Shown piece by piece: positions 1 through 64,000 of a stretch of DNA of 64,000 bases (the first letter of the stretch is position 1; the number at the start of each line of letters is the position of its first letter). Under the pieces are notes generated by a model. The model was not told where the DNA came from and did not search any database. It saw nothing but the letters and a program-made list of their open reading frames with translations. Source of the DNA: an uncultured delta proteobacterium (GTDB lineage: Bacteria; Desulfobacterota; Binatia; JACPRU01); contig CAVUWD010000014.1 of assembly GCA_963745025.1 (NCBI GenBank), positions 224,001 to 288,000 of the forward strand, given 5' to 3'. The translations under genes and the position numbers were made by a program.

Positions 1-523
1 GAACCTCCCCGTCGAGCCGGAACACGTGATCTTCTATTGCGGCTCGTGCTCGCGCGCCTGGCGAATCGTCGGCGACGATCTCGTCGAGATGCCCCACCGC
101 TTCGCCGGGCCTCGCGAAACGATCACCGAGAAGATCGCCGAGCACTTGCCGTTCTGGGCGCTTCGCGCGACGATCGGCGACGGCGACGCGCAGCCGTTTC
201 TGATCCCCGCGTTCCGCCATCGCCGCGCGCGGTCGCTCGTCGACCTCGCAACCTCGCTCTCGCAGCTCGCGCCTCATCTCGCGTCGACGGCGGCGCCGCG
301 CCGTGCGCGCGGCGGATACTTCGACGAGGCCGACGCTCGATCGCTGGCGCTCTTCGCCCACGCCGGCGCGGCGCCACGGAGTTTCGAGCGCGCGGAGCGC
401 TGCCGCTGCGAATCGATCCGCGTGGAGGAGAACGAGCTCGTGTGGCTTCCGTTTCTCTCCGACTCGTATTCGCTCCGCGACCCGTTCCACGGCATGGCGA
501 TTGCCCGCAAGCTCCTCTTGTAA
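1..523 (+). CDS. Hypothetical protein with CxxC zinc-ribbon motif, probably 5'-partial at window edge
   Basis: ORF 26..523 with CGSC motif; reading frame appears to extend to the window start. Confidence 0.5.
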   Translation, partial: NLPVEPEHVIFYCGSCSRAWRIVGDDLVEMPHRFAGPRETITEKIAEHLPFWALRATIGDGDAQPFLIPAFRHRRARSLVDLATSLSQLAPHLASTAAPRRARGGYFDEADARSLALFAHAGAAPRSFERAERCRCESIRVEENELVWLPFLSDSYSLRDPFHGMAIARKLLL

Positions 524-566
524 CGATGGTGCTCGAGCCCGGCGGCGATCGTGTCGTCGGACGAGG

Positions 567-1169
567 TCATCGCACACCTCGCGGGATGATCTCCCTCGTT
601 TCGGTGACGATTCGATCGACTCGCTCGTCGTGCGCGACCCGCGGGACCTCCGCGACGATTTGCAGCTCGAAGGCGACGCCGATCGCCTCGATCGGCGCCG
701 CGCGCCGCGCCTCGCGAAGAAACCGGTCGTAATGACCACCTCCGCGCCCGAGCCGTCCGCCGTTCTCATCGAAAGCGAGGCCGGGTACGACGACGACGCT
801 CCGGCCCGTACGCAGGTCGGCGGGCTCCAGCGGATCGCCCGCTTCGGGCTCGAGCACGCCGAGCGTCGAGTGACGCCACTTTGTCTCGAACGCGACACGC
901 ACGAAGCGGAGATGCGGGCCGTCGACGCGCGGCGCGAACACGCGCTGGTCCCGTCCGAGCGCCGCGGCGAGTAGCGCGTCGGTCGCGACCTCGCTCGGAA
1001 GCGAGAGATGGACGAGCAGGGCGTGAGCGGCGCGCACGGTACCGAGCGCATCGAGCCGCGCGACGATGCGCTCGCTCTTCGCCGTCCGATCCGACGCCGC
1101 CACGCTCGCGAGCCGCTCGCGCACCCGCGCGCGCAGACGAGCCTTGAGCGAGGCGGCGGCCTCGCTCAC
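567..1169 (-). CDS. 5-formyltetrahydrofolate cyclo-ligase
   Basis: Motifs VVVPGLAFDENGGRLGRGGGHYDRFL and HDERVDRIVTE; GTG start at 1169 overlaps upstream TGA (GTGA coupling). Confidence 0.9.
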   Translation of the reverse strand: MSEAAASLKARLRARVRERLASVAASDRTAKSERIVARLDALGTVRAAHALLVHLSLPSEVATDALLAAALGRDQRVFAPRVDGPHLRFVRVAFETKWRHSTLGVLEPEAGDPLEPADLRTGRSVVVVPGLAFDENGGRLGRGGGHYDRFLREARRAAPIEAIGVAFELQIVAEVPRVAHDERVDRIVTETREIIPRGVR

Positions 1170-1997
1170 TGCAGCGGACGCGCGACCGTGAGCCCGATGT
1201 CGTTTTGCGAGTAGCTGACCGTCAGCTCCTTGCCGTCGGCGGCCGACGAGAGATCCGGCAGATGCTCGAGGTCGTCGACCGCGACGCCGTTCATCTTCTG
1301 GAGCACGTCCCCGCTCCGCAGCCCGAGCTTGGCGAGGAAGCTCGCGGCATCGACCTTGCCGAGCTGGAGCCCGTGTCCGCCGCCGACCGTCACGCGCTTG
1401 GCATCGGCCTTCTCGAGAAGCGACGAGAGATCCTTCAGCGCCGCACGCGCCTCGGCGCGCGACAACGGCTCGGTCGCGCGCGGTGCGTGCCGCTTCCTTG
1501 GTGGCGGCGGTCGCTTCGACGATCTCTTCGACTGGCGTCTGCGCGGGCGCGGCGGTGACCTCCTTGGCGAGCTTCAACGTCACGTCCTGACCACCCGAGC
1601 GGATGACGACCGAGTCATCGCGGACGTCCTTCACGGTGCCGTGATCGAACACGGCGTCGCCCTTGCGGAAGATCTCCTGTCGCCCCTTGAAGCCGATCAG
1701 CGCCGACGGGGTACCGCCGCCGCGCACGATGCCGATCAGCTCGAGCTCCTCCGCCGAGCTTTCCTTCGCTTCGGGCGGCGAGGTCGGCAGCGGGGACGGT
1801 GAAGGCGCTGTCGTCGCTGTCGGCGCGGGCATGGGCGTCTCCGTCGGCGGGGCCTTCGTCGGGACGGTCACCGCAGCAACGGTCGCCCCGGCCTTCGCGG
1901 TCTCCGTCTTGGAGGTTTCGCCTTCCTTCCCTCGGCAGGCGGGAATCAAGAGCAAGAGCAACAGTAACCCCGACCACAGCAGTCCGCGATCTCGCAT
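1166..1997 (-). CDS. GspC-like (type II secretion protein C N-domain + PDZ) lipoprotein, apparent single frameshift near 1470-1500
   Basis: Signal/lipobox IPAC, Pro/Thr linker, LELIGIVRGG..SALI..IFRKGD..VVIR motif; PDZ-like FLAKLGLRSGDVLQKMNG in another frame (1166..1465). Confidence 0.6.
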
Positions 1998-2127
1998 GGG
2001 GTAATGCTAGTGACTCGCGTGCGACGCTGTCAACGGAAGCACGACAGGGAAGCACGACGTGCCGTTCTAGGCCACGGCTACCGGCTACCGGAAAGCGATC
2101 CGGGGGTTCTTGCGCGGTAGCCGGTCC

Positions 2128-2817
2128 TCATTCCCCCGAGATCAGGTTCGCGCGGATCGACTCGACCTCGTCCTGCCGGAGCCCTAGATCCTCCAGGAAC
2201 CGCTCGATGCCGCCGGCACGGTCGATGGCTCGAAACAGCGGCTCGAGCACCTCCGGCTCCTGCACGTTCTCCTGAAAGACCTCGTTCGACAGTAAGTAGT
2301 CGGCGACGATTTCCGCCCGTGGCACGCGGAGAGTCTCGAGCAGCAGTAGAGTGGCCACGCCGGTGCGGTCACGGCCGGCGGTACAGTGATAGAGGATGGA
2401 GTAGCGCTCGGCTTCCGCGAAGAGACGAAGAAAGCGCGTCCACTCTTCGGCATGGTCTCGCACCATGGCCACGTAGAAGGCCCCTTGCGACGACGTGTCG
2501 TCCGGAAGCAAGGTGCCATTCTGAAACCAGCGATCGCCGATCGGGATGTGTTCCCAACGCGCCTCGGGGAGCAAGGCGGCGATCGGGTCACCGAGGATGT
2601 CGATCTCCTGCCGCGTCTGCAGCGTGACCACGGTCCGGAGGTCCAGGGCAGCCACTTCCGCGCGGAGCTCGTCAGCAAGCGTCCCGAGATGTCCCGAGCG
2701 AAACACGCGGCCGCGCAGCACGCGCCGGCCCTCGAGGTTCACCCAATCGCCGATCGTCCGGAAGTTCCGACCGCCCCCTCTCGAGGCGGCAACGAGGAAA
2801 TCACGCAAGCCTTCCAT
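2128..2817 (-). CDS. Tyrosine-protein phosphatase (Y_phosphatase3 family)
   Basis: NFR..G, VFRSG and catalytic HCTAGRDRTG P-loop; DYLLSN. Confidence 0.9.
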   Translation of the reverse strand: MEGLRDFLVAASRGGGRNFRTIGDWVNLEGRRVLRGRVFRSGHLGTLADELRAEVAALDLRTVVTLQTRQEIDILGDPIAALLPEARWEHIPIGDRWFQNGTLLPDDTSSQGAFYVAMVRDHAEEWTRFLRLFAEAERYSILYHCTAGRDRTGVATLLLLETLRVPRAEIVADYLLSNEVFQENVQEPEVLEPLFRAIDRAGGIERFLEDLGLRQDEVESIRANLISGE

Positions 2818-2903
2818 CCCAAAATTGGTTGCACGTCACCCGCCAGCATTCAACTGGGTCGGAAAAGGGAGCAGGTCCCTTTCGGCGTTTTTGACAAAAC
2901 GCA

Positions 2904-3569
2904 TCACGCGGGCAGCAGGTCGCAGAACGCGAAGGTCGACTCCTCGCGAACCGCGCCCGGCGCGAACGCGACCGCGGCGGCGAACCCCGGCCCGTCGAAC
3001 ACGAACGTGTGGAACTCCCCGTTCTCGCCGCACGGATCGACCGTCGGCGGCAGGTCGTCGAGCAACGAGCGATCGAGAACCCGCCCGGCGAACGAGCGAT
3101 CGAGCGCGCGCAGGTCGACGCACACGAGCACGGCGCGAAAGCCGAGATCGACGAACTCGCGGGCGAGCGCCGCGGTGTCGCGCCGCCAGACCGGATAGAG
3201 CCCGCGCATGCCGAGACGGCCAAGGGTCATCTCGCGATAGTCGCGGATATCCTCGAGAAAGAGATCACCGAAGCCGACCGTCCGGACCCCCTGCGCACGG
3301 TATTCCTCGAGCACGCTCCGCATGCGCGCCTCGTAGACCTCGTTCGAGGGAACGGGCGGGATGCGGATCTCGCGCAGCGGCACGCCAAGCGCCTCAGCCT
3401 GTCGCGCGATCAGCTCGCGGCGCACGCAGTGCATGCCCACGCACTCCGTTCCTTCCGTGATGGTGGTGAGGAGCGCCGCCACCTCGTAGCCCCCCGAGCG
3501 CCGGATCTCGTGGAGCGCCAGCGCGCTATCCTTGCCGCCGCTCCAGGAAAGGAGGATTCGTTCCTTCAT
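2904..3569 (-). CDS. PP-loop ATP-binding protein (diphthine-ammonia ligase/MJ0570 family)
   Basis: SWSGGKDS PP-loop, FGDLFLEDIR, DPCGENGEFHTFV. Confidence 0.9.
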   Translation of the reverse strand: MKERILLSWSGGKDSALALHEIRRSGGYEVAALLTTITEGTECVGMHCVRRELIARQAEALGVPLREIRIPPVPSNEVYEARMRSVLEEYRAQGVRTVGFGDLFLEDIRDYREMTLGRLGMRGLYPVWRRDTAALAREFVDLGFRAVLVCVDLRALDRSFAGRVLDRSLLDDLPPTVDPCGENGEFHTFVFDGPGFAAAVAFAPGAVREESTFAFCDLLPA

Positions 3570-3914
3570 CGCGGTGGCTGATTGACGACGAATCGGGCGA
3601 TCGCTTCTGCGAGCGCCCGCGGCTCTTCGACCTGAAGAAAATGGGCGGGGCGTGGAATCTCCATCCCTTCGACCCGCGGCAGCCACTTCAGAAACATGGC
3701 GTGGCTCTCGCGGAAGGGCGGATCGCTCCTCTCGCCGACGAACGAGAGCGCGGGGGCTTTACGCGCGGCGCGTCGGCCGCGCTGAAGAGGCCCTTCTCGA
3801 GCTCGGGGAATACCGTGCCGAAGAGCGTGTCCGCGTCGTGCGACGCGTCGACGACCGACGCGCCACGGATCAGCAGCATCGGCTCGCCGCCCCCCTGTGC
3901 TTCGTACTCGAGCT

Positions 3915-5309
3915 TCACGGCATTGACGGTTTCCGTCGCGTCATTTCCTCCTCGAACAATACTCCCCACACCGCGTCTAGCGAATCGACGCCGAGGAGCT
4001 CGCAGCCGTCGGCGGAGCCGATTCGGCGCTCGCTCGCCGCTGGCAAGATGCAGCGGCGAAAGCCCATCTTCTGCGCCTCGCGCACGCGGAGCTCTGCCTG
4101 ATGGATCGCGCGCACCTCGCCGGCGAGGCCGACCTCGCCGATCACCAGTGTCGTCGGGTCGATCGGACGATCGAGAAAGCTCGACGCCACCGCGATGATC
4201 GCACCCAGGTCCGCGGCCGGCTCGTCGATCGAGAAGCCGCCGGCGACGTTCAGGAAGATGTCCTGGCCGGTCAAGTGAAGGCCGACCTTCTTCTCCAGCA
4301 CCGCGACGAGCAGCGCGAGCCGGTTCGAGTCGATGCCGAGCGTCGTCCGGCGCGGGGTGCCGAACGCGCTCGGCGTGACCAGCGCCTGGAGCTCGACGAG
4401 AATCGGCCGCGTTCCCTCCATCGCCGCGATGACCACCGACCCGGCGACGCCCACCGGACGCTCGGAGAGAAACAACTCTGAGGGATTGACGACGGGAGCG
4501 AGCCCGCTGTCCTTCATCTCGAAGACGCCGATCTCGTTCGTCGAGCCGAAGCGGTTCTTGACCGCGCGGAGCACGCGAAACGCGTGCCCGCGGTCGCCCT
4601 CGAAGTAGAGAACCGTGTCGACCATGTGCTCGAGGACGCGCGGTCCCGCGAGGTAGCCTTCTTTGGTCACATGGCCGACGAGAAAGCATGCGGCGCCGCT
4701 CCGCTTGCTGAAGGCGACCAGGCGCGCCGCCGACTCGCGCACCTGTCCGATCGAGCCGGCCGCGGAGGCGAGATCCGCGCTGGTCACCGTCTGGATCGAG
4801 TCGACGGCAATCACCTGCGGCCGAGCGCCGTCCGCGGTCTCGAGGATGCGCTCGAGGGAGGTTTCGCAGAAGACCGACGCCGCGGACCCGCCGAGCCCGA
4901 GCCGCTCGGCGCGCATGCGGATCTGCTGCGCCGACTCCTCACCGGAGACGTAGAGCGTCTTCACGCCGGAGGCGGCGATCGCGGCGGTAGCCTGCAGCAG
5001 AAGCGTCGACTTGCCGATCCCCGGGTCACCGCCGATGAGGATCGCGGAGCCCGCGACCATTCCGCCGCCGAGCACGCGATCGAGCTCGCCGATGCCGGTG
5101 GAGCGCCGCTCCTCGCCGTCGGCGACGATCTCCGAGAGCGGCGTCGGACGCCCTTCGGATACGGCCGGCCGGCGCCCCCCCTTTGCCGGCGGAGCGACTC
5201 GCTCCTCGACGAGGCTCTCCCAGCGCCCGCAGTCGGGGCAACGGCCGAGCCACTTGGGCGTCTGATGGCCGCAGTTCTGGCAGGAGAAGAGCGTTCTTTC
5301 CCGGGCCAC
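3915..5309 (-). CDS. radA: DNA repair protein RadA/Sms
   Basis: CQNCG..CPDCG zinc finger, GGDPGIGKST Walker A, KNRFG motif, Lon-like C-terminus. Confidence 0.97.
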   Translation of the reverse strand: MARERTLFSCQNCGHQTPKWLGRCPDCGRWESLVEERVAPPAKGGRRPAVSEGRPTPLSEIVADGEERRSTGIGELDRVLGGGMVAGSAILIGGDPGIGKSTLLLQATAAIAASGVKTLYVSGEESAQQIRMRAERLGLGGSAASVFCETSLERILETADGARPQVIAVDSIQTVTSADLASAAGSIGQVRESAARLVAFSKRSGAACFLVGHVTKEGYLAGPRVLEHMVDTVLYFEGDRGHAFRVLRAVKNRFGSTNEIGVFEMKDSGLAPVVNPSELFLSERPVGVAGSVVIAAMEGTRPILVELQALVTPSAFGTPRRTTLGIDSNRLALLVAVLEKKVGLHLTGQDIFLNVAGGFSIDEPAADLGAIIAVASSFLDRPIDPTTLVIGEVGLAGEVRAIHQAELRVREAQKMGFRRCILPAASERRIGSADGCELLGVDSLDAVWGVLFEEEMTRRKPSMP

Positions 5310-5621
5310 GGTCGCCGTGTATAGCACAATCCCATACCAGACCCCGTCGCTGAGCCACGAAGCCCTCGTCGTCGTGCTCCGTGAGATGATGAACGGGAGC
5401 TGGGTGCTCAAGGCGATCGCCGCCGCCGAGCTCGGCATGGCTGGCTGGGCTAGGTACATCGACGTTCGGCAGACCGGCAGCTGCTACCGCACGCTCTACG
5501 GGTCCAAGTATTTTCGCTCGATGGGTGAACCACCCCGCTGCCGAGCCGGATCTCGCGCAGCGACTGAACGCACGGGCGCTCGCACGCCTCACCGAGGTTT
5601 CGTGCCTCGGCGAGCCCGGGT

Positions 5622-6902
5622 TCATCGACGCAGGCGACGCGCTTTCGCGCGAACCCCTGCGCGCGGTCGGCGAACCACCGGCCTCGCGGATCGTAGCGCG
5701 CTGAGCGCAGCCGCCGCCGCTTCTTGATAAACGATCTTCAGTGGTGCACCGCTCGCGACGGCGATTCGCCTGCAGTCTTCATATTCCGGCGACACGTTGA
5801 CGTGCCCGCCCGGGTCGCGCCCGAGCTTCACGCGTACGCGTCCGAAACGGGTTTCGACCTCGCGGCTCTCGCGCTCGATGCGCAGGCGCTCGACCGGCGA
5901 GACGCGGACGCCGAGCGTCGAGGTTTCGCTGAAGAGCGTGGCGACGAGCCGTTCGCGGCGCTCGTAGTCGGCGAGGACCGAGAGCAGCGTGGCCGGCCGG
6001 TTCTTCTTCATGTGGATCGGCGTGAGAAACACGTCGCGCGCTCCTTCGGCGAAGAGCCGATCCATGACATGACCGTAGAGCTCCGGGTTGAAATCGTCGA
6101 GGTTCGTCTCGAGCACCAGCAGCGAATCGACGCCGATGGCGGTGGCGCGCTCGCCGACGAGCACGCGCAGCAGATTCGGTCGGTCGGCGAGCTCCCGTTC
6201 TCCCGCGCCATACCCGATGCGCTCGACGCGCACGCTCTCCGGCATGGTCCCCGGGCGGGCGAGCGCCGCGACGATCGCCGCCCCTGTGGGTGTGACGAGC
6301 TCTCCCTGCCCGTCGCCGATCCGGACCGAAAAGCCGCGCAGCAGCTCGGCGGTCGCGGGGCCGGGCACGGGGAGGGGACCGTGCGCGCTTCGAACCATCC
6401 CGCTGCCGAGCGGCAGCGGAGAGACCACTAGCTCCTCGATTCCGAGCGCGTCGATGCCCCATGCGGCACCGACGATGTCGACGATCGAGTCGATCGCGCC
6501 GACTTCGTGAAAGGCGACTTCGTCCGGCTCGACGCCGTGGACTTTTCCCTCGGCCTCGGCGAGACACACGAACACCTGCAGCGCGAGCTCGCAGACGCGC
6601 GGCGCGAGCGCGCTCTGGCGGATCAACTCGCGAATGTCGCGAAACGATCGATGGAAGCGCTCGCCATGCGAGTGGCCATGCGAATGCCGGTGCGGAGGAT
6701 GGTCGTCGTCGATTTCGACCACGAACTTCGTTGCCCGGATTCCGCTGCGCTCTCGCGTCTCACGCCGGACGCGATAGCCGCGGACGTCGAGCTTGGCGAG
6801 CTCGCGCTCGAGCGCGGCGACGTCGAGCCCACAATCGAGCAGGGCTCCGACCGCCATGTCGCCTGACAGACCCGAGAATGCGTCGAGGTAGGCGACCTTC
6901 AT
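5622..6902 (-). CDS. larC: Nickel pincer cofactor biosynthesis protein LarC
   Basis: YLDAFSGLSGDM, His-rich tract, FHEVGAIDSIVDI, GELVTPTGAA, MKKNRP, PEYED. Confidence 0.95.
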   Translation of the reverse strand: MKVAYLDAFSGLSGDMAVGALLDCGLDVAALERELAKLDVRGYRVRRETRERSGIRATKFVVEIDDDHPPHRHSHGHSHGERFHRSFRDIRELIRQSALAPRVCELALQVFVCLAEAEGKVHGVEPDEVAFHEVGAIDSIVDIVGAAWGIDALGIEELVVSPLPLGSGMVRSAHGPLPVPGPATAELLRGFSVRIGDGQGELVTPTGAAIVAALARPGTMPESVRVERIGYGAGERELADRPNLLRVLVGERATAIGVDSLLVLETNLDDFNPELYGHVMDRLFAEGARDVFLTPIHMKKNRPATLLSVLADYERRERLVATLFSETSTLGVRVSPVERLRIERESREVETRFGRVRVKLGRDPGGHVNVSPEYEDCRRIAVASGAPLKIVYQEAAAAALSALRSARPVVRRPRAGVRAKARRLRR

Positions 6903-6978
6903 GCCTGGATTCTGCTCACCTGTACCTTTACTCGCAAGGGCGCGCGATGATAACAATTGCGGTTAAACGTAGGTGCCC

Positions 6979-7341
6979 ATGAACAAGCGTGACCTCAAGT
7001 TCTTCAAGGAACTCTTGAATGAGCGCCGTGTCGAGCTGTTGCGTGAAGCCGGGCGTTCGGTCGACGGCATGTCGGACGACAAGGAGAACTTCCCGGATCC
7101 CGCCGATCGCGCCTCGCTCGAGTTCAATCGAAACTTCATGCTGCGCATCCGCGACCGAGAGCGGAAGCTGATCACCAAGATCGACGAGGCGCTCGCGCGG
7201 ATCGAGGACGTCAGCTACGGCCTCTGCGAGCAGTGCGAGGAGGAGATCGGCGTCGAGCGCTTGAAGGCGCGCCCGGTCACCACGCTCTGCATCGACTGCA
7301 AAGCCGCGCAGGAGGCTCAGGAGAAAAAGCTCGGCACCTGA
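6979..7341 (+). CDS. dksA: RNA polymerase-binding protein DksA
   Basis: DPADRAS coiled-coil tip and CEQC..RLKARP..CIDC zinc finger. Confidence 0.95.
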   Translation: MNKRDLKFFKELLNERRVELLREAGRSVDGMSDDKENFPDPADRASLEFNRNFMLRIRDRERKLITKIDEALARIEDVSYGLCEQCEEEIGVERLKARPVTTLCIDCKAAQEAQEKKLGT

Positions 7342-7447
7342 GCCGTCGGCCCGTGGTCGCTCCTACCACCTTGAAGCCGCCGAAAACGGCTGCTAGGAGG
7401 ATCGCTTCGGCGTTCCGGCACGCGGACCGCCCTTCGGTTCCCGATAC

Positions 7448-7520
7448 GGGGCAGTAGCTCAGCTGGGAGAGCACCACGTTCGCAACGTGGGGGTCGAGGG
7501 TTCGAATCCCTTCTGCTCCA
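7448..7520 (+). tRNA. tRNA-Ala (anticodon CGC), CCA not encoded
   Basis: Cloverleaf GGGGCAG/CTGCTCC acceptor stem with G3:U70 alanine determinant, D-arm TAGCTCAGCTGGGAGAGC, anticodon arm CCACG-TTCGCAA-CGTGG, T-loop GGTTCGAATCC. Confidence 0.97.
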
Positions 7521-7522
7521 TT
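7497..7522 (+). repeat. att core copy 1 (tRNA-Ala 3' end, 26 bp)
   Basis: AGGGTTCGAATCCCTTCTGCTCCATT identical to 10719..10744. Confidence 0.9.
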
Positions 7523-7538
7523 AATTCCTTCAATTAAT

Positions 7539-9926
7539 TCACATACTTACGAGACAGATTGAACCACGTGGTTCAAACTGCCCTTGTTTGAACGCAGCGA
7601 AAGCATATCGCGGCCGGTGATGGCGCCGATGGAGACGGCCGCTGTACTGAATGAGAGTCCCCTTCCACGAGATCGGCATCGCGAGAAAGAGCGTATCAAG
7701 GCGGGCGTCGTCGAATCCCTCACCGACGTACCGGCCGGTCGCCAGCACCAGCCGCTCTGCGGTATCCGGGATCGCGGCGAGGCGTTCGGCCGACACGCGC
7801 CGTTCCTTGGGGCTCGTCCCGCCGTGGAGCAGAACGAGATGCTGCACGAACGCGCGGAGGTGGTCGGCGAAGTACTCGACGTGGTCCTTCCGCTCGGTGA
7901 GCAGGATCGGTGAGCGACCCTCGTGGATGGCCGCGATCACGTCATCGAGGATTTCTCTGTTCCGTGCGTTGTCGTGAGCGAGCGCACGATAGACCTCCTG
8001 AATGCTCGCGTCGGCACTGTCACCCGCCATTCGGAACGCGGTCTCACGAACGATCAGCCGGTGGTCGAACGGGCGGCGCGCGGCCTGGATCTTCACGTCC
8101 ACGCTGAAGCGGATCGGCCCGAGCTGCATCTCGGTGATGGGTTGGTGGCCGTCGCGCCGCTCCGGTGTTGCCGTGAGGCCGACGAGGTAGCGCGCCTTCA
8201 CCTCTGAAAGCACGCGCTCGAAGGAGACGGCAGGCACGTGGTGACACTCGTCGACGATGACGTGTCCATAGACGGCGACGAGGTCGTCGACTTGCCCCTT
8301 CCGGACGAGGCTCTGGATCATCGCCACGTCGAGGCGACCGTTGGGCTTCCGCTTTCCGCCGCCGATCTGGCCCACCTCCTTCTCGTCGATGCCGAGAAAC
8401 ATCGCCAGCTGAGCGATCCATTGGTCGAGGAGAGGCTTGCGATGGACGAGGACCAAAGCGCTTCGGGCGCGCTCGGCGATCAGGTACGTGCCGAGCACCG
8501 TCTTGCCGATCCCGGGCGGACCGCAGAATACGCCCGTCTCATGCGTCAAGAGCGCGGCAGCCGCGTCTCTCTGGACGGCGGTGAGATCACCGTCGAATGT
8601 GAAGTCCAGAAGAACGCCGTCGTGCCTACGGTCCTCAACGGCCAGCTTCACGCCGAGCTGTTTGAAGAGCGCTTGCGCCTCCGACAAGCAACCGCGCGGC
8701 AAGGCGATGAAGCGCGGCAGATCTTCGAAACAGGCGACGACACGCGGCGTCGTCGCCGTCGAGAGGCGCATCCTCTGCTTCTTGTAGAACTCGGGATTCT
8801 GGAAGGCAGCGAGCCGCTTCAACTGGTTCAGCAACTGCGAGGGGAGACCTGCCTTCTCGACGAAGAGTCGTTGCGCAAGCACGGCCGCTACTTCCGACGG
8901 CAGCGGGCCCTCGACGCGGGGCGGTCGAGGCCGTCCTGGTGGCCTCGACCACGGCGCCGCTATCTCCTGTTCGTCGATGACGTCTGCGAAGCGGATTCCA
9001 ACCACTTGTCGGGTGCGAGTCGCCTCTTTCGCGATCGCCTCGACCGCTGCGGGCTCCAAGCGCGGTACGGTCGCGAGGAAGGCCCACTGGTCGGAGAACG
9101 GCTCGAACCGCTCGTCGACGAAGACGCTGTTCCCCTGTTCCCTGGCTTCGTGCTGGAGAGGCAGCGCGATCAAGTTCCCGAAACCGCCCCGCGGCAAGGT
9201 GTCTTGGTTTGGAAAGAACCGGTCATACGACTCCATGCTGAGCTCGTGTCGGCGGCTCATCGTCTGGGTGATGAGGTAGCAGCCCATTCGCCGCGCCACG
9301 TTCGCTCGCACCGGCGCGGTGAAAAAGAACCACGCGTGGGCGCCGTTCCCCGAACGAGAGCGCTCGATCGCGATAGGGACGCTACGGACTCGACAGGTCT
9401 CCGCGAAGGCTGCGACATCCTCTTTCCACGAGCTCTTGTCGAAATCAGCAGCGAGGAACCAGCACGTCTCGTCTTCGAGGAGCGGGTACACGCCCATGAC
9501 GTGCTTGCCCCGCAGGTGGTCGAGGACGACCTGGTCGCTCACGGGCAAGAACGCCTGGTTCGGGCACTCGCTGCACTTGCCTCCGGTCTTCAGGATGCAA
9601 AGGCCCGCCTGGAACTTGTTCGAGCACTCGGGAGCGTACCCGGGCTTGCCGGTCCTCTTGCTCACGAAGCGAGTCGGGAAGATGTCCGGCCGCCCTCGGA
9701 AAAGCGACCGGAAGAGCTTGACCTTGTCGGCTGGCGTGTGAGGCGTTTTGCCGTTCCCCGCGGACGGGAGCGACCAGACCGGAGACGTCGTGCTCGAAGC
9801 TGCCTCGAGCTTCGACAGCAGCTGCTCGCGCCTTGCTCGCGCCTCGGCAAGAGCTCGCTCGAGATCAGCGAGGCGTTGCTCCTCGCGAGCTATCTCCACG
9901 AGGATCGTTTCCTTCGACCGGCTCAT
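7539..9926 (-). CDS. Archaeo-eukaryotic primase-like domain (TOTE conflict-system type) fused to SF2 DEAD/DEAH helicase; C-terminus apparently replaced at the island junction
   Basis: LFRGR..YAP.C, FLAADFD, SRSGNGAHAW, GGFGNLIALPLQ primase-like motifs; GPPGIGKT, DECHH, GLTATP, GEGFDD, QYSGRLHR helicase motifs; frame runs through the palindrome. Confidence 0.8.
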   Translation of the reverse strand: MSRSKETILVEIAREEQRLADLERALAEARARREQLLSKLEAASSTTSPVWSLPSAGNGKTPHTPADKVKLFRSLFRGRPDIFPTRFVSKRTGKPGYAPECSNKFQAGLCILKTGGKCSECPNQAFLPVSDQVVLDHLRGKHVMGVYPLLEDETCWFLAADFDKSSWKEDVAAFAETCRVRSVPIAIERSRSGNGAHAWFFFTAPVRANVARRMGCYLITQTMSRRHELSMESYDRFFPNQDTLPRGGFGNLIALPLQHEAREQGNSVFVDERFEPFSDQWAFLATVPRLEPAAVEAIAKEATRTRQVVGIRFADVIDEQEIAAPWSRPPGRPRPPRVEGPLPSEVAAVLAQRLFVEKAGLPSQLLNQLKRLAAFQNPEFYKKQRMRLSTATTPRVVACFEDLPRFIALPRGCLSEAQALFKQLGVKLAVEDRRHDGVLLDFTFDGDLTAVQRDAAAALLTHETGVFCGPPGIGKTVLGTYLIAERARSALVLVHRKPLLDQWIAQLAMFLGIDEKEVGQIGGGKRKPNGRLDVAMIQSLVRKGQVDDLVAVYGHVIVDECHHVPAVSFERVLSEVKARYLVGLTATPERRDGHQPITEMQLGPIRFSVDVKIQAARRPFDHRLIVRETAFRMAGDSADASIQEVYRALAHDNARNREILDDVIAAIHEGRSPILLTERKDHVEYFADHLRAFVQHLVLLHGGTSPKERRVSAERLAAIPDTAERLVLATGRYVGEGFDDARLDTLFLAMPISWKGTLIQYSGRLHRRHHRPRYAFAAFKQGQFEPRGSICLVSM
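7559..7576. repeat. Palindrome TTGAACCACGTGGTTCAA copy 1
   Basis: Perfect 18-bp palindrome; context CAGA-core-ACTG (one mismatch in extended arms). Confidence 0.95.
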
Positions 9927-10122
9927 GCTCGGTGCTCGCGGGGTCAGCGCCGCTTTGAGTCGCGATTATACACGCGCAGTGCCTGCCGCATGAAACCGAG
10001 CCGTCGACCCCATTCAGGCAACCGGCGGACAGCAACGGGCGCGATCGGCCGACGGTTCTGGCGCGCTGCACTAGCCCCCGGAATGTGAGTAGGATAGCCT
10101 TATACCCCACGATGAGGACACG

Positions 10123-10392
10123 ATGCCGGAGCCGCAGCGAGTAGCGTCCTACGAGGAGTACCTCCGCGAGGCGATGCGCCGCGCCGAGTACGATAAACTC
10201 GATGCCGGAGGATGGTTTGCGCGGATTCCTGGTTTCCAGGGGCTCTGGGCAAGCGGCCCTACGGTGGAGGATACGCGCAACGACCTCTGGGAGGCGCTCG
10301 ATGGCTGGCTCTTCGTAAACGGCTTCGTCAGCCATCTCCCACCGCCGCACATCGAGGGCGTCGAGTTCGACGTTACGAAGCGCGGCGAGTGA
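10123..10392 (+). CDS. HicB-family antitoxin
   Basis: WFARIPGFQGLWASGPTVEDTRNDLWEAL partial RNase H-fold motif; adjacent to HicA. Confidence 0.8.
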   Translation: MPEPQRVASYEEYLREAMRRAEYDKLDAGGWFARIPGFQGLWASGPTVEDTRNDLWEALDGWLFVNGFVSHLPPPHIEGVEFDVTKRGE

Positions 10393-10399
10393 GGCGCGG

Positions 10400-10627
10400 A
10401 TGACCGCGCGCCTCACCCCCTGCTCGCGGCGAGAGTTCATCCGCAAGCTGAGTGGGCTTGGTTACGACGGCCCGTATCCGGGTGGGAGGCACGAGTTCAT
10501 GGCGGCTCAAGGAAAGCGACCGATCAGAGTGCCCAATCCTCACGGCGGCCAGGACATCAGCGTTGATCTCCTCTCGCGAATCTTGCGGGAAGCCGGAATT
10601 GACCGTGACGAGTGGGCGCGCCTGTGA
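10400..10627 (+). CDS. HicA-family toxin
   Basis: 75 aa; GGRHEFM, VPNPH, LLSRILREAG typical of the HicA dsRBD-like fold. Confidence 0.85.
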   Translation: MTARLTPCSRREFIRKLSGLGYDGPYPGGRHEFMAAQGKRPIRVPNPHGGQDISVDLLSRILREAGIDRDEWARL

Positions 10628-10651
10628 ACTTTGAACCACGTGGTTCAAAGT
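10628..10651. repeat. Palindrome copy 2 (24-bp perfect: ACTTTGAACCACGTGGTTCAAAGT) followed by conserved tail
   Basis: Directly read; tail CGGGCTCCATGTAGGACGAAGTAGGACGA. Confidence 0.95.
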
Positions 10652-10718
10652 CGGGCTCCATGTAGGACGAAGTAGGACGATTAAACCGAGAAAACCCTTA
10701 GAAATCGCGGTCAGAACT

Positions 10719-10744
10719 AGGGTTCGAATCCCTTCTGCTCCATT
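10719..10744 (+). repeat. att core copy 2 (duplicated tRNA-Ala 3' end)
   Basis: Identical to 7497..7522. Confidence 0.9.
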
Positions 10745-10819
10745 TCGTTTCCTTCGGAAGGGTCAACACTTTCTTCGTCGCCCGTCTCTCCGTGGGACAA
10801 ATCGTCCCGGATTTTGTGG

Positions 10820-10925
10820 TGATCGGTCATCTCCTCCGTGCTCTTCTCCATGACCATGCCGGCGTTGTTCACGAGGATCTCGATCGCGGCGACGACCGCG
10901 GCAACCTCCTCCGGCCGGGTCACGT
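10820..10925 (-). pseudogene. Short-chain dehydrogenase remnant
   Basis: DVTRPEEVAAVV..IEILVNNAG fragment only. Confidence 0.55.
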
Positions 10926-11002
10926 CGAGCCGGAATGCGTGGGCGGCCCCCCGGCCTCGCGGATCTGCATGCGGCCCCCGAGAGGAAGCGCTGGGGAGGG
11001 AG

Positions 11003-11464
11003 TCATCGGTCTCGTCGCGCGAGCACGATGACGTGCTCGCCCTCCTGCACCGTGCCCCCGCGCTGGTTGAAGAGCGTCACCGCGAACGTGACGACTCCGC
11101 GATCGGCCTTCTTCAGCTCGCCCTTGGCTTGGATGCCGATCCGGGCATGGACGGTGTCGCCGACGAGGACGGGGGCCAGGAACTTCCAGCGGATCTCGAG
11201 GAAGGCGAGCGCGGTGCCTGCGAAGAGGCCGAGGCGGTCGACGAGACCCAGGTACATGTCGTGGATCAGCGGCCCGTGCGGCACGCGCGTGCCGAAGGGG
11301 CTCGCTGCGCGAGCGAACTCCTCGTCGGTGTGGAGCGGATTGAAGTCGCCCGTGAGGCCGGAAAAGGCCAGCACGTCGCCCTCGGTCACGGTCCGGCCGC
11401 CCGTCCAGAATTCCTGGCCGACAGCCAGCTCGTCCCAGGATCTCCCGCTGTAGGTCTTAGGCAT
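11003..11464 (-). CDS. MaoC-family dehydratase
   Basis: FSGLTGDFNPLH..HG hydratase motif, APVLVGDT. Confidence 0.9.
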   Translation of the reverse strand: MPKTYSGRSWDELAVGQEFWTGGRTVTEGDVLAFSGLTGDFNPLHTDEEFARAASPFGTRVPHGPLIHDMYLGLVDRLGLFAGTALAFLEIRWKFLAPVLVGDTVHARIGIQAKGELKKADRGVVTFAVTLFNQRGGTVQEGEHVIVLARRDR

Positions 11465-11796
11465 CGGGTGCCTCGCTGAACGTGTGCTGCATTTTCCGGT
11501 TCCTTGACGACGGCGTGCGGGAATCCGGCCGTAAAATTTGCGTAGAAAGGGAGATCCCGCCAGCGTCTTAGATCGAAGGTCATGTCGACATCGGCCCGCT
11601 AATCGTTCCTATCTCCTCACGGCAGTTATGAGAAGCGCATGTGTTCGCAAATCGCCGGTGAAGTCGTGGGCGACGGCGAGACGCCGTCCTAGCCACAGAC
11701 GATCACGCGACAGGAAGCGCGCGAGACGATCTTTTCCCACTTACCGCGCTGCGGGAGCGTGGGATCATCTGACGCGCTGCTGAGCGCGCGGCGCTG

Positions 11797-12597
11797 CTAG
11801 CGCGATGAACCCGTGGCCTTCGGTAGGCTGTCAAGGAAAGAGCGGACCGTCCGCGTGAACACCTCGGGTTGTTCCCAGAACATCCAGTGTCCTGCGTTCT
11901 CGACGATTGTCAGCTGGCATCCGGGGATCTGCGCCGCGAGGAACTGATGATACTTCACGGGCGTGAGCCGGTCCTCGGCGCCGCACACGGCCAGGGTGGG
12001 AACGCGGATGTCCTTCAGCCGGCTCATGACATCGAACGTGTCGTCGGCAATCCAGTCCTGGTATGTGACCGCCGGGTCCGTGTCCGCCGTCAACTTCTGA
12101 ACCGCGTCGACCACTGACTGTGGCGTGGCGCTCGCGAAGCCCCACGAGCGATCCGTCGCAAGCGCGCGCCCGGCCTCGGCCGCTGCGCGCGCGTCGCGGA
12201 GCAGGCCGGAATCCACCCGCAAACGCGCTCCCGTGTCGACCAGAATCAGGCCGTCGAGCAGATCCCCATAATAGAGGGCGGTTAAAAGCCCGACGGCGCC
12301 CCCGAGGGAGTGGCCCGCGACCACGAGGCGATCCCATCCCAGCCCCTTGGCCAGCTCGACGACGAAGTGGGTGTAGTCGGCGATCCCGCGAAAGCCGCGC
12401 CCAGGCGATAGCCCGTGCCCCGGCAGGTCGATCGCCACGGGCATGTGCGCGTCGGCAATCGCGGTCATGTGCGGGACCCACACCTGCCCATTGCAGCCCG
12501 TCCCGTGCACGTAGAGCACCTTCCGCCATGGCCGGGCGGTGCGACTGTCGACCGTGTGATAGTGGATCGTGCGCTCGGCGATGACTGCAGATCCCAT
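11797..12597 (-). CDS. Alpha/beta hydrolase
   Basis: HG oxyanion motif, DLPGHG, GHSLGG nucleophile elbow, NAGH. Confidence 0.9.
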   Translation of the reverse strand: MGSAVIAERTIHYHTVDSRTARPWRKVLYVHGTGCNGQVWVPHMTAIADAHMPVAIDLPGHGLSPGRGFRGIADYTHFVVELAKGLGWDRLVVAGHSLGGAVGLLTALYYGDLLDGLILVDTGARLRVDSGLLRDARAAAEAGRALATDRSWGFASATPQSVVDAVQKLTADTDPAVTYQDWIADDTFDVMSRLKDIRVPTLAVCGAEDRLTPVKYHQFLAAQIPGCQLTIVENAGHWMFWEQPEVFTRTVRSFLDSLPKATGSSR

Positions 12598-12811
12598 CGA
12601 GGCGTCCTCTCTGGTCGTATTCGCGCCCGCCGTAAGGCCTGATCTCTCGGAGGAGAGGCTTGCTCTCGGGGTGATAGTCTTCTGCGGTGGCTCTGCGCAA
12701 GGAGAAAGGGTTCTACGTCCGGCCGGATAGGAGAGGTGCGCGTTGTGCAAGTAGAACGAAACCAGGATCGGGACGTGCACTGCATCGAGGGAGCGTGCGA
12801 TGAACCCGGCC

Positions 12812-13771
12812 CTAGGTCAGCGGGAATTTCTGGCCGACGAGCTTCTCCGACACCTCCCAGAGCCGCTCGGCGTTGGCGGGGTCGAGAGCGTAGGACTTCA
12901 CGCCGTCGAGCGCGTCTTCCGCGTCGTTTACTGTGGCGACATGGCAGTCCTCGAGATAGAGGCCGCCGCGTCCTTCGAGCTCCGGCGCCGTGGCGGCAAA
13001 GGTCTCCGTTGCCGCGCCGGCTTCGACCGTCTTGAAGCTGACGCCGCCGCGACTCATGCGCGAGCGGATGAACTCGAGATCCTCGGGCTGCAAGTGTCGG
13101 CCGAGCTCGGTCATGATGCCGCCCGGATGCAGAGCATTGGCGTGCACCCCACGCGAGCCGAGCCGCTTCTCCAGACCGACGGCGAAGAGGATGTTGGCCG
13201 TTTTCGACTGACCGTATGAGAGCCACTTGTCATACGGCCGCTTCTCGAACTGAATGTCGTCGAAGACCACCGGCGACATGTGATGCCCCCGCGAGCTGAC
13301 CGAGACGATGCGGCTCGGCGCGCCGCGCAGCAGCGCCGGCGCCAGCAGACAGGTGAGGAGAAAGTGGCCGAGGTGATTCGAGCCGAATTGCAACTCGAAG
13401 CCGTCCTGGGTCTTCATGAACGGACTCGCCATCACGCCCGCGTTGTCGACCAGGATGTGAAGAGCGTCGTGCCGTGAAAGAAGGCGCTCGGCGAAGGCGC
13501 GGATGTTTTTCAGCGAACCGAGCTCGAGCTCCGCGACCTCGACCCGGGGATTGCGGGTCGAGCTGCGGATCGCCGCGGCGACAGTCTCGCCTTTCGGCAC
13601 GTCGCGAGCAGTGATGATCACGTGCGCGCCCCGCTCGGCCAGGACGCGAGCGGTCTCCTGTCCGAGTCCGCTGGACCCGCCGGTCACCAGCGCGAGCTTG
13701 CCGCGCAGGTCGATGCCTTCCGCGACCTCGCTCGCCGTCGTCTGCGCTCCGAACTTCGATGCGTCTCGCAT
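12812..13771 (-). CDS. SDR oxidoreductase (retinol dehydrogenase/WWOX-like)
   Basis: TGGSSGLG, NAGVM, NHLGHF, YGQSK. Confidence 0.92.
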   Translation of the reverse strand: MRDASKFGAQTTASEVAEGIDLRGKLALVTGGSSGLGQETARVLAERGAHVIITARDVPKGETVAAAIRSSTRNPRVEVAELELGSLKNIRAFAERLLSRHDALHILVDNAGVMASPFMKTQDGFELQFGSNHLGHFLLTCLLAPALLRGAPSRIVSVSSRGHHMSPVVFDDIQFEKRPYDKWLSYGQSKTANILFAVGLEKRLGSRGVHANALHPGGIMTELGRHLQPEDLEFIRSRMSRGGVSFKTVEAGAATETFAATAPELEGRGGLYLEDCHVATVNDAEDALDGVKSYALDPANAERLWEVSEKLVGQKFPLT

Positions 13772-13813
13772 ATAACCTCTCCGTCACTCGAGGTTTGCGT
13801 CCGTGAAGCTCAA

Positions 13814-14764
13814 TTACGATGCGGAAGCGGCTCGTCTGCGCCGTCCGCTGATCAAGTACACCGCCGCCCGCAGCTCGAGCAGCGGATCCGCCGAGGCCTC
13901 GATCCCGTCCACCCTCGGGATCGGATCGAAGATGATGTGCTTCTGCTCGCGCGCGTCGTTCGCCACCGGCGCCGTCAGCTCGATTCTACCGAGCTCGACG
14001 AGCGCTCGGCTCTCGGGCCAGTGAACCGTAGCATCGTCGAGGACGTCGCCGCGCTCCGCCAGCTGCACCGTCAATTTGAAACGCACCGGCCCGTTCCCCA
14101 CTCGCTTCGCGATCTCGTCCAAGAGATAGGTCGCGCTCTTTGCCTTCGTCGCCGCATCGTCGAGGTGCGCAGCGCCAGCCTCGGGAACGATCCGGTAGCG
14201 CCCGAAGCGGCTCACGCCATCCGCGTTCGTGAAGCGCATCGCGGTCACGCCGAAGTACGTCTCCGTCGCGAAGCTCACCGGAGCCGGCTTCGGCGTCTGC
14301 ACGAACGCCAGCGCCGCGGGATGGCTGCCGAGGAACGCCTCGAGCGGCGAGCCCGCGACCTTCGCCGGATCGCTCGACGCCACCGCCCGCAGAAACTCCA
14401 GGAACTCGGCGCCCGTGTGCGTCGGGAATCCGTCCGTCGAGTGGCTCACGATGTCGGTGTGCACGTGCTCCGCTAGATGGAAGCGGATCGCGAGCCCGCG
14501 TGGGTTGGCATTCGGATCGTTGTCCGGCAGCAACGGAACGCCGGTCGAGTTCGAGAAGCGCACTGTCACCGGCGTCGACGAACGCAGCACGTGCGGCGCC
14601 CTAGTGAGCGAGGACGCACCCGCTGCGGGGGTGAACGTGCCCGTGAACATCGCTCCTTTCGCGTGTGCTGGACGGAAGCCCGGATACTCTCCGAAGAGCT
14701 TCTCCAACTGGTGAATCAGGTCGTTGGCCAGAGCCAGCAGCTTTTCGTCGTTGGGAAGTGGCAT
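13814..14764 (-). CDS. Catalase-related peroxidase (SrpA-like)
   Basis: RPAHAKG, VRFS, DPLLELRAAVY. Confidence 0.9.
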   Translation of the reverse strand: MPLPNDEKLLALANDLIHQLEKLFGEYPGFRPAHAKGAMFTGTFTPAAGASSLTRAPHVLRSSTPVTVRFSNSTGVPLLPDNDPNANPRGLAIRFHLAEHVHTDIVSHSTDGFPTHTGAEFLEFLRAVASSDPAKVAGSPLEAFLGSHPAALAFVQTPKPAPVSFATETYFGVTAMRFTNADGVSRFGRYRIVPEAGAAHLDDAATKAKSATYLLDEIAKRVGNGPVRFKLTVQLAERGDVLDDATVHWPESRALVELGRIELTAPVANDAREQKHIIFDPIPRVDGIEASADPLLELRAAVYLISGRRRRAASAS

Positions 14765-15000
14765 CGTCGTTTCTCCTCATCGTGATGGCTGCGCTGCAAA
14801 GCTGGTGACTACCAATCCAGTAGTTTCGCGCAAGCGGGAGCGCGGTTCCACGACCGCCCCTTACGGAGAAGCGGGGGCGGGTCGGTCAGAAGCGGCTCTG
14901 CCTATCGACCTCGAACAGGTCGTGCCGGAGGCCGGCGTGCATCACCCGAGAGCGATGGCCGTGACCCGTAGCCGGAGCGAGGACACCGCAAAGGCGTGCT

Positions 15001-15228
15001 CTACCAGGGCGAGCGCCGCGTCGGTGGCAAAACCGCGATGCTGTCCGCGACGGGCGAAGTGGTAGCCGAGTTCAACGTCACTCGGCCGGCTGCAGCATCA
15101 AAAGAGAAGCGCGCGTTTGGAGGATTGGTCGCGTCGCAGGCGGCGCAGCGGGCCTCGATACTGATCCCGCATTCGACGCAGTGGACCGAGCGCCCCGCCG
15201 CCGGGGTCGAGCACTTCGGACAGACCAT
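15001..15228 (-). pseudogene. Double zinc-ribbon N-terminal fragment
   Basis: CPKC..CVECG..CAAC..NPPNARF, then degenerates. Confidence 0.5.
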
Positions 15229-15305
15229 CGAAACGACTCTATGCCATCCCCCGCGAACCCCGCGAGCCCCTTTCGCGCTCGCCTCCGACGGCCGCGGTTT
15301 GGCGG

Positions 15306-16895
15306 CTATTCGCGTGGTCGCGCGTAAATGAGATGGCGCACCCGGGGATCAGCACTCACGTAGATGCGTATTCGGTCCTCTAGTTCGCGATCCGCCAATG
15401 TCTGGCGATCGTGTTGGCGCAAGTGCTCCGCCCACGAGTTCACGAGAAACGTCTCCACGTAGCGATCCGGTGTCTCGGTATCGTGAAAGATGCCCCAACG
15501 CGACGCCCCATCCCGACGCCGGACGCGTTGGTATTGATGCATTGCCTCCACAAACTCTGCGACGCGTTGGCGATCCACGATGTATTCGACCGTCACGAGG
15601 ACCGGCCCCTCGTCGAGTCCTGGTTCCATCTCTTTGAGGATCGCGGGGAGTCGCCAATGGTTCCACGGACTCAGGTCCGTCGTTGCGTCCGGCAGCCGCG
15701 ATACGAGCCCGAGCGCCGTGGTCGCGATCGTTCCCAGCCCCGCCCACAGCAGAGCTGTCGGAATACCTGCCCGCTCGCCGACCGCACCCCACACAGCGCT
15801 GCCAACGGCCATGCTACCTTGAAAGACCAGCATGAAGACCGCCATGACGCGGGCGCGAACCCAGTCGGGCGCGAGACTCTGGACCAGCGCACTGATCAGC
15901 GAGATGAAGCTGATCCAGGCTCCACCTCCCACCAGCATTGCAACTCCGAGCGCTCCCATCACGTGAAAACTGCCAATCGCAACAATCGTCGCTCCCAGGA
16001 TTGCCACGCCGGCTGATACTACGGCCTCCGTCGACCATCGCGAGCGGGCTCGCTGCATAGCCAATGCGCCCAGCACCGCACCCACCCCGAAGCATCCCAA
16101 AAGAAGCCCATAGGCTATCGGGCTCTCGCTGATGCTGCGAGCGATGGTCGGCAGTAGTGCGAACAGCGCGCTCGCAAAAAACATCGCCGTTCCAGCCCGA
16201 AGCATCAGCGAACGGATCGCGGGCGAGTAGCGGACGTAGCGGATCGCCGCGACCGTTGCGCCGCCCACCGTCTCGACCGGTGCGGTTCGCGGACGAATAG
16301 GCCGCTTCCATCGAACGACCACCACGATCACTCCGAGGAACGACACGGCATTCAAAGCGAATGCCGTGCCGATGCCGGCGGTCGCGATGAGGGCGCCGGC
16401 GAGCGCGGGCCCCACCGCCCGCGCGAGGTTGAATTCGATCCCGTTGAGCGCTGATCCTGCCGCGAGATCCTCTTTCTTCACCAGTTCGGGAAGAATCGCC
16501 CGCCAGGTGGGTGTTTCGAACGCGTCTCCGGCCGAGAGCGCAAACGTCAGCGCGAGCAGCAGCCAGGGCGACATGAGGCGACCGATGGTCAGGACCGCGA
16601 TCGCGGTCGCGACGACAACCATCCAGACTTCCGTGTAGAGAATTAGTTTGCGGCGATCGACGATATCGCCGATCGAGCCAGCGGGCAGGGCGAGGACAAA
16701 GAATGGTAGCGTGGATGCGGTCTGCGTCAGCGCCACGTAAAACGGGCCGGCGCCAAGCGAGAGCATCAACCAGGCTGCGCCGACGCTCTGCAAGAACGTC
16801 CCGATGTCCGAGACGATGTTGGCGATGAGCAGATTGCGGAATGTGGGCGCCCGCAGCGGTCGCCACAGACTGCCCGAGGTGCGATCGAGGGCCAT
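15306..16895 (-). CDS. MFS transporter (MFS_3 type with C-terminal ABM-like domain)
   Basis: Multiple TM helices, GDIVDRRK motif A, C-terminal RRRDGA..W..SWAEHLRQH. Confidence 0.9.
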   Translation of the reverse strand: MALDRTSGSLWRPLRAPTFRNLLIANIVSDIGTFLQSVGAAWLMLSLGAGPFYVALTQTASTLPFFVLALPAGSIGDIVDRRKLILYTEVWMVVVATAIAVLTIGRLMSPWLLLALTFALSAGDAFETPTWRAILPELVKKEDLAAGSALNGIEFNLARAVGPALAGALIATAGIGTAFALNAVSFLGVIVVVVRWKRPIRPRTAPVETVGGATVAAIRYVRYSPAIRSLMLRAGTAMFFASALFALLPTIARSISESPIAYGLLLGCFGVGAVLGALAMQRARSRWSTEAVVSAGVAILGATIVAIGSFHVMGALGVAMLVGGGAWISFISLISALVQSLAPDWVRARVMAVFMLVFQGSMAVGSAVWGAVGERAGIPTALLWAGLGTIATTALGLVSRLPDATTDLSPWNHWRLPAILKEMEPGLDEGPVLVTVEYIVDRQRVAEFVEAMHQYQRVRRRDGASRWGIFHDTETPDRYVETFLVNSWAEHLRQHDRQTLADRELEDRIRIYVSADPRVRHLIYARPRE

Positions 16896-17258
16896 GTGCG
16901 GAAATCTCACCCCGCTTGGGGGGACGTCAACTAACCCTAATGAAAGTGAACCTCCTCATGGCGAAGAACGCGAAGAACACTTACGCGAAGTCTCGCCCGT
17001 CGACTGCGCCGTCGTTGCGATTGCGTGTATGAGGCGCCGCAACCGCGAGCTGCGCGCAAAAAAAGACAAGGCGAGACGGCAGCAGCGCGGGCACGAAGGC
17101 CTCGGGCTGCTGCCGTCGAAAGGTGAGAAAGCGCGGATGGTGAAGCGGGGTTGATGAGGTGGAAAAAGAGGGCGGCGCGTTCAGACCGGCTGTTCAGACC
17201 GGCAGCGCGATCTCGCGGGATCGCTCGAGCCTCTTGACCGTGTTGCTTCGTGTTGGGT

Positions 17259-17440
17259 TTACCAGTAGCCGGCGTCAACGAAGCTGAAGTGGGTATCGGC
17301 ACCGATGATCACGTGGTCCAAGACACGGATTCCCACCAACTCGCCGACCTGCCGGAGCCTGCGAGTGATCTCGAGATCCTCTGAAGACGAACTCACGTCA
17401 TTTGACGGGTGGTTGTGCATGAGCAGGAAGCACTCGGCAT
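17259..17440 (-). pseudogene. RadC/JAB domain C-terminal remnant
   Basis: HNHPS...SSEDLEITRRL..VGIRVLDHVIIG. Confidence 0.8.
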
Positions 17441-17582
17441 TGCCGGCGACCGCGCACTTTTCTCCAGTGTCGGCGAGATGATCGGCCGCGCGGCTAAATC
17501 GACGCGCAAAAACTCGCAAGGAGCGCCTGTAACGCCGGGGCGGCGCAAATGATTGACCATCAGCCGGACAAGAGTGTCCCGC

Positions 17583-18085
17583 TTACTTTGCCGGCGGGGG
17601 AGGATTTTTCGCTTTCGCCGCACCGCGCTTGAGCAGATCGAACAGATCGCTGTCGGTGGAGAGCACGAGCGTGGAGTCCTTCGCGAAGATCTTGCGGTAA
17701 GTTTCCATGCTTTTCATGAAGGCGTAGAACTCGGCGGCCTGCGGGCTTTGCGAGTAGGCGCGGGCGTAAATCTCGGTGGCCTTGGCGTCGGCCTCGCCGC
17801 GGATGGTCTGCACCTTGAGGTAGGCGCCGGACTGGATTTCGTTCATGTCGCGTTCTTTCTTGCCGGCGATCTTGGCCGCCTCGCCCTCGCCTTCCGAGCG
17901 GAACCGCTGGGCGATTTGCTGACGCTCGCTGATCATGCGCTGGTAGATGCGGTCGAGCACGTCGGGGTTGTAATCCACGCGCTTCAGGCGCAGGTCCAGC
18001 AGCTCGATGCCGAACTCGGCCAGCTTGCCGGCGGCGGCGGTCTTGATCTCGGTCTCGACCTTTTGCCGGCCCACGGTGATGGGCG
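17583..18085 (-). pseudogene. hflC: HflC (SPFH protease modulator) C-terminal fragment
   Basis: FGIELLDLRLKR..RMISER..RSEGEGEA..IRGEADA..EFYAF; 5' part missing. Confidence 0.75.
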
Positions 18086-18121
18086 GCAACACGCCGATCG
18101 TGGGACATCCTCCACGGCGTC

Positions 18122-19111
18122 GTGGTCTTCCCGTTCGAGGAAGAGCCTACGGTGTTTGCGCTCGCCTACTCCTTCGCCGCTCAGGCCGCGGCGCAGTCCG
18201 TGATCGAGGATGTGCGGTGGGGCGCGGGGATCAACCACGGTGCGATCGTCGACCGGCTACGGGAAGGAGGCTTCGAGAGAGCGACGATCGGGATCTGCGA
18301 CAGCCTTCCTCACGATATGTGGCTCTACCTCCGTGAAGCGCTTCCCGAGGCGAAGCTCATCGAAGCACGGGATCTAATGTTCGAGGTGCGCCTTTGCCCG
18401 AGCGAAGAGGAGCTCGAGTGGTATCGGAAGGGGGCGAGGTTCTGCGACCTCGCGTTCGAGGCCGCCGTCGACGCGGCCCGCCCCGGGATGAAGGAGTACG
18501 AGCTCGTCGGGGTGATCCACGGCACCTACCTCCGCCTCGGAGGATCACTCTACGGAGCCGCGATCGGCGTGAGCCCCATGGACAACCCGTCGGTGCCTTA
18601 CTCGTGGTGGATCGCTGGCGGCTCTACCCGCGAGCTCCAGAGAGGAGACCTGATCCTCACCGAGATCACGGGAACGTACTACGGCTACCCCGGCCAGCTC
18701 ATCCGGCCGATCGCGCTTGGCGAGCCGCCAGCGGAGCTACGAAAGATGGCCGACCTCGCCATCCAGCTCTACCTCGACGTGCAGAAGGTCGTGAAGGTCG
18801 GCAACACCCCGAGAGACGTTTATAGCTGCTCGCAGCGGATTCTGGATGAGGGCTACACGATTCAATGCCCGGTGATCCATGGCTATTCGCAGGTCCTCCA
18901 GCCGCCCTTCGCGTCGGTTCCAAACGATCCCTGCTGGTCGGTGATGCTCGACGGGCGTTTCCGAGAGAACCAACTGATCGTGATCGAGCCGAACCCGGTG
19001 ACACCCGACCTGCAGAGAGGTTTCTTCATCGGTGACATGAACGTGGTGACAAAGGACGGTGCGGTGTCGCTCCACGACGTGCCGCTCGAGCTTGCTGTGA
19101 AGGACGTCTAG
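18122..19111 (+). CDS. M24-family (Xaa-Pro peptidase/creatinase-like) protein, probably 5'-truncated
   Basis: Creatinase N-domain and pita-bread fold features (PGMKEYEL, IHG, IEPN); abuts the hflC fragment with no clear start. Confidence 0.65.
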   Translation: MVFPFEEEPTVFALAYSFAAQAAAQSVIEDVRWGAGINHGAIVDRLREGGFERATIGICDSLPHDMWLYLREALPEAKLIEARDLMFEVRLCPSEEELEWYRKGARFCDLAFEAAVDAARPGMKEYELVGVIHGTYLRLGGSLYGAAIGVSPMDNPSVPYSWWIAGGSTRELQRGDLILTEITGTYYGYPGQLIRPIALGEPPAELRKMADLAIQLYLDVQKVVKVGNTPRDVYSCSQRILDEGYTIQCPVIHGYSQVLQPPFASVPNDPCWSVMLDGRFRENQLIVIEPNPVTPDLQRGFFIGDMNVVTKDGAVSLHDVPLELAVKDV

Positions 19112-19149
19112 GGGCTGACGCTTTTTCTTTCCGTGCTCAGCGAGTCGCG

Positions 19150-19470
19150 TCACGGTCCGGGGTTTGTCTGATTCGACCAGTTCCTCGAATTTTCCCTTCG
19201 GCACGTTAGCGACATTGATCGCCTGTTCTCCTGGTCCTTCGATAGGCCTGCGTCGCGGGCCGCAGAGCGTTGCGTGGAAATAGGGTGGGCGCCCACCCCA
19301 TTTGTTCCGGGCTTACCGACGCCCTTGTTGAAGCCCTTGAGGAGCTCGGCGCAGCGCCTGATCGCGCGCGCCTGGATGCGCACGGCCATCTTGAGCAGGG
19401 CTTCGTCCTGAGACTGGCGTGCGTAGCTCGCCAGGGCTGCAGTCTTGTCCGCCCTCCTCGAGCCATCCAA
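19150..19470 (-). pseudogene. Phage/MGE-like hypothetical protein remnant
   Basis: ADKTAALASYARQSQD..RIQARAIRRC.ELL..AARDAGLS; frame-disrupted. Confidence 0.35.
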
Positions 19471-19760
19471 CTCTACGAATTCCGATCCGTCGGGCGTCTT
19501 TCCGAAGGCACGCCTCGATCCCCTCGGCTTCTTCATGGAATGCGCGCGACGCCATGGCGACATGACCTCCATGCGATTCGGCAGGCGCCAGGTTCCTCTC
19601 TGCCGCTCCCTTTGACGGGTGCCGGATCGGTGTTATCAGGACGCGAGTCACGGCCATTCTGCGGCCGCTTCTAGCCTGCCAACTAAATTGGCGACTTTCA
19701 TCCACCCCAACCGCGCTAGACTCCGCAGTACTCATCTTAAACACCAGAAAGGACCACTCT

Positions 19761-20102
19761 ATGGGCAGCCTCGGCGATGTCGGCTCCACCAAGTTATTCG
19801 AGAACGACAAGGTCATCCTATGGGAATTCGTACTCGAACCTGGCGAGAGAACCCCGCTCCACACCCATAAGCATGACTATGTGTGGTACGTGCTGGAAGG
19901 CACGACGCTCGAGGTCTTCGATAAGGACGACAAGTACCTCTATTCGTTCGAAGCGCCGGCGGGCGCGATATTCCCGCTGCGCCTGGAAGGCGACGAGCTC
20001 GTGACCACCGATGGTAAAGGGCTCCGCGCCCCGGCGACCCACAGCGCCCGCAACCGCGGCCCCACGCGTTATCGCGAAATCCTCGTAGAGACCAAGAATT
20101 AA
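19761..20102 (+). CDS. Cupin domain protein
   Basis: LFENDKV..LEPGE.TPLHTH.HDY..HSARN; RBS AGGA upstream. Confidence 0.85.
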   Translation: MGSLGDVGSTKLFENDKVILWEFVLEPGERTPLHTHKHDYVWYVLEGTTLEVFDKDDKYLYSFEAPAGAIFPLRLEGDELVTTDGKGLRAPATHSARNRGPTRYREILVETKN

Positions 20103-20187
20103 GGAGGTCCTCGGCCATCGGCCCGAGATGCTCGAATAGCGCCCGAAGTTGATGAGGCGACCCGCGTTTCGCGCCGCCCTGTCCGCG

Positions 20188-20580
20188 CTATCCGGTCCAG
20201 TCCGCCAGTTGAAAATCCTCGGGTACCCGCATGAAGAGCAGCTTCGCGGGGCCCTCGAGCACGCGGGTCTGGTGGCCCCTGCCGCGCGGATCGTCGGCCA
20301 TGAACATTCCACCCGCGCTCCAGCGCCGCTTCTCGCCGCTGGTGACCTCGACTTCGAGGACCCCGCTCAGCACGAAAACGATCTGCCGGTTGGGAACAAC
20401 GTGCCAGTCCTGATCGAGACCGTGCGGCATCTCGGCGATCACCACGCTCGGCGGGCTCAAGGGCTTCGTGAGACGGTAAGTGTTTCCAAACTCGTCCGTG
20501 TAAGGCTGCGGAAAGGGGATCTCGACTTCCTCGAAGCGAGAGCCGCCCTCGGGCGTGTTGAAGAAGCGAACGATCTTCAT
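20188..20580 (-). CDS. Cupin-like protein
   Basis: DWH..PNRQ..LSG..E..D..GRGH; RBS GGAGGA. Confidence 0.8.
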   Translation of the reverse strand: MKIVRFFNTPEGGSRFEEVEIPFPQPYTDEFGNTYRLTKPLSPPSVVIAEMPHGLDQDWHVVPNRQIVFVLSGVLEVEVTSGEKRRWSAGGMFMADDPRGRGHQTRVLEGPAKLLFMRVPEDFQLADWTG

Positions 20581-20864
20581 TGGGCACTCCTCCTGCTTCG
20601 CGTGATTCGGCAGCGGAGGATAGCCGCTTAGCCGCTTAGTGAAATGTGAATACCAACATGTTGTAAGTGGCAACGCCGTTCAATCTTCATGCGGCTAAGG
20701 CTAGCTAGCGAAGCGCGGCCTCAGACCAGGAAGCATGCGCCACGGCGCTCCTCGCGCATATGGCTATCGCATAACGGCACATACAGTCCGAACCATCAGC
20801 GATATGCCATAGGCCACGAGTGCGGCTGCAATGGCATCCGAGCTTCGTCCGTGACGCCTGCCCG

Positions 20865-21794
20865 TCAGCCCTCGCCCGGATCGCCCCGGCTGGCCGCGAC
20901 ACTGACACCGAGAGGGCCGCGGGGTACCTGGATCTCGAACCGCCGGCCTTGGCGGAGGATCTCCATCCGCACGTTCTCCCCGGCGGTGCCGGCGCGGGTG
21001 GCGGTGACGAGCTCGCTGGGAGCGAAGATGCGGGTCTCGCCGTAGCTCAGAACCACATCCCCGGCCTGTAGGCCTTCCGCCGCCGCCGGTGATTCGAGCA
21101 GCACCTCGTTGATGGCGACGCGGTTCGGCTGGTCAAGGGCGGCGAGATAGCGGTCGTACCTCTGGTCCCCGATCTCGTCTCGGATCGACGTGCGTTGCCC
21201 CTCGATCTCCGCCATCTTCGCGGCGAAGCCGGGCGTGTCCAGCCATCCCTCCCGCTCTGCCTGATTGCGCAGGTAGATCTCGGACAGGCCGAGTCCGTCC
21301 TGCCGCCGCCTGATCTCGGTCGCGGTCGTCGTGTCGATACCGGCGGCGACCAGCGCGCGCTCCATTGCCGTGCTGGCATCGTAGACGGGCGCCGGGTCGG
21401 CTGCGCTGCCGGGTGCGGCCCGTGTCGCCGGCGCGGCCGCTACGGGCTCGGGCCTTGAGGGCACCGCGCGCGGAGTCTCGTGGCCGCTGCCGCGCAGCGC
21501 GGCAAGCTCGGTCGCGAGCACATCGATCCGTTCCTCGAGGCGGCGCCGCCCATCCGCTTCCGCTGCCAGGTTCGCCGCTAGCAGCTTGAGCCGCCGTTCC
21601 AGCCCGATGGCGTGCCGATCGCCTCCGCCCTCGGTCTCACGGGCACCTGGGCTCTGCGCAGATGCGGACACCGAGCCTCCGAGGCGCCCCTCCGCGGGCT
21701 CGATTCGGCCTCCTTCACCCCGCCAACCGAGCCAGACACCTGCCGCCAGGCCGAGAGCGACAAGCAGAGCACCGTACACAGCTGTCCTGTTCAT
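20865..21794 (-). CDS. Membrane-anchored PDZ-domain protein
   Basis: N-terminal TM, coiled coil, SPAAAEGLQAGDVVLSY..RGPLGV. Confidence 0.75.
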   Translation of the reverse strand: MNRTAVYGALLVALGLAAGVWLGWRGEGGRIEPAEGRLGGSVSASAQSPGARETEGGGDRHAIGLERRLKLLAANLAAEADGRRRLEERIDVLATELAALRGSGHETPRAVPSRPEPVAAAPATRAAPGSAADPAPVYDASTAMERALVAAGIDTTTATEIRRRQDGLGLSEIYLRNQAEREGWLDTPGFAAKMAEIEGQRTSIRDEIGDQRYDRYLAALDQPNRVAINEVLLESPAAAEGLQAGDVVLSYGETRIFAPSELVTATRAGTAGENVRMEILRQGRRFEIQVPRGPLGVSVAASRGDPGEG

Positions 21795-21819
21795 TCACAC
21801 GATCCTTCGAGCGCGCTGA

Positions 21820-22065
21820 TTGTGGCGGTGTCGTGCAGGCGACGCAACAGGCTGTCTCGTCCGCGCGACCTTCGACGGCGAGGTCTGCCATCTGATCGTC
21901 CATCCGAGCGGGCGCTACAACCGCCACCGGCCGTATCCGATTCCCAAGGGCCTCGTCGAGCCCGGCGAGCTGCCCGAGAAGGCGGCGCTGCGCGAGACCC
22001 GCGAGGAGGCGGGCCTCGACTGCCGGATCCTCGCGCCGCTCGGCGAGATCGACTACGTGAAGCAT
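21820..22065 (+). pseudogene. NUDIX hydrolase fragment
   Basis: PKGLVEPGELPEKAALRETREEAG Nudix box; both ends disrupted. Confidence 0.75.
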
Positions 22066-22187
22066 CCGACATTCCGCGTTTCGTCGTCAAACACCCCGCT
22101 CACGACAGCCCGCTCAGGACCCATAGCACCGTATCGAGACGCTCGGTTTCCAGACCCGGTTGAGGTAATATCCATACTTGAGATAAT

Positions 22188-22574
22188 GTGCATTTTGTGC
22201 GACTGCGTCCTCTCCCGCCGAACGCGACGCTGTCGCAGATCGGCGCTCGCGTTCGCGAGATCGTTCGGCGAGCGGAGAGCCTCAGCCTCTATTCGGCACA
22301 TGCATTACAAGCCATGCGGGACGATCACGTCAGCGTTCGGGATCTCGAGACGGTTCTCGGTGGTTGCGCGATCGTCGAGCGGGAGGAAGAGAGCAAGTTC
22401 AAGGCGCAAGGCAGGACGATCGACGGCGCGGTGGTCTTCGTGATCGTAAAGCTCGTCGAACTCGACACCGGCCTCTACGTCATCACCGTGTACCGAGCCG
22501 ACAAGCGGCCGGAGGCAACCAAGGCTGCGACGGGCACCGTCGTCGTCATGAAAAAGAAGAGGAGAACTCCATGA
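22188..22574 (+). CDS. Putative toxin, DUF4258/RelE-like
   Basis: SAHALQAMRDD...GRTIDG...LYVITVY; overlaps antitoxin start (ATGA). Confidence 0.65.
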   Translation: MHFVRLRPLPPNATLSQIGARVREIVRRAESLSLYSAHALQAMRDDHVSVRDLETVLGGCAIVEREEESKFKAQGRTIDGAVVFVIVKLVELDTGLYVITVYRADKRPEATKAATGTVVVMKKKRRTP

Positions 22575-23122
22575 CGAAGTGCCCCGAATGCGGGAAGAAG
22601 ATCGAAAAGAGGACGATCCGCGAGTTTCGCGACGACGTACTCCTCGGGCTGTCGGGCGTCGTTCTGGTGGACTCCGTGGTCCGCTATCGCTGCCCGGCCT
22701 GCGGGTTCGAGGCAACTTCGATCCCGCGCCAGGGCGAGCTCGGCACGGCGATGGCAGTCGCGCGCGTGAAACACCCGCAGAAGCTGGCGGGACGAGACGT
22801 CCGGTTCCTACGCAAGGAGATGGGCCTCACGGCCAAGGCACTCGCGGCGAAGATCGGCGTCCACGTGGAGACCGTCTCTCGCTGGGAGAATGATCGGGAA
22901 CCGATCGGCCCGTCGAGTGAGAAGCTCTTGCGGCTCATGGTTCTTATCGAACTCGGCGACAAAGCCCTCGGCGTCGACTACGACGAGCGGGCTGTCGCAG
23001 CGATGCGCGTCGAGGCGGTGCGCCGAGGCAGAGGCTTCGAGGCGCGCTTGCAGCTCGCGCCCATGCGCGTCGAACGCAAGCGGCAGCCGGTCTGGAGCGA
23101 ACTTCTTCCGCAGGCGGCATGA
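22571..23122 (+). CDS. MqsA-like antitoxin (zinc finger + Xre HTH)
   Basis: CPECG..CPACG; VRFLRKEMGLTAKALAAKIGVHVETVSRWEN. Confidence 0.8.
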   Translation: MTKCPECGKKIEKRTIREFRDDVLLGLSGVVLVDSVVRYRCPACGFEATSIPRQGELGTAMAVARVKHPQKLAGRDVRFLRKEMGLTAKALAAKIGVHVETVSRWENDREPIGPSSEKLLRLMVLIELGDKALGVDYDERAVAAMRVEAVRRGRGFEARLQLAPMRVERKRQPVWSELLPQAA

Positions 23123-23206
23123 CCGTGGCGCCCCCTAGACTTCAGATGCCCCTGAGCAAATCACCCACGGAATCAGCGCATCAACCGCGTCACCAAACGC
23201 TTGGCG

Positions 23207-23234
23207 CGAGATTGAACCACGTGGTTCAATCTCG
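23207..23234. repeat. Palindrome copy 3 (28-bp perfect: CGAGATTGAAC-CACGTG-GTTCAATCTCG) followed by conserved tail
   Basis: Directly read; tail GGCTCTATGTAGGCCGATGTAGGACG. Confidence 0.95.
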
Positions 23235-23482
23235 GGCTCTATGTAGGCCGATGTAGGACGCATATGCCACGCGGTACGAGCGCACGGCTCCGAATGTAAC
23301 GGTGGCGGCCGTCACACGGGCAGGATCGGGCGTCCTCGTCGGATGTGGATACGTCCATCGGAGTCCTTGAATGTTCCCGACCCGATACCGGGACACCGAG
23401 CTTGTTCGATGAATCGCTTTGTGCTCAGGTGCCGCTGGACGTCGACAGCGCGACCGACGCGATCACCGCAGGGGGAGTCAGT

Positions 23483-24334
23483 ATGACAACCGCGCTCATC
23501 ACCGGATGCGCTTCGGGCTTCGGCGAGCGAGCTGCCCTGGCGCTGGCACGCAAGGGCCTGCGAGTCGCCGCAGGCGTTCGCGACTTTGGCCGCGCCCAGG
23601 GTCTGGTCGATGCCGCGGCCCGCGAGAAGCTGCCCGTGGAGTTGGTGAAGCTCGACGTGCGCAGCGACGAGTCGGTTGCGGCCGCCGTCGCCGACGTGCA
23701 TGCGCGCATGGGCCAGATCGACATCGCGATCAACAATGCAGGGCTGCATCTGATCGCACCCGCGGAACTGTGCTCGATTCGCGATTGCCAGGCCATTCTG
23801 GATACCAACGTGCTGGGCGCACTGCGCGTCATGCAGGCTGTCCTTCCGGAGATGCGGCGGCGCCGCGCCGGGCGCATCGTCATCGTCACCTCCGCCGGGT
23901 CGTTCGTGGCCGTCCCGCACATGGCGATGTACACGGCGAGCAAGCACGCGCTCGACGCTCTCTCGGCTGCCATGGCCAACGAGGTGAAGCCGTTCGGCAT
24001 CGTCATCACGACCGTCGCACCGGGAACGTTCCACACGGCCATGGCGCAGAAGGGCCTGCTGCCGCGCGAGACCTACGACTACAGCCCATATGCCGCCGCC
24101 CAGTGCCCCCAGCACATCAAGGACATCGAGGAGGGCCCAGACCCCGAGCCCGTAGCCAACGCCATCGTGCGTGCCGCGCTCGATCCCGATCCGCCCCTGC
24201 GCGTCCTGGTTGGCAACGGGTTGGACGCCTCGCTGGGTCCCGTGGTCGCCATGCACGACAGCTTCCAGTCGTGGTTCGCCCCACGCGAGGCGGGGGCGGC
24301 TCCTTCGTCCCCCTTGCTGAAGAGTGCGCCGTAG
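23483..24334 (+). CDS. SDR oxidoreductase
   Basis: TGCASGFG, NNAG, YTASK. Confidence 0.92.
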   Translation: MTTALITGCASGFGERAALALARKGLRVAAGVRDFGRAQGLVDAAAREKLPVELVKLDVRSDESVAAAVADVHARMGQIDIAINNAGLHLIAPAELCSIRDCQAILDTNVLGALRVMQAVLPEMRRRRAGRIVIVTSAGSFVAVPHMAMYTASKHALDALSAAMANEVKPFGIVITTVAPGTFHTAMAQKGLLPRETYDYSPYAAAQCPQHIKDIEEGPDPEPVANAIVRAALDPDPPLRVLVGNGLDASLGPVVAMHDSFQSWFAPREAGAAPSSPLLKSAP

Positions 24335-24377
24335 GCGGTCGCTCGCAACGTCGTGTAAGGTTCGCTTCCGCACCAAC

Positions 24378-25139
24378 ATGCTCCACACCTACGTACGTCA
24401 TGCCAACGAGGGAGAGTTCCAACTCGCTACGCCAGGGACCTTTGTTCGCGACCTCGGCGTCGGCGACATCACCGACGGTGAGCTCACCGCTCAGGTGGTG
24501 CGCATCGAGCCGGAAGGCGCGTACATCGAAGAGCTGCACCGGCACGACGAAGGGTTCTCGCTGGCCTACGTACTCAAAGGCTGGCTTGACGTGGAATTCG
24601 AGGAGATCGGGGTGCAGCATCTCGGTCCGGGCACCGTCATCCCCGCCTACAACGGACCCAGACACCACGAGCTCGCCTGCGGCGACGGATTCGAGCTCCT
24701 GCTTCTGGTGACGCGGAAGTCGATGAGCGGAGACGACCGGCAGCGGATCATCGTGCAACAGGAACGCGACGCGCCGTACAAAGCAGGGCTCAGGGACAAC
24801 TTCCTGTGTCGCGACTTCGGACTCATGCCGTTGACCGGTGGACGCATGGTGGCGCACTCGATCAAGGCGCTGCCTGGTCAGGATCCACACCGGCGGTGGC
24901 ACGCGGGCACCTCCGACTTCCGGTTTGTCTACGTGGCCAACGGCTGGGCGGAGTTCGAGTACGAGGACATCGGCGCCGTTCGGCTGGAGAAAGACTCGAT
25001 GGTCTATCACCCGCCGATGATCCCTTACGTCGAGGTGGCGTGCAGCGACGACGTGGTGATCGTGGAAGTGGTCACACCCCCCGAATTCGAACCCGCGCCG
25101 GCGAGACTCCGGGCTCCGTCGGCGAGCCGAACCGGTTAG
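24378..25139 (+). CDS. Bicupin protein
   Basis: Two repeats RDLG..H.H..YVLKGW..FE / RDFG..WH..YVANGW..FE. Confidence 0.75.
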   Translation: MLHTYVRHANEGEFQLATPGTFVRDLGVGDITDGELTAQVVRIEPEGAYIEELHRHDEGFSLAYVLKGWLDVEFEEIGVQHLGPGTVIPAYNGPRHHELACGDGFELLLLVTRKSMSGDDRQRIIVQQERDAPYKAGLRDNFLCRDFGLMPLTGGRMVAHSIKALPGQDPHRRWHAGTSDFRFVYVANGWAEFEYEDIGAVRLEKDSMVYHPPMIPYVEVACSDDVVIVEVVTPPEFEPAPARLRAPSASRTG

Positions 25140-25169
25140 CGCGGCACATTTCCTCCGGCAGGCCGCACG

Positions 25170-25345
25170 GCCGCGCGAGAATGGGGCAAGTACAAGATCA
25201 ACGTCATCTGGGGTGACCCCGTCAAGGATGCTGGAGGGCTCGCCGTCTTTCTCGCGTCGAGCGATGCCGACGACTACTTGACGGGCATGACCTTTCAGCT
25301 CGACGGCGGCGGCAGATGCATGCATGCATGCATGCATGCATGAGA
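25170..25345 (+). pseudogene. Internally deleted SDR C-terminal remnant
   Basis: AREWGKYKINV...[25 protein letters not shown]. Confidence 0.6.
25316..25342. repeat. (ATGC)6ATG tetranucleotide microsatellite
   Basis: Directly read. Confidence 0.95.
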
Positions 25346-25393
25346 TGCGTAGACGGACGACTCCTGTATATCTGGAGCTCCTAGGATAAGAAC

Positions 25394-25813
25394 ATGAAAA
25401 AGTCGGGCGCGAGCCAAGGCCAATCGGCATCGGAGCTCATCTCGAAAAGAATCGCCGAACTCGGAGACTGGCGCGGGGAAACCCTCAGTAGAATGCGCAA
25501 ACTCATCAAGGAAGCAGACCCGGACGCCGTCGAGGAGTGGAAGTGGATGGGCACTCCGATTTGGTCGCACGACGGCATCATCTGCACTGGCGAATCCTAC
25601 AAGAATGTCGTGAAGCTTACCTTCGCCAAGGGCGCGTCTCTGAAGGATCCGGCCCGTCTCTTCAACTCGAGTCTCGACGGAAACGTACGCCGCGCGATCG
25701 ACATCCACGAAGGAGAAGAAGTTGACGAGTCCGCCTTCAAGGCGCTCGTTCGCCAAGCGGTCGCCCTCAACAGTTCTGGCAAGTCCAAACCTTCGAAGAA
25801 GGCGAAGTCCTAA
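25394..25813 (+). CDS. DUF1801 domain protein
   Basis: [35 protein letters not shown]. Confidence 0.85.
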
Positions 25814-25986
25814 GGGATTCCACCCTTGTGTCGCTTCTCGACGCCGTCTCTCCCGAACCGGACGAGATTCGGCGAAGACTCGATACCTACTTCGGAGCCT
25901 CCCTTGGGTTGGACCTTCAGACGCTCGTCTGGAAGCTCGTGGACGCGATCAAGCGACTCCAAAGCCTGAAGAAGGAGCGCATCCCG

Positions 25987-26505
25987 ATGGATCTGAACCT
26001 CAAGGACAAGATCGCCGTCGTAACCGGGGCCAGCAAGGGCATTGGCTTGGCGGTCGTCAAAGCACTCGCCCGCGAGGGCGCCCGTGTTGTTGCCGGTAGC
26101 CGGACCACGTCAGCCAAACTCGCTGCCGTGCGCGATGCCCACGGGGTCACCGTCGTCGGCGTTGACTTAGGCACCGCCGACGGCCCGGTCTCGCTTGTCC
26201 GCGCCGCCGTAGACTGTCACGGCAAGATAGACGTGCTGGTCAATAATCTCGGGGCAACCAGTCCTCGGACCGGATTCTTGGAGGTCAATGACGGCGAGTG
26301 GCAGCGGGTCTTCGATCTCACCTTCTTCAGCGCGGTCCGCGCGAGCCGGACGGCGCTGCCGTACCTTCTCGCTGCCGGAGGCGGCGCGATCGTCAACATC
26401 AGCTCGATCAACGCTCGGCTGCCCTTCCCCATGGTGGTGGACTACTCCGCGGCCAAGGCTGCGCTGACCAACCTCACCAAAGCGCTATCGGAGGAATTTG
26501 CGGTG
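25987..26505 (+). pseudogene. SDR oxidoreductase, 3'-truncated
   Basis: TGASKGIG, YSAAKAA, similarity ends at LSEEFA. Confidence 0.75.
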
Positions 26506-26716
26506 CGAAAAGACGGGCGTTTCGTGAGCCCCTCCCGCCGCACTTTCACAAGACTCGTCATGCTTCAGGGGTACCACTACGATTGTTTGACGGCCCCTTC
26601 GAAGCGGCGAGTTCCCCCGCCGGCCCACCACGGGCGTCATGCTACCCGTCGTTCGGGGTTAGATAGCTGAGGCGTCTTTCGTTGGCGCACACGCTTTCGG
26701 GTGTCATACTCGCCCT

Positions 26717-26929
26717 GTGGGCAATCAGGGATTCGCCGTAGAGCTGGAACGCGAAGAGGATGGTCGCTGGATCGCCGAGGTACCGAGCCTTCCTGGCGTG
26801 ATGGTCTACGCCAAGACGCGGGACGAGGCGATGGCGAGGGTCGAAGCGCTAGCGCTGCGCGTGCTCGCCGATCGACTGGAGCACGGTGAGGCGGTTCCCG
26901 AGGTGACCCGTTTGTTCTTCGCCGCGTGA
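26717..26929 (+). CDS. HicB-family antitoxin
   Basis: EREEDGRWIAEVPSLPGVMVY..TRDEA. Confidence 0.85.
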   Translation: MGNQGFAVELEREEDGRWIAEVPSLPGVMVYAKTRDEAMARVEALALRVLADRLEHGEAVPEVTRLFFAA

Positions 26930-27150
26930 GCGCCTGGCCTGCGTCGAAGGCGAAGCGGGTTCTCGCGGCGCTACTCAAGATAGGCTGGGCGATCAAGCGC
27001 ACCACAGGATCGCATCGGGTCCTGACACGTGCGGGCTGGCCCGACTATGTTTTCGCCTTCCACGACCAGGACGAGATCGGTCCGCGGATGCTCGCACGGA
27101 TCGGCAGGGCGACGGGGCTCGCGCCGAGATCCTCGTCCGTGTCGACGTAG
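26926..27150 (+). CDS. HicA-family toxin
   Basis: GW..KRTTGSHRVL..FHDQDEIGPRMLARI; GTGA overlap. Confidence 0.85.
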   Translation: MSAWPASKAKRVLAALLKIGWAIKRTTGSHRVLTRAGWPDYVFAFHDQDEIGPRMLARIGRATGLAPRSSSVST

Positions 27151-27382
27151 GCTGAGCACGCCTCGCTCGCCGGTGACGTCGTCAAGCCGGTGCTGCTGCC
27201 GCAGGCCTGATCGGGAACGAACGCGGAATGGTCTGCGCAACCACCCGGCTGTCGCGCGCCTAGCGTTTGCTCGACTTTTCTTTACTCGACGCAATGGGCC
27301 GGATCCTCACGCGGCGGCCGTACGCCAAGCGTCGAGGTCACGTACTCCATGGATCGACGAAGATCCCGTCATCCATGCCTGC

Positions 27383-28240
27383 TCAAGCGAGTCTTTCCGC
27401 AACCCCGCGGTCGAGCATTCCGTCGAGGATCGGCCAGTTCAACTGGGTAGCCGCGGCGTCGGCGACGATGACCGCGCCGTTGATCATGCGGGCCGCCGGC
27501 GAGCAGAGAAACAACACGATGGCCGCCATGTCCTCGGGATCGGCGTAGCGCCAGCGGCTCGGCTGATCTCTCACTGCCTCGACCGTGGTCCCATAGTTCG
27601 CCATTGCCGCGGGGCTCAGCGTCAACCCCGGCGCGACGGCGTTGATCGTCACGTTCTTGGCCTCGAGGTAAGGGGCCAGGCTTCGCGTCAGGCTGACAAC
27701 GCCTGCGCGCGCGGCGCCCGAATGTGCGAACATCGGCGCTCCTCGCTCGAACACGTAAATGTGCACGATGTTGACGATCGATCCACGGCCCCGCTCCATG
27801 AGGTGAGGCATGAAGCGGTTGCACATGTTCCAGGTGCCGTTGAGGTTGAGGTCGACGACCGCCCGCCAGCCGTTGTCGCTGATGGCGAACGGACTCGCCG
27901 TGAATTGGCCGCCCGCGTTGTTGATGACGAAGTCGACGGAGCCAAATCGGTCGAGCGTCGCGTCGCGCAGTCGCTCGACGGATGCCACGTCCCGGATGTT
28001 GACCTCCACGTGGAGGCAAGGGGCGCCGGTGGATTCGACTTCGCGGGCGACCTCTGCCAGCTCGGCCGGCTCGTTGCTGGCGATGACAACGTTCGCCCCA
28101 AGGCGAGCGAAGCCGAGAGCGGTTGCCCTGCCGATGCCGCGGCCGCCGCCGGTGATGAGCCCGGTCGTTCCCGAGAAGAGCCCCGGGGCGAACACGAGAA
28201 GCGGATTGGGTCTCTGCGTTTCCATTGGCATGTCCCCCAT
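27383..28240 (-). CDS. SDR (2,4-dienoyl-CoA/trans-2-enoyl-CoA reductase-like)
   Basis: TGGGRGIG, NNAGGQF, HSGAARAG. Confidence 0.85.
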   Translation of the reverse strand: MGDMPMETQRPNPLLVFAPGLFSGTTGLITGGGRGIGRATALGFARLGANVVIASNEPAELAEVAREVESTGAPCLHVEVNIRDVASVERLRDATLDRFGSVDFVINNAGGQFTASPFAISDNGWRAVVDLNLNGTWNMCNRFMPHLMERGRGSIVNIVHIYVFERGAPMFAHSGAARAGVVSLTRSLAPYLEAKNVTINAVAPGLTLSPAAMANYGTTVEAVRDQPSRWRYADPEDMAAIVLFLCSPAARMINGAVIVADAAATQLNWPILDGMLDRGVAERLA

Positions 28241-28368
28241 GAGAACGTGCGCCTCTAATATCGTGTCACTATGATTCGCTTGCCTTATGTGCCCCCGTTT
28301 CTCAGACCGGGGGTCGCTGACCTCGCCACGGCCGCGCTTCCTCGCGGATAGCCGGCGGATACCGGCGA

Positions 28369-29532
28369 TCACAGAAACGAGCCCGTGGCACTCAACCCGA
28401 GCTCGGGCCAAGCCCCCGTGGCGATCGATTCGAAGATACCGAAGCCCTTGGCGTCGCCCTCGCGCACGCGCACGATCGAATCGCGCAGTTGATGGATGCG
28501 GCGAAGCGTTTGCGGCTCGGTCGTGTCGGGGATGCGCTCGCCGTCGACATGGCGCTCGCCGCGCCACATGCCGTGTTTCTTGCCGTCGAAGCCGAGATAG
28601 AGCGCCGTGCCGAGGTAGAAGCCCGAATCGCCGACTACTTCGAGCTCGACATTGCGGGTCTCGCCGGAGAGCATGTCGAAGGAGATGGTTCCCTTCTGCG
28701 GGCGGCGCGTGCGATCGTCGTACTGGAGCTTGGGGCGCACGCGGCCGACGCGCTCCTGGGTGCCGTCGGGGTGGTTCAGATAGCCGGAGAAGTAGAAGGG
28801 ACGGCCGTCACGCATCTGCAGGTAGTAGTGGAACTCGTAGCGGGTGCCGTCCGGCCGCTCGAGCAGCAGCGGCGTCCACTGCAGAAGGACCGACGAGTCG
28901 GCCAAGGACCGATCTCCGAAGTCCCGCGCCGGGCGGAGGTCGGTCGGCGGAGCGCCAACGTCGAGGCGGACACCCCACGAGTGGTCACGAAAGGCGAACC
29001 AATCGTCGGGACGGACCTCTTCCTTGTTCCCCTCGACTCGCACCCAGCCGGACACGGTGCCGGCCTGATGGTAGCGGATGACGTCGGAGACCACGCGGAA
29101 GCCGCGCTCGTCGCGTTGCGCGTGGCGGTCCTCGAAGTAGGGAGGAAGCTTCTTCTCGAAGGTCACATCGAACGTCAGCGGCAGGACGTCGTTCTCGTCG
29201 AGCCGGATGCGGACCTTGTGGAGCGGCTCGACGACCTCGTAGCTGAGGGGACTGACCATGCTCGTGGTGGGATCGCCGGCGAGCTCGCGGCTGGCGCGGA
29301 CCGTCCACTGCTCGTTGCCGCGCGAAATGCCGCCGAAGGCGTCCATGACGTTGCGGTTTTGGTAGCGGCCGAGGCCGAAGTCGATCTGCAGCGAGCCGTC
29401 CTTCTTCGGGATCGACAACCAGATCTTCTCGGTCCAGGAAAGATCGGACTCGGCGACGGTGGCGAAGGTATCGACGATTTGGTGGTTCAACCCTTCGTCG
29501 ATGGACAGGAGCTTGCCGATGTTCGGGGTCAT
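28369..29532 (-). CDS. Conserved hypothetical protein (AttH/tocopherol-cyclase-like beta fold)
   Basis: 387 aa; RYHQAG.VSGW, RDHSWG motif. Confidence 0.6.
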   Translation of the reverse strand: MTPNIGKLLSIDEGLNHQIVDTFATVAESDLSWTEKIWLSIPKKDGSLQIDFGLGRYQNRNVMDAFGGISRGNEQWTVRASRELAGDPTTSMVSPLSYEVVEPLHKVRIRLDENDVLPLTFDVTFEKKLPPYFEDRHAQRDERGFRVVSDVIRYHQAGTVSGWVRVEGNKEEVRPDDWFAFRDHSWGVRLDVGAPPTDLRPARDFGDRSLADSSVLLQWTPLLLERPDGTRYEFHYYLQMRDGRPFYFSGYLNHPDGTQERVGRVRPKLQYDDRTRRPQKGTISFDMLSGETRNVELEVVGDSGFYLGTALYLGFDGKKHGMWRGERHVDGERIPDTTEPQTLRRIHQLRDSIVRVREGDAKGFGIFESIATGAWPELGLSATGSFL

Positions 29533-29659
29533 GTTGGTGGTCCTCCGATGCCGCGCTCGTATCTCTGTTGGCAGACGGCAGGCAAGTGATCGAAGGGACG
29601 AAGAAAATGACCTGAGAGGGCGGTGGGACTCCTGCGACGGAGATCTGATCCGGCGCTGG

Positions 29660-30637
29660 TCAACCGATGCGTCGCCGAATCAGCTCCACGTACTTCGGGA
29701 CCACGGGGCCCCAGGCCGCGAAGCGCGGATCGGTGGCGCGGCCGGTTCGATGGAGATGGAAGCCGAGACCGATGATCGCGGCGATCTTGCACATGCCGAG
29801 TGCCTCGTACCGACGGATCTCACGAGCCGTGCGCCCGGTCCCTGCCTCCCAAGCCGCGATCATGCGGGTGCGGTCCCACCACCCCGGCAGATCGAGACCG
29901 GCGGTCGCGATTGCTCCCGCTCCCTGATCGTAAAACGAGGCGAGGTAACCGAGATCGGTGAGCGGCTCACCGACGTGCGCCATCTCCCAATCGAAGAGGC
30001 CGACGAGTCGGCCGTCCCTCTGCCAGAAGCAATTCCCGTGCTTCGGATCGCCGTGCACCGGCGTCGGCGCGCCGGAGCACGGCGGGGGGTTGATCGTCAG
30101 ATCGTCCAGCAGCTCGAGAAGCGGCTGCGGAGCCTCGGCGCTTCGCGCCACGTCGCGCCAATGGGACGCCTCTTCGGCGGGCGTCTTTTGCGGCCCAGGC
30201 ATCAATTCGACCGGCATGCGGTGGACGGCGACGACCGCGCCGATCCATTGCGACGACATGTACCCTCGTACGTCTTCGGACGCCGCCGCCAGCCAGGCGG
30301 GAACCTGGTATTCGAACGCCTCCCCGGAGAGCCGCTCCATGATGAAGAAGGGAGCGCCGATGACGGACGGATCGGTGCAGAGCTCGAACACTCGGGGTAC
30401 CGGCGGACCACCCGAAAACGTGCCGACGGCGGATAGCACGCGGTGCTGGAAGGCCATGTCGTAAGGAGGCAGCAGGCCTTCTTCGGAGGGCTCCGTCCGC
30501 AGAATGCGGTCGAGCCCCTCGAGCAAATACGTCTCGTTCGAGTGACCGGTCGATAGCGGGACAACTCGTGTGATGGCCTCGCCGCCACTCAGGTACTGAC
30601 GAAGCCCCCGCAGCAGCCGCTCGGGATCGCGCGCCAT
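29660..30637 (-). CDS. Phosphotransferase family protein (APH/ACAD10-like)
   Basis: GHSNETY, GAPFFIME, VHGD..GN, DWEMA.VGEPL.DL. Confidence 0.9.
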   Translation of the reverse strand: MARDPERLLRGLRQYLSGGEAITRVVPLSTGHSNETYLLEGLDRILRTEPSEEGLLPPYDMAFQHRVLSAVGTFSGGPPVPRVFELCTDPSVIGAPFFIMERLSGEAFEYQVPAWLAAASEDVRGYMSSQWIGAVVAVHRMPVELMPGPQKTPAEEASHWRDVARSAEAPQPLLELLDDLTINPPPCSGAPTPVHGDPKHGNCFWQRDGRLVGLFDWEMAHVGEPLTDLGYLASFYDQGAGAIATAGLDLPGWWDRTRMIAAWEAGTGRTAREIRRYEALGMCKIAAIIGLGFHLHRTGRATDPRFAAWGPVVPKYVELIRRRIG

Positions 30638-30690
30638 ACGACCGCGGCCTTAACGCCCAGCCGGTCGCAGGTCAAGCGTTCGGCGACGTC

Positions 30691-31292
30691 GTGACGGACG
30701 GCGCATCGGAAGCACTCGTGCTCGCTGCCCTTTCGATAGTCGTGTTCTTCAGCTGGTTCGGCGGGGTAACGGGGTACCTGTCCGGCTGGGGCGCCTATTA
30801 CTTCGGGATGAACATCCGCTCCGGTTCCTGGCCTCGGCGCTCGTCATGTGCGCCTTCGCGGTGCTCCACATGAAATCGGAGTCGGGTCCGCTAGGGCGGT
30901 ATCGCGGACTCTCGAAGATTTGGCTCTCGGCGGGCGTCTTCTTCGGAGAGATGTCTCTCTGGATACTCTCCATCTTCGGGAACTTCGGCGACATGCACAA
31001 CTACCGCTACCAGGCGGACGGATTCGAACTCCTCGTCTTCAACCTCCTCTGGGGCGGCACAAACGCGTTGCTCATCTGGTTCGGGGCCGAGCGCGCTGCG
31101 CGAATGCTCGTCGGCTATGGCGTCACCTTTCTCGTTATCCAGGTCTACACGCTCTTCTTCGAGTACATCGCCGGGGCTCTCGGACCGGTCGTGACGATGT
31201 TTGTCGCCGGCGGAATCGCCCTCTGGCTCGCGTTCTATCTGGAGGGGAAACGAAAGGCCTTCCTCGCCCGCCGCGCCTTCGCGCCGCCTTAG
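30691..31292 (+). pseudogene. Membrane protein C-terminal fragment, frameshifted
   Basis: Hydrophobic helices split over ORFs 30691..30873 and 30846..31292. Confidence 0.5.
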
Positions 31293-31451
31293 CGTAGTCA
31301 CCCTGTCATTGGGGGGAGGCCGAAGGTCGACGAGGTCTCTCCAAGCCCGGCGTTGCCCAAAATCCGCACGGCAGCGACTCGATGCAGGCGATCCCGCCGA
31401 GCATTTGTGCCCCGACCGCCGCCGTCAGTCTGACTGCACGGTCTTCGGGCA

Positions 31452-32477
31452 TCAGATATTCCAAAGTTCCGGGAACTCCCGCGCAAGCCATCGGGCGATC
31501 GCCGCATTGACCGACGCGGGCCGCTCCTGCGCCATCCAATGGCCGGATCGAACGACGGCTTGCGACAATCTCTCGCAATCCTGACGCATCGGGTCCGCGA
31601 GCCGCGAGTCCACGGTTTCGCAGGTGTAATCGTAAGCCGCGTGCAAAAACAGGACGGGCATCGCGAGTTTGCCGCCGTTCACTGCCAGTTTACCAAATTC
31701 ACCGTTGCGCTCGTGATTCATGTACCAGGAGTCCGGCCCGAAAAAGCCGTTGCGCTCCAGCGCAGCGGCGTACTTGTGGAAGTCCTCCTCGCTAATGACC
31801 GTGGTATCGATCGGCACGTCGGGAACCACGCCGCCGGGGAACCATCCACCCTGATTGCGCACGTGCGCGGTGACCGAAGGTTTGCCCCTCCCGTCTGGGC
31901 TTCCCGCCCTGAAGAGCAGCTTGACCACTTTCGCGGGTGCGGCGTCGAATCCGGAGCGTGCCTGCTCGAAGCTCTCTTCGTAAAACCGCATGTACTCCCA
32001 CTGGCCGTATGGGTATTGCGCCTCTGGATAGACGGAGCGATCGACGAGCGACACGAAATTCTTGAGCGTAAAGCCCTTGGCGAAGTAGGGGACGCAGAGG
32101 TTCGCGACACCGGTACATCTGTCCGGATGATGGCTCGCGAGGCTCCATACGACCGGACTTCCCCAGTCGTGCCCGACCCAAATCGCCCTCTCGGCGCCAA
32201 GCTTGTCGAGCAGTTCGAGCATGTCTTTGACCGTTTGCTCGATCGCGTAATCTTCGTGGCGCGGATAGACGCTTGATCTGCCGTAGCCGCGCATGTCGGG
32301 AGCGATCGCGCGAAACCCAAGCGCCGCGAAGCATGGCAGTTGATGCCGCCAGCTAATCGAAAGCTCCGGCCATCCGTGCACGAAAATGATCAGCGGAGCG
32401 TCTTCGGCGCCGCAGGCTAGATAGAAGGTCGTGTGTCTTGGCGATCTTGCAATATGCTCGGTGACCGCGAACGTCAT
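31452..32477 (-). CDS. Epoxide hydrolase-like alpha/beta hydrolase
   Basis: HGWPE, DMRGYG, GHDWG, SGHW..QE. Confidence 0.92.
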   Translation of the reverse strand: MTFAVTEHIARSPRHTTFYLACGAEDAPLIIFVHGWPELSISWRHQLPCFAALGFRAIAPDMRGYGRSSVYPRHEDYAIEQTVKDMLELLDKLGAERAIWVGHDWGSPVVWSLASHHPDRCTGVANLCVPYFAKGFTLKNFVSLVDRSVYPEAQYPYGQWEYMRFYEESFEQARSGFDAAPAKVVKLLFRAGSPDGRGKPSVTAHVRNQGGWFPGGVVPDVPIDTTVISEEDFHKYAAALERNGFFGPDSWYMNHERNGEFGKLAVNGGKLAMPVLFLHAAYDYTCETVDSRLADPMRQDCERLSQAVVRSGHWMAQERPASVNAAIARWLAREFPELWNI

Positions 32478-33518
32478 CGTTTTTCCTCCCACGCAATCGT
32501 TTCAGGCCTGGTTGTCTTCTGAAAAATTAGAACGTCGGCAGGTGCTCGATGTCCTTGAACTCGTGCGGATACGTATAGTTCGTATTCGCTGCCAATTTGA
32601 CGCAACGCACTCTATCAGATGTTACCACCACTGCCCCAAGGCCACATCGATGCCGCGCCAGGACGTGGATACTCCTTGCCGCACGGGCTCGTCAAAGGGA
32701 AAAGGCCACTGTGCGTTCAGCGATGGCTGCAGCGGTTGTGCCTCGCCCAATATTCCATCGACCGCGCCGTGGTGCCAAAATGACAGCCCCCTAACGAACG
32801 ACGCAAAACGCGAGAATCCTTCGGAGGCTCAAGACAGTGCTCGTCATGTCCCCAATCGCATGGTTCGTCTTCGTTGGGCTTGTTCTCGGCGCCTACGGAG
32901 TCGTGCTGCTCGGGCTGGGTCGCTGATCCCCCGCCGGTTAGTGACGATCAGGCGTCGCGGCCGCCGAGTCGGTTGGTAGTGGTTCCGGCGCGCCGATCTC
33001 GGCACAAGTAAAGGCCGTCTCCACAAGGTCGATTGGGAGAAACAGTGGCGTGAATGCGAGCGCAAAACCCGCAACAACAGGCGGCGTAACTGGGATCATC
33101 GAGCAAACAAGAACCGCTCGCAAAACTTTGCCGGGCAAGCCCTCGTCGGAATCCGAACGAAAGCAAGTGGACACTTGATTGTTCGTCGCGTCGCCGACGA
33201 TATGCCAGAGCTTTTTGGTTGTGGGAATGCGACTCGCGCAAGGTGGGGGCTCAGGCTCCGCCGAGCGCATCGGTGGCGCTCCCCCGATACATCCACCGAG
33301 TCCTCCGATGAGCAGCACGAGGACTGCGGTTTGGAACGACGTGCGTTGCCGTTGATGTTTCCGATTCGCCGATGGCTCGAGTCGAAGCGTCGAGTCTGAC
33401 GGGGCGGTTTCGGTCACGCTGCGTTCCTCGGGGAAGCGGTTCGTACCTGACCTCCTGCGGTGTCTGCTGCGGCTGGAGACGGGCGTAAAGGGCACGTCGG
33501 GGCGGGGGCTGCGATTCG

Positions 33519-35003
33519 TTACGACACCCGCTTCACGCCTGGCGGCTTCCAGGTGCCTTCACCCGCCGGCAGGATTGAGGGTGGTGTCTCCTTCGGCCAG
33601 TAGAGACGCATCACCAGATAGATCGGGCCGTTCGGTGCGGGGAGCCAATTGGATTTCTTTTCCGCGCCCGGCGAGTCTTTCTGAATGTAGAGCATCAACG
33701 AGCCGTCCGCATTCCTCTTCATGTTGCGCTGCATCGGCGAATTGATGAGGTAGCGATTGATCGGGTTCTCGATCAGGAACTGCGTCTTGCCGTCGTACAT
33801 TGTGATCGACCAGAAGGCGTTCACCGGCGGCAATTGACCGGCCGCGAAGGTGAGCGTATAGTTGTGCTTGCTGCCGTCGAGCGGCTCGCCATCTGCATCG
33901 CTCCGAGTCATGGGGTACATGGCTTCCACGGCATCGTTACCGTATATGCCGGCTTGCGCGGCAGTGGCACGCAGCAGCCAGTTGCCATTGAAGAAAGCGC
34001 GGTCGCCAGTGATCGAGCCGACGCGCCATCCGTTGATGTTCTTGCCGAAATCGCTTACGGCCTTTGTCACCTTCTCCTCGCCATCTTTCATGCCCAGGCC
34101 CACTTCCGCTTTGTGCTCAAGCGAGAGGTCTTTGAAGTCGAACTGCTTGCCGGGCCCGATGCCGATGCTGGCAAGCTTGCTGCGGATTTCCTTCTCCTCC
34201 GGACCCGGAGGGGCGAACTGGAGCGAGAAGTCGAGGTATTCGAAGAAGTTGGTCTTGGCGAGCTCCTTGTCGATCTTGGGGAAATTCACGGCGGGAGCCG
34301 CGGGCGGCGCGGGCTGCTTCAGGTAGGCCGAAAGTGCCTGCACTTGATAGCCGGCTTGGATCTTCTCGACGTTCTTCATGTCGTTCGGGTTGAAGAGCTG
34401 GGTGCGGTAGACGGCCAAGGAGAACTGCGTGCTAGACCGGAACATCTTCTTGATGCGCGGCGGGGTCTCGCCTTTCCAATCGGGTCCGACGACCATGTAG
34501 TCGCCCGCCCCACTGCCGGTGGCGCGGCTTCCGATGTAGCCGTAGTTGAAGGTATTGCCGTCGCAGAGCATCACCGAGTAGTAGCGGGCCTTTTCCACCG
34601 CTGGGACGGACAGGACGATGGGCTCTGCCCGCAGATCCATCCACACCAAGGAATACGGCGTGTCGCTGTTGGGGGTGACGACGGCCGTGTCCTTGTATGT
34701 GAACACGCGGGGCTCATTGCGGATCTGATTGAAGGGCGCCTTGAACTGGCCCGAGGTGCGGTCAACGGCATACTCGTACATGACCGCGTAGTTCATCACG
34801 ATCGGCAAGCCGTAGATGAACCCCTCCTCGGCGATCGTTTTGGTCTCAGCGATACCCGGCTGGGTCTTTTCCGACCGTTCCGCCAGCGAGATGGCATCTT
34901 TTCGAGTTGCACAGCCGATCAGTAGCGTGGTGCTAGTGATGGCCGCCACGGCGACAAACATCCCGGCAGTGCATGCTCTAGCGAACACCCACAATCGAGT
35001 CAT
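33519..35003 (-). CDS. DUF1254/DUF1214 domain exported protein
   Basis: VVTPNSDTPYS, PPVNAFWSITMY, NWLPAP, MRLYWP; lipobox-like LIGC. Confidence 0.9.
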   Translation of the reverse strand: MTRLWVFARACTAGMFVAVAAITSTTLLIGCATRKDAISLAERSEKTQPGIAETKTIAEEGFIYGLPIVMNYAVMYEYAVDRTSGQFKAPFNQIRNEPRVFTYKDTAVVTPNSDTPYSLVWMDLRAEPIVLSVPAVEKARYYSVMLCDGNTFNYGYIGSRATGSGAGDYMVVGPDWKGETPPRIKKMFRSSTQFSLAVYRTQLFNPNDMKNVEKIQAGYQVQALSAYLKQPAPPAAPAVNFPKIDKELAKTNFFEYLDFSLQFAPPGPEEKEIRSKLASIGIGPGKQFDFKDLSLEHKAEVGLGMKDGEEKVTKAVSDFGKNINGWRVGSITGDRAFFNGNWLLRATAAQAGIYGNDAVEAMYPMTRSDADGEPLDGSKHNYTLTFAAGQLPPVNAFWSITMYDGKTQFLIENPINRYLINSPMQRNMKRNADGSLMLYIQKDSPGAEKKSNWLPAPNGPIYLVMRLYWPKETPPSILPAGEGTWKPPGVKRVS

Positions 35004-35090
35004 CGACCGTCCTCCCGTTTTCGGTTTGCGCTTATCCTAGCCGTTTGGCCGACGAGAAGGCTGCTCCCCCGGCGGGTGCCAGCGTTCAAT

Positions 35091-35495
35091 CTAGCCCAAC
35101 GCCCAGCCGAACTTGCTCTGCGGGGTGAGCTCGACGATCACGGAATCCTCCGATCCGAGCGGCGCTGCGGATTCGTATTTCGGATACTGCTTGTAGAGCT
35201 TGCGGCGGATCTTCTTGAATTCCGCTTTGTCCACGATGCGTACCGTGCAAACCAGCATCAGCCCGCGGAGGTCCTTCCACGAGTCGCGATAGACGTCGAA
35301 AACGATCGTCGCCCGTGGATTCGCTCGGAGGTTCTTCATCTTCCGCGCGTTCGTTTCCGAAGCGAAGTAGAGTTTTCCGCCGTCGACCAGCGGGCACACC
35401 GGAATGTTGTGCGGCGTACCGCCGCTGCTCACGGTGGCGAGGCGAGCGACACCCTGGGACTTGAGGAACGCCGTGTCGCTTCTCGAAAGCTTCAT
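35091..35495 (-). CDS. Pyridoxamine 5'-phosphate oxidase-family protein
   Basis: ARLATV..GTPH..P..KMKNLRANPRA. Confidence 0.85.
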   Translation of the reverse strand: MKLSRSDTAFLKSQGVARLATVSSGGTPHNIPVCPLVDGGKLYFASETNARKMKNLRANPRATIVFDVYRDSWKDLRGLMLVCTVRIVDKAEFKKIRRKLYKQYPKYESAAPLGSEDSVIVELTPQSKFGWALG

Positions 35496-35632
35496 GATCC
35501 TCCCTCTCCGCGCATCGGCGGCTGCAGTCCGGTGATGCTACGCTGCGCCGCCATGGGATCCATCGAGAGGACTTTACCCCTGCCGCGGCTCGTTCGCCAC
35601 TCGATTTCGGCGACATCGCGAACATGTCTCAG

Positions 35633-35658
35633 GAGTTTGAACCACGTGGTTCAAACTC
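35633..35658. repeat. Palindrome copy 4 (26-bp perfect: GAGTTTGAACCACGTGGTTCAAACTC) followed by conserved tail
   Basis: Directly read; tail GGGCTCTACGTAGGACTAAGTGGATGA..GAGAAAACGCTTGAAAATTGCGG. Confidence 0.95.
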
Positions 35659-35772
35659 GGGCTCTACGTAGGACTAAGTGGATGATAGAATGGAGAAAAC
35701 GCTTGAAAATTGCGGCCGTCGCTAGCTCGGCATCCTCTGGCCAGAGCGTCCGCTTCGTAGGAACATGGCGGC

Positions 35773-37257
35773 GTGAGCACGCCAGCGCTTCGCTTCGACA
35801 ACAGCTACTCCCGCCTGCCCGAGACCTTCTATAGCCGCGTCGAGCCGGTGCGGGTGCCGGAGCCGCGTCTCATCCGCGTGAACGAGGCGCTCGCAGAGCA
35901 TCTCGGGATCGATCGTTCGTGGCTCCGATCCGACGCCGCCGTGCGGACGTTCGCGGGAAACGAGATCCCGGCGGGCGCCGAGCCGATCGCGACCGTCTAC
36001 GCGGGGTACCAGTTCGGCACGTGGAACCCGCGCCTCGGCGACGGCCGAGCCATCCTGCTCGGAGAGCTGATCGGCCGGGACGGCATTCGCTACGATGTGC
36101 AGCTCAAGGGATCGGGCCGAACGCCCTATTCGCGCACCGGGGACGGCAAGGCCCCGCTCGGGCCGGTGCTGCGCGAGTACGTCGTCAGCGAATGGATGGC
36201 CGCGGTCGGGATCCCGACGAGCCGAAGCCTCGCGGCCGTGACCACCGGGGAGCAGGTCTTCCGCGAAACGGGGCCCGTGCCCGGCGCCGTGCTCACGCGC
36301 GTCGCTCAGAGCCACATCCGTGTCGGCACCGTCCAGTACTTCGCGTCCCGCGGTGACGAGAACGCCGTCCGCATCCTTCTCGACCACGTCATCGAACGCC
36401 ACTTCCCCGACGCGCGCCGTGCGGAGAATCCCTACCGCGCGATGCTCGACGGCGTGATCGCCCGCCAGGCCGAGCTCGTCGCGCGATGGCTCGCCGTCGG
36501 ATTCATCCACGGCGTGATGAACACCGACAACATGCTGCTCTCGGGAGAGACGATCGACTACGGCCCCTGTGCCTTCCTCGACGAGTACGACCCGCAGAAG
36601 GTCTTGAGCTCGATCGATCACGGCGGGCGCTACGCCTACGGGAACCAGCCGCCGATCGCACACTGGAATCTAGCGAGCCTCGCCGAGGCGATGTTCTTCC
36701 TGCTCGACGACGATCGCGAGCGGGCGATCGCCGCTGCGCAGTCGGCGCTCGACGAGTTCCCCGGGCGGCTCCTATCCGCCCGGCGGCGGACGATGCTCGA
36801 GAAGATCGGCCTCACGACCCACCGCGAGGGAGACGACCGGCTGATCGACGATCTCCTCTCGACGATGGCAGCGGCGCGCGCCGACTTCACGCTCACCTTC
36901 CGGCGTCTAGCGGAGCTCGCCGACTCCGAGCAGGCGGCCGAGATCGACTCGATCTACGAGCTCCCCGAGACACTCAGCCCCTGGCTCGCCCGCTGGCGCG
37001 AGCGCATCGCCCTCGAGAGCGCGGTCGCTCCGGCCGAGCGGCGGCGTCGCATGGCGGCGATGAACCCGCTCTTCCTCCCGCGGAACCACCTCGTCGAGGA
37101 GGTCATCGCCGCCGCCGTCGCCCGCGAAGACTTCCAGCCCTTCCACGACCTCGTCGACCTCCTCGCACGCCCAACCGAGTGGCGCCCGGAGAAGGCCCGC
37201 TACGCTCGACCGCCCCGCCCGGAGGAAGTCGTCCAGCGGACGTTCTGCGGCACCTGA
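35773..37257 (+). CDS. selO: Protein adenylyltransferase SelO/YdiU
   Basis: YAGYQFG..LGDGRA, QLKGSGRTPYSR.GDG, GFIHGVMNTDN, IDYGP, terminal TFCGT. Confidence 0.95.
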   Translation: MSTPALRFDNSYSRLPETFYSRVEPVRVPEPRLIRVNEALAEHLGIDRSWLRSDAAVRTFAGNEIPAGAEPIATVYAGYQFGTWNPRLGDGRAILLGELIGRDGIRYDVQLKGSGRTPYSRTGDGKAPLGPVLREYVVSEWMAAVGIPTSRSLAAVTTGEQVFRETGPVPGAVLTRVAQSHIRVGTVQYFASRGDENAVRILLDHVIERHFPDARRAENPYRAMLDGVIARQAELVARWLAVGFIHGVMNTDNMLLSGETIDYGPCAFLDEYDPQKVLSSIDHGGRYAYGNQPPIAHWNLASLAEAMFFLLDDDRERAIAAAQSALDEFPGRLLSARRRTMLEKIGLTTHREGDDRLIDDLLSTMAAARADFTLTFRRLAELADSEQAAEIDSIYELPETLSPWLARWRERIALESAVAPAERRRRMAAMNPLFLPRNHLVEEVIAAAVAREDFQPFHDLVDLLARPTEWRPEKARYARPPRPEEVVQRTFCGT

Positions 37258-37764
37258 ACTCGGACGATGCGTCGCGGTTTCGAGTAGCTCTTGGCCCCCA
37301 GCCGAAACTGAGGATGGGTGGCAAGGATCGAGCGCGGACGGCTTCGCGAGGCCGAACGTGCCGGGCGCCTCCGCCATTCGATCGTCGAGCTCGCGCCGAG
37401 CTACGTTCACATGTACGTGAACCGCATGGTGCGCTCGGTGGCTGACGTCCGAGTAACACCCGGAACGGCGTTCAAATGCTATGAGGAAAATGAAGGGAAT
37501 CGAGGAGGGAGTTCACAGTGGGTAAACCGCGAAGTCGCACGCGCAAACAGTTTCAGCCATATTCCAAAGCCGACCCGGTAGATGTCGCCATGAACCTCGA
37601 CATAGATGTCCCCATCACGCCCGCCGATCTTGACGGGCTCTTAGACGAATTCCGGAGGCGTGCTCACCGGCACGATCGCGAATAGGGCGGACCCCTGCCA
37701 GGCAAAGATCGCCTGCGGCCCTGCGGCGAGCAAGATGGCCGCGAGAAGTCGACATACCTTCGCG

Positions 37765-38349
37765 CTACTGCCCAAGGAATCGCGCGTGGTACACGGCCCC
37801 TGCATCGGAACTTTGTATATCGCTCCTGACGGCACAGACTCCCTGCACATTTTTCGCGGTCTCTATCGCGCGCAGATGAGCGGTGAGGCTATTTACGGTG
37901 CCGGCGAGCAATACCGTGCCCTTATCGACCGATTGCACGGAGACATTGCTCCCGCTGAGAGGGCTATCCTTCTTCAGGCCCGCCGCAATCAGAGCGACCG
38001 CAACCTCACTCTGAAGCTCCGAGTCCGAGGGGGCGGTGGCGTGTTCCTCCGCAACGGGAGCGATCATAAGGAAGTTGCGAACCTCTCTCACGCCTTCCAT
38101 GCTCCTCGCCAACTTCTCCACGTTCTCCTTATCCGCCGGGGAGGTAACCTTTCCGTACAGCGTCATCGTTGCGTTCATCGTGTCGACCTGAACCGTGCTT
38201 CCACGAGTTCCAATCGACGTAAAGATAGCGATCTTGGCCGTCGTGGTGAGCCAGGCGTCGGACGGTCCGTCGGCTGCCCTGCCACAGGGTGGCGTAGCTC
38301 CGACGACCGCGGCAAACAGACCTATGGCTATCATCCCGACTCTCTGCAT
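37765..38349 (-). CDS. BON-domain protein (OsmY-like; shorter paralogue of 62234..63283)
   Basis: SDAWLTT.AK, VTL/MTLYGKV, TVLLAG..AHLRAIE.A. Confidence 0.8.
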   Translation of the reverse strand: MQRVGMIAIGLFAAVVGATPPCGRAADGPSDAWLTTTAKIAIFTSIGTRGSTVQVDTMNATMTLYGKVTSPADKENVEKLARSMEGVREVRNFLMIAPVAEEHATAPSDSELQSEVAVALIAAGLKKDSPLSGSNVSVQSVDKGTVLLAGTVNSLTAHLRAIETAKNVQGVCAVRSDIQSSDAGAVYHARFLGQ

Positions 38350-38968
38350 TCTCTTACTTCCCGTGTAGATCAAGCGTTCTTACCCTTCCCATCGAGCCAA
38401 CCGACGGCCCGATCCGAACGGCAAGAGCGACCAGCAGCCAGCCGAACATACCGAGCAGAACAAAGACGATACCCATTCTAGTGTGGGCCCTCCTTCGTAG
38501 AGCCCGCCTACACCGTCTTCAGAGCTTAGACCTTACAATCCTTTTCATATTGCCGAGAACGAAAGCGAACAACCGAATGATAGTGCGGCAGGGCCCGAAG
38601 GCTATGAGGGAATTTCCCTACTGCTTAAGAAAGGCAGCCCCTGCTTCTACTCTGGTGTACGGCTCTCGCAACTTGATCGGCGCGGCGTGAGGCTTCCGCG
38701 CTTTCAAGTTGAGGATTTCTACGAACACAGCGAACGACATCGCGAAATAGGGCATCTCCGATCAGCGATCCTGTATGCTCGCCACGGCTGCGTCCTCCGA
38801 CGTCTCAGTAATGCTCGGAACGGCACAAGGATTCGACCGGAGGAAGTCCCCTATCTGGGCGAGCAAGGGGTTTTCCCTTACTTGCGCGGCGCTCGCCGAG
38901 GCGTAACGTGGTTCTTGGCAGTGCAGAATTGACTGGCGGTCCGAACGAACAAGCCGTTGGAGGTTCAC

Positions 38969-39256
38969 ATGACGCTCACACATCTGCTCATTCTTCTTTT
39001 GGTAGGAGCCGTGGTCGGACTGATCGCGGAACGGCTCGTCAACCGAGCACTCCCCTACGGATGGATCGGCGCCATCGCGGCCGGCCTGCTAGGCGCGTGG
39101 CTGATGACGGACCAGCTCCATATCATCATCGCTCCCAAGGTGTCGGTAATCGGGATTCCGCTGATCTCGGCGATCCTCGGCGCAATGATCGTGGTCTTCC
39201 TGTTCAGCTTGATCACCGGTGCCGGCCGATTCGGCTACCGGCGTGCCCGCTGGTGA
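38969..39256 (+). CDS. GlsB/YeaQ/YmgE-family stress-response membrane protein
   Basis: Three hydrophobic helices, G..GA...AILGA pattern; RBS GGAGG. Confidence 0.8.
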   Translation: MTLTHLLILLLVGAVVGLIAERLVNRALPYGWIGAIAAGLLGAWLMTDQLHIIIAPKVSVIGIPLISAILGAMIVVFLFSLITGAGRFGYRRARW

Positions 39257-39439
39257 TCACGGTTCGGGATTCGCAAGCGCGGTGCGCTACTGAAGATATC
39301 CGGATATGCGCTCGCCGTCATTCATGATGAAAATATGAACGGTACGTTGGATATCGACTGGAGTGATGCCGATCGCAGGTTACGGCGTTTCAAACGATCC
39401 GCAGCCTTTGATCAGCGTGTCTCTATTCTCGGCGCCGTG

Positions 39440-40066
39440 ATGCTGCGCTCATCGACCGCATTGCTCGCGCTCACGGCTGCCATCGCTTCGTCGGCGATCT
39501 CGATGTCGGTGCGGCCGGCGATCGCCGCCGACTCGCCTCCCGAGGTGGTTCGCAAGCTCACCGACGCAGTGATCGCCGTGCTCGAGCAGAAGGATCTGCC
39601 TGCCGCCGCGAGGGTCACGAAGATCCGCGACGTCGTTTACGACTACGCCGATTTCCCGACCATCTCGCGATTGGTGCTGGCCCGCAACTGGAGGGGACTC
39701 GACGAAACCCAGCAGGAGCACTTTGTCGAGGAATTCAAGAAATACCTCGCGAGCAGTTACGGGAAGAACGTCGACACCTACAACAACGAGAAGGTGGAGA
39801 TCGTAGGCGACCGCGACGAGGGGCGCGGCGACTGGACCGTGCAAACGAAAAACCTGCGCCCACAGGGTGGAGGCGACGTCCTGGTCGAGTACCGCTTGCG
39901 GCAGAGGAACGGGGAATGGAAAATCATTGACGTGCTCATCGAGCGTGTAAGCCTGGTCTCCAACTACCGCTCGCAGTTCCAGGCCCTCATGGCCAACGGA
40001 GGCATCGACCACCTGCTCGAGCTCCTGCGCGAGAAAAACGCGTCCGGCGAGGGGTTGAAGTCGTAG
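39440..40066 (+). CDS. MlaC/Ttg2D phospholipid-binding periplasmic protein
   Basis: DF..ISRLVLARNW, WKIIDV.IE.VSLVSNYRSQF. Confidence 0.88.
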   Translation: MLRSSTALLALTAAIASSAISMSVRPAIAADSPPEVVRKLTDAVIAVLEQKDLPAAARVTKIRDVVYDYADFPTISRLVLARNWRGLDETQQEHFVEEFKKYLASSYGKNVDTYNNEKVEIVGDRDEGRGDWTVQTKNLRPQGGGDVLVEYRLRQRNGEWKIIDVLIERVSLVSNYRSQFQALMANGGIDHLLELLREKNASGEGLKS

Positions 40067-40682
40067 CGTGCCGTCTCGATGCGACCCCCTTCGATAGGGG
40101 ATTTTGCTTATAGCACCGTTTCGACTGGAGAAGCATTGTTGCCTGTCCGTGCAACCCGACCGATCGCCTTCAACGCAGGGACCGGGCCACGAAGAATCGA
40201 GCCTGGTCCCTGCTTATCCAAATGAGGAGGCGCGAATGGATGCCTTCGTTCCATGAAATCCCAGGAGCCAACCGGATCGCCGCTCAAACGACTTGTCCGA
40301 CCTGAGATGGTCAAACAGGTCTTCGCCTCTTTCGTCGTCGCCCCGAACGGAGGGAATGCCATGAGAACCCAACCCGGAGGAATCGCCAAAGTGATTCGTA
40401 TTCCGAACGCACAATCGGAGGCACCAGCTCCGCTACGTGCCGACGAACCCGCCGGTGTCGATGAATGGCTTTCCTCTCACCGCGAGGAGACCGTACGCCA
40501 GCTCGCGACATGGCAGGCCCCGGCCCTTCCGAACGAGGTCGTCGAAGCGCTGGCCACGATCTTCCTGATGCAGCCAGGACACAAGCTCATACCATTCTTT
40601 GTTTGGCTCGAGGATCGATTGAGGCGATAGCTTTCTCCGCAAGCCGTTCTCGTCTACGACGGCCGAGTCGGATTCTTCAAGC

Positions 40683-41321
40683 TTACTCTGAGTCGACGCC
40701 GTCTGCCTGATTGGCTCTGCAAAGCAGGTCCAGGCGCACCAGCTCTGCGACGGACTCCACCTGCATCTTCTCCATGACGCGCCCGCGATGAATCTCCACC
40801 GTCTTGGGGCTGATGCCGAGGTCCGCCGCGATGATCTTGTTCGGCTTCCCCTCGATGACGAGGTCCATCACCTCTCGCTCCCTCGGCGTGAGGTACGTGA
40901 GCAGGGCGGCAAACTTCGCAGCCTCCATTCGCACTTGCCGGGTCCGGCGATCGAGGTCGATCGCCTGGCGAATCCGCTCCAGCAATGACTGATCGCTGAA
41001 CGGCTTTTGTATGAAGTCGATCGCTCCCCCTTTGAGGGCGCGGACGGCCATCGGCACCCTGGCGTGCCCCGTCATGATGATGATCGGCGGCGGCACCCCG
41101 CGCCGCCTGAGCTCTTCCTGCAGATCGAGGCCGGATAAGCCTGGCATCCGCACGTCGAGAAGCAGGCAGCCAGGCTCCTCAGGGTTGTAGTCGGTCAAGA
41201 ATTCTTGTGCCGTCGAGTAGCTCTTGAAGCGAAGCCCGGCGGATTCGAAGAGCCAGCCCAGGGATTCCCTGAGGTCAGCATCGTCGTCTACGACGAAAAC
41301 AGTCGACTCTGCTTCCTTCAT
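40683..41321 (-). CDS. FixJ/NarL-family response regulator (REC + LuxR HTH)
   Basis: VVDDD, LLDVRMPG, LTPREREV, NKIIAADLGISPKTVEIHR. Confidence 0.95.
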   Translation of the reverse strand: MKEAESTVFVVDDDADLRESLGWLFESAGLRFKSYSTAQEFLTDYNPEEPGCLLLDVRMPGLSGLDLQEELRRRGVPPPIIIMTGHARVPMAVRALKGGAIDFIQKPFSDQSLLERIRQAIDLDRRTRQVRMEAAKFAALLTYLTPREREVMDLVIEGKPNKIIAADLGISPKTVEIHRGRVMEKMQVESVAELVRLDLLCRANQADGVDSE

Positions 41322-43102
41322 GATCCCGGCCTCCGGCTCTTCGCTGCGCCGGGCGGACGTCTTCCGGCAAGGTCAGCCACCGCCGACACCAGTGCGCGCT
41401 GGCCGACGGGCTTTGTCAGGTGCAAACGATATCCGGCGGCGAGAGCCAGCTGCCGATCCATGGCGCCGGCGTATGCCGTCACCGCGATGGCCGGCACGGT
41501 TGCGGCGTCGCTCGAGCTGTGCGCTCGTATCTCACGCATGAGCGCGTAGCCGTCGAGCTCGGGCATGCTGATGTCGCTGACCAGAACATCTTGCTGCTTC
41601 CCTCCTCGTCGAAGGACTTCGAGAGCCTCGCGAGTCGAGCCCGCCGTCGTGACCGTCGCCCCACATACCGTCAGCAGGGTCGCCATGGCCTCCAGTGCGT
41701 CCTCATCGTCGTCGACCACCAGGACACGAACCCCCCTCAAGTCCTCCATCTCGACCGCGCGGTCTCGAGCGTCCTGGAATTCACGCGAAGCGGGATCAGT
41801 GCTCGAAGGCAGGAGGGGCAACGTGATCGCAAATGTCGAGCCGCGGCCCTCTCCGGCGCTCTCGGCGGTAACTTTGCCACCGTGGAGCTCGACGAGGTTG
41901 CGAACGATGGCGAGTCCGAGCCCGAGCCCGCCGTACTTCCTCGTCGAAGACTTGTCGACCTGCCGGAAGCGCTCGAAGACCTCGGGAAGCGCTTCTGCAG
42001 AGATCCCAATGCCCGTATCGCGAACGGTGATTCGTGCCTCGGCGCCCACCCGCTCGAGCACGACGTCGATCGAGCCTCCTCTCGGGGTGAATTTGATCGC
42101 GTTCGAGAGAAGGTTCTCCATCACTTGCTGTAGGCGAGCCTCGTCGCCGTTTACGGGCGCGTCGATCTCGTGGGACGTGAACCGCAGGCGAGTTCCCTGT
42201 GCCTCCGCGGCGGCGCGAGCACTCTCTACCGCAGCGCCGACGACCGTGGCGAGAGGCACCCTTTCCAATTCGAGGGAGACCTTCCCGGCGTTTATGCGCG
42301 CGATGTCGATGAGGTCGTCGACCAGGCGCACCTCCAGAGCGATCTTTCGCTCGATCGTCTCGAGGGCGCGAGCAGACTTTTCTCGATCGAGGATGCCCCG
42401 ACGCAACATCTGAGCGCACAGCAAAGCGGAGCTGAGCGGCGAGCGCAGCTCATGAGACAAAGTAGCCAGGAACTCGTCCTTGATGCGGTTCGCCTCCTGC
42501 GAAGCTCGGTAGAGTCGCGCGTGATCGACCGCGAGCCCTGCCCGCCGTGCGAGCTCCTCGGCAAGCGCCAGATCCACCGAGCTATAACTGTGCCCCGGCT
42601 TCGAGCGAGCGATGCTGATCGTCCCGAGGATCTGCCCGTGGACCGGAAGCGGAACACAAATGAAGGAGCGGAACTTCAAGCTACGGATCACGTCGGGGTC
42701 TACGTCCTCCGGCAGAGCGAGACATATCTGATCGGTGACCTCTGGCAGCCATGTCGATTCACCGGTGGAGAGCACCCTGGAGTGGCTGGGCGCAGAATGG
42801 ACGCTCAGCGGATGCTGTCGCGCGATTCTCCACACGAGCTCTTCTCGCTTCGGGTCGATGTCTGCCACCGCGACGCGACGGATCCTCTTTCCTTCCTCGG
42901 CCAGATCGACCACGCAAAAGTCCCCAAGCTGCGGTACGACCAAGCGCGCCAGATTTCCGAGTGTCGTTTCGTAGTCGAGCGAGCTGCCGAGAACCCGGCT
43001 CGCCTCGGAGAGAAATGCGAGCCGAGAGCTCGCCGCTGCTGCTTCGCTACGCGCCGCTTCTTCGCGCTTCAGCAGCTCGTCGCGTTCCGTTTTGGGAGGC
43101 AT
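41318..43102 (-). CDS. Hybrid sensor histidine kinase (GAF-HisKA-HATPase-REC)
   Basis: LSHELRSPL, NLLSNAIKFT, DTGIGI, GGLGLGL, C-terminal REC (SDISMP); no TM. Confidence 0.93.
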   Translation of the reverse strand: MPPKTERDELLKREEAARSEAAAASSRLAFLSEASRVLGSSLDYETTLGNLARLVVPQLGDFCVVDLAEEGKRIRRVAVADIDPKREELVWRIARQHPLSVHSAPSHSRVLSTGESTWLPEVTDQICLALPEDVDPDVIRSLKFRSFICVPLPVHGQILGTISIARSKPGHSYSSVDLALAEELARRAGLAVDHARLYRASQEANRIKDEFLATLSHELRSPLSSALLCAQMLRRGILDREKSARALETIERKIALEVRLVDDLIDIARINAGKVSLELERVPLATVVGAAVESARAAAEAQGTRLRFTSHEIDAPVNGDEARLQQVMENLLSNAIKFTPRGGSIDVVLERVGAEARITVRDTGIGISAEALPEVFERFRQVDKSSTRKYGGLGLGLAIVRNLVELHGGKVTAESAGEGRGSTFAITLPLLPSSTDPASREFQDARDRAVEMEDLRGVRVLVVDDDEDALEAMATLLTVCGATVTTAGSTREALEVLRRGGKQQDVLVSDISMPELDGYALMREIRAHSSSDAATVPAIAVTAYAGAMDRQLALAAGYRLHLTKPVGQRALVSAVADLAGRRPPGAAKSRRPGS

Positions 43103-43266
43103 ACGGTAAATGCGCCTTCTCTCCAGCCTCGGCGGAGATGTATACCCCGAATCAAGTCGCGGTCGTTATAAGGGTTTTCCCCGAGCCGCTGCGCCGGCAT
43201 GGGCAGTCTGAGCGACTGCACCTCTGAGGCGTTCGATCAGAGAAGAGAGAGCCCTCTATCGTGTTC

Positions 43267-44937
43267 TCACGGCCACGCGCGCGAGCTCTTCGAGAGCCTT
43301 CGCCCGGCGAGGTCTGCAACCACCGCGACGAGCGCTTCGGGATCGATCGGCTTTGCGAGGAGAGTCCGGAAGCCCGCCGCGACGGCCTGCTCGCGGTCCG
43401 CCTCCTTCGCGTACGAAGAGAGCGCGGCTGCGGGCGGCGCATCGCTGCCCTCGCGGGCAGCGATCTTGCGCATGAGGTCGTAGCCGCTTTCACCCGGCAT
43501 GACGACGTCGCTGAGGAGCACGTCCGGCCTCGAGCGCTCGATCGCTGCGAGTGCGTCGGCAGCCGACGCCGCGGTCCTCACCTCGGCGCCGCAGCTCTCG
43601 AGGAGGTATCGCAGGGCGTCGCACATGTCCCGATCGTCGTCGACGATGAGAATACGAATCCCCGCGAGCGCGCCGGGTTCCGAGCGCTCGCCGGCCTCAG
43701 CCGCCTCCGGCCGCACGGCCGCCTCTTTGGTGAGCGGGAGCTCGACCGTAAAGGTCGTGCCCTCTTCTCCACCCGGGCTCTCCGCGCGGACGCGACCGCC
43801 GTGAAGCTCGACCAAATGCTTCACGATCGCCAGCCCGGTCCCCAAACCGCCGTAGCTACGGGTGCTCGAGCTCTCCGCCTGGCGAAAGGGCTCGAAGACG
43901 TGCGGCAGAAACTCGCGACTGATCCCCTTCCCGCTGTCGATCACCTGGATTCGGGCGTCTGCGCCTGCGCGCTCGAGATGAACCTCGATGTGGCCGCCGT
44001 TCGGCGTGAACTTGATCGCGTTGGCGAGGAGGGTAGCGACCACCTGCTCGAGCCTGTCCGGATCGGCGGAGAGCAGCTTGACGGACCGATCGAAGGCGGC
44101 GTCGAGGCGGATCGACCTCCGCTCCGCCTGCGGCCGCAGTCCCTCGATCGCGGCCTTGATCAATCTCACCGGCTCGACGGCCCGTAGATCGAGGCGCAGC
44201 TCGGCGGTCGCGATGCACGAGAGGTCGAGCAAGTCGTCGATGAGCTTCGCCTGTGCGCGGACGTTGCGCTCGATCGCCTCGACTGCGCGGGCACGCTCGG
44301 CCTCGCCAGTGCCCTTCGAGCGCAGGACGTGAGCCCAGGTGAGCGTCGAGGAGAGCGGCGTTTTCAGCTCGTGCGACACCAGAGCGAGGAACTCGTCCTT
44401 CGCCCGGTTCGCCGTCTCGGCGGCACGCCTTGCCGACTCGAGCTGGCGGGTTCGCTCGGCCGCCTCGGCGCGAGCGAGCAGCATCGTCAAATAGGCGGCG
44501 AGCTTCGCCGCGACCAACGAGAGCGCACGGAGATGCCCCTCCCCGTACGCGCCTCTGGCGCGACGGACGAAGAAGACTCCGATCACCTCGTCGAGCCCGA
44601 CGAGCGGAACGGCGAGGTGCGACCCCGACGGCCTCGTGGGGGCTTGCGGCGCGCGCGTGTGCTCCTCGACGAAGAGCCCGAAGAACCTCATGAGCGTCTC
44701 CGTGAGCTGCTCCCGCTCGTCCGGCGGCGCCGGCGGCGTCACGACGAGGCGCGGCTCGCGGCCGGGCTCGGCCTCGAGCAGTGCGCACTGGTCGTACGGC
44801 AGGAGCTGCCGGAGGAGCTCGAGGACGCGGAGCACGCGCTCCGCCGATCCCTCCGCGGATTCGAAGACCAGCGCGATGTCGTAGAGCGTCTGGCTGAAGC
44901 GCTCCCGCCTCCGAGGCTCGCGCCGTCGCGTCCTCAC
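43267..44937 (-). CDS. Hybrid sensor histidine kinase (GAF-like-HisKA-HATPase-REC)
   Basis: VSHELKTPL, NAIKFT, DSGKGI, GGLGTGL, SDVVMP; GTG start overlapping upstream stop. Confidence 0.9.
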   Translation of the reverse strand: MRTRRREPRRRERFSQTLYDIALVFESAEGSAERVLRVLELLRQLLPYDQCALLEAEPGREPRLVVTPPAPPDEREQLTETLMRFFGLFVEEHTRAPQAPTRPSGSHLAVPLVGLDEVIGVFFVRRARGAYGEGHLRALSLVAAKLAAYLTMLLARAEAAERTRQLESARRAAETANRAKDEFLALVSHELKTPLSSTLTWAHVLRSKGTGEAERARAVEAIERNVRAQAKLIDDLLDLSCIATAELRLDLRAVEPVRLIKAAIEGLRPQAERRSIRLDAAFDRSVKLLSADPDRLEQVVATLLANAIKFTPNGGHIEVHLERAGADARIQVIDSGKGISREFLPHVFEPFRQAESSSTRSYGGLGTGLAIVKHLVELHGGRVRAESPGGEEGTTFTVELPLTKEAAVRPEAAEAGERSEPGALAGIRILIVDDDRDMCDALRYLLESCGAEVRTAASAADALAAIERSRPDVLLSDVVMPGESGYDLMRKIAAREGSDAPPAAALSSYAKEADREQAVAAGFRTLLAKPIDPEALVAVVADLAGRRLSKSSRAWP

Positions 44938-46407
44938 GGCTGTTCCTCTTCGGACCCAGTGGGAAGCCCCGTCAGTACCCCGCGAATGCTGGGGAAGCGC
45001 GGTCCGACCGCGATCCCGTCCGCTTCGAGGGTCATCCTGCGCACGTCGGTCGCGTGCCGCACGCCGCGCGCCTTCAGCACCGAGATGCCGCGCTCGAGGC
45101 GCCCTTCCACCTCCACGTACTTGAGCTGGATCACGTTGTCGGCGGCGAACGAGATCCCGTGGCCGGAGAGCTGGGCAGAGCCCAGCAGCTCGGCGATCTC
45201 CATGTTCATCTGGAGCGTGACGCCCCGGGCGCGGAAGTGTTTGGTGATGGCGTAGACGAGCTCCTTGAAACGCCGCTCGGAGGGAACGCCGAGCGCCATG
45301 CTCGTCAGGCTGTCGAGCACGGCGCGTCGCGCCCCGAGCTGCTCCACTTGCTGCCGCGCCCGATCGAGGAAGGTGTCGGTCGAGAGCTCGACGGGCGAGA
45401 CGTAGCTCAAGGTGAGGAGCCCGCGCTCTCGAGCGGCGAGGAGATCCCACCCGAAGCCCTGGGCGATCCCGCGAAGCTGGTCCGGCGTCTCCTCCAGCGT
45501 GAAGTGGATTCCCGCCTCGCCGCGCCGCGCTCCCTCGAGGAGGAACTGCAGGCCGAGCGAGGGTCTTGCCCGTCCCCGTCCCGCCCTGGACGACGGTCGC
45601 GCTGGCGCGCGGCAGCCCGCCGCCGAGCATCGTCGTCGAGCCCGCCGATCCCGGTCGCGACGCGCTCGGCGGTCGAGACCTCCTCGATGGCGACGGCATC
45701 CGGGCTGCGCACCCGCGGGAAGAACGCGAGCCCGTCGGAGCCGATCTCGAAGAAGTGGCGGCCGGTGACGTAGCCCGCGCCGCGCAGCTTCAGGACCTCG
45801 ACCTCGCGGACCGCGGTCAGCTCGTGACGCCGATTGGTGAAGCCGGATGATGCCGTCGGCGATCGCGAACTCGGCGCTCGGTCGAGATCTCCTCCTCCGT
45901 GTACTCGCCGACGAGGAGGCTCGTCGCGCCCCAGCTCGCCATGTGGACGGCGAGATCGTAGACGAACGTCCGCATCGCCGGAGCGTCGCCGAGGATGTCC
46001 CGGAGCGCCTTGAAGCTGTCGATGACGACGATCGCCGGCTCCTCGCGCTCCACGCGGCTCGCGATCTCGCTGAGCGTCGCCTCCGCGCCCTTGCGCCCGG
46101 ATCACCGAGCCGAGGTCGGCGAAGACGACCTCGCTTCATCGATCAGGCGCTCGTCGAAGAAGGAGAACTGCTGCATGTAGTCTGATGAGCTTCAGCGACG
46201 GCTCGGAGAGCGTCGTGAAGTAGAGGCCCTTCTTGCCCTGCCGCGCCAGGTGGAAGAGCATCTGGAGCGCGAAGATGGTCTTGCCCGCGCCAGGCTCTCC
46301 GGCGATCACGTTGACGGAGCGGAGCGGGAGCCCGCCGCCGAGGATGCGATCGAAGGCGGCGCTCCCCGTCGAGAGGCGCTCCGAGGCGTGGACGGCTCGA
46401 CGCTCAT
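44934..46407 (-). pseudogene. Double-domain KaiC/RAD55-like ATPase, multiple frameshifts (pseudogene or sequencing indels)
   Basis: GEPGAGKT, TLSEP, VIDS, IADGII, EVLKLRG; second domain GGTGTGKT, TLEE, LDSL, SFAADNVI, VLKARG spread over several frames. Confidence 0.8.
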
Positions 46408-46811
46408 GGCTGTTCCTCCTGCGCGAGAGATGACTCCCCGCTCTCGAAGCTCGGGGATTTGCTCGAGACGGCGGACGACGACGGACCCGGTCAACTCCAC
46501 GAGCAGCGGCCAGAGCTCGGCGACCAGCTCGCGCAGCGCGAGCGGCGTGCGCCCCGGCCCCGTCCGCCCACGCAGATGGGACCATGTAACGGTATTCGAG
46601 TTTCTCGCGCACGATGGCGAGCTGCAGCGAGCTCCGCGCAACGGGGCGCCGCACGCTGCGCCGCGCGACGCACGAGCGTAGCCGTGGCGGCGGTGCCGAG
46701 GACGTCGGCAAGCGCATCCCAGATGAGCGTGAAAAGGGCGGCCACAGACGGCTCGGCGCCGGCAGCGGCACTGGTCGCTCGTTCGCTCCCGAGAACGCGT
46801 CTAGAACTCAT
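46404..46811 (-). CDS. Small hypothetical partner protein upstream of the KaiC-like ATPase, frameshifted
   Basis: LIWDALADVLGTAATATLVRRA... then LWPLLVELTGSVVVRRLEQIPEL in another frame; overlaps ATPase start. Confidence 0.55.
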
Positions 46812-47509
46812 GTTTGTGCCCGGCGATCCCCACACTCTATATCTATCTATATCTATCCAGACCTCGGTTTCACTTCACCCGATGACGGCGCGAGGTTATA
46901 TAGGGAGTTTCCCTGATGACCTCGCGCCTTTGTGCAGGAAGCTGCTGGCGAGCAGTTCCGACTGACGTTGGCGCCGATTTTTCCTCTATACGGGACTGTC
47001 CTAATAGCGCTCGCGCACCACCTCGGCATTGCTGCGACATTGCTGATGCTCATCAAGAAGGTCACTTCCGATGCAAGCCCGATTTGATATCGCTACTGTC
47101 CTGTGTTTCACGGCCGCCCTCTTGGCCGAGTGTGCGTTGGGGCTCCCAAAACCGGAAGATGGAGCGCTGGATGACAGGGCCTCGGGCACAGGCGCGGGAG
47201 CGGCCGTCGGGCAGGAAACCGGCCGCAGGCAGGAGAATATGGAGGGGCAGCCCGATGAGGTCCACTGGCTCGGGAGAGCAGCAGAGTTTCATGACTACGG
47301 GCGCTACTACAAGTAGGCTTGCAGCGGTTCCGCGTCAGCCCAACCCGGGCGGGACCCATTGAACGCCGGGCTCAGCAGCACCGTGATCGCCAGCGGTGAT
47401 AACAATTTCCGCTTCGGCGCTTGCGCCCCGCTCTGGAGATCCCGAGGACTCTTCCAGGACCGCCGACATGACGGAAGCGCAGCTTTTCACGCACGGACGG
47501 AGCTCTTGC

Positions 47510-47764
47510 CTATCTCCAAAACGGCCACCAGGAACGGCTGTAGCTCCGGTCGCGAGCCTCCTGCTCTCTGTCCAGGCTTCGCTGCTCTTCCCGTTGATGA
47601 GCGGCGAGCTCGCGCTGCTCGTCGCTATCCCGGTTCCCGTAATAATCAGACGAACCGGACCAGTTAGAATGGCGACGCGGCATGTCACAGCCAAGAAGCG
47701 GCGTAAGCAGCAACCCGGCGAGGGGCAAAACGGCGAGAAACACAGGGCGTCTTCGACGATTCAT
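47510..47764 (-). CDS. Small putative lipoprotein
   Basis: Basic N-terminus, hydrophobic stretch, LLGC lipobox; RBS AGGAG. Confidence 0.5.
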   Translation of the reverse strand: MNRRRRPVFLAVLPLAGLLLTPLLGCDMPRRHSNWSGSSDYYGNRDSDEQRELAAHQREEQRSLDREQEARDRSYSRSWWPFWR

Positions 47765-47879
47765 CTCAGGTTATCTCCTTGAGCCATTGATGCAGTTTGG
47801 CCACCCCTCATTAGCGCCGGAACGGCACACTAATACTATGAGGGAATCCCCTGACAGGTGACCGTCAGTCCATCCTCCG

Positions 47880-48085
47880 ACCCGGGCCAGGACGAAGGTC
47901 ACAGTGATCTTGTTGTCCTTGTTCTTCAGGGAGGCCACGGCGAAGTCACGGGGCAGGCCCATGAAAGTGCCGAACGCGCCCTTCCCCTGAACGAGCTCGA
48001 GGCCCGAGATCGTGAGCTTCCCGGGGGCCTTCAGCGGCTCCTTGCTCACGTCCGACTGCAGATCGAGGTCGAGCGTGCCCTCTGA
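47880..48085 (-). pseudogene. DUF748-like fragment
   Basis: GTLDL..APGKLTISGLEL..FMGLPR..SLK..I.V.FVL fragment. Confidence 0.35.
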
Positions 48086-48316
48086 ACACGCGTCTCGTGG
48101 GCCTTGATGAGGATAACCCTTGGTGTCTTACGAGCGGGAATTCCTTCCCGAATTCAGGAAGCTATCCAGTGCCCCGTCGAAGTGACTCCCGAGTTTCTTA
48201 GTGAAGAGCCGACGCCTTGACCCTGGCACGCAAGGTGTGCTTTGCGTTCGTAGAAGAGGATCGACGCGCATTGGGGGGCGCCAACTAATACCGGAAGCAG
48301 CTTCGCAGGAGGCCCT

Positions 48317-48463
48317 ATGTCAACTCTGCTATTGATTCTGATCTTGCTTTTGCTGTTCGGCGGTGGCGGCGGTTATTACGCCTATGGACCGCGTGGTGGA
48401 ATCGGAATCGGCGGAATTGTCCTCATTATCCTGATCGTGCTGCTCCTCACAGGGCGTTTGTAG
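48317..48463 (+). CDS. DUF3309-like small membrane protein (48 aa)
   Basis: MSTLLLILILLLLFGGGGGYY..GIGGIVLIILIVLLLTGRL; RBS AGGAGG; below ORF-track cutoff. Confidence 0.8.
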   Translation: MSTLLLILILLLLFGGGGGYYAYGPRGGIGIGGIVLIILIVLLLTGRL

Positions 48464-48786
48464 ATACGGCGCTTCGGCCGCGGTCGAATCTGCGTGTGGA
48501 GCTTTCACCTCCGGCACCAAGGGACAGGGTTCAAACCGCGCTGAAGCGGTTCGGCGCCTTGGGGGGTGAAGCCGTTGTGGTCCTCCTCCAGCGTGCGAGG
48601 TGAGCAGGATGTTCAGCGATGTTTGATCGGCCGGCGCCAAAACATCTGGCGCGTCACCTTCCGCCACTTGGCGTCCTGGTTTCACCTTGCCGAATGACCG
48701 AGAGGTCGACGGCCTGAGCGAGATGGCTTTTCCCGGTGCCGGGTGGACCGAGGAAGAGAGCGTCTTATCGGGCGGAAGGAGACGAG

Positions 48787-49005
48787 ATGAACGCAGTCAA
48801 GATCGCGGCAATCGTGCTGATCGTGGCCGGCATCCTCGGGCTGGTGTATGGCAAGTTCAGCTACACCAAGGAGACCCACGAGGCCAAGCTGGGCCCGATC
48901 GAGCTCTCGGTGAAGGATAAGGAAACGGTCAACGTCCCGGTCTGGGCTGGCGTCGGGGCGATCCTTGTCGGCGGGCTGCTGCTTTTCGTGCCCAGCAAGA
49001 GCTAG
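48787..49005 (+). CDS. Small two-TM membrane protein (72 aa)
   Basis: IVLIVAGILGLVYG.FSYTKETHEAKLGP..VPVWAGVGAI; RBS AGGAG. Confidence 0.75.
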   Translation: MNAVKIAAIVLIVAGILGLVYGKFSYTKETHEAKLGPIELSVKDKETVNVPVWAGVGAILVGGLLLFVPSKS

Positions 49006-49837
49006 CTGCTGCATCAGGGCGCCTGCCCCTCGTTGCGGCGGACTCGCTCCGATCACCGCTCAGCTCGAACGTTGGGCGCACTCCTCGTTTCCTGATCATG
49101 CCGCAAACGCCGCACGTTCTCGGACAGACACGACTTGCCTTCGACCCGCCAGGCGCACAACCTAGGGAAGTGGCCCGCACGAAACAACTCGCTCCCCGTC
49201 GCACCAAGCAGGCCACGGAGCGCGCCTCGGTCGATGAGCCGCCGGTGGTCGCGCGACTCGTGGTCGAGATCCGCTCGGACGGCAGCCGCACGATCGCGCG
49301 CGGCGCACTCGAGGACGGGCAGCTCGGCGAGCGCACCTCGCTCAAGGTCGAGGGCGCGACGCCGTTTCAGCTCGCCCTCTCGCTGGTGAAAGCGCTCTTC
49401 CAAGCGCCGGCGTTCGCCCGCTCGGTGGCGCGGGCGCTGCTGGCCGAACGCACGAAGGACGCGACGAGCGATGATGAAGCGCAGGTGCATGCAGCGGCTC
49501 CGGGGCCCGGCGCAGCACGCCAGCGCGTCCCGAGATCAGGCCGACCCCCCACCTCCGGTACCACACCGTGAACACCGCGCACGCCAGCTGCCAGGCGATC
49601 GGCAACCCATATTCATCGATGCGCTTGAAGTTTCCATCCCCTTTGATGCAATGGTGGATTCCGATGCCGCGTTCAGCGATCCGGTTAATCCGTCGCGCTG
49701 GAGGGGGAGACTGAGCGCCGACTCCCTCCATCGGTCCGATGCTGGGGCGAAGGTTCTTGCCGATGCGATTGATCTCTCGCTGTTTCAGTCGGATGCAGCA
49801 GGTCCTCGACTTGGTCCACTGCCGCCCGGAGCGACCA

Positions 49838-50263
49838 ATGAGAAGAACACAGGGACCGTTCGCGCTTCTCATCATCGTTTCTCTGACCTCGCCTCTGCTC
49901 TCCTGCCGCAGCGCTCCACCGCCCGCGCCGCCGCCACCCCAGGTCGCCGTGCCCGAACCCAAGGGGCAGCTCTTCCACGCAACGGCGTATTCGATGGCAG
50001 GTAAGACCGCATCAGGCAGCCGTACGCGCCAGGGAATCGTCGCCGCCGACCCCGCCGTCTTGCCGCTCGGCACTCGCGTGCGCATAGAAGGCGCGGGTCA
50101 GTACGATGGAGAGTACGTCGTCACCGACACGGGTGGGAAGATCGACGGGCGCGAGATCGACATCTATGTCCCGAACGACGAGGAAGCGAAGCGCTTCGGC
50201 AACAAGACGGTACGTGTCGAGGTGCTGCAGAAGGGCGACGGGCGGCGCTCGTCGGCCAATTGA
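49838..50263 (+). CDS. 3D-domain lipoprotein (peptidoglycan-related)
   Basis: LLSC lipobox, ATAYS..TASG, VAADP.VLPLGT, DTGGKI..IDIY. Confidence 0.85.
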   Translation: MRRTQGPFALLIIVSLTSPLLSCRSAPPPAPPPPQVAVPEPKGQLFHATAYSMAGKTASGSRTRQGIVAADPAVLPLGTRVRIEGAGQYDGEYVVTDTGGKIDGREIDIYVPNDEEAKRFGNKTVRVEVLQKGDGRRSSAN

Positions 50264-50341
50264 GGTGAGGTCATGCGCTCTCTGAGCCCGCCAACCCTGG
50301 GTAATCGATTCGGCGGGGCGGCCCATGCCGCCGGTCCCGAT

Positions 50342-51220
50342 CTAAAGTGACTCCACCACCCCGAGCACGGCGGCGTCCGGCACGGCTGGCGTCTGGACTG
50401 CGGGAGTAGTCGGGTGCTGTACCTCGACGGTATAGAAGCGGATGAGTTCCGTGGTGACCTCGGGGCCGCCAAGGAAGGTCGGTCCCTCGTGCTTGAGCAG
50501 CCGGTAGGGCGGCATCGCCTGGAAATAGAGCGTGTTCTTGGGAACGACCGGCTGGATGATGTGCAGGAGGAAGTGCGGCCAGTTCGGCAGTATCGTCGCG
50601 ACGTCGACCTGTGCGGTGACCTTGAGCGCGGAGAAATTGCCAGCCGATACGCGTATCCGCTCGGTGCCCTTGGCGCAGACGTCCTGGCCAACATAGCTGT
50701 ACGGCGTAATCTGCTGATTCAGCGTGCCGCCGGCGCCTTCATGCGGCGCATCGAGAACGCGTAGAAACGCCACCCAGGGAACCGCATCAGGATACAGGTC
50801 AAGCGGCAGATTGCGCGCCCCGGCCAGCCGCGGCGATGCCGCATCGTTGCGCCAGAACCTGCTCTGCAGCGCGCGGCCGCCGTCGTACAGTGCCCATTGG
50901 AACATCGCGCACCCCGGTCGATGATTGGAAAATAGCCAGAAGGCGACTTCATACTGATGGCTGGGCAGGGTGGTCACCTCGATATGGATCGTGTCGTCAC
51001 CGACCATTTCGTTCCACGACTTGATCTGCTTCAGTACCTGGCCAGTCTGGTTCTCCGTCTGCCGGGTTTCGTCTACCTCGACGCCGGACGGCGGAGTGAT
51101 CATGTCACGGCTGGATTGCTCGCGGAACATCGCGCCGTCTAGGAGGCCGCGCGACACGAGCCACGCCTCGGTCGCGCCGGCCGTCGTGCTCGGCGCGGGC
51201 TCCGACTCCGGCAGACTCAC
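50342..51220 (-). CDS. Hypothetical protein coupled to the PPTase gene
   Basis: 292-aa ORF, GTGA overlap with PPTase stop. Confidence 0.6.
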   Translation of the reverse strand: MSLPESEPAPSTTAGATEAWLVSRGLLDGAMFREQSSRDMITPPSGVEVDETRQTENQTGQVLKQIKSWNEMVGDDTIHIEVTTLPSHQYEVAFWLFSNHRPGCAMFQWALYDGGRALQSRFWRNDAASPRLAGARNLPLDLYPDAVPWVAFLRVLDAPHEGAGGTLNQQITPYSYVGQDVCAKGTERIRVSAGNFSALKVTAQVDVATILPNWPHFLLHIIQPVVPKNTLYFQAMPPYRLLKHEGPTFLGGPEVTTELIRFYTVEVQHPTTPAVQTPAVPDAAVLGVVESL

Positions 51221-51978
51221 TCACTACTCCCGAGTGGTCCTGGCCATTGCCAACACGATAGAGACCAGCCGCGTCCCTCGACCGCAAGAGCGGCCGCGTA
51301 GCCGGAGGCAAGGCTCAGCTCCTTTAGAGACCAACGAAGGGCTTCGGCTGAATCTGGTTGGGTCCTCAGCAACGCTGCTGGTTCTCCGGGAATCAGCGAG
51401 ACGTCGAACTGGTCCAAGGGCAATGATAGTCCTTGGCCTCTGGCCTTGATGTAGGCTTCTTTGCGAGTCCAACCGAGAAAGAAGGCGTATTTCTGAACGT
51501 TTGTTGGAAGCGCCCGGAGTGTTACGGTCTCCGAATGCGAGAAAAATCTCTCGGCGATCTGCTCTACTTCTAAATCGCAGCGGATGAGCTCAAGGTCGAC
51601 GCCAACCTCGCGACCCCGAGTGATTGCATAGATAGACACGCCGTTGGAGTGGGACATGTTGAAGCTGAGCGCATCTCCGGCATGTTCCCAGGCCAACGCG
51701 GGCTTTCCATGAGAGCCGTAGCGGAAGGCCAGGCATTCCGGTGCTCTGTTCAAGTAGAGGCCGAGGATGGCCCTGAGTACTCCGTGAGCCGTGATAAAGC
51801 GCTCGCGGTCTCTCCGAAAGTAGAACCGCTCGGCCCTCGCTCGCTCATCTGCCGCAAGGGTATGTAGAAAGCTATCCATCTGCCACGCGGGCTCGTCCAG
51901 AGAGGCTCGCCAGACATGTACTTCGTCACTACCTAATACTATCGTCGCCGGTGGACAGCTCCACAGTGGACGAGTCAT
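51217..51978 (-). CDS. Sfp/HetI-type 4'-phosphopantetheinyl transferase
   Basis: GKP, FNMSHS, VGVDLE, WTRKEAYIKARG.GL. Confidence 0.93.
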   Translation of the reverse strand: MTRPLWSCPPATIVLGSDEVHVWRASLDEPAWQMDSFLHTLAADERARAERFYFRRDRERFITAHGVLRAILGLYLNRAPECLAFRYGSHGKPALAWEHAGDALSFNMSHSNGVSIYAITRGREVGVDLELIRCDLEVEQIAERFFSHSETVTLRALPTNVQKYAFFLGWTRKEAYIKARGQGLSLPLDQFDVSLIPGEPAALLRTQPDSAEALRWSLKELSLASGYAAALAVEGRGWSLSCWQWPGPLGSSE

Positions 51979-52727
51979 TGCAGTTCCTCTGAGAGTACCC
52001 GAAGGAGAAGCGGCTGGTTCAAGAAGAAATGGTCGCCGGGAAACATCTGCAGCGAGAAAGAACCATTCGTCTGAGTCCGCCAGGCGTCAAGCTCGCGATC
52101 GTTCACTCTGTGATCCTGCAAACCGCCAAACGCGGAGATGGGGCAGTTCAGGGGCGGCTCGCTCGAGTACACGTAAGTTTCGTACACCGCAAAATCTGCC
52201 CGCAAGAGAGGAAGCATGATCTCCATCAATTCTTGGTGGTCCAGGAGCTCGCTGGGCGTGCCGTTCAGCCGGCGCAGCTCCGCCACAAATTCTTTTTCTG
52301 GCAGGGTATGGATCGGCGGACCTCGATGGGGGACCTGAGGCGCACGACCGGCAGATACAAATAGGTGAATAGGATGCACGCCATATTGTCTGCGGACCCG
52401 GCGGGCGAGCTCAAAGCTGACCAATGCTCCAAGGCTGTGGCCGAAAAAGGCAAAAGGCCTGTCCAGGAGTGGAACTAGGGCTTGGGCGAGGGCTTCGACG
52501 AGAGGCGAGAGTCGAGTGAAAGGACGCTCCATCAGCCGGGTTCCCCGTCCCGGGAGTTGAACCGGGCAGACCTCTACATCCGCTGGCAAGCCGTCCGACC
52601 AGGTGCGAAAAATCAAAGCGCCGGCCCCCGCGTACGGGAAACAAAACAGGCGAAGACGGGCCTCCGGGCCAGGCTTGCGGAATGAAATCCAGGAGTCGAA
52701 TGCAGCGGCGGTTGCTGACCGATTCAT
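51975..52727 (-). CDS. Type II thioesterase
   Basis: LFCFPYAG, QLPGR, FGHSLG, LRADF, GDHFF. Confidence 0.93.
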   Translation of the reverse strand: MNRSATAAAFDSWISFRKPGPEARLRLFCFPYAGAGALIFRTWSDGLPADVEVCPVQLPGRGTRLMERPFTRLSPLVEALAQALVPLLDRPFAFFGHSLGALVSFELARRVRRQYGVHPIHLFVSAGRAPQVPHRGPPIHTLPEKEFVAELRRLNGTPSELLDHQELMEIMLPLLRADFAVYETYVYSSEPPLNCPISAFGGLQDHRVNDRELDAWRTQTNGSFSLQMFPGDHFFLNQPLLLRVLSEELQ

Positions 52728-52760
52728 TTGGATCTGCCGGCACGAGGTGGAGCATACAAG

Positions 52761-53000
52761 TCAGCTCTTTGATGAACGGTTTTGCTTTTCCAGCTGCTCC
52801 ATTTTCCTTCTCAGGCTGAGTGGTCTCATGTCGGTCCACGCTTCTTTAATGTACGCCAGGCATTCGGTCTTAGAACCGGTCTTGCCCGTATCCGTCCAAC
52901 CAAGAGGGTTTTCCTTTTCGGCAGGCCAGAGGGAGTACTGCTCTTCATGATTTACGACGACTTTGTAGGTCGTCGTATCTTCCTTGCCGTCCCAGTTCAT
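52761..53000 (-). CDS. MbtH-like protein
   Basis: [30 protein letters not shown]. Confidence 0.95.
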
Positions 53001-53240
53001 TCAAGCGTCCTTCATCAACCCGGTCGACGGATTGACTCCATCGGCGAACCATTCTTCAGTCGCTCGCACCTGATCGAGGCAAGCCTGTAGCTTCTCAGCC
53101 AAGACTACGACGTGAGGCTTGTAAACCATCGTTGCGTGATTACCCGGAACGACGTGGACGTCCGCTCCTCCAGCAGCCCACTCACTCCAGCCCAAGGTCG
53201 GGTCGGACGAGGTTCCCGCTTCGGGTCGCGCTCGCTCGGT
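53001..53240 (-). pseudogene. NRPS terminal thioesterase-domain remnant
   Basis: DPTLGWSEW..VHVVPGNHATMV.KPHV..LAEKL. Confidence 0.75.
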
Positions 53241-53539
53241 CGCCGGCAGAGCGCGCCCAGCCGCAGCGGACTCTCCCGAGGCTTCGCACCATCGCAAACC
53301 ACAGAAACTCCTATAAGAGAAATCCCCTAGGCGCCACAAGCGGCCGCGGAGCGAGTGCGCGAGACGTTGATCCTGAATGGGCGGGATGATCGTGCGTTCC
53401 GTTCTCCTGCGGACTCGAAGGGAGAATCCGCTGATGGATGACGCCGAGCTCCAGCGTAGGGGAGACCGGAGACCTGCTGACGTGAAGCTGCGCGGAGAGC
53501 AACGAGCACAAGGCGGCGGCCGGTGGCGCTCCTCGAGCT

Positions 53540-55108
53540 CTATCGTTGGCGGGGCACGGCCGAGGAGGAGCCCATGGGAGAGCTGGCAGCAGGGCTCGAC
53601 CCGGCGCTCTCCTCGCGCCGTCCCAGGAGGGGATTCTCCTGACAGGCGCCGTTCGTGGATGCATCGTGTACCGCGTCCTCGAAGTGTTGCGTGGCCCGCT
53701 CCAGGTCGCCGAGGGGTGCCTGCGAGTCCGCGTTTGCTGCGATGACCGTTTCCACTCGCTCCACGGCCTGCTCGACGTCTTCCGTCGCGCCCTCCAGCTT
53801 GCCGACGATTGCGGCCCGTTCCTTGGCGGCTAACGGCTCCGAAGTCTCCTCCGCGGCCGAGATGATCCTTTCGACCTGTACGCCCGCCATCTCGATTTGC
53901 TGATCCACCGCATCGGCCACATGGTCGGCCGTCGCGGGGTCGATGCCCATGCGACTCCCGCGCGCCCGCAGTCGCATCCGTCCTTGCTGCCGAAGAGCCC
54001 GGATCCGCGCGCGAAGACCCGCCCACGGATTCAGAGCCGCGTCCTCTGCCGCTGCGGGGTCTGTGTCGATCACCATGCTCTCGAGCAACACCTGGATGAC
54101 GGCCGTCATCGGAATTGCGATGAAGACCCCGAGAAGGCCGTACAGGGTGCCGAAGGCCAGCACCGCGAAAATGCCGACGAGGGCGCTCACGCCAACCGCT
54201 CTATGCATGATCCGGGGGATGAGCACGTTGTTCTCCATGACCTGGACGACCACTGAGAACCCGATCACCAGGAGTACGGTGCGCAAGCCGAGCGGGAGGG
54301 CGACGATGACAGCGGGCCCGGAAGCGAGGGTGGGTCCGATCAACGGCACGGCCTCGAGCAGGCCCGCGAGGAATCCGAGGGCCAGGGCGTTTGGCAGGCC
54401 GATCAGCGTGTAGCCGATCGCCGAGGCCACGCCGATGGACAACATCGCCAGCCCCTGAGCACGCAGATAGGCGCCCAGCTTGGACTCGATCTCGTGCCAG
54501 ACATTGAGCACGTGGGCTCGCCGCCCGACCGGGAGGAGGGACAGTGTCAGTCGTTCGAAGCGCGGCACTTCCATCGTCCAGTAGAAGGCGACGGCGAGGA
54601 CGGTCACGAAGTACGCGAAGAGGTGAACGACGCTCGTCGTGATTCCGACGACGCCACGGGACAACTCGGCTATGAGAGCGTCCGTCGAGCGTTCCAACGT
54701 GGGGAGCCGGTGCCCGATCAACTGGAACGGACCGGGCGCACTCGTCAGCAAGCGCAAGCGAAGGGTCGCATAGGTTTCAGGCAATGCGGCCGCGGTGGTG
54801 CGGATCTGCTCGATCAATGCCGGCCCGGCGAGGAGCGCGATCGAAACGAGCCCAATGGAGAACAAGAGGTAAATCAGCAGCACCGCGAGTCCCTTCGGGA
54901 CGCCCCAGCGACAAAGCTTCACGTGCGAGGGCTGGAGCGCCGCGGCGACCGCCATGCCGATGAAGAGCAGGAGGAAGACGTCGATCAGCCGGTAGGCGAG
55001 AGCAGCCACTGCCACCGTGCCGATCACCACGGCCGTCGCGGCGGCAGTCTTTCGCAGGTCGATCGTCCGCGAACTGAATTCTCCCTCGATCTTGTTGGGG
55101 GTGCTCAC
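53540..55108 (-). CDS. AI-2E family transporter with soluble C-terminal extension
   Basis: TM pattern, LEAVPLIGP, ENNVLIPRIM, GVFIAIP. Confidence 0.88.
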   Translation of the reverse strand: MSTPNKIEGEFSSRTIDLRKTAAATAVVIGTVAVAALAYRLIDVFLLLFIGMAVAAALQPSHVKLCRWGVPKGLAVLLIYLLFSIGLVSIALLAGPALIEQIRTTAAALPETYATLRLRLLTSAPGPFQLIGHRLPTLERSTDALIAELSRGVVGITTSVVHLFAYFVTVLAVAFYWTMEVPRFERLTLSLLPVGRRAHVLNVWHEIESKLGAYLRAQGLAMLSIGVASAIGYTLIGLPNALALGFLAGLLEAVPLIGPTLASGPAVIVALPLGLRTVLLVIGFSVVVQVMENNVLIPRIMHRAVGVSALVGIFAVLAFGTLYGLLGVFIAIPMTAVIQVLLESMVIDTDPAAAEDAALNPWAGLRARIRALRQQGRMRLRARGSRMGIDPATADHVADAVDQQIEMAGVQVERIISAAEETSEPLAAKERAAIVGKLEGATEDVEQAVERVETVIAANADSQAPLGDLERATQHFEDAVHDASTNGACQENPLLGRREESAGSSPAASSPMGSSSAVPRQR

Positions 55109-55380
55109 GCGGGCTTGCTGGAATCGGCTGCGCCCTCTGGGGTCTTGGCGGTCTTGGCGATCTTGTCACGGAGATCGCCGACTCTTGCGCCAATCTCTTG
55201 GCGCAGCTCGGCGCCCGGCTTCGGCGCGAACAGGACCGCGAGCGCGGCGCCGGCGAGGATCCCGGCGGCGAAGATTCCAAACCCGGCTAGCAGGTGTCCC
55301 GGCGCATCGCTGCGGCCGGTCAGTTGTCGCAGCGCGTCCGCGATGTCGTCCTTGCTGGGAAGCAGGTCCAACGTGCTCAT
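55105..55380 (-). CDS. YtxH-like protein
   Basis: GILAGAALAVLFAPKPGAELR. Confidence 0.8.
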   Translation of the reverse strand: MSTLDLLPSKDDIADALRQLTGRSDAPGHLLAGFGIFAAGILAGAALAVLFAPKPGAELRQEIGARVGDLRDKIAKTAKTPEGAADSSKPA

Positions 55381-55612
55381 GATGTCTCCCTTTGTCGGGA
55401 ATCAGCCGACCGATTCGTAGGCCGGAAGGCCGAAGCGCCTTTCGCCTGGCTCGAGATCAGCTCCTGAAGAACGGCGGTCATCGCCATTTGCCCGCTCGCC
55501 GCCAGGAGAAGGCGAACGAGGCGCCGAGGAGGAACGCCCCCTCCGAGGAGGTAGCCGGCGCCGGCAGCCGCCGCCAGCATCCAGTATGGGCTCCGTACGA
55601 TGACTTCTCCGC

Positions 55613-55816
55613 TCATAGTCTCGACACCAGCCGGCCGAGCAAGAAGCCCGCAGCCGCGGCGACTCCCACCGCGACGAACGGATGTGCGTCGATGTAAGGG
55701 CGTACCCGGCGGTCGAACTCCTTGAGCGACGCTGCCGCGGAATCGACCCCCCGAGCGATCTCCTCCGTCGCCGTGCAGTCGCCGTTTTCGCCGCTCTCCT
55801 TGGCGTCCTGTTCCAT
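55613..55816 (-). CDS. ElaB/YqjD/DUF883-like protein
   Basis: YIDAHPFVAVGVAAAAGFLLGRL C-terminal anchor. Confidence 0.75.
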   Translation of the reverse strand: MEQDAKESGENGDCTATEEIARGVDSAAASLKEFDRRVRPYIDAHPFVAVGVAAAAGFLLGRLVSRL

Positions 55817-55858
55817 CGTGTCCTCCTTCCATCTTCCTCGCTGTGTCGCGGGCTGCGC

Positions 55859-56059
55859 CTATCGTTTGGTGCCGAGCCACAGGCCCAGAACGAACCCGCC
55901 CAGCAACCATGGCAGAGGTCGCTCCGTGACCCACCTCGCCGGATCGACGCTGCGCCGGGCGATGCCCTCGAGATCGCCCAGTGCCTGACTGAGCTCCTGC
56001 TGACTATTCTCGACTTCGCGGATCGTCGCCGCGCGGGCTTCCGAATCGGGCTCGCTCAT
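55859..56059 (-). CDS. Small tail-anchored protein (DUF3618/YqjK-like)
   Basis: Coiled N-terminus, PWLLGGFVLGLWLG. Confidence 0.55.
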   Translation of the reverse strand: MSEPDSEARAATIREVENSQQELSQALGDLEGIARRSVDPARWVTERPLPWLLGGFVLGLWLGTKR

Positions 56060-56075
56060 CTACGATTCCTTTCCG

Positions 56076-56453
56076 TCAAAGCGCCGAGCCGACGCGCTTG
56101 ATCTGCGCAGCGTCGGGTTCGACCTTCAGGCGGCGAAGCTGTTGAATTCCCGCTAGCGCGAGCCCTGCTCCGATCAGCCCGGTGAAGCTTCCGACGATCG
56201 CCAGGCTGGCGAGCAGGGACATGTGCTCGTCTAGTCCGTGGAGGGTGAATGCCATCAGCGAGAGCCAGGCGCCGTTGATGAGAATCACGCCTCCGCCGAT
56301 GAGAAGAAGGCTGCTCAGGGCGCGACCCAGGTCCTCCTTCACTTCGAGGCGGAGCGAGGAGATGTGCGCCAGCATCACGTTTTGACTGCTGTCGACGACT
56401 CGCTGCAACGCTCCCGAGAGAGAGAGGTCGTTGTTGACGTCTTGGTTGGCCAT
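56076..56453 (-). CDS. YqjE/phage-holin-like membrane protein
   Basis: L.LEVKE followed by two TM helices; context with ElaB-like gene. Confidence 0.6.
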   Translation of the reverse strand: MANQDVNNDLSLSGALQRVVDSSQNVMLAHISSLRLEVKEDLGRALSSLLLIGGGVILINGAWLSLMAFTLHGLDEHMSLLASLAIVGSFTGLIGAGLALAGIQQLRRLKVEPDAAQIKRVGSAL

Positions 56454-56599
56454 GGTCGTTGACGCGTATCCGCCCAGTCTCTCCAGTAGTATCGCCCAAG
56501 ACTGTACGAACGGCGATCAGGGAAAGCCCTTATCATTGGTGATTGGCAAGAGACGCAAATTCCGCTCGATCAACCACCTGCTGCGCACGCCGGCGATCG

Positions 56600-57409
56600 C
56601 TACTTCTTAACGCGCTTGGGCTTCAGGTAGACGGCCGCGCCGCGCTCCAGCACGCGGAAGGCGAACGACTCGGTCAGATAGAGGTAGACTTTGTCTTGGT
56701 CGTGCCCCGCGTATCCGATGGACAGATCCTGTCCGACGCTGAGCTGATAGTCGCCGCCGCGATGTGACAGCAGCACTGCGCCGTCGACCTTTGGTGCCAA
56801 CACCATCGGCCCGTCAAGGAAGTGTTCGACGCGCTCGCGGATCGGATAGCCGTCCTGCGCCGCCTGCGCCAAACCCGCGTAGCAGTTCGGTCCAAGCGCC
56901 AAGGCATAGGGACCATTGATACCCGCGCGCCGCAGCGTTTCGACGGCGTCCACCACGACGGACGGATAGTCTGCGTAATCGTCCGGGATGGTAAGTGCCG
57001 GGTGCGCAGCGGTGGCGATGATGCCCTCGATGCCTCCGGCCTTGAAACCGTTGAAGATGGCGTTGTCTTCGGCGTGCGCCGTCTTCTCCGCAGCACTGAC
57101 CACTGCCGGAAGATCCAGCACGGCGCCGCGCGATGCGTTGTCGAGCTCCATGATTGGCAGCTCGAACGGCACCCGCACCTCGATCAATGGTGCGACCTCG
57201 CGCACGCCCCAGGGCACGCCGAGGCCGCCGTCGGTCCGCAGGGTCAGATGACCCGTGTTGATCGCGGCGTACTGCCACCCGTGCGGGCCGTCGAAGTCAA
57301 CCAGCTTCCGTCCCGCCAGGTTGAGCTGCAGGACCCGCTTGGCTTCGTCGTCGATTTGCTTCCAGGCTTCGGGGGTAATCGGTGCGTGATTGCGCTTCAA
57401 TAGATCCAT
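56600..57409 (-). CDS. Family 1 encapsulin shell protein
   Basis: MDLLKRNHAPI..AW..ID.EA, GRKLVDFDGPHGW, GQDLSIGY, YLTESFAF. Confidence 0.95.
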   Translation of the reverse strand: MDLLKRNHAPITPEAWKQIDDEAKRVLQLNLAGRKLVDFDGPHGWQYAAINTGHLTLRTDGGLGVPWGVREVAPLIEVRVPFELPIMELDNASRGAVLDLPAVVSAAEKTAHAEDNAIFNGFKAGGIEGIIATAAHPALTIPDDYADYPSVVVDAVETLRRAGINGPYALALGPNCYAGLAQAAQDGYPIRERVEHFLDGPMVLAPKVDGAVLLSHRGGDYQLSVGQDLSIGYAGHDQDKVYLYLTESFAFRVLERGAAVYLKPKRVKK

Positions 57410-57412
57410 GGC

Positions 57413-57775
57413 TCACTTCCCTTTCATGCTGCCAATGCCGAGCGTCGCGGCGGCCGCAGAAGTCGGGCCGTCCGTTTCAGCACCCTTCTCGATGCCGGTG
57501 ATCGGTTGCTCGGTGAACAGGTACTTCCGCATCATCTCGTTGAAGTGGTCATTGTGACGGCGAATCCATTCCATGACCATCGTCGCGTGCTCGATCTCTT
57601 CGTTCTTGTTGTGTAGCAGCACGTCCTTCAACTGCGGATCGGAACACGCGTCGGCGCGTTGCTGATACCAGTCGATTGCCTCGAGCTCCTCCATCAGGCT
57701 GACGATCGCACGGTGCATATTGACCGTGTCCGCCGTCAGGAGATCGAGCGATTCATGATAAGCGTCACTGGCCAT
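57413..57775 (-). CDS. Encapsulin-associated ferritin-like protein (Flp cargo)
   Basis: HRAIVSLMEELEAIDWYQQR..HNKNEEIEH; C-terminal targeting peptide TLGIGSMK. Confidence 0.95.
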   Translation of the reverse strand: MASDAYHESLDLLTADTVNMHRAIVSLMEELEAIDWYQQRADACSDPQLKDVLLHNKNEEIEHATMVMEWIRRHNDHFNEMMRKYLFTEQPITGIEKGAETDGPTSAAAATLGIGSMKGK

Positions 57776-57862
57776 GTGGCTTTCCCTCTCTGTCCGTCTA
57801 GATGCTTGCCGAGGCACCGGGACCGGTGCATCGAAACTATGAATCCGAACCGTTTAGACCGC

Positions 57863-58477
57863 CTACAGCGCGAGGTCCAGTGTGCGCACCTTCTGAAAGC
57901 GCTGCGCCACGTCCTCCCAATTGACCACCTTCCAGAATGCTCCAACCCAGTCGCCCTTCACGTTTTGATACTGCAGGTAGTAGGCATGTTCCCACATGTC
58001 GAGAACCAGCAGCGGCACCGTGCCATTGCCGATGTTGCCTTGGTGGTCGTAGACCTGCTCCACGACCAAGCGCTGGCCGACGGGCTCCCACGCCATGGCC
58101 CCCCAGCCCGAGCCCTGCACGTTGAGCGCCGCTTCCGTCAGCTGACTCTTGAGGGCATCGAACGAGCCGAACGACTCTTGGATGGCCGTGGTCAGCTCAC
58201 CCGCTGGTTGCCCGCCGCCGTGCGGGCTCATGTTGCGCCAGAAGAGTGAGTGCAGCACGTGGCCGGAAACATGAAAGGCGAGGTTCTTTTGCAGCTGGTT
58301 GATCGCCTCGAAGTTCCGTTGCTCGCGTGCCGCAGCGAGCTTCTCGAGGGTGGCGTTCGCGCCGGCGACGTACGCGGCGTGGTGTTTACCGTGATGCAGC
58401 TCGAGCAGCCGCGCGGAGTAGTGTGGCTCCAGCGCCGAGTAGTTGTATGGCAGTTCAGGCAGTTTATACGTCCTCAT
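57863..58477 (-). CDS. Fe/Mn superoxide dismutase
   Basis: [40 protein letters not shown]. Confidence 0.95.
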
Positions 58478-58828
58478 GGTCTCTCTCCTTTGGACGAGTT
58501 GCTTCGATGAAATCCGCCTTGGCATTGGTGCCCGTTCATCTCAGTCGATCCGCGTAGATGCTGGCGGTTGATGTACGTCGCGGGGAGCGTAGCCGTGACG
58601 GCGGTGCCGAGGACGTCGGCAAGCGCGTCTAGACCCCGTGTGTGCCCGGCGATTCCCACATTCCATCCAGACTAGGTTTCAACTACACCCGATGACGGTG
58701 GAATGATTATAAGGGGTTTCCCCGAGAGGACTCGCACTTGCGGTGCTCGTCCAATAATCGGCGGTTTATGGCAACTCGGCCGCCGACCTGGCGCAGCTCT
58801 GCGAACGCTGGCTGCACCCCGACTGCGA

Positions 58829-59192
58829 TCAGTCGATCCGCGGTCCATGCCGGCGGTTGACATACGCCGCGATGACCGAGCCGACGACGATGGAGAGCAC
58901 CGCGACCAGCAGGGCGTGAAGATAGGCGACGATGCCGAGGACAAACCCCTCGATGAGCCACGTGCCTGCGATGCTCACCCCGAGCAGCAATACCACGGTG
59001 GCGGCCCACGGCTGGCCGCGCCACACGCCGGCCGCGGCCGCGAGCGCGCACATCACTTGCAAGACGAAGCCTATCAGCAGCAACGGCACGGGCGGGCCGA
59101 ACCAGCATCGCGGGCACGTAGCCCGCGATGTACACGCCGGATCCCGCCAGCGCGACGGCAATCAGGAGCAACGCAGTGGATCGATCATCCAT
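58829..59192 (-). CDS. Small multi-TM membrane protein, frameshift near 59105
   Basis: Hydrophobic helices split over two frames. Confidence 0.5.
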
Positions 59193-59225
59193 GGCGCCCT
59201 GCCTTTTCAGACATCCACCCCGCGT

Positions 59226-59630
59226 TTAGCAGCCGAATGCGCTGCGGAAGCGCTTGACGGCTGCGGTGGCGGTCGCTCGGGCATCAACGAGGACGGAATC
59301 AACCGTGCGCTTGATGTCTGCCCACGAGCCGCCGGCGGCTGCGGACACGCGCTTGAGGGCACCTGCAGCCTCGCGCTGCTTCGACTTCAAGGCGCTCAAG
59401 TGAGTGCGCGCATCCTTGCGCAATTCGCGAATCCGCGCGCGCGCATCGGCCTCGAGCTTATGCTCCGCCTCGCGCAAGCCCCGCTGGACTTCACCGATCG
59501 ATTTTTCCAGGTGCCTGACGCCCTGTCGAATCTCGGCGTACATGGCCCGCGCCTCGCGCGACATCGCCTTCTGCGCCCGCCGGGGCGCGCTCATCGTTTT
59601 GGAACGCTTCTTTGGTGCCTTGGGGGACAT
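59226..59630 (-). CDS. Basic coiled-coil hypothetical protein
   Basis: 134-aa ORF with RBS GGAG; amphipathic helices. Confidence 0.55.
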   Translation of the reverse strand: MSPKAPKKRSKTMSAPRRAQKAMSREARAMYAEIRQGVRHLEKSIGEVQRGLREAEHKLEADARARIRELRKDARTHLSALKSKQREAAGALKRVSAAAGGSWADIKRTVDSVLVDARATATAAVKRFRSAFGC

Positions 59631-59734
59631 GGTCTTCTCCTTCCCGCGCAGCTCGATCGCAGCACGCGCGTCGTTGCCCTGGTTTCTGTCAAGCCAGAAT
59701 CCACCTCAAGTAATGATCTTCCGCCGCAATCGCC

Positions 59735-60427
59735 TCATGAGATCGCTCTGGCGATCAAGAATGCCGCCGCGGCGGCTAATCCGCCAATCAGTACCGTTTG
59801 GAGAGAGCTGCGCACCGGTGCCGCACCGGTGAAGTGCCCCTTCACGTATCCAAAGATCGCCAGCGCAAGCAGTGTAATGCCGACCGAGGCAGGAAGCGCC
59901 ATGGTCGCTTTCAGAGCGATGTAGGGACCCAGCGGGATGAAGCCGCCGACGATGTACGCCAGCGCAATGGTCACCGCGCTGCCGAGCGCTCTGCCTGGAT
60001 CGGGCTTCTCGAGTCCCAGCTCGAATCGCATCATGAAATCAACCCAAGCCCCGGGGCGCTTGCGCAGCGCGTCGACCACCGGCTTCGACTCCGCCGACGT
60101 CAGACCATAGGCGCGAAAGACGTCCGCCACCTCCTCTGCCTCGACCCCGGCTCTCTCCCGCACTTCCGTTTCTTCGCGTACCCGCTCCGCGTCGTAGTGC
60201 TCGGCATCGCTCCGTGCGGCCAGATAGCCGCCCAATCCCATCGCGATGGATCCCGCGGCGATCTCCGCTAGCCCCGCCGTGACGATGATGCTCGTATTGT
60301 CGACGGCGCCGGACAGGCCGGCCGCGAGCGCAAACGGTACAGTTAGCCCATCGGACATCCCAATCACGATGTCTCGCACCGTCGCCGAACCCGTGAAATG
60401 TCGTTCAACGTGCGGTGTTTGCGGCAT
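59735..60427 (-). CDS. VIT1/CCC1 iron/manganese transporter
   Basis: DIVIGMSDGL, AGSIAMGLGGYL, FMMRFELG. Confidence 0.92.
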   Translation of the reverse strand: MPQTPHVERHFTGSATVRDIVIGMSDGLTVPFALAAGLSGAVDNTSIIVTAGLAEIAAGSIAMGLGGYLAARSDAEHYDAERVREETEVRERAGVEAEEVADVFRAYGLTSAESKPVVDALRKRPGAWVDFMMRFELGLEKPDPGRALGSAVTIALAYIVGGFIPLGPYIALKATMALPASVGITLLALAIFGYVKGHFTGAAPVRSSLQTVLIGGLAAAAAFLIARAIS

Positions 60428-60510
60428 GATGCCTTCCCGAGTTGGTGGGGACAGCGAACGATTCGAGCTCGGCGGTGAGCGAGACTGCCTCGGCAGCGCT
60501 GAGGCGGCAG

Positions 60511-60733
60511 CTAGCTCTTTTTGGGCACCAGCAACAGGATCCCGCCAATCACTATCGCCCCGACGCTAGCCCAGACTGGGACGTTGACCGTCTCCTTGTC
60601 CTTCATCGACAGTTCGAGCGAGCCGATCTTGGCCTCGTGGGTCTCCTTGGTGTAGCTGAACATGCCGTACGCCAATCCCAGGATGCCGGCTACGATCAAC
60701 ACGATTACCGCAATCTTTCTTGATTGCGCTCAT
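60511..60733 (-). pseudogene. Paralogue of 48787..49005 with a 4-bp insertion near the start
   Basis: Near-identical protein; extra AAGA after ATGAGCGCAATC shifts the frame. Confidence 0.65.
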
Positions 60734-60779
60734 CTCGTCTCCTCCGCAGAGAAACCCGGTCGCGGGGCCAGAGTCTAGG

Positions 60780-60932
60780 TCACCCCAAGGGTGCTCGACC
60801 TTGAACGACACGAACCAGAATCACCACGACCGCGACGACCAAGAGGAGGTGAATGAACCCGCCCATTGTGTAGGAGGAAACAAAACCAAGTAGCCACAGG
60901 ATGATCAAGATGACCGCGATGGTTTCGAGCAT
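60780..60932 (-). CDS. lmo0937-family small membrane protein (50 aa)
   Basis: MLETIAVILIILWLLGFVSSYTMGGFIHLLLVVAVVVILVRVVQGR; RBS AGGAGGAG. Confidence 0.85.
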   Translation of the reverse strand: MLETIAVILIILWLLGFVSSYTMGGFIHLLLVVAVVVILVRVVQGRAPLG

Positions 60933-61039
60933 TTTTCTCCTCCTTCGCCCGTGAGGTGGCGCCGATCGGAATCATATCCCCAGCGACCCGCCGCCGCTGC
61001 CGTGGGTCGCTATCCCAGAGAATCAACTCAGGACGCGAC

Positions 61040-61207
61040 TCAGCTGATCGCATCTTTGACCTTGTCGATGACCTTCTCCACCTTCTGCTTTATCTTTCCG
61101 ACAGCCTGGTCGGTTTTCCCCTCCCGCTTCAGCTTCTTGTCCCCGGTCAGAACGCCCGCAGCTTCCTTCACGCGTCCCTTCAGTTCATCAGACTTGCCGC
61201 TCGCCAT
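61040..61207 (-). CDS. CsbD-family stress protein (55 aa)
   Basis: GKSDELKGRVKEAAG.LTGD..LKREGK.DQAVGK; RBS AAGGAGG. Confidence 0.9.
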   Translation of the reverse strand: MASGKSDELKGRVKEAAGVLTGDKKLKREGKTDQAVGKIKQKVEKVIDKVKDAIS

Positions 61208-61242
61208 GGTCGATCCTCCTTAACTTTCCTGTAGCCCTTGAG

Positions 61243-61258
61243 TGCAACGGTTGTGCCC
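61243..61258 (-). promoter_or_regulatory. Putative sigma54 -24/-12 promoter for the csbD-like gene
   Basis: Minus strand GGGCAC-AACCG-TTGCA versus consensus TGGCAC-N5-TTGC. Confidence 0.6.
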
Positions 61259-61531
61259 GGACCTGCGTTTCATCATGCGTAACAACATGTCTTCCGGATG
61301 TCGTTCGATGCGAATCTACTGTCGCGCAAAGTTTGCCCGGCCATCGAATCGGGCGAGGCCGGGCGGCACGCCCAGTCGCACAAGAAAAGTGGTTTCGGGG
61401 TTAGCATGGGTATGATCGGATCGATGAACCAGTTGACGGTCGGGCGCACCGCGAAGCGCACGACGTCGATTTTCCCGGCGACGGTTCGTTGAAGATTGCC
61501 GCCCTCACTTTGGCAGCAATGGATGGAGGCG

Positions 61532-61687
61532 TCAGAAGTTCAGCCGCCCAGTCAGAAGCAGGATGATAAGGATGATCAGGATGATGCCGCCGAGCCCGGA
61601 CGGTGCATACCCATAGTTATGGTAACCCCAGTTGGGCAAGCCACCGAAGACGAGGAGCAACAGGACAATCAGAAGCAGCAGTGACAT
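61532..61687 (-). CDS. DUF3309-family small membrane protein (51 aa)
   Basis: MSLLLLIVLLLLVFGGLPNWGYHNYGYAPSGLGGIILIILIILLLTGRL; RBS AAGGAG. Confidence 0.85.
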   Translation of the reverse strand: MSLLLLIVLLLLVFGGLPNWGYHNYGYAPSGLGGIILIILIILLLTGRLNF

Positions 61688-61823
61688 GACGTTCTCCTTG
61701 TGCCCGAGGTACAGGCGTTGGGTGGGTTAGCTGGCGCGGCTGGCGTGGTGCCTTCGCGCGCCAGTTCATTGGACTTGCCGCTCGCCATGGTCGATCCTCT
61801 TTAACTCTCCTGCAGCCCTTGAC

Positions 61824-61839
61824 TGCAACGGTTGTGCCC
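61824..61839 (-). promoter_or_regulatory. Second copy of the putative sigma54 promoter
   Basis: Identical GGGCACAACCGTTGCA inside a ~90-bp duplicated leader. Confidence 0.55.
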
Positions 61840-62233
61840 GGACCTGCGTTCGTCATGCGCAATATGCCGCGATGTTCCTCAAGCCTCGAATTCTCATTGC
61901 CGGAAAATTGTTCTCTCTCCGATTCTCACTACTGGGAATTATTCTCTCTCCGATGCGAGTGCAACCGAGCTGCCCCTCCGCTTAAAGGCAGTCGTCATCC
62001 GTGAGCGCACCTGCGGCCTCTTTTGATCCGCCCTTTGATCTCTCTTGCCACCCATGGGCGTGCTCCCTTCCGCTTCCTGCTGCGACCGCCCGCGCCGCGG
62101 TCGCAGCAGTGTGGTTGTGCCACGTCGTGCGCAGCGTTGTTGATGAAGTAGCGTCGTTCCGTACCTGTCGGTCCACGATAGAGCCTGCCTGCACTGCCCG
62201 GCACATCCATACGAACGCGGTAAGCCAGTACGA

Positions 62234-63283
62234 TTAGTGTCCAGCTGCCTTCAAGCGCAGATCGTCCTCGACCGCGCGCACCCCCGGGACTGCACGCGCC
62301 GTCACCGCAGCCTCCAGGCGGCGCGCCTCGCTGGGGACGGTCCCCGTCAGCCGCACGACCCCGTTCTTCACCTCTATGCCGATGTCCTTGAGGTCAGGAG
62401 TGTCAAAAACCTGCTTCACCGCGCGCTCCAACTCATCGTCACGCATCTTCCCCGCGGCCTGCTTGGCGCTCGCCACCACCTGCAGTTCGTTCTCCACACG
62501 CTTGACGCCGCTCACCTTCTGAGCATCGGCCTCAGCAGCTGCCTTCGCTTGCTGCGAGGGCACGATCCCGAAGAGCGTCACCACCCCCGCCCATGTGTCC
62601 ACATTGATGTCGAGTGCCGGGGTCTGGCTGTCGGCAAGCAAGCGCATCTTGACGGCCGAGGTGATCCAGATGTCGCTGGCCGTATCCCACACGCCCTTCC
62701 CCTCACCGGGTGGTTGCGGCGTCGACTCACGCCAGATCTCTGCATCGGCCAGCGTGTCGGGGCTCTGCACCTCACTGGCGACCCGCCGCACGCCCGGCAC
62801 TTCAGCCGCTACCTCGACAGCGCGCAGGTGCGCGCTCAAGGTCTTGGCCGTGCCACCCAGCAGCACCACGCCCTGGTTCACGGACTGCACGGTGATCTGG
62901 CTGCTCTTGAGGGAAGGATCAGCCTGTAACTCCTGCTCGATGCGCTGCTTGAGGGCGTCATCGGACACCTGCATCGCCTTCTCGTGCTGCGGGGCCACCA
63001 CCTGGAGCAGATTGCGCACGCTCTTCACGCCGTCGATCTTCTGAGCGACGCTCTCGGCTTTGGTCTTCTCTTCCGCAGAGCCCACTTTGCCGTGCAAGGT
63101 GACCCGGCCGAGGACGGTATCCACCTTGATAGCCGTCCCGCTGACTCCCTCCGTTGTCAGGAGCGCGAGCTTGGTCTTGAGGGTGATCCAGGCGTCGGGC
63201 GTGGCCGCCCCGGCTGGGGTGGCCAGCGCAACGCCTAGGACCACCGCGAGTAGGCTGGACCGAATCCATGAGGTCCTCTGCAT
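62234..63283 (-). CDS. Multi-BON-domain periplasmic protein (OsmY-like)
   Basis: Signal peptide; four BON-like repeats (DAWIT.K.K..VTLHG, VVLLGG, VVTLFG, VVRLTG). Confidence 0.9.
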   Translation of the reverse strand: MQRTSWIRSSLLAVVLGVALATPAGAATPDAWITLKTKLALLTTEGVSGTAIKVDTVLGRVTLHGKVGSAEEKTKAESVAQKIDGVKSVRNLLQVVAPQHEKAMQVSDDALKQRIEQELQADPSLKSSQITVQSVNQGVVLLGGTAKTLSAHLRAVEVAAEVPGVRRVASEVQSPDTLADAEIWRESTPQPPGEGKGVWDTASDIWITSAVKMRLLADSQTPALDINVDTWAGVVTLFGIVPSQQAKAAAEADAQKVSGVKRVENELQVVASAKQAAGKMRDDELERAVKQVFDTPDLKDIGIEVKNGVVRLTGTVPSEARRLEAAVTARAVPGVRAVEDDLRLKAAGH

Positions 63284-63459
63284 GAATCTTCTCCTTTGGG
63301 TTGTGTTGTGACGTGAAATGCGCGGACCGCCGTTCCACGAATCAACATCGTGATGCCCGCGCTCGAAGGCCTACCTGCTTTGGCCCGGCCCCGACGCGCT
63401 CACGCGCGCCGGATCACCTTCAGCTTTTCTCGGCGCGGGGCAGCGCTGCTCCCGGCTCG

Positions 63460-64000
63460 TTACCGAAGGGACTCGAAGTTGAGGATTGACGACAGAATGT
63501 CGCCTAAGATGGAATAGTTTCCGTTAGAATAGCTGCCGTATTGATGGCGGCTGTCGTAGCCATCTTCATAGCCGCGACGGAAGCCCTCGCGGAAGTAGTA
63601 GTTGTAGTCGTCTCGGTCTACATAAAAGCCATTATAACCGTAGTTAGCATCCCGATAGGCATAAGAGTCGCGGTAGCTGGAAGCCCAGCGATCCTCCCGG
63701 TCTGCCTGTCCAGCACGAAAACCCTCTTCGTAGCCGTAGTTCACGGCTCGCCGAAGCAACTCTGCGCCGTATTGATTCGTCTGGTAGTACCTACCGCTGC
63801 GCAAGTACCGATAGCTTGGGGGCGTGTAGAAGTACGGATCACTACTGTAGTTGTAGTTACGTTCATTCTCGATACGTATTTGCTGCTGACGTAGGCGCTC
63901 TAAGTACTGTTGCTGAAAACGGTACTGCGCCATACGCTTCTCTTGCTGTAGCTGCGCCGACTGCTGTTGTAGCACGCGCTGCTGCTCCTCTAGATGTTGA
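63460..64000 (-). CDS. Gln-rich then Tyr/Gly-rich hypothetical protein, 5'-partial
   Basis: QQQ tracts, then GYEEGFRAG..YFREGFRRGYEDGY. Confidence 0.6.
   Translation of the reverse strand, partial: QHLEEQQRVLQQQSAQLQQEKRMAQYRFQQQYLERLRQQQIRIENERNYNYSSDPYFYTPPSYRYLRSGRYYQTNQYGAELLRRAVNYGYEEGFRAGQADREDRWASSYRDSYAYRDANYGYNGFYVDRDDYNYYFREGFRRGYEDGYDSRHQYGSYSNGNYSILGDILSSILNFESLR

Follow-up and report, generated by a model that had tools for sequence, protein, structure and literature searches.

Palindromes at the outer edges of putative attachment-site arms in a cassette array at a tRNA-Ala gene

Four copies of a perfect palindrome punctuate a genomic island beside a tRNA-Ala(CGC) gene in the window (the entire 64,000-nt stretch of DNA analyzed). 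From sequence comparison, these palindromes are the outer edges of putative attachment-site arms belonging to cassettes that carry no recombinase gene and are stacked at the tRNA gene. The junctions have a conserved anatomy, and sequence breakpoints fall at a 23-nt core derived from the tRNA 3' end. We hold with moderate confidence a fuller account, in which strands of the cassette array would be exchanged within the tRNA core by an integrase supplied in trans, and the palindrome would be an accessory or boundary element selected for self-complementarity.

Anatomy of the array and distribution of the palindrome

The 18-mer TTGAACCACGTGGTTCAA was found at 7559, 10631, 23212, and 35637 in a window scan allowing up to 3 mismatches. 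All four matches were exact, in agreement with the initial annotation, while 0.03 copies are expected by chance (mean of 100 shuffles, of which none held four or more). Successive copies are 3072, 12581, and 12425 nt apart. Rereading the sequence returned the lengths first given for the perfect palindromes, namely 24 nt (10628-10651), 28 nt (23207-23234), and 26 nt (35633-35658), as well as the asymmetric flanks of copy 1 (..AGA on the left, ACT.. on the right). Those flanks had been taken as the mark of a crossover hybrid; copy 1 reads instead as a regular left-arm copy of a core-spacer-palindrome module, since the same module, at 95% identity over 121 nt, is present at C7:133453-133573. The features of the array are listed in Table 1.

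Table 1. Features of the tRNA-Ala array, in window coordinates
Feature	Position	Strand	Basis
tRNA-Ala(CGC), array anchor	7448..7520	+	ARAGORN; Rfam tRNA
23-nt core, attL copy: T stem part, T loop, 3' acceptor strand	7498..7520	+	exact repeat of 10720-10742
Left (P'-like) spacer, 38 nt, ATTTC-type repeats	7521..7558	+	sequence
Palindrome copy 1, left-arm type, flanks asymmetric	7559..7576	.	window scan; C7 match
Cassette 1 cargo: AEP-TOTE primase domain-SF2 helicase fusion, 795-aa ORF	7539..9926	-	Pfam
HicB-like (UPF0150) and HicA toxin-antitoxin pair	10123..10627	+	Pfam; sequence
Palindrome copy 2, right-arm type, 24 nt perfect	10628..10651	.	window scan; fold
Right (P-like) arm, 71 nt	10649..10719	+	sequence; repeat family D2
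23-nt core, attR copy of cassette 1	10720..10742	+	exact repeat
Cassette 2 left end	10743..10810	+	sequence comparison
Cassette 2 cargo: MaoC, hydrolase, SDR, catalase-like, MFS_3, Band7, M24, cupins, PDZ protein, DUF4258 and MqsA-like HTH pair	10838..23122	.	Pfam
Palindrome copy 3, right-arm type, 28 nt perfect	23207..23234	.	window scan; fold
Truncated right arm behind copy 3	23230..23260	+	comparison with L037
Cassette 3 cargo: SDRs, cupin, APH, hydrolase, DUF1254/DUF1214, PNPOx	23261..35636	.	Pfam
Palindrome copy 4, right-arm type, 26 nt perfect	35633..35658	.	window scan; fold
Right arm behind copy 4; last part and core deleted	35655..35716	+	comparison with G006 (L025)
SelO segment	35717..37341	+	sequence comparison

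Each palindrome copy is the outer edge of one junction of ~150-165 nt, which consists of a palindrome, a 71-nt arm with two GTAGGMC motifs, the 23-nt tRNA-Ala 3' end, a 38-51-nt spacer, and a second palindrome; the earlier proposal that the palindromes delimit cargo modules is supported. The two direct repeats of the right arm lie 11 nt apart and are conserved. The gap from the right palindrome to the core is 68-73 nt (mode, 71; 12 of 21), and the core-to-left-palindrome distance measures 38-39 nt in 5 cases and 47-51 nt in 6. Complete junctions were found at L037, in G001 (L016:17443-17623), and at L074. Toxin-antitoxin pairs, dehydrogenases, and SelO are among the cargo types stacked between junctions at tRNA-Ala(CGC), upstream of which DksA and LarC are found in all family genomes (tblastn synteny).

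Within the window, all 23 nt of the core are repeated at 7498-7520 and 10720-10742, bracketing a 3.2-kb unit, and spacers homologous to the first (7521..7558) occur at C7, G001, L037, and L072. The 795-aa ORF of this unit matches PF22548 (5.5e-94), ResIII, and Helicase_C, has no other copy in the genome, and crosses the left-end module, palindrome included, with its final ~26 codons; at the other end, the HicA stop codon lies 4 nt 5' of copy 2. The arm that follows (10649..10719) is composed of TCGGGCTC, two GTAGGAC repeats 11 nt apart, and GAGAAAACCCTTAGAAATCGC, and its homologues in family genomes are 76-88% identical. The left end of cassette 2 (10743..10810) opens with TTTCGTTTC, as do the G001 and L055 spacers, and contains no full palindrome, just GTGGGACAA inside a small hairpin. 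Relative to L037, the arm remainder, the core, the next spacer and palindrome, and a further ~430 nt are deleted after 23260. The G006 counterpart (L025) of the copy 4 region has the arm, the core, and then a further 48 nt before SelO. The SelO segment, which is 97.8-98.8% identical to sequences in other genera and contigs, is probably one more cassette. Together with a cassette match (98% identity) on a contig from a Gemmatimonadales bin, these SelO identities indicate that cassettes pass between lineages.

In the whole genome (G000), TTGAACCACGTGGTTCAA occurs in 6 exact copies and one with 1 mismatch, the window's four included. The statement that no copy lies outside the island therefore holds within the window and fails genome-wide, where 2 more exact copies and 1 near copy were found (C7:133514, C15:81160, and C2:80424). 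All genome copies have island-like surroundings, and no perfect palindrome of at least 18 nt other than TTGAACCACGTGGTTCAA is repeated more than twice there. Of 7 further genomes from this uncultured family (labeled Binatia or "delta proteobacterium"), 5 also have TTGAACCACGTGGTTCAA, and the module of palindrome, nn, TCGGGCTC.., two GTAGGMC motifs, .., and core was found on C15 and likewise in 5 of the 7, although most loci were retrieved via an exact TTGAACCACGTGGTTCAA match, which biases the conservation and co-variation counts. Right arms found via arm similarity alone kept 18 of 18 palindrome bases in 7 of 9 cases in other genomes, with 76-88% identity in the arm proper. The geometry is shared by a sister genome whose palindromes are different (TTGTCC..GGACAA and TTGTGA..TCACAA), and in G002, 6 cores lie on one contig in a single orientation with other palindromes at equal distances.

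Site of exchange and search for an enzyme

At every junction, unrelated sequence begins on either side of the 23-nt core, and one arm type is followed by differing sequences after the last core base. The arm 5' of the core at C7 is of another type and has a TTGTGACACGTGTCACA palindrome, while the spacer and palindrome 3' of this core are of the window type. The two sides of a core therefore belong to different insertions. Strand exchange is most likely at the tRNA core and not at the palindrome, because the sequence breakpoints flank that core. The palindrome had been put forward as a site of crossover or hairpin resolution, but the sequence pattern that classically marks exchange is found at the 23-nt tRNA-Ala 3' end instead.

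We read the window as containing small integrative cassettes, none with a recombinase gene of its own, that follow one another in tandem from the tRNA-Ala(CGC) 3' end. A unit runs from core (23 nt) through left spacer (38-51 nt), palindrome, cargo, palindrome, and right arm (71 nt) to the next core (23 nt). The right end of one unit and the left end of the next form an attP-like junction of ~150-165 nt with a palindrome at both outer edges, and an excised circle would bear the same junction. Exchange would take place inside the core through an arm-binding tyrosine-type integrase encoded elsewhere. The palindromes, as conserved elements of both arms, are probably accessory sites rather than points of cutting and rejoining.

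In all 40 distinct right-arm copies, cargo sequences differ from ~4 nt or less inside the palindrome onward; the same pattern is expected from exchange at the palindrome. Crossing over there (6-6-6 or 11-6-11 around CACGTG) by a second recombinase in trans, with cargo swapped or inverted between palindromes in the manner of pdif modules and the tRNA core used for integration only, would account for this divergence and for the homology between the window and three relatives (L097/L112 and G001), which stops 3 nt past the left palindrome, at 7579. The genome has two Xer-like recombinases, and the right ends on L109 are duplicated in inverted orientation. However, homology between the window and C7 continues for 42 nt past the palindrome, and among the junctions compared, none joined a left spacer to a full right arm through a single palindrome, the product expected from palindrome-by-palindrome deletion. 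The fully symmetric center would give no directionality, the arrays have no linked recombinase, and a scan with one dif consensus, tolerating up to 7 mismatches, returned no dif-like site. The arms of the palindrome are identical and not distinct like XerC/XerD arms, and a tie of the site to dif is not supported. We consider exchange at the palindrome unlikely.

PF00589 scans of 6 genomes gave no match near any palindrome and none in the contig range of the window. A custom recombinase HMM run against the 4335 ORFs of the collected loci had no match on Binatia-type loci, nor did it match in 5 further family-genome regions (3 beside tRNA-Ala and 2 at similarity-found right arms). In line with the earlier suggestion, an enzyme, if there is one, must act in trans. 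Since these searches turned up no integrase within or next to an array, the arrays may be fossils or be moved by another mechanism; as fossils, they would be a genomic island of the usual kind, notable only for how regular its repeat is.

Symmetry of the palindrome and its possible readers

Flank pairs -1/+1 to -4/+4 were complementary in 30, 26, 32, and 30 of 40 distinct same-type junction copies, and pairs farther out in 7-18 of 40. Among 31 copies chosen by distance from the tRNA core, 32 cells held two-sided changes, compared with 10.1 +/- 2.4 in shuffles (0 of 500 reached 32), figures that overstate independence, as the copies are related and most loci were first fetched by exact TTGAACCACGTGGTTCAA match. 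Co-variation of the arms is thus real and wider than first claimed, and the selection for symmetry proposed earlier gains support. Because half-sites and flanks change symmetrically, the data suggest that the palindrome is selected for self-complementarity. Recognition may accordingly depend on its extrusion as a hairpin or cruciform, or on a reader that binds as a symmetric dimer. In any of these ways the palindrome may assemble or delimit the recombination complex and mark the start of the cargo. Hairpins are predicted at the palindrome copies (-7.6 to -16 kcal/mol; z, -3.8 to -7.3; DNA parameters), while the junction as a whole folds no better than shuffles (z, -1.57 and -0.92). Rfam searches of 5 loci at E values up to 1 returned tRNAs and two chance-level matches only.

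Stem co-variation and predicted folding would also suit an RNA hairpin that ends or stabilizes transcripts in both directions at cassette borders, a transcriptional insulator, and copy 2 begins 4 nt past the HicA stop and copy 1 38 nt past the tRNA. This role is quite improbable, since no copy is followed by a T-run, a terminator scan of 7000-11500 flagged none, TTGAACCACGTGGTTCAA is identical across genera, which terminators do not need, and a minus-strand gene has copy 4 upstream of its start. Least probable is a hairpin-specific single-strand enzyme, whether a protelomerase, as the initial annotation considered, or an HUH transposase (IS200/IS605 or REP type) acting on an end hairpin. Perfect symmetry, hairpin potential, the two hairpins bracketing each junction, and the GTAGG motifs beside the hairpin would fit such an enzyme, but the genome, which is 92.65% complete, has no match to the ResT/TelK domain (PF16684). 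All palindrome copies are internal to contigs that cross them as ordinary duplex, with none at a hairpin end of a linear replicon. The two Y1_Tnp genes of the genome are on other contigs (C13 and C11), where the 2.5 kb around them contain no such palindrome, and HUH elements are not known to leave 23-nt direct repeats of a tRNA end.

It is also unlikely that the palindrome is an operator or loading site read as duplex, at which a symmetric DNA-binding protein such as a ParB-like protein or a small repressor of the mobile element would regulate or tether the element instead of building a recombination complex. The palindrome resembles parS in being a 16-18-bp palindrome with a CACGTG center and outer TG..CA, as in TGTTCCACGTGGAACA of this genome, which with GTTTCACGTGAAAC adjoins ParB on C10, the only place in the genome with parS-type sites. 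It differs from parS in three inner positions per half, which vary between copies, and in lying at island junctions and not near parB; a second ParB_N gene on C11 has no such palindrome nearby. In Anaeromyxobacter-type contigs, a palindrome pair lies ~130-150 nt upstream of a three-gene operon encoding a small protein of no known kind, an HTH_17 excisionase-like protein, and an integrase, with variant sites (TTGGACCACGTGGTCCAA) 16-17 nt from the main palindrome, an arrangement that favors an operator. Yet the structure model of the small protein is too poor for use (pLDDT 54), and the Binatia cassettes have no DNA-binding protein in common. Moreover, variant positions change in both halves together and flanks of arbitrary sequence lengthen the symmetry, neither of which a duplex reader needs.

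Relation to known systems

We tentatively entertain, at less than even probability, an integron-like but non-integron way of building arrays, in which recombinase-less cassettes of 1.8-12 kb would be captured and stacked at tRNA-Ala by way of a composite site of ~150-165 nt and a trans factor would read the two outer palindromes of this site by shape, as a hairpin or cruciform with a conserved CACGTG tip, a TTG/CAA foot, and a co-varying stem. Such a system would span phyla, because related sites occur in Anaeromyxobacter elements. Integron attC arrays likewise consist of small recombinase-less cassettes in one orientation, rich in toxin-antitoxin genes, separated by conserved inverted-repeat sites, and served by an enzyme in trans. 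They differ in that no integron integrase was found here above the cut-off (best TIGR02249 match in the genome, 73.9 bits; cut-off, 265), the whole junction is not one imperfect hairpin, and the core repeat is formed by the 3' end of a tRNA, with attP-like direct repeats in the arms. If the arrays are active, an uncultured soil and wetland lineage stacks and swaps ready-made cassettes of defense, toxin-antitoxin, and metabolic genes at one tRNA gene with an enzyme encoded outside them, paralleling integrons through a different site design. The palindrome provides a sharp, searchable marker for cassette borders, and its symmetric co-variation offers a clean test of structure-specific versus sequence-specific recognition in site-specific recombination.

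The pdif modules of Acinetobacter plasmids are Xer dependent and often carry toxin-antitoxin cargo between short 11-6-11 sites, with the enzyme in trans. The array shares modules bounded by short sites of 11-6-11 geometry and an enzyme in trans, but its site is a perfect palindrome unrelated to the dif consensus used, and its breakpoints lie at a separate tRNA core. With tRNA-targeting integrative elements it shares the tRNA 3'-end direct repeat, although the cores at copies 3 and 4 are deleted and the integrase gene such elements contain was not found. Tandem accretion at tRNA genes is also known for cis-mobilizable elements beside integrative and conjugative elements.

The tycheposons of Prochlorococcus are similar in having partial tRNA repeats around units, newer units that displace older ones from the tRNA, and cargo-rich islands with remnants and primase or helicase genes (10.1101/2020.12.28.424599). 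An integrase is reported in 910 of 937 of those elements, whereas none was found in any unit here, and the word stem "palindrom" does not occur in that preprint (10.1101/2020.12.28.424599). The ends of the present units differ in forming a conserved junction of ~150-165 nt with an identical palindrome at its edges.

Palindrome copies and cassette anatomy

The window holds four copies of the 18-mer TTGAACCACGTGGTTCAA, all exact (4/4) and spaced 3072, 12581 and 12425 nt apart; shuffled windows held a mean of 0.03 matches, and 0 of 100 shuffles reached four, ruling out a chance origin. Read from the sequence, copies 2, 3 and 4 form perfect palindromes of 24, 28 and 26 nt, while the flanks of copy 1 are asymmetric, in agreement with the initial annotation. 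That annotation had found no copy outside the tRNA-Ala island. This holds within the window (C14:224001-288000), but the 5.6-Mb assembly has two further exact copies and one with a single mismatch elsewhere (contigs C7, C15 and C2), so that the palindrome is not specific to the island. Every copy in this genome sits in island-like, toxin-antitoxin-rich surroundings. The pattern TTGNNNCAYRTGNNNCAA occurs at seven sites in the genome, 7/7 of them the palindrome at island junctions, and among 156 perfect palindromes of at least 18 nt no family besides the 18-mer recurs more than twice. These observations rule out a general REP-like repeat, and the genome-wide scatter over REP-like positions that the annotation had set against its own proposal was not seen. 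No known RNA family match for the palindrome was found in an Rfam search of five loci, and the 18-mer, its 14-nt core and two variant forms were absent from the main texts of the papers searched.

Positions of features in the window and in other contigs of the genome, and classes of metagenome palindrome copies
Feature	Position or count	Remark
tRNA-Ala(CGC)	7448-7520	anchor
Palindrome copy 1	7559	
Palindrome copy 2	10631	
Palindrome copy 3	23212	
Palindrome copy 4	35637	
Exact palindrome, contig C7	C7:133514	
Exact palindrome, contig C15	C15:81160	
Palindrome with one mismatch, contig C2	C2:80424	
Exact repeat of the tRNA 3' end (core)	10720-10742	23 nt
AEP-TOTE primase-helicase gene	7539-9926	
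Segment matching L037	22061-23730	
Conserved piece within cassettes	26651-27131	
Part of this piece matching G006	26982-27129	
SelO gene and flanks	35717-37341	
Inverted repeat GTTCACATGTACGTGAAC	37404-37421	
Direct repeats, 89 nt	61181-61269/61762-61850	93% identical
Direct repeats, 45 nt	46674-46718/58585-58629	96% identical
Right-arm type	29/94 metagenome copies	pattern sorting
Second family, CCCRTTTGCTCCAT plus one base before the palindrome	25/94 metagenome copies	pattern sorting
Outside the sorting patterns	40/94 metagenome copies	by eye: left-arm copies, variants and unrelated contexts among them

The last 23 nt of tRNA-Ala(CGC) and their exact repeat, hereafter the core, bracket a unit of 3.2 kb, which encodes an AEP-TOTE primase fused to a helicase together with a HicB/HicA pair. 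Copies 2, 3 and 4 are followed by two variable bases, TCGGGCTC and two GTAGGMC repeats; the right arms of copies 2 and 4 also carry GAGAAAAC.CTT.GAAAT, and at copy 2 the 71-nt arm runs up to the core. Copy 1 lies on the opposite side of a core, 38 nt past the tRNA. It had been read as a possible crossover hybrid; however, contig C7 repeats its core-spacer-palindrome module and 42 further nt (95% identity over 121 nt), and copy 1 is therefore a regular left-arm copy. The cores at copies 3 and 4 have been lost by deletion. At the place of copy 3, L037, a contig 97-98% identical to 22061-23730 of the window, retains the full series of arm, core, a spacer of 38 nt and a second palindrome that is degenerate, and in G006, a genome of another genus, arm, core and 48 further nt stand before the same SelO gene as behind copy 4.

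Each unit starts with a core and a spacer of 38-51 nt; a palindrome then stands on either side of the cargo, and an arm of 71 nt leads to the closing core. Complete junctions of palindrome, arm, core, spacer and palindrome were found in L037, in the family genome G001 (L016:17443-17623) and in locus L074. The right palindrome lies 68-73 nt from the core (12 of the 21 gaps measure 71 nt), and the left palindrome 38-39 nt (five cases) or 47-51 nt (six cases). This anatomy is well supported. An excised circle would hold the junction of abutting units as its attP. One right arm of the family genome G007 (L021, contig C2) is interrupted at 2750-4092 by an insertion sequence of 1.34 kb that has inverted repeats at its termini and a duplicated CTAA; a near-identical copy on contig C14 of that genome is free of it.

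Site of exchange and symmetry of the palindrome

Breakpoints lie on both sides of the 23-nt core. One arm type is followed by many different sequences starting directly past the last core base, and the sequence before the core is the tRNA body or an arm; on C7, the core comes after another arm, one whose palindrome is TTGTGACACGTGTCACA, and before a window-type spacer and palindrome. Integrase-type exchange within a short identical segment of a tRNA T arm usually shows as breakpoints on either side of that segment. The initial annotation had instead proposed the palindrome as a candidate crossover site, and this alternative was retained because cargo diverges within ~4 nt of the palindrome in 40/40 distinct right-arm copies and because in three relatives the homology to the window ends 3 nt past the left palindrome. 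However, homology between the window and C7 continues for 42 nt beyond it. Exchange between a cassette's two palindromes would also leave a hybrid with the left spacer on one side and the full right arm on the other, and no such palindrome was found. We therefore regard strand exchange at the palindrome itself as unlikely, and favor exchange at the core.

We infer that, in an attP-like site, the palindrome acts as an accessory or boundary element of each arm; recognition would go by its symmetry, with the integrase acting in trans. Local hairpins are predicted to be stable, with energies of -7.6 to -16 kcal/mol and z-scores of -3.8 to -7.3. The whole junction folds no better than shuffles and is therefore not attC-like. 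No palindrome copy is followed by a T-run, and a terminator scan of 7000-11500 marked none of the copies there. The parS-type sites of this genome share the CACGTG centre and are located beside parB on another contig. The parS-type palindromes at C10:34890 and C10:37533 are 1-4 kb away from a ParB_N gene (C10:38526), and a second ParB_N gene (C11:106297) has no parS-type site nearby.

The family genome G002 lacks the 18-mer; a single contig of it carries six cores, all in the same orientation, with palindromes TTGTCCCACGTGGGACAA, TTGTGACACGTGTCACAA and partly symmetric mixtures at the same distances from the cores; Anaeromyxobacter-type contigs carry the additional variant TTGGACCACGTGGTCCAA. 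All variants share the CAYRTG centre and the TTG/CAA at the outside, and the three inner positions change jointly in both halves. The four pairs of flanking bases adjoining the 18-mer are complementary in 26-32 of 40 right-arm copies, the first position being T:A in 20 and A:T in 9. A set of 31 copies picked by distance from the core showed both-sided changes in 8 of 13 pairs and 32 cells changed on both sides, compared with 10.1 +/- 2.4 after shuffling (0/500 shuffles reaching the observed value) and 4-14 in slid controls, in copies that are related and at loci mostly drawn from exact-match searches. On unrelated contigs the symmetry is lengthened by arbitrary sequence, up to 9-12 nt. Judged by this co-variation profile, the symmetry of the palindrome is probably under selection, one of two readings of the initial annotation. 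Right arms found in other genomes by arm similarity alone keep 18/18 palindrome bases in seven of nine cases while the arms are 76-88% identical, indicating that the palindrome is more tightly constrained than the arm.

Distribution and search for recombinases

The exact 18-mer is present in five of seven other genomes of the family (records titled "uncultured delta proteobacterium" or Candidatus Binatia), and a tRNA-Ala with DksA and LarC upstream is a conserved anchor in all eight. A species-genome collection contained it in 19 stretches. In metagenomes, 81 stretches were reported, and the 80 loci read held 94 copies. Among 401 genomes sampled across the phylum, the right arm was matched in this genome alone, 14 other matches being to the tRNA core only. 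Viral contigs gave no match to the arm pattern and the 18-mer once, as a coding coincidence. Lineages share cassettes at 97-99% identity, which suggests that these were transferred recently or, in the case of one contig, that the contig was mis-binned. L037 is binned as Gemmatimonadales, and its match would reflect either cassette transfer between phyla or a mis-binned contig.

The linked tyrosine recombinase or protelomerase considered in the initial annotation did not emerge. PF00589 scans of this genome and five relatives gave no match near any Binatia-type palindrome copy, tblastn with 14 recombinases gave nothing beside such copies, and our own recombinase HMM matched nothing near them among 4335 ORFs and nothing in five further family regions. 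By these profile, tblastn and HMM searches, no tyrosine recombinase was found in or beside any Binatia-type array, and a resolvase scan found none near the arrays. This genome has no protelomerase domain, no integron integrase above cut-off and no close relative of the Anaeromyxobacter-type integrases.

Related elements and cassette cargo

In Anaeromyxobacter-type elements, two palindromes ~280 nt apart lie 130-150 nt upstream of an operon for a small uncharacterised protein, an HTH_17 protein and an integrase. Because the pair precedes an integrase operon, the palindrome is part of integrative elements there too and a possible binding site for an element protein. The predicted structure of the small protein was unusable (pLDDT 54), and it had no PDB sequence match. 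In locus L093 (9750-9810) and its relatives, the integrase ends in residues resembling a reverse-translated tRNA T arm, so that its 3' end overlaps a tRNA-derived attachment core, distinct from the tRNA-Ala-like motif adjoining the palindromes. On an Anaerolineae-type contig (L085), the 18-mer (6953) lies ~830 nt from a tyrosine recombinase (5092-6120), which we take to resemble integron integrases. The 18-mer is also present, similarly flanked and accompanied by an additional GGTTCAA half-site, in two contigs of one Anaerolineaceae genome (L039 and L040).

Cassette arrays that lack a recombinase gene, as here, are known from integrons. The arrays also resemble tycheposons, elements that are stacked at tRNA genes with partial tRNA repeats (10.1101/2020.12.28.424599). 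Three features are new here: the composite junction is conserved and has an identical palindrome that co-varies at its borders, no integrase was found in any of the Binatia-type arrays searched, and the palindrome also occurs in elements of another phylum.

Toxin-antitoxin cargo comprises HicAB, DUF4258 with an MqsA-like protein, RES-Xre, BrnT/BrnA-like and PIN/RHH pairs; other cargo includes dehydrogenases, hydrolases, TetR with DUF1329, acyl-CoA dehydrogenase with NUDIX, a methyltransferase and SelO. Only one gene of the genome joins an AEP-TOTE primase domain to an SF2 helicase, and none of the partners (TPR, OB and TBP) listed for TOTE systems in PMC12458937 accompanies it. A conserved left-end module supplies its last ~26 codons, which suggests that a deletion joined the gene to the element end.

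The SelO segment is 97.8-98.8% identical to contigs of G006 and to metagenome loci L092 and L121, and L121 has a further palindrome copy ~500 nt past it. By these matches SelO looks like a transferred cassette, and the array may therefore run past its reported end. The inverted repeat beyond SelO, which may lie inside a small ORF, corresponds in L121 to GTTCACGTGCACGTGAAC, a palindrome that is perfect over 18 nt and contains two CACGTG motifs. The conserved piece within cassettes is 86% identical to stretches of L055, L084 and L087, and part of it matches, at 79-86% identity, sequence that lies 100-230 nt inward of two G006 palindrome copies. The window also contains two pairs of direct repeats unrelated to the palindrome.
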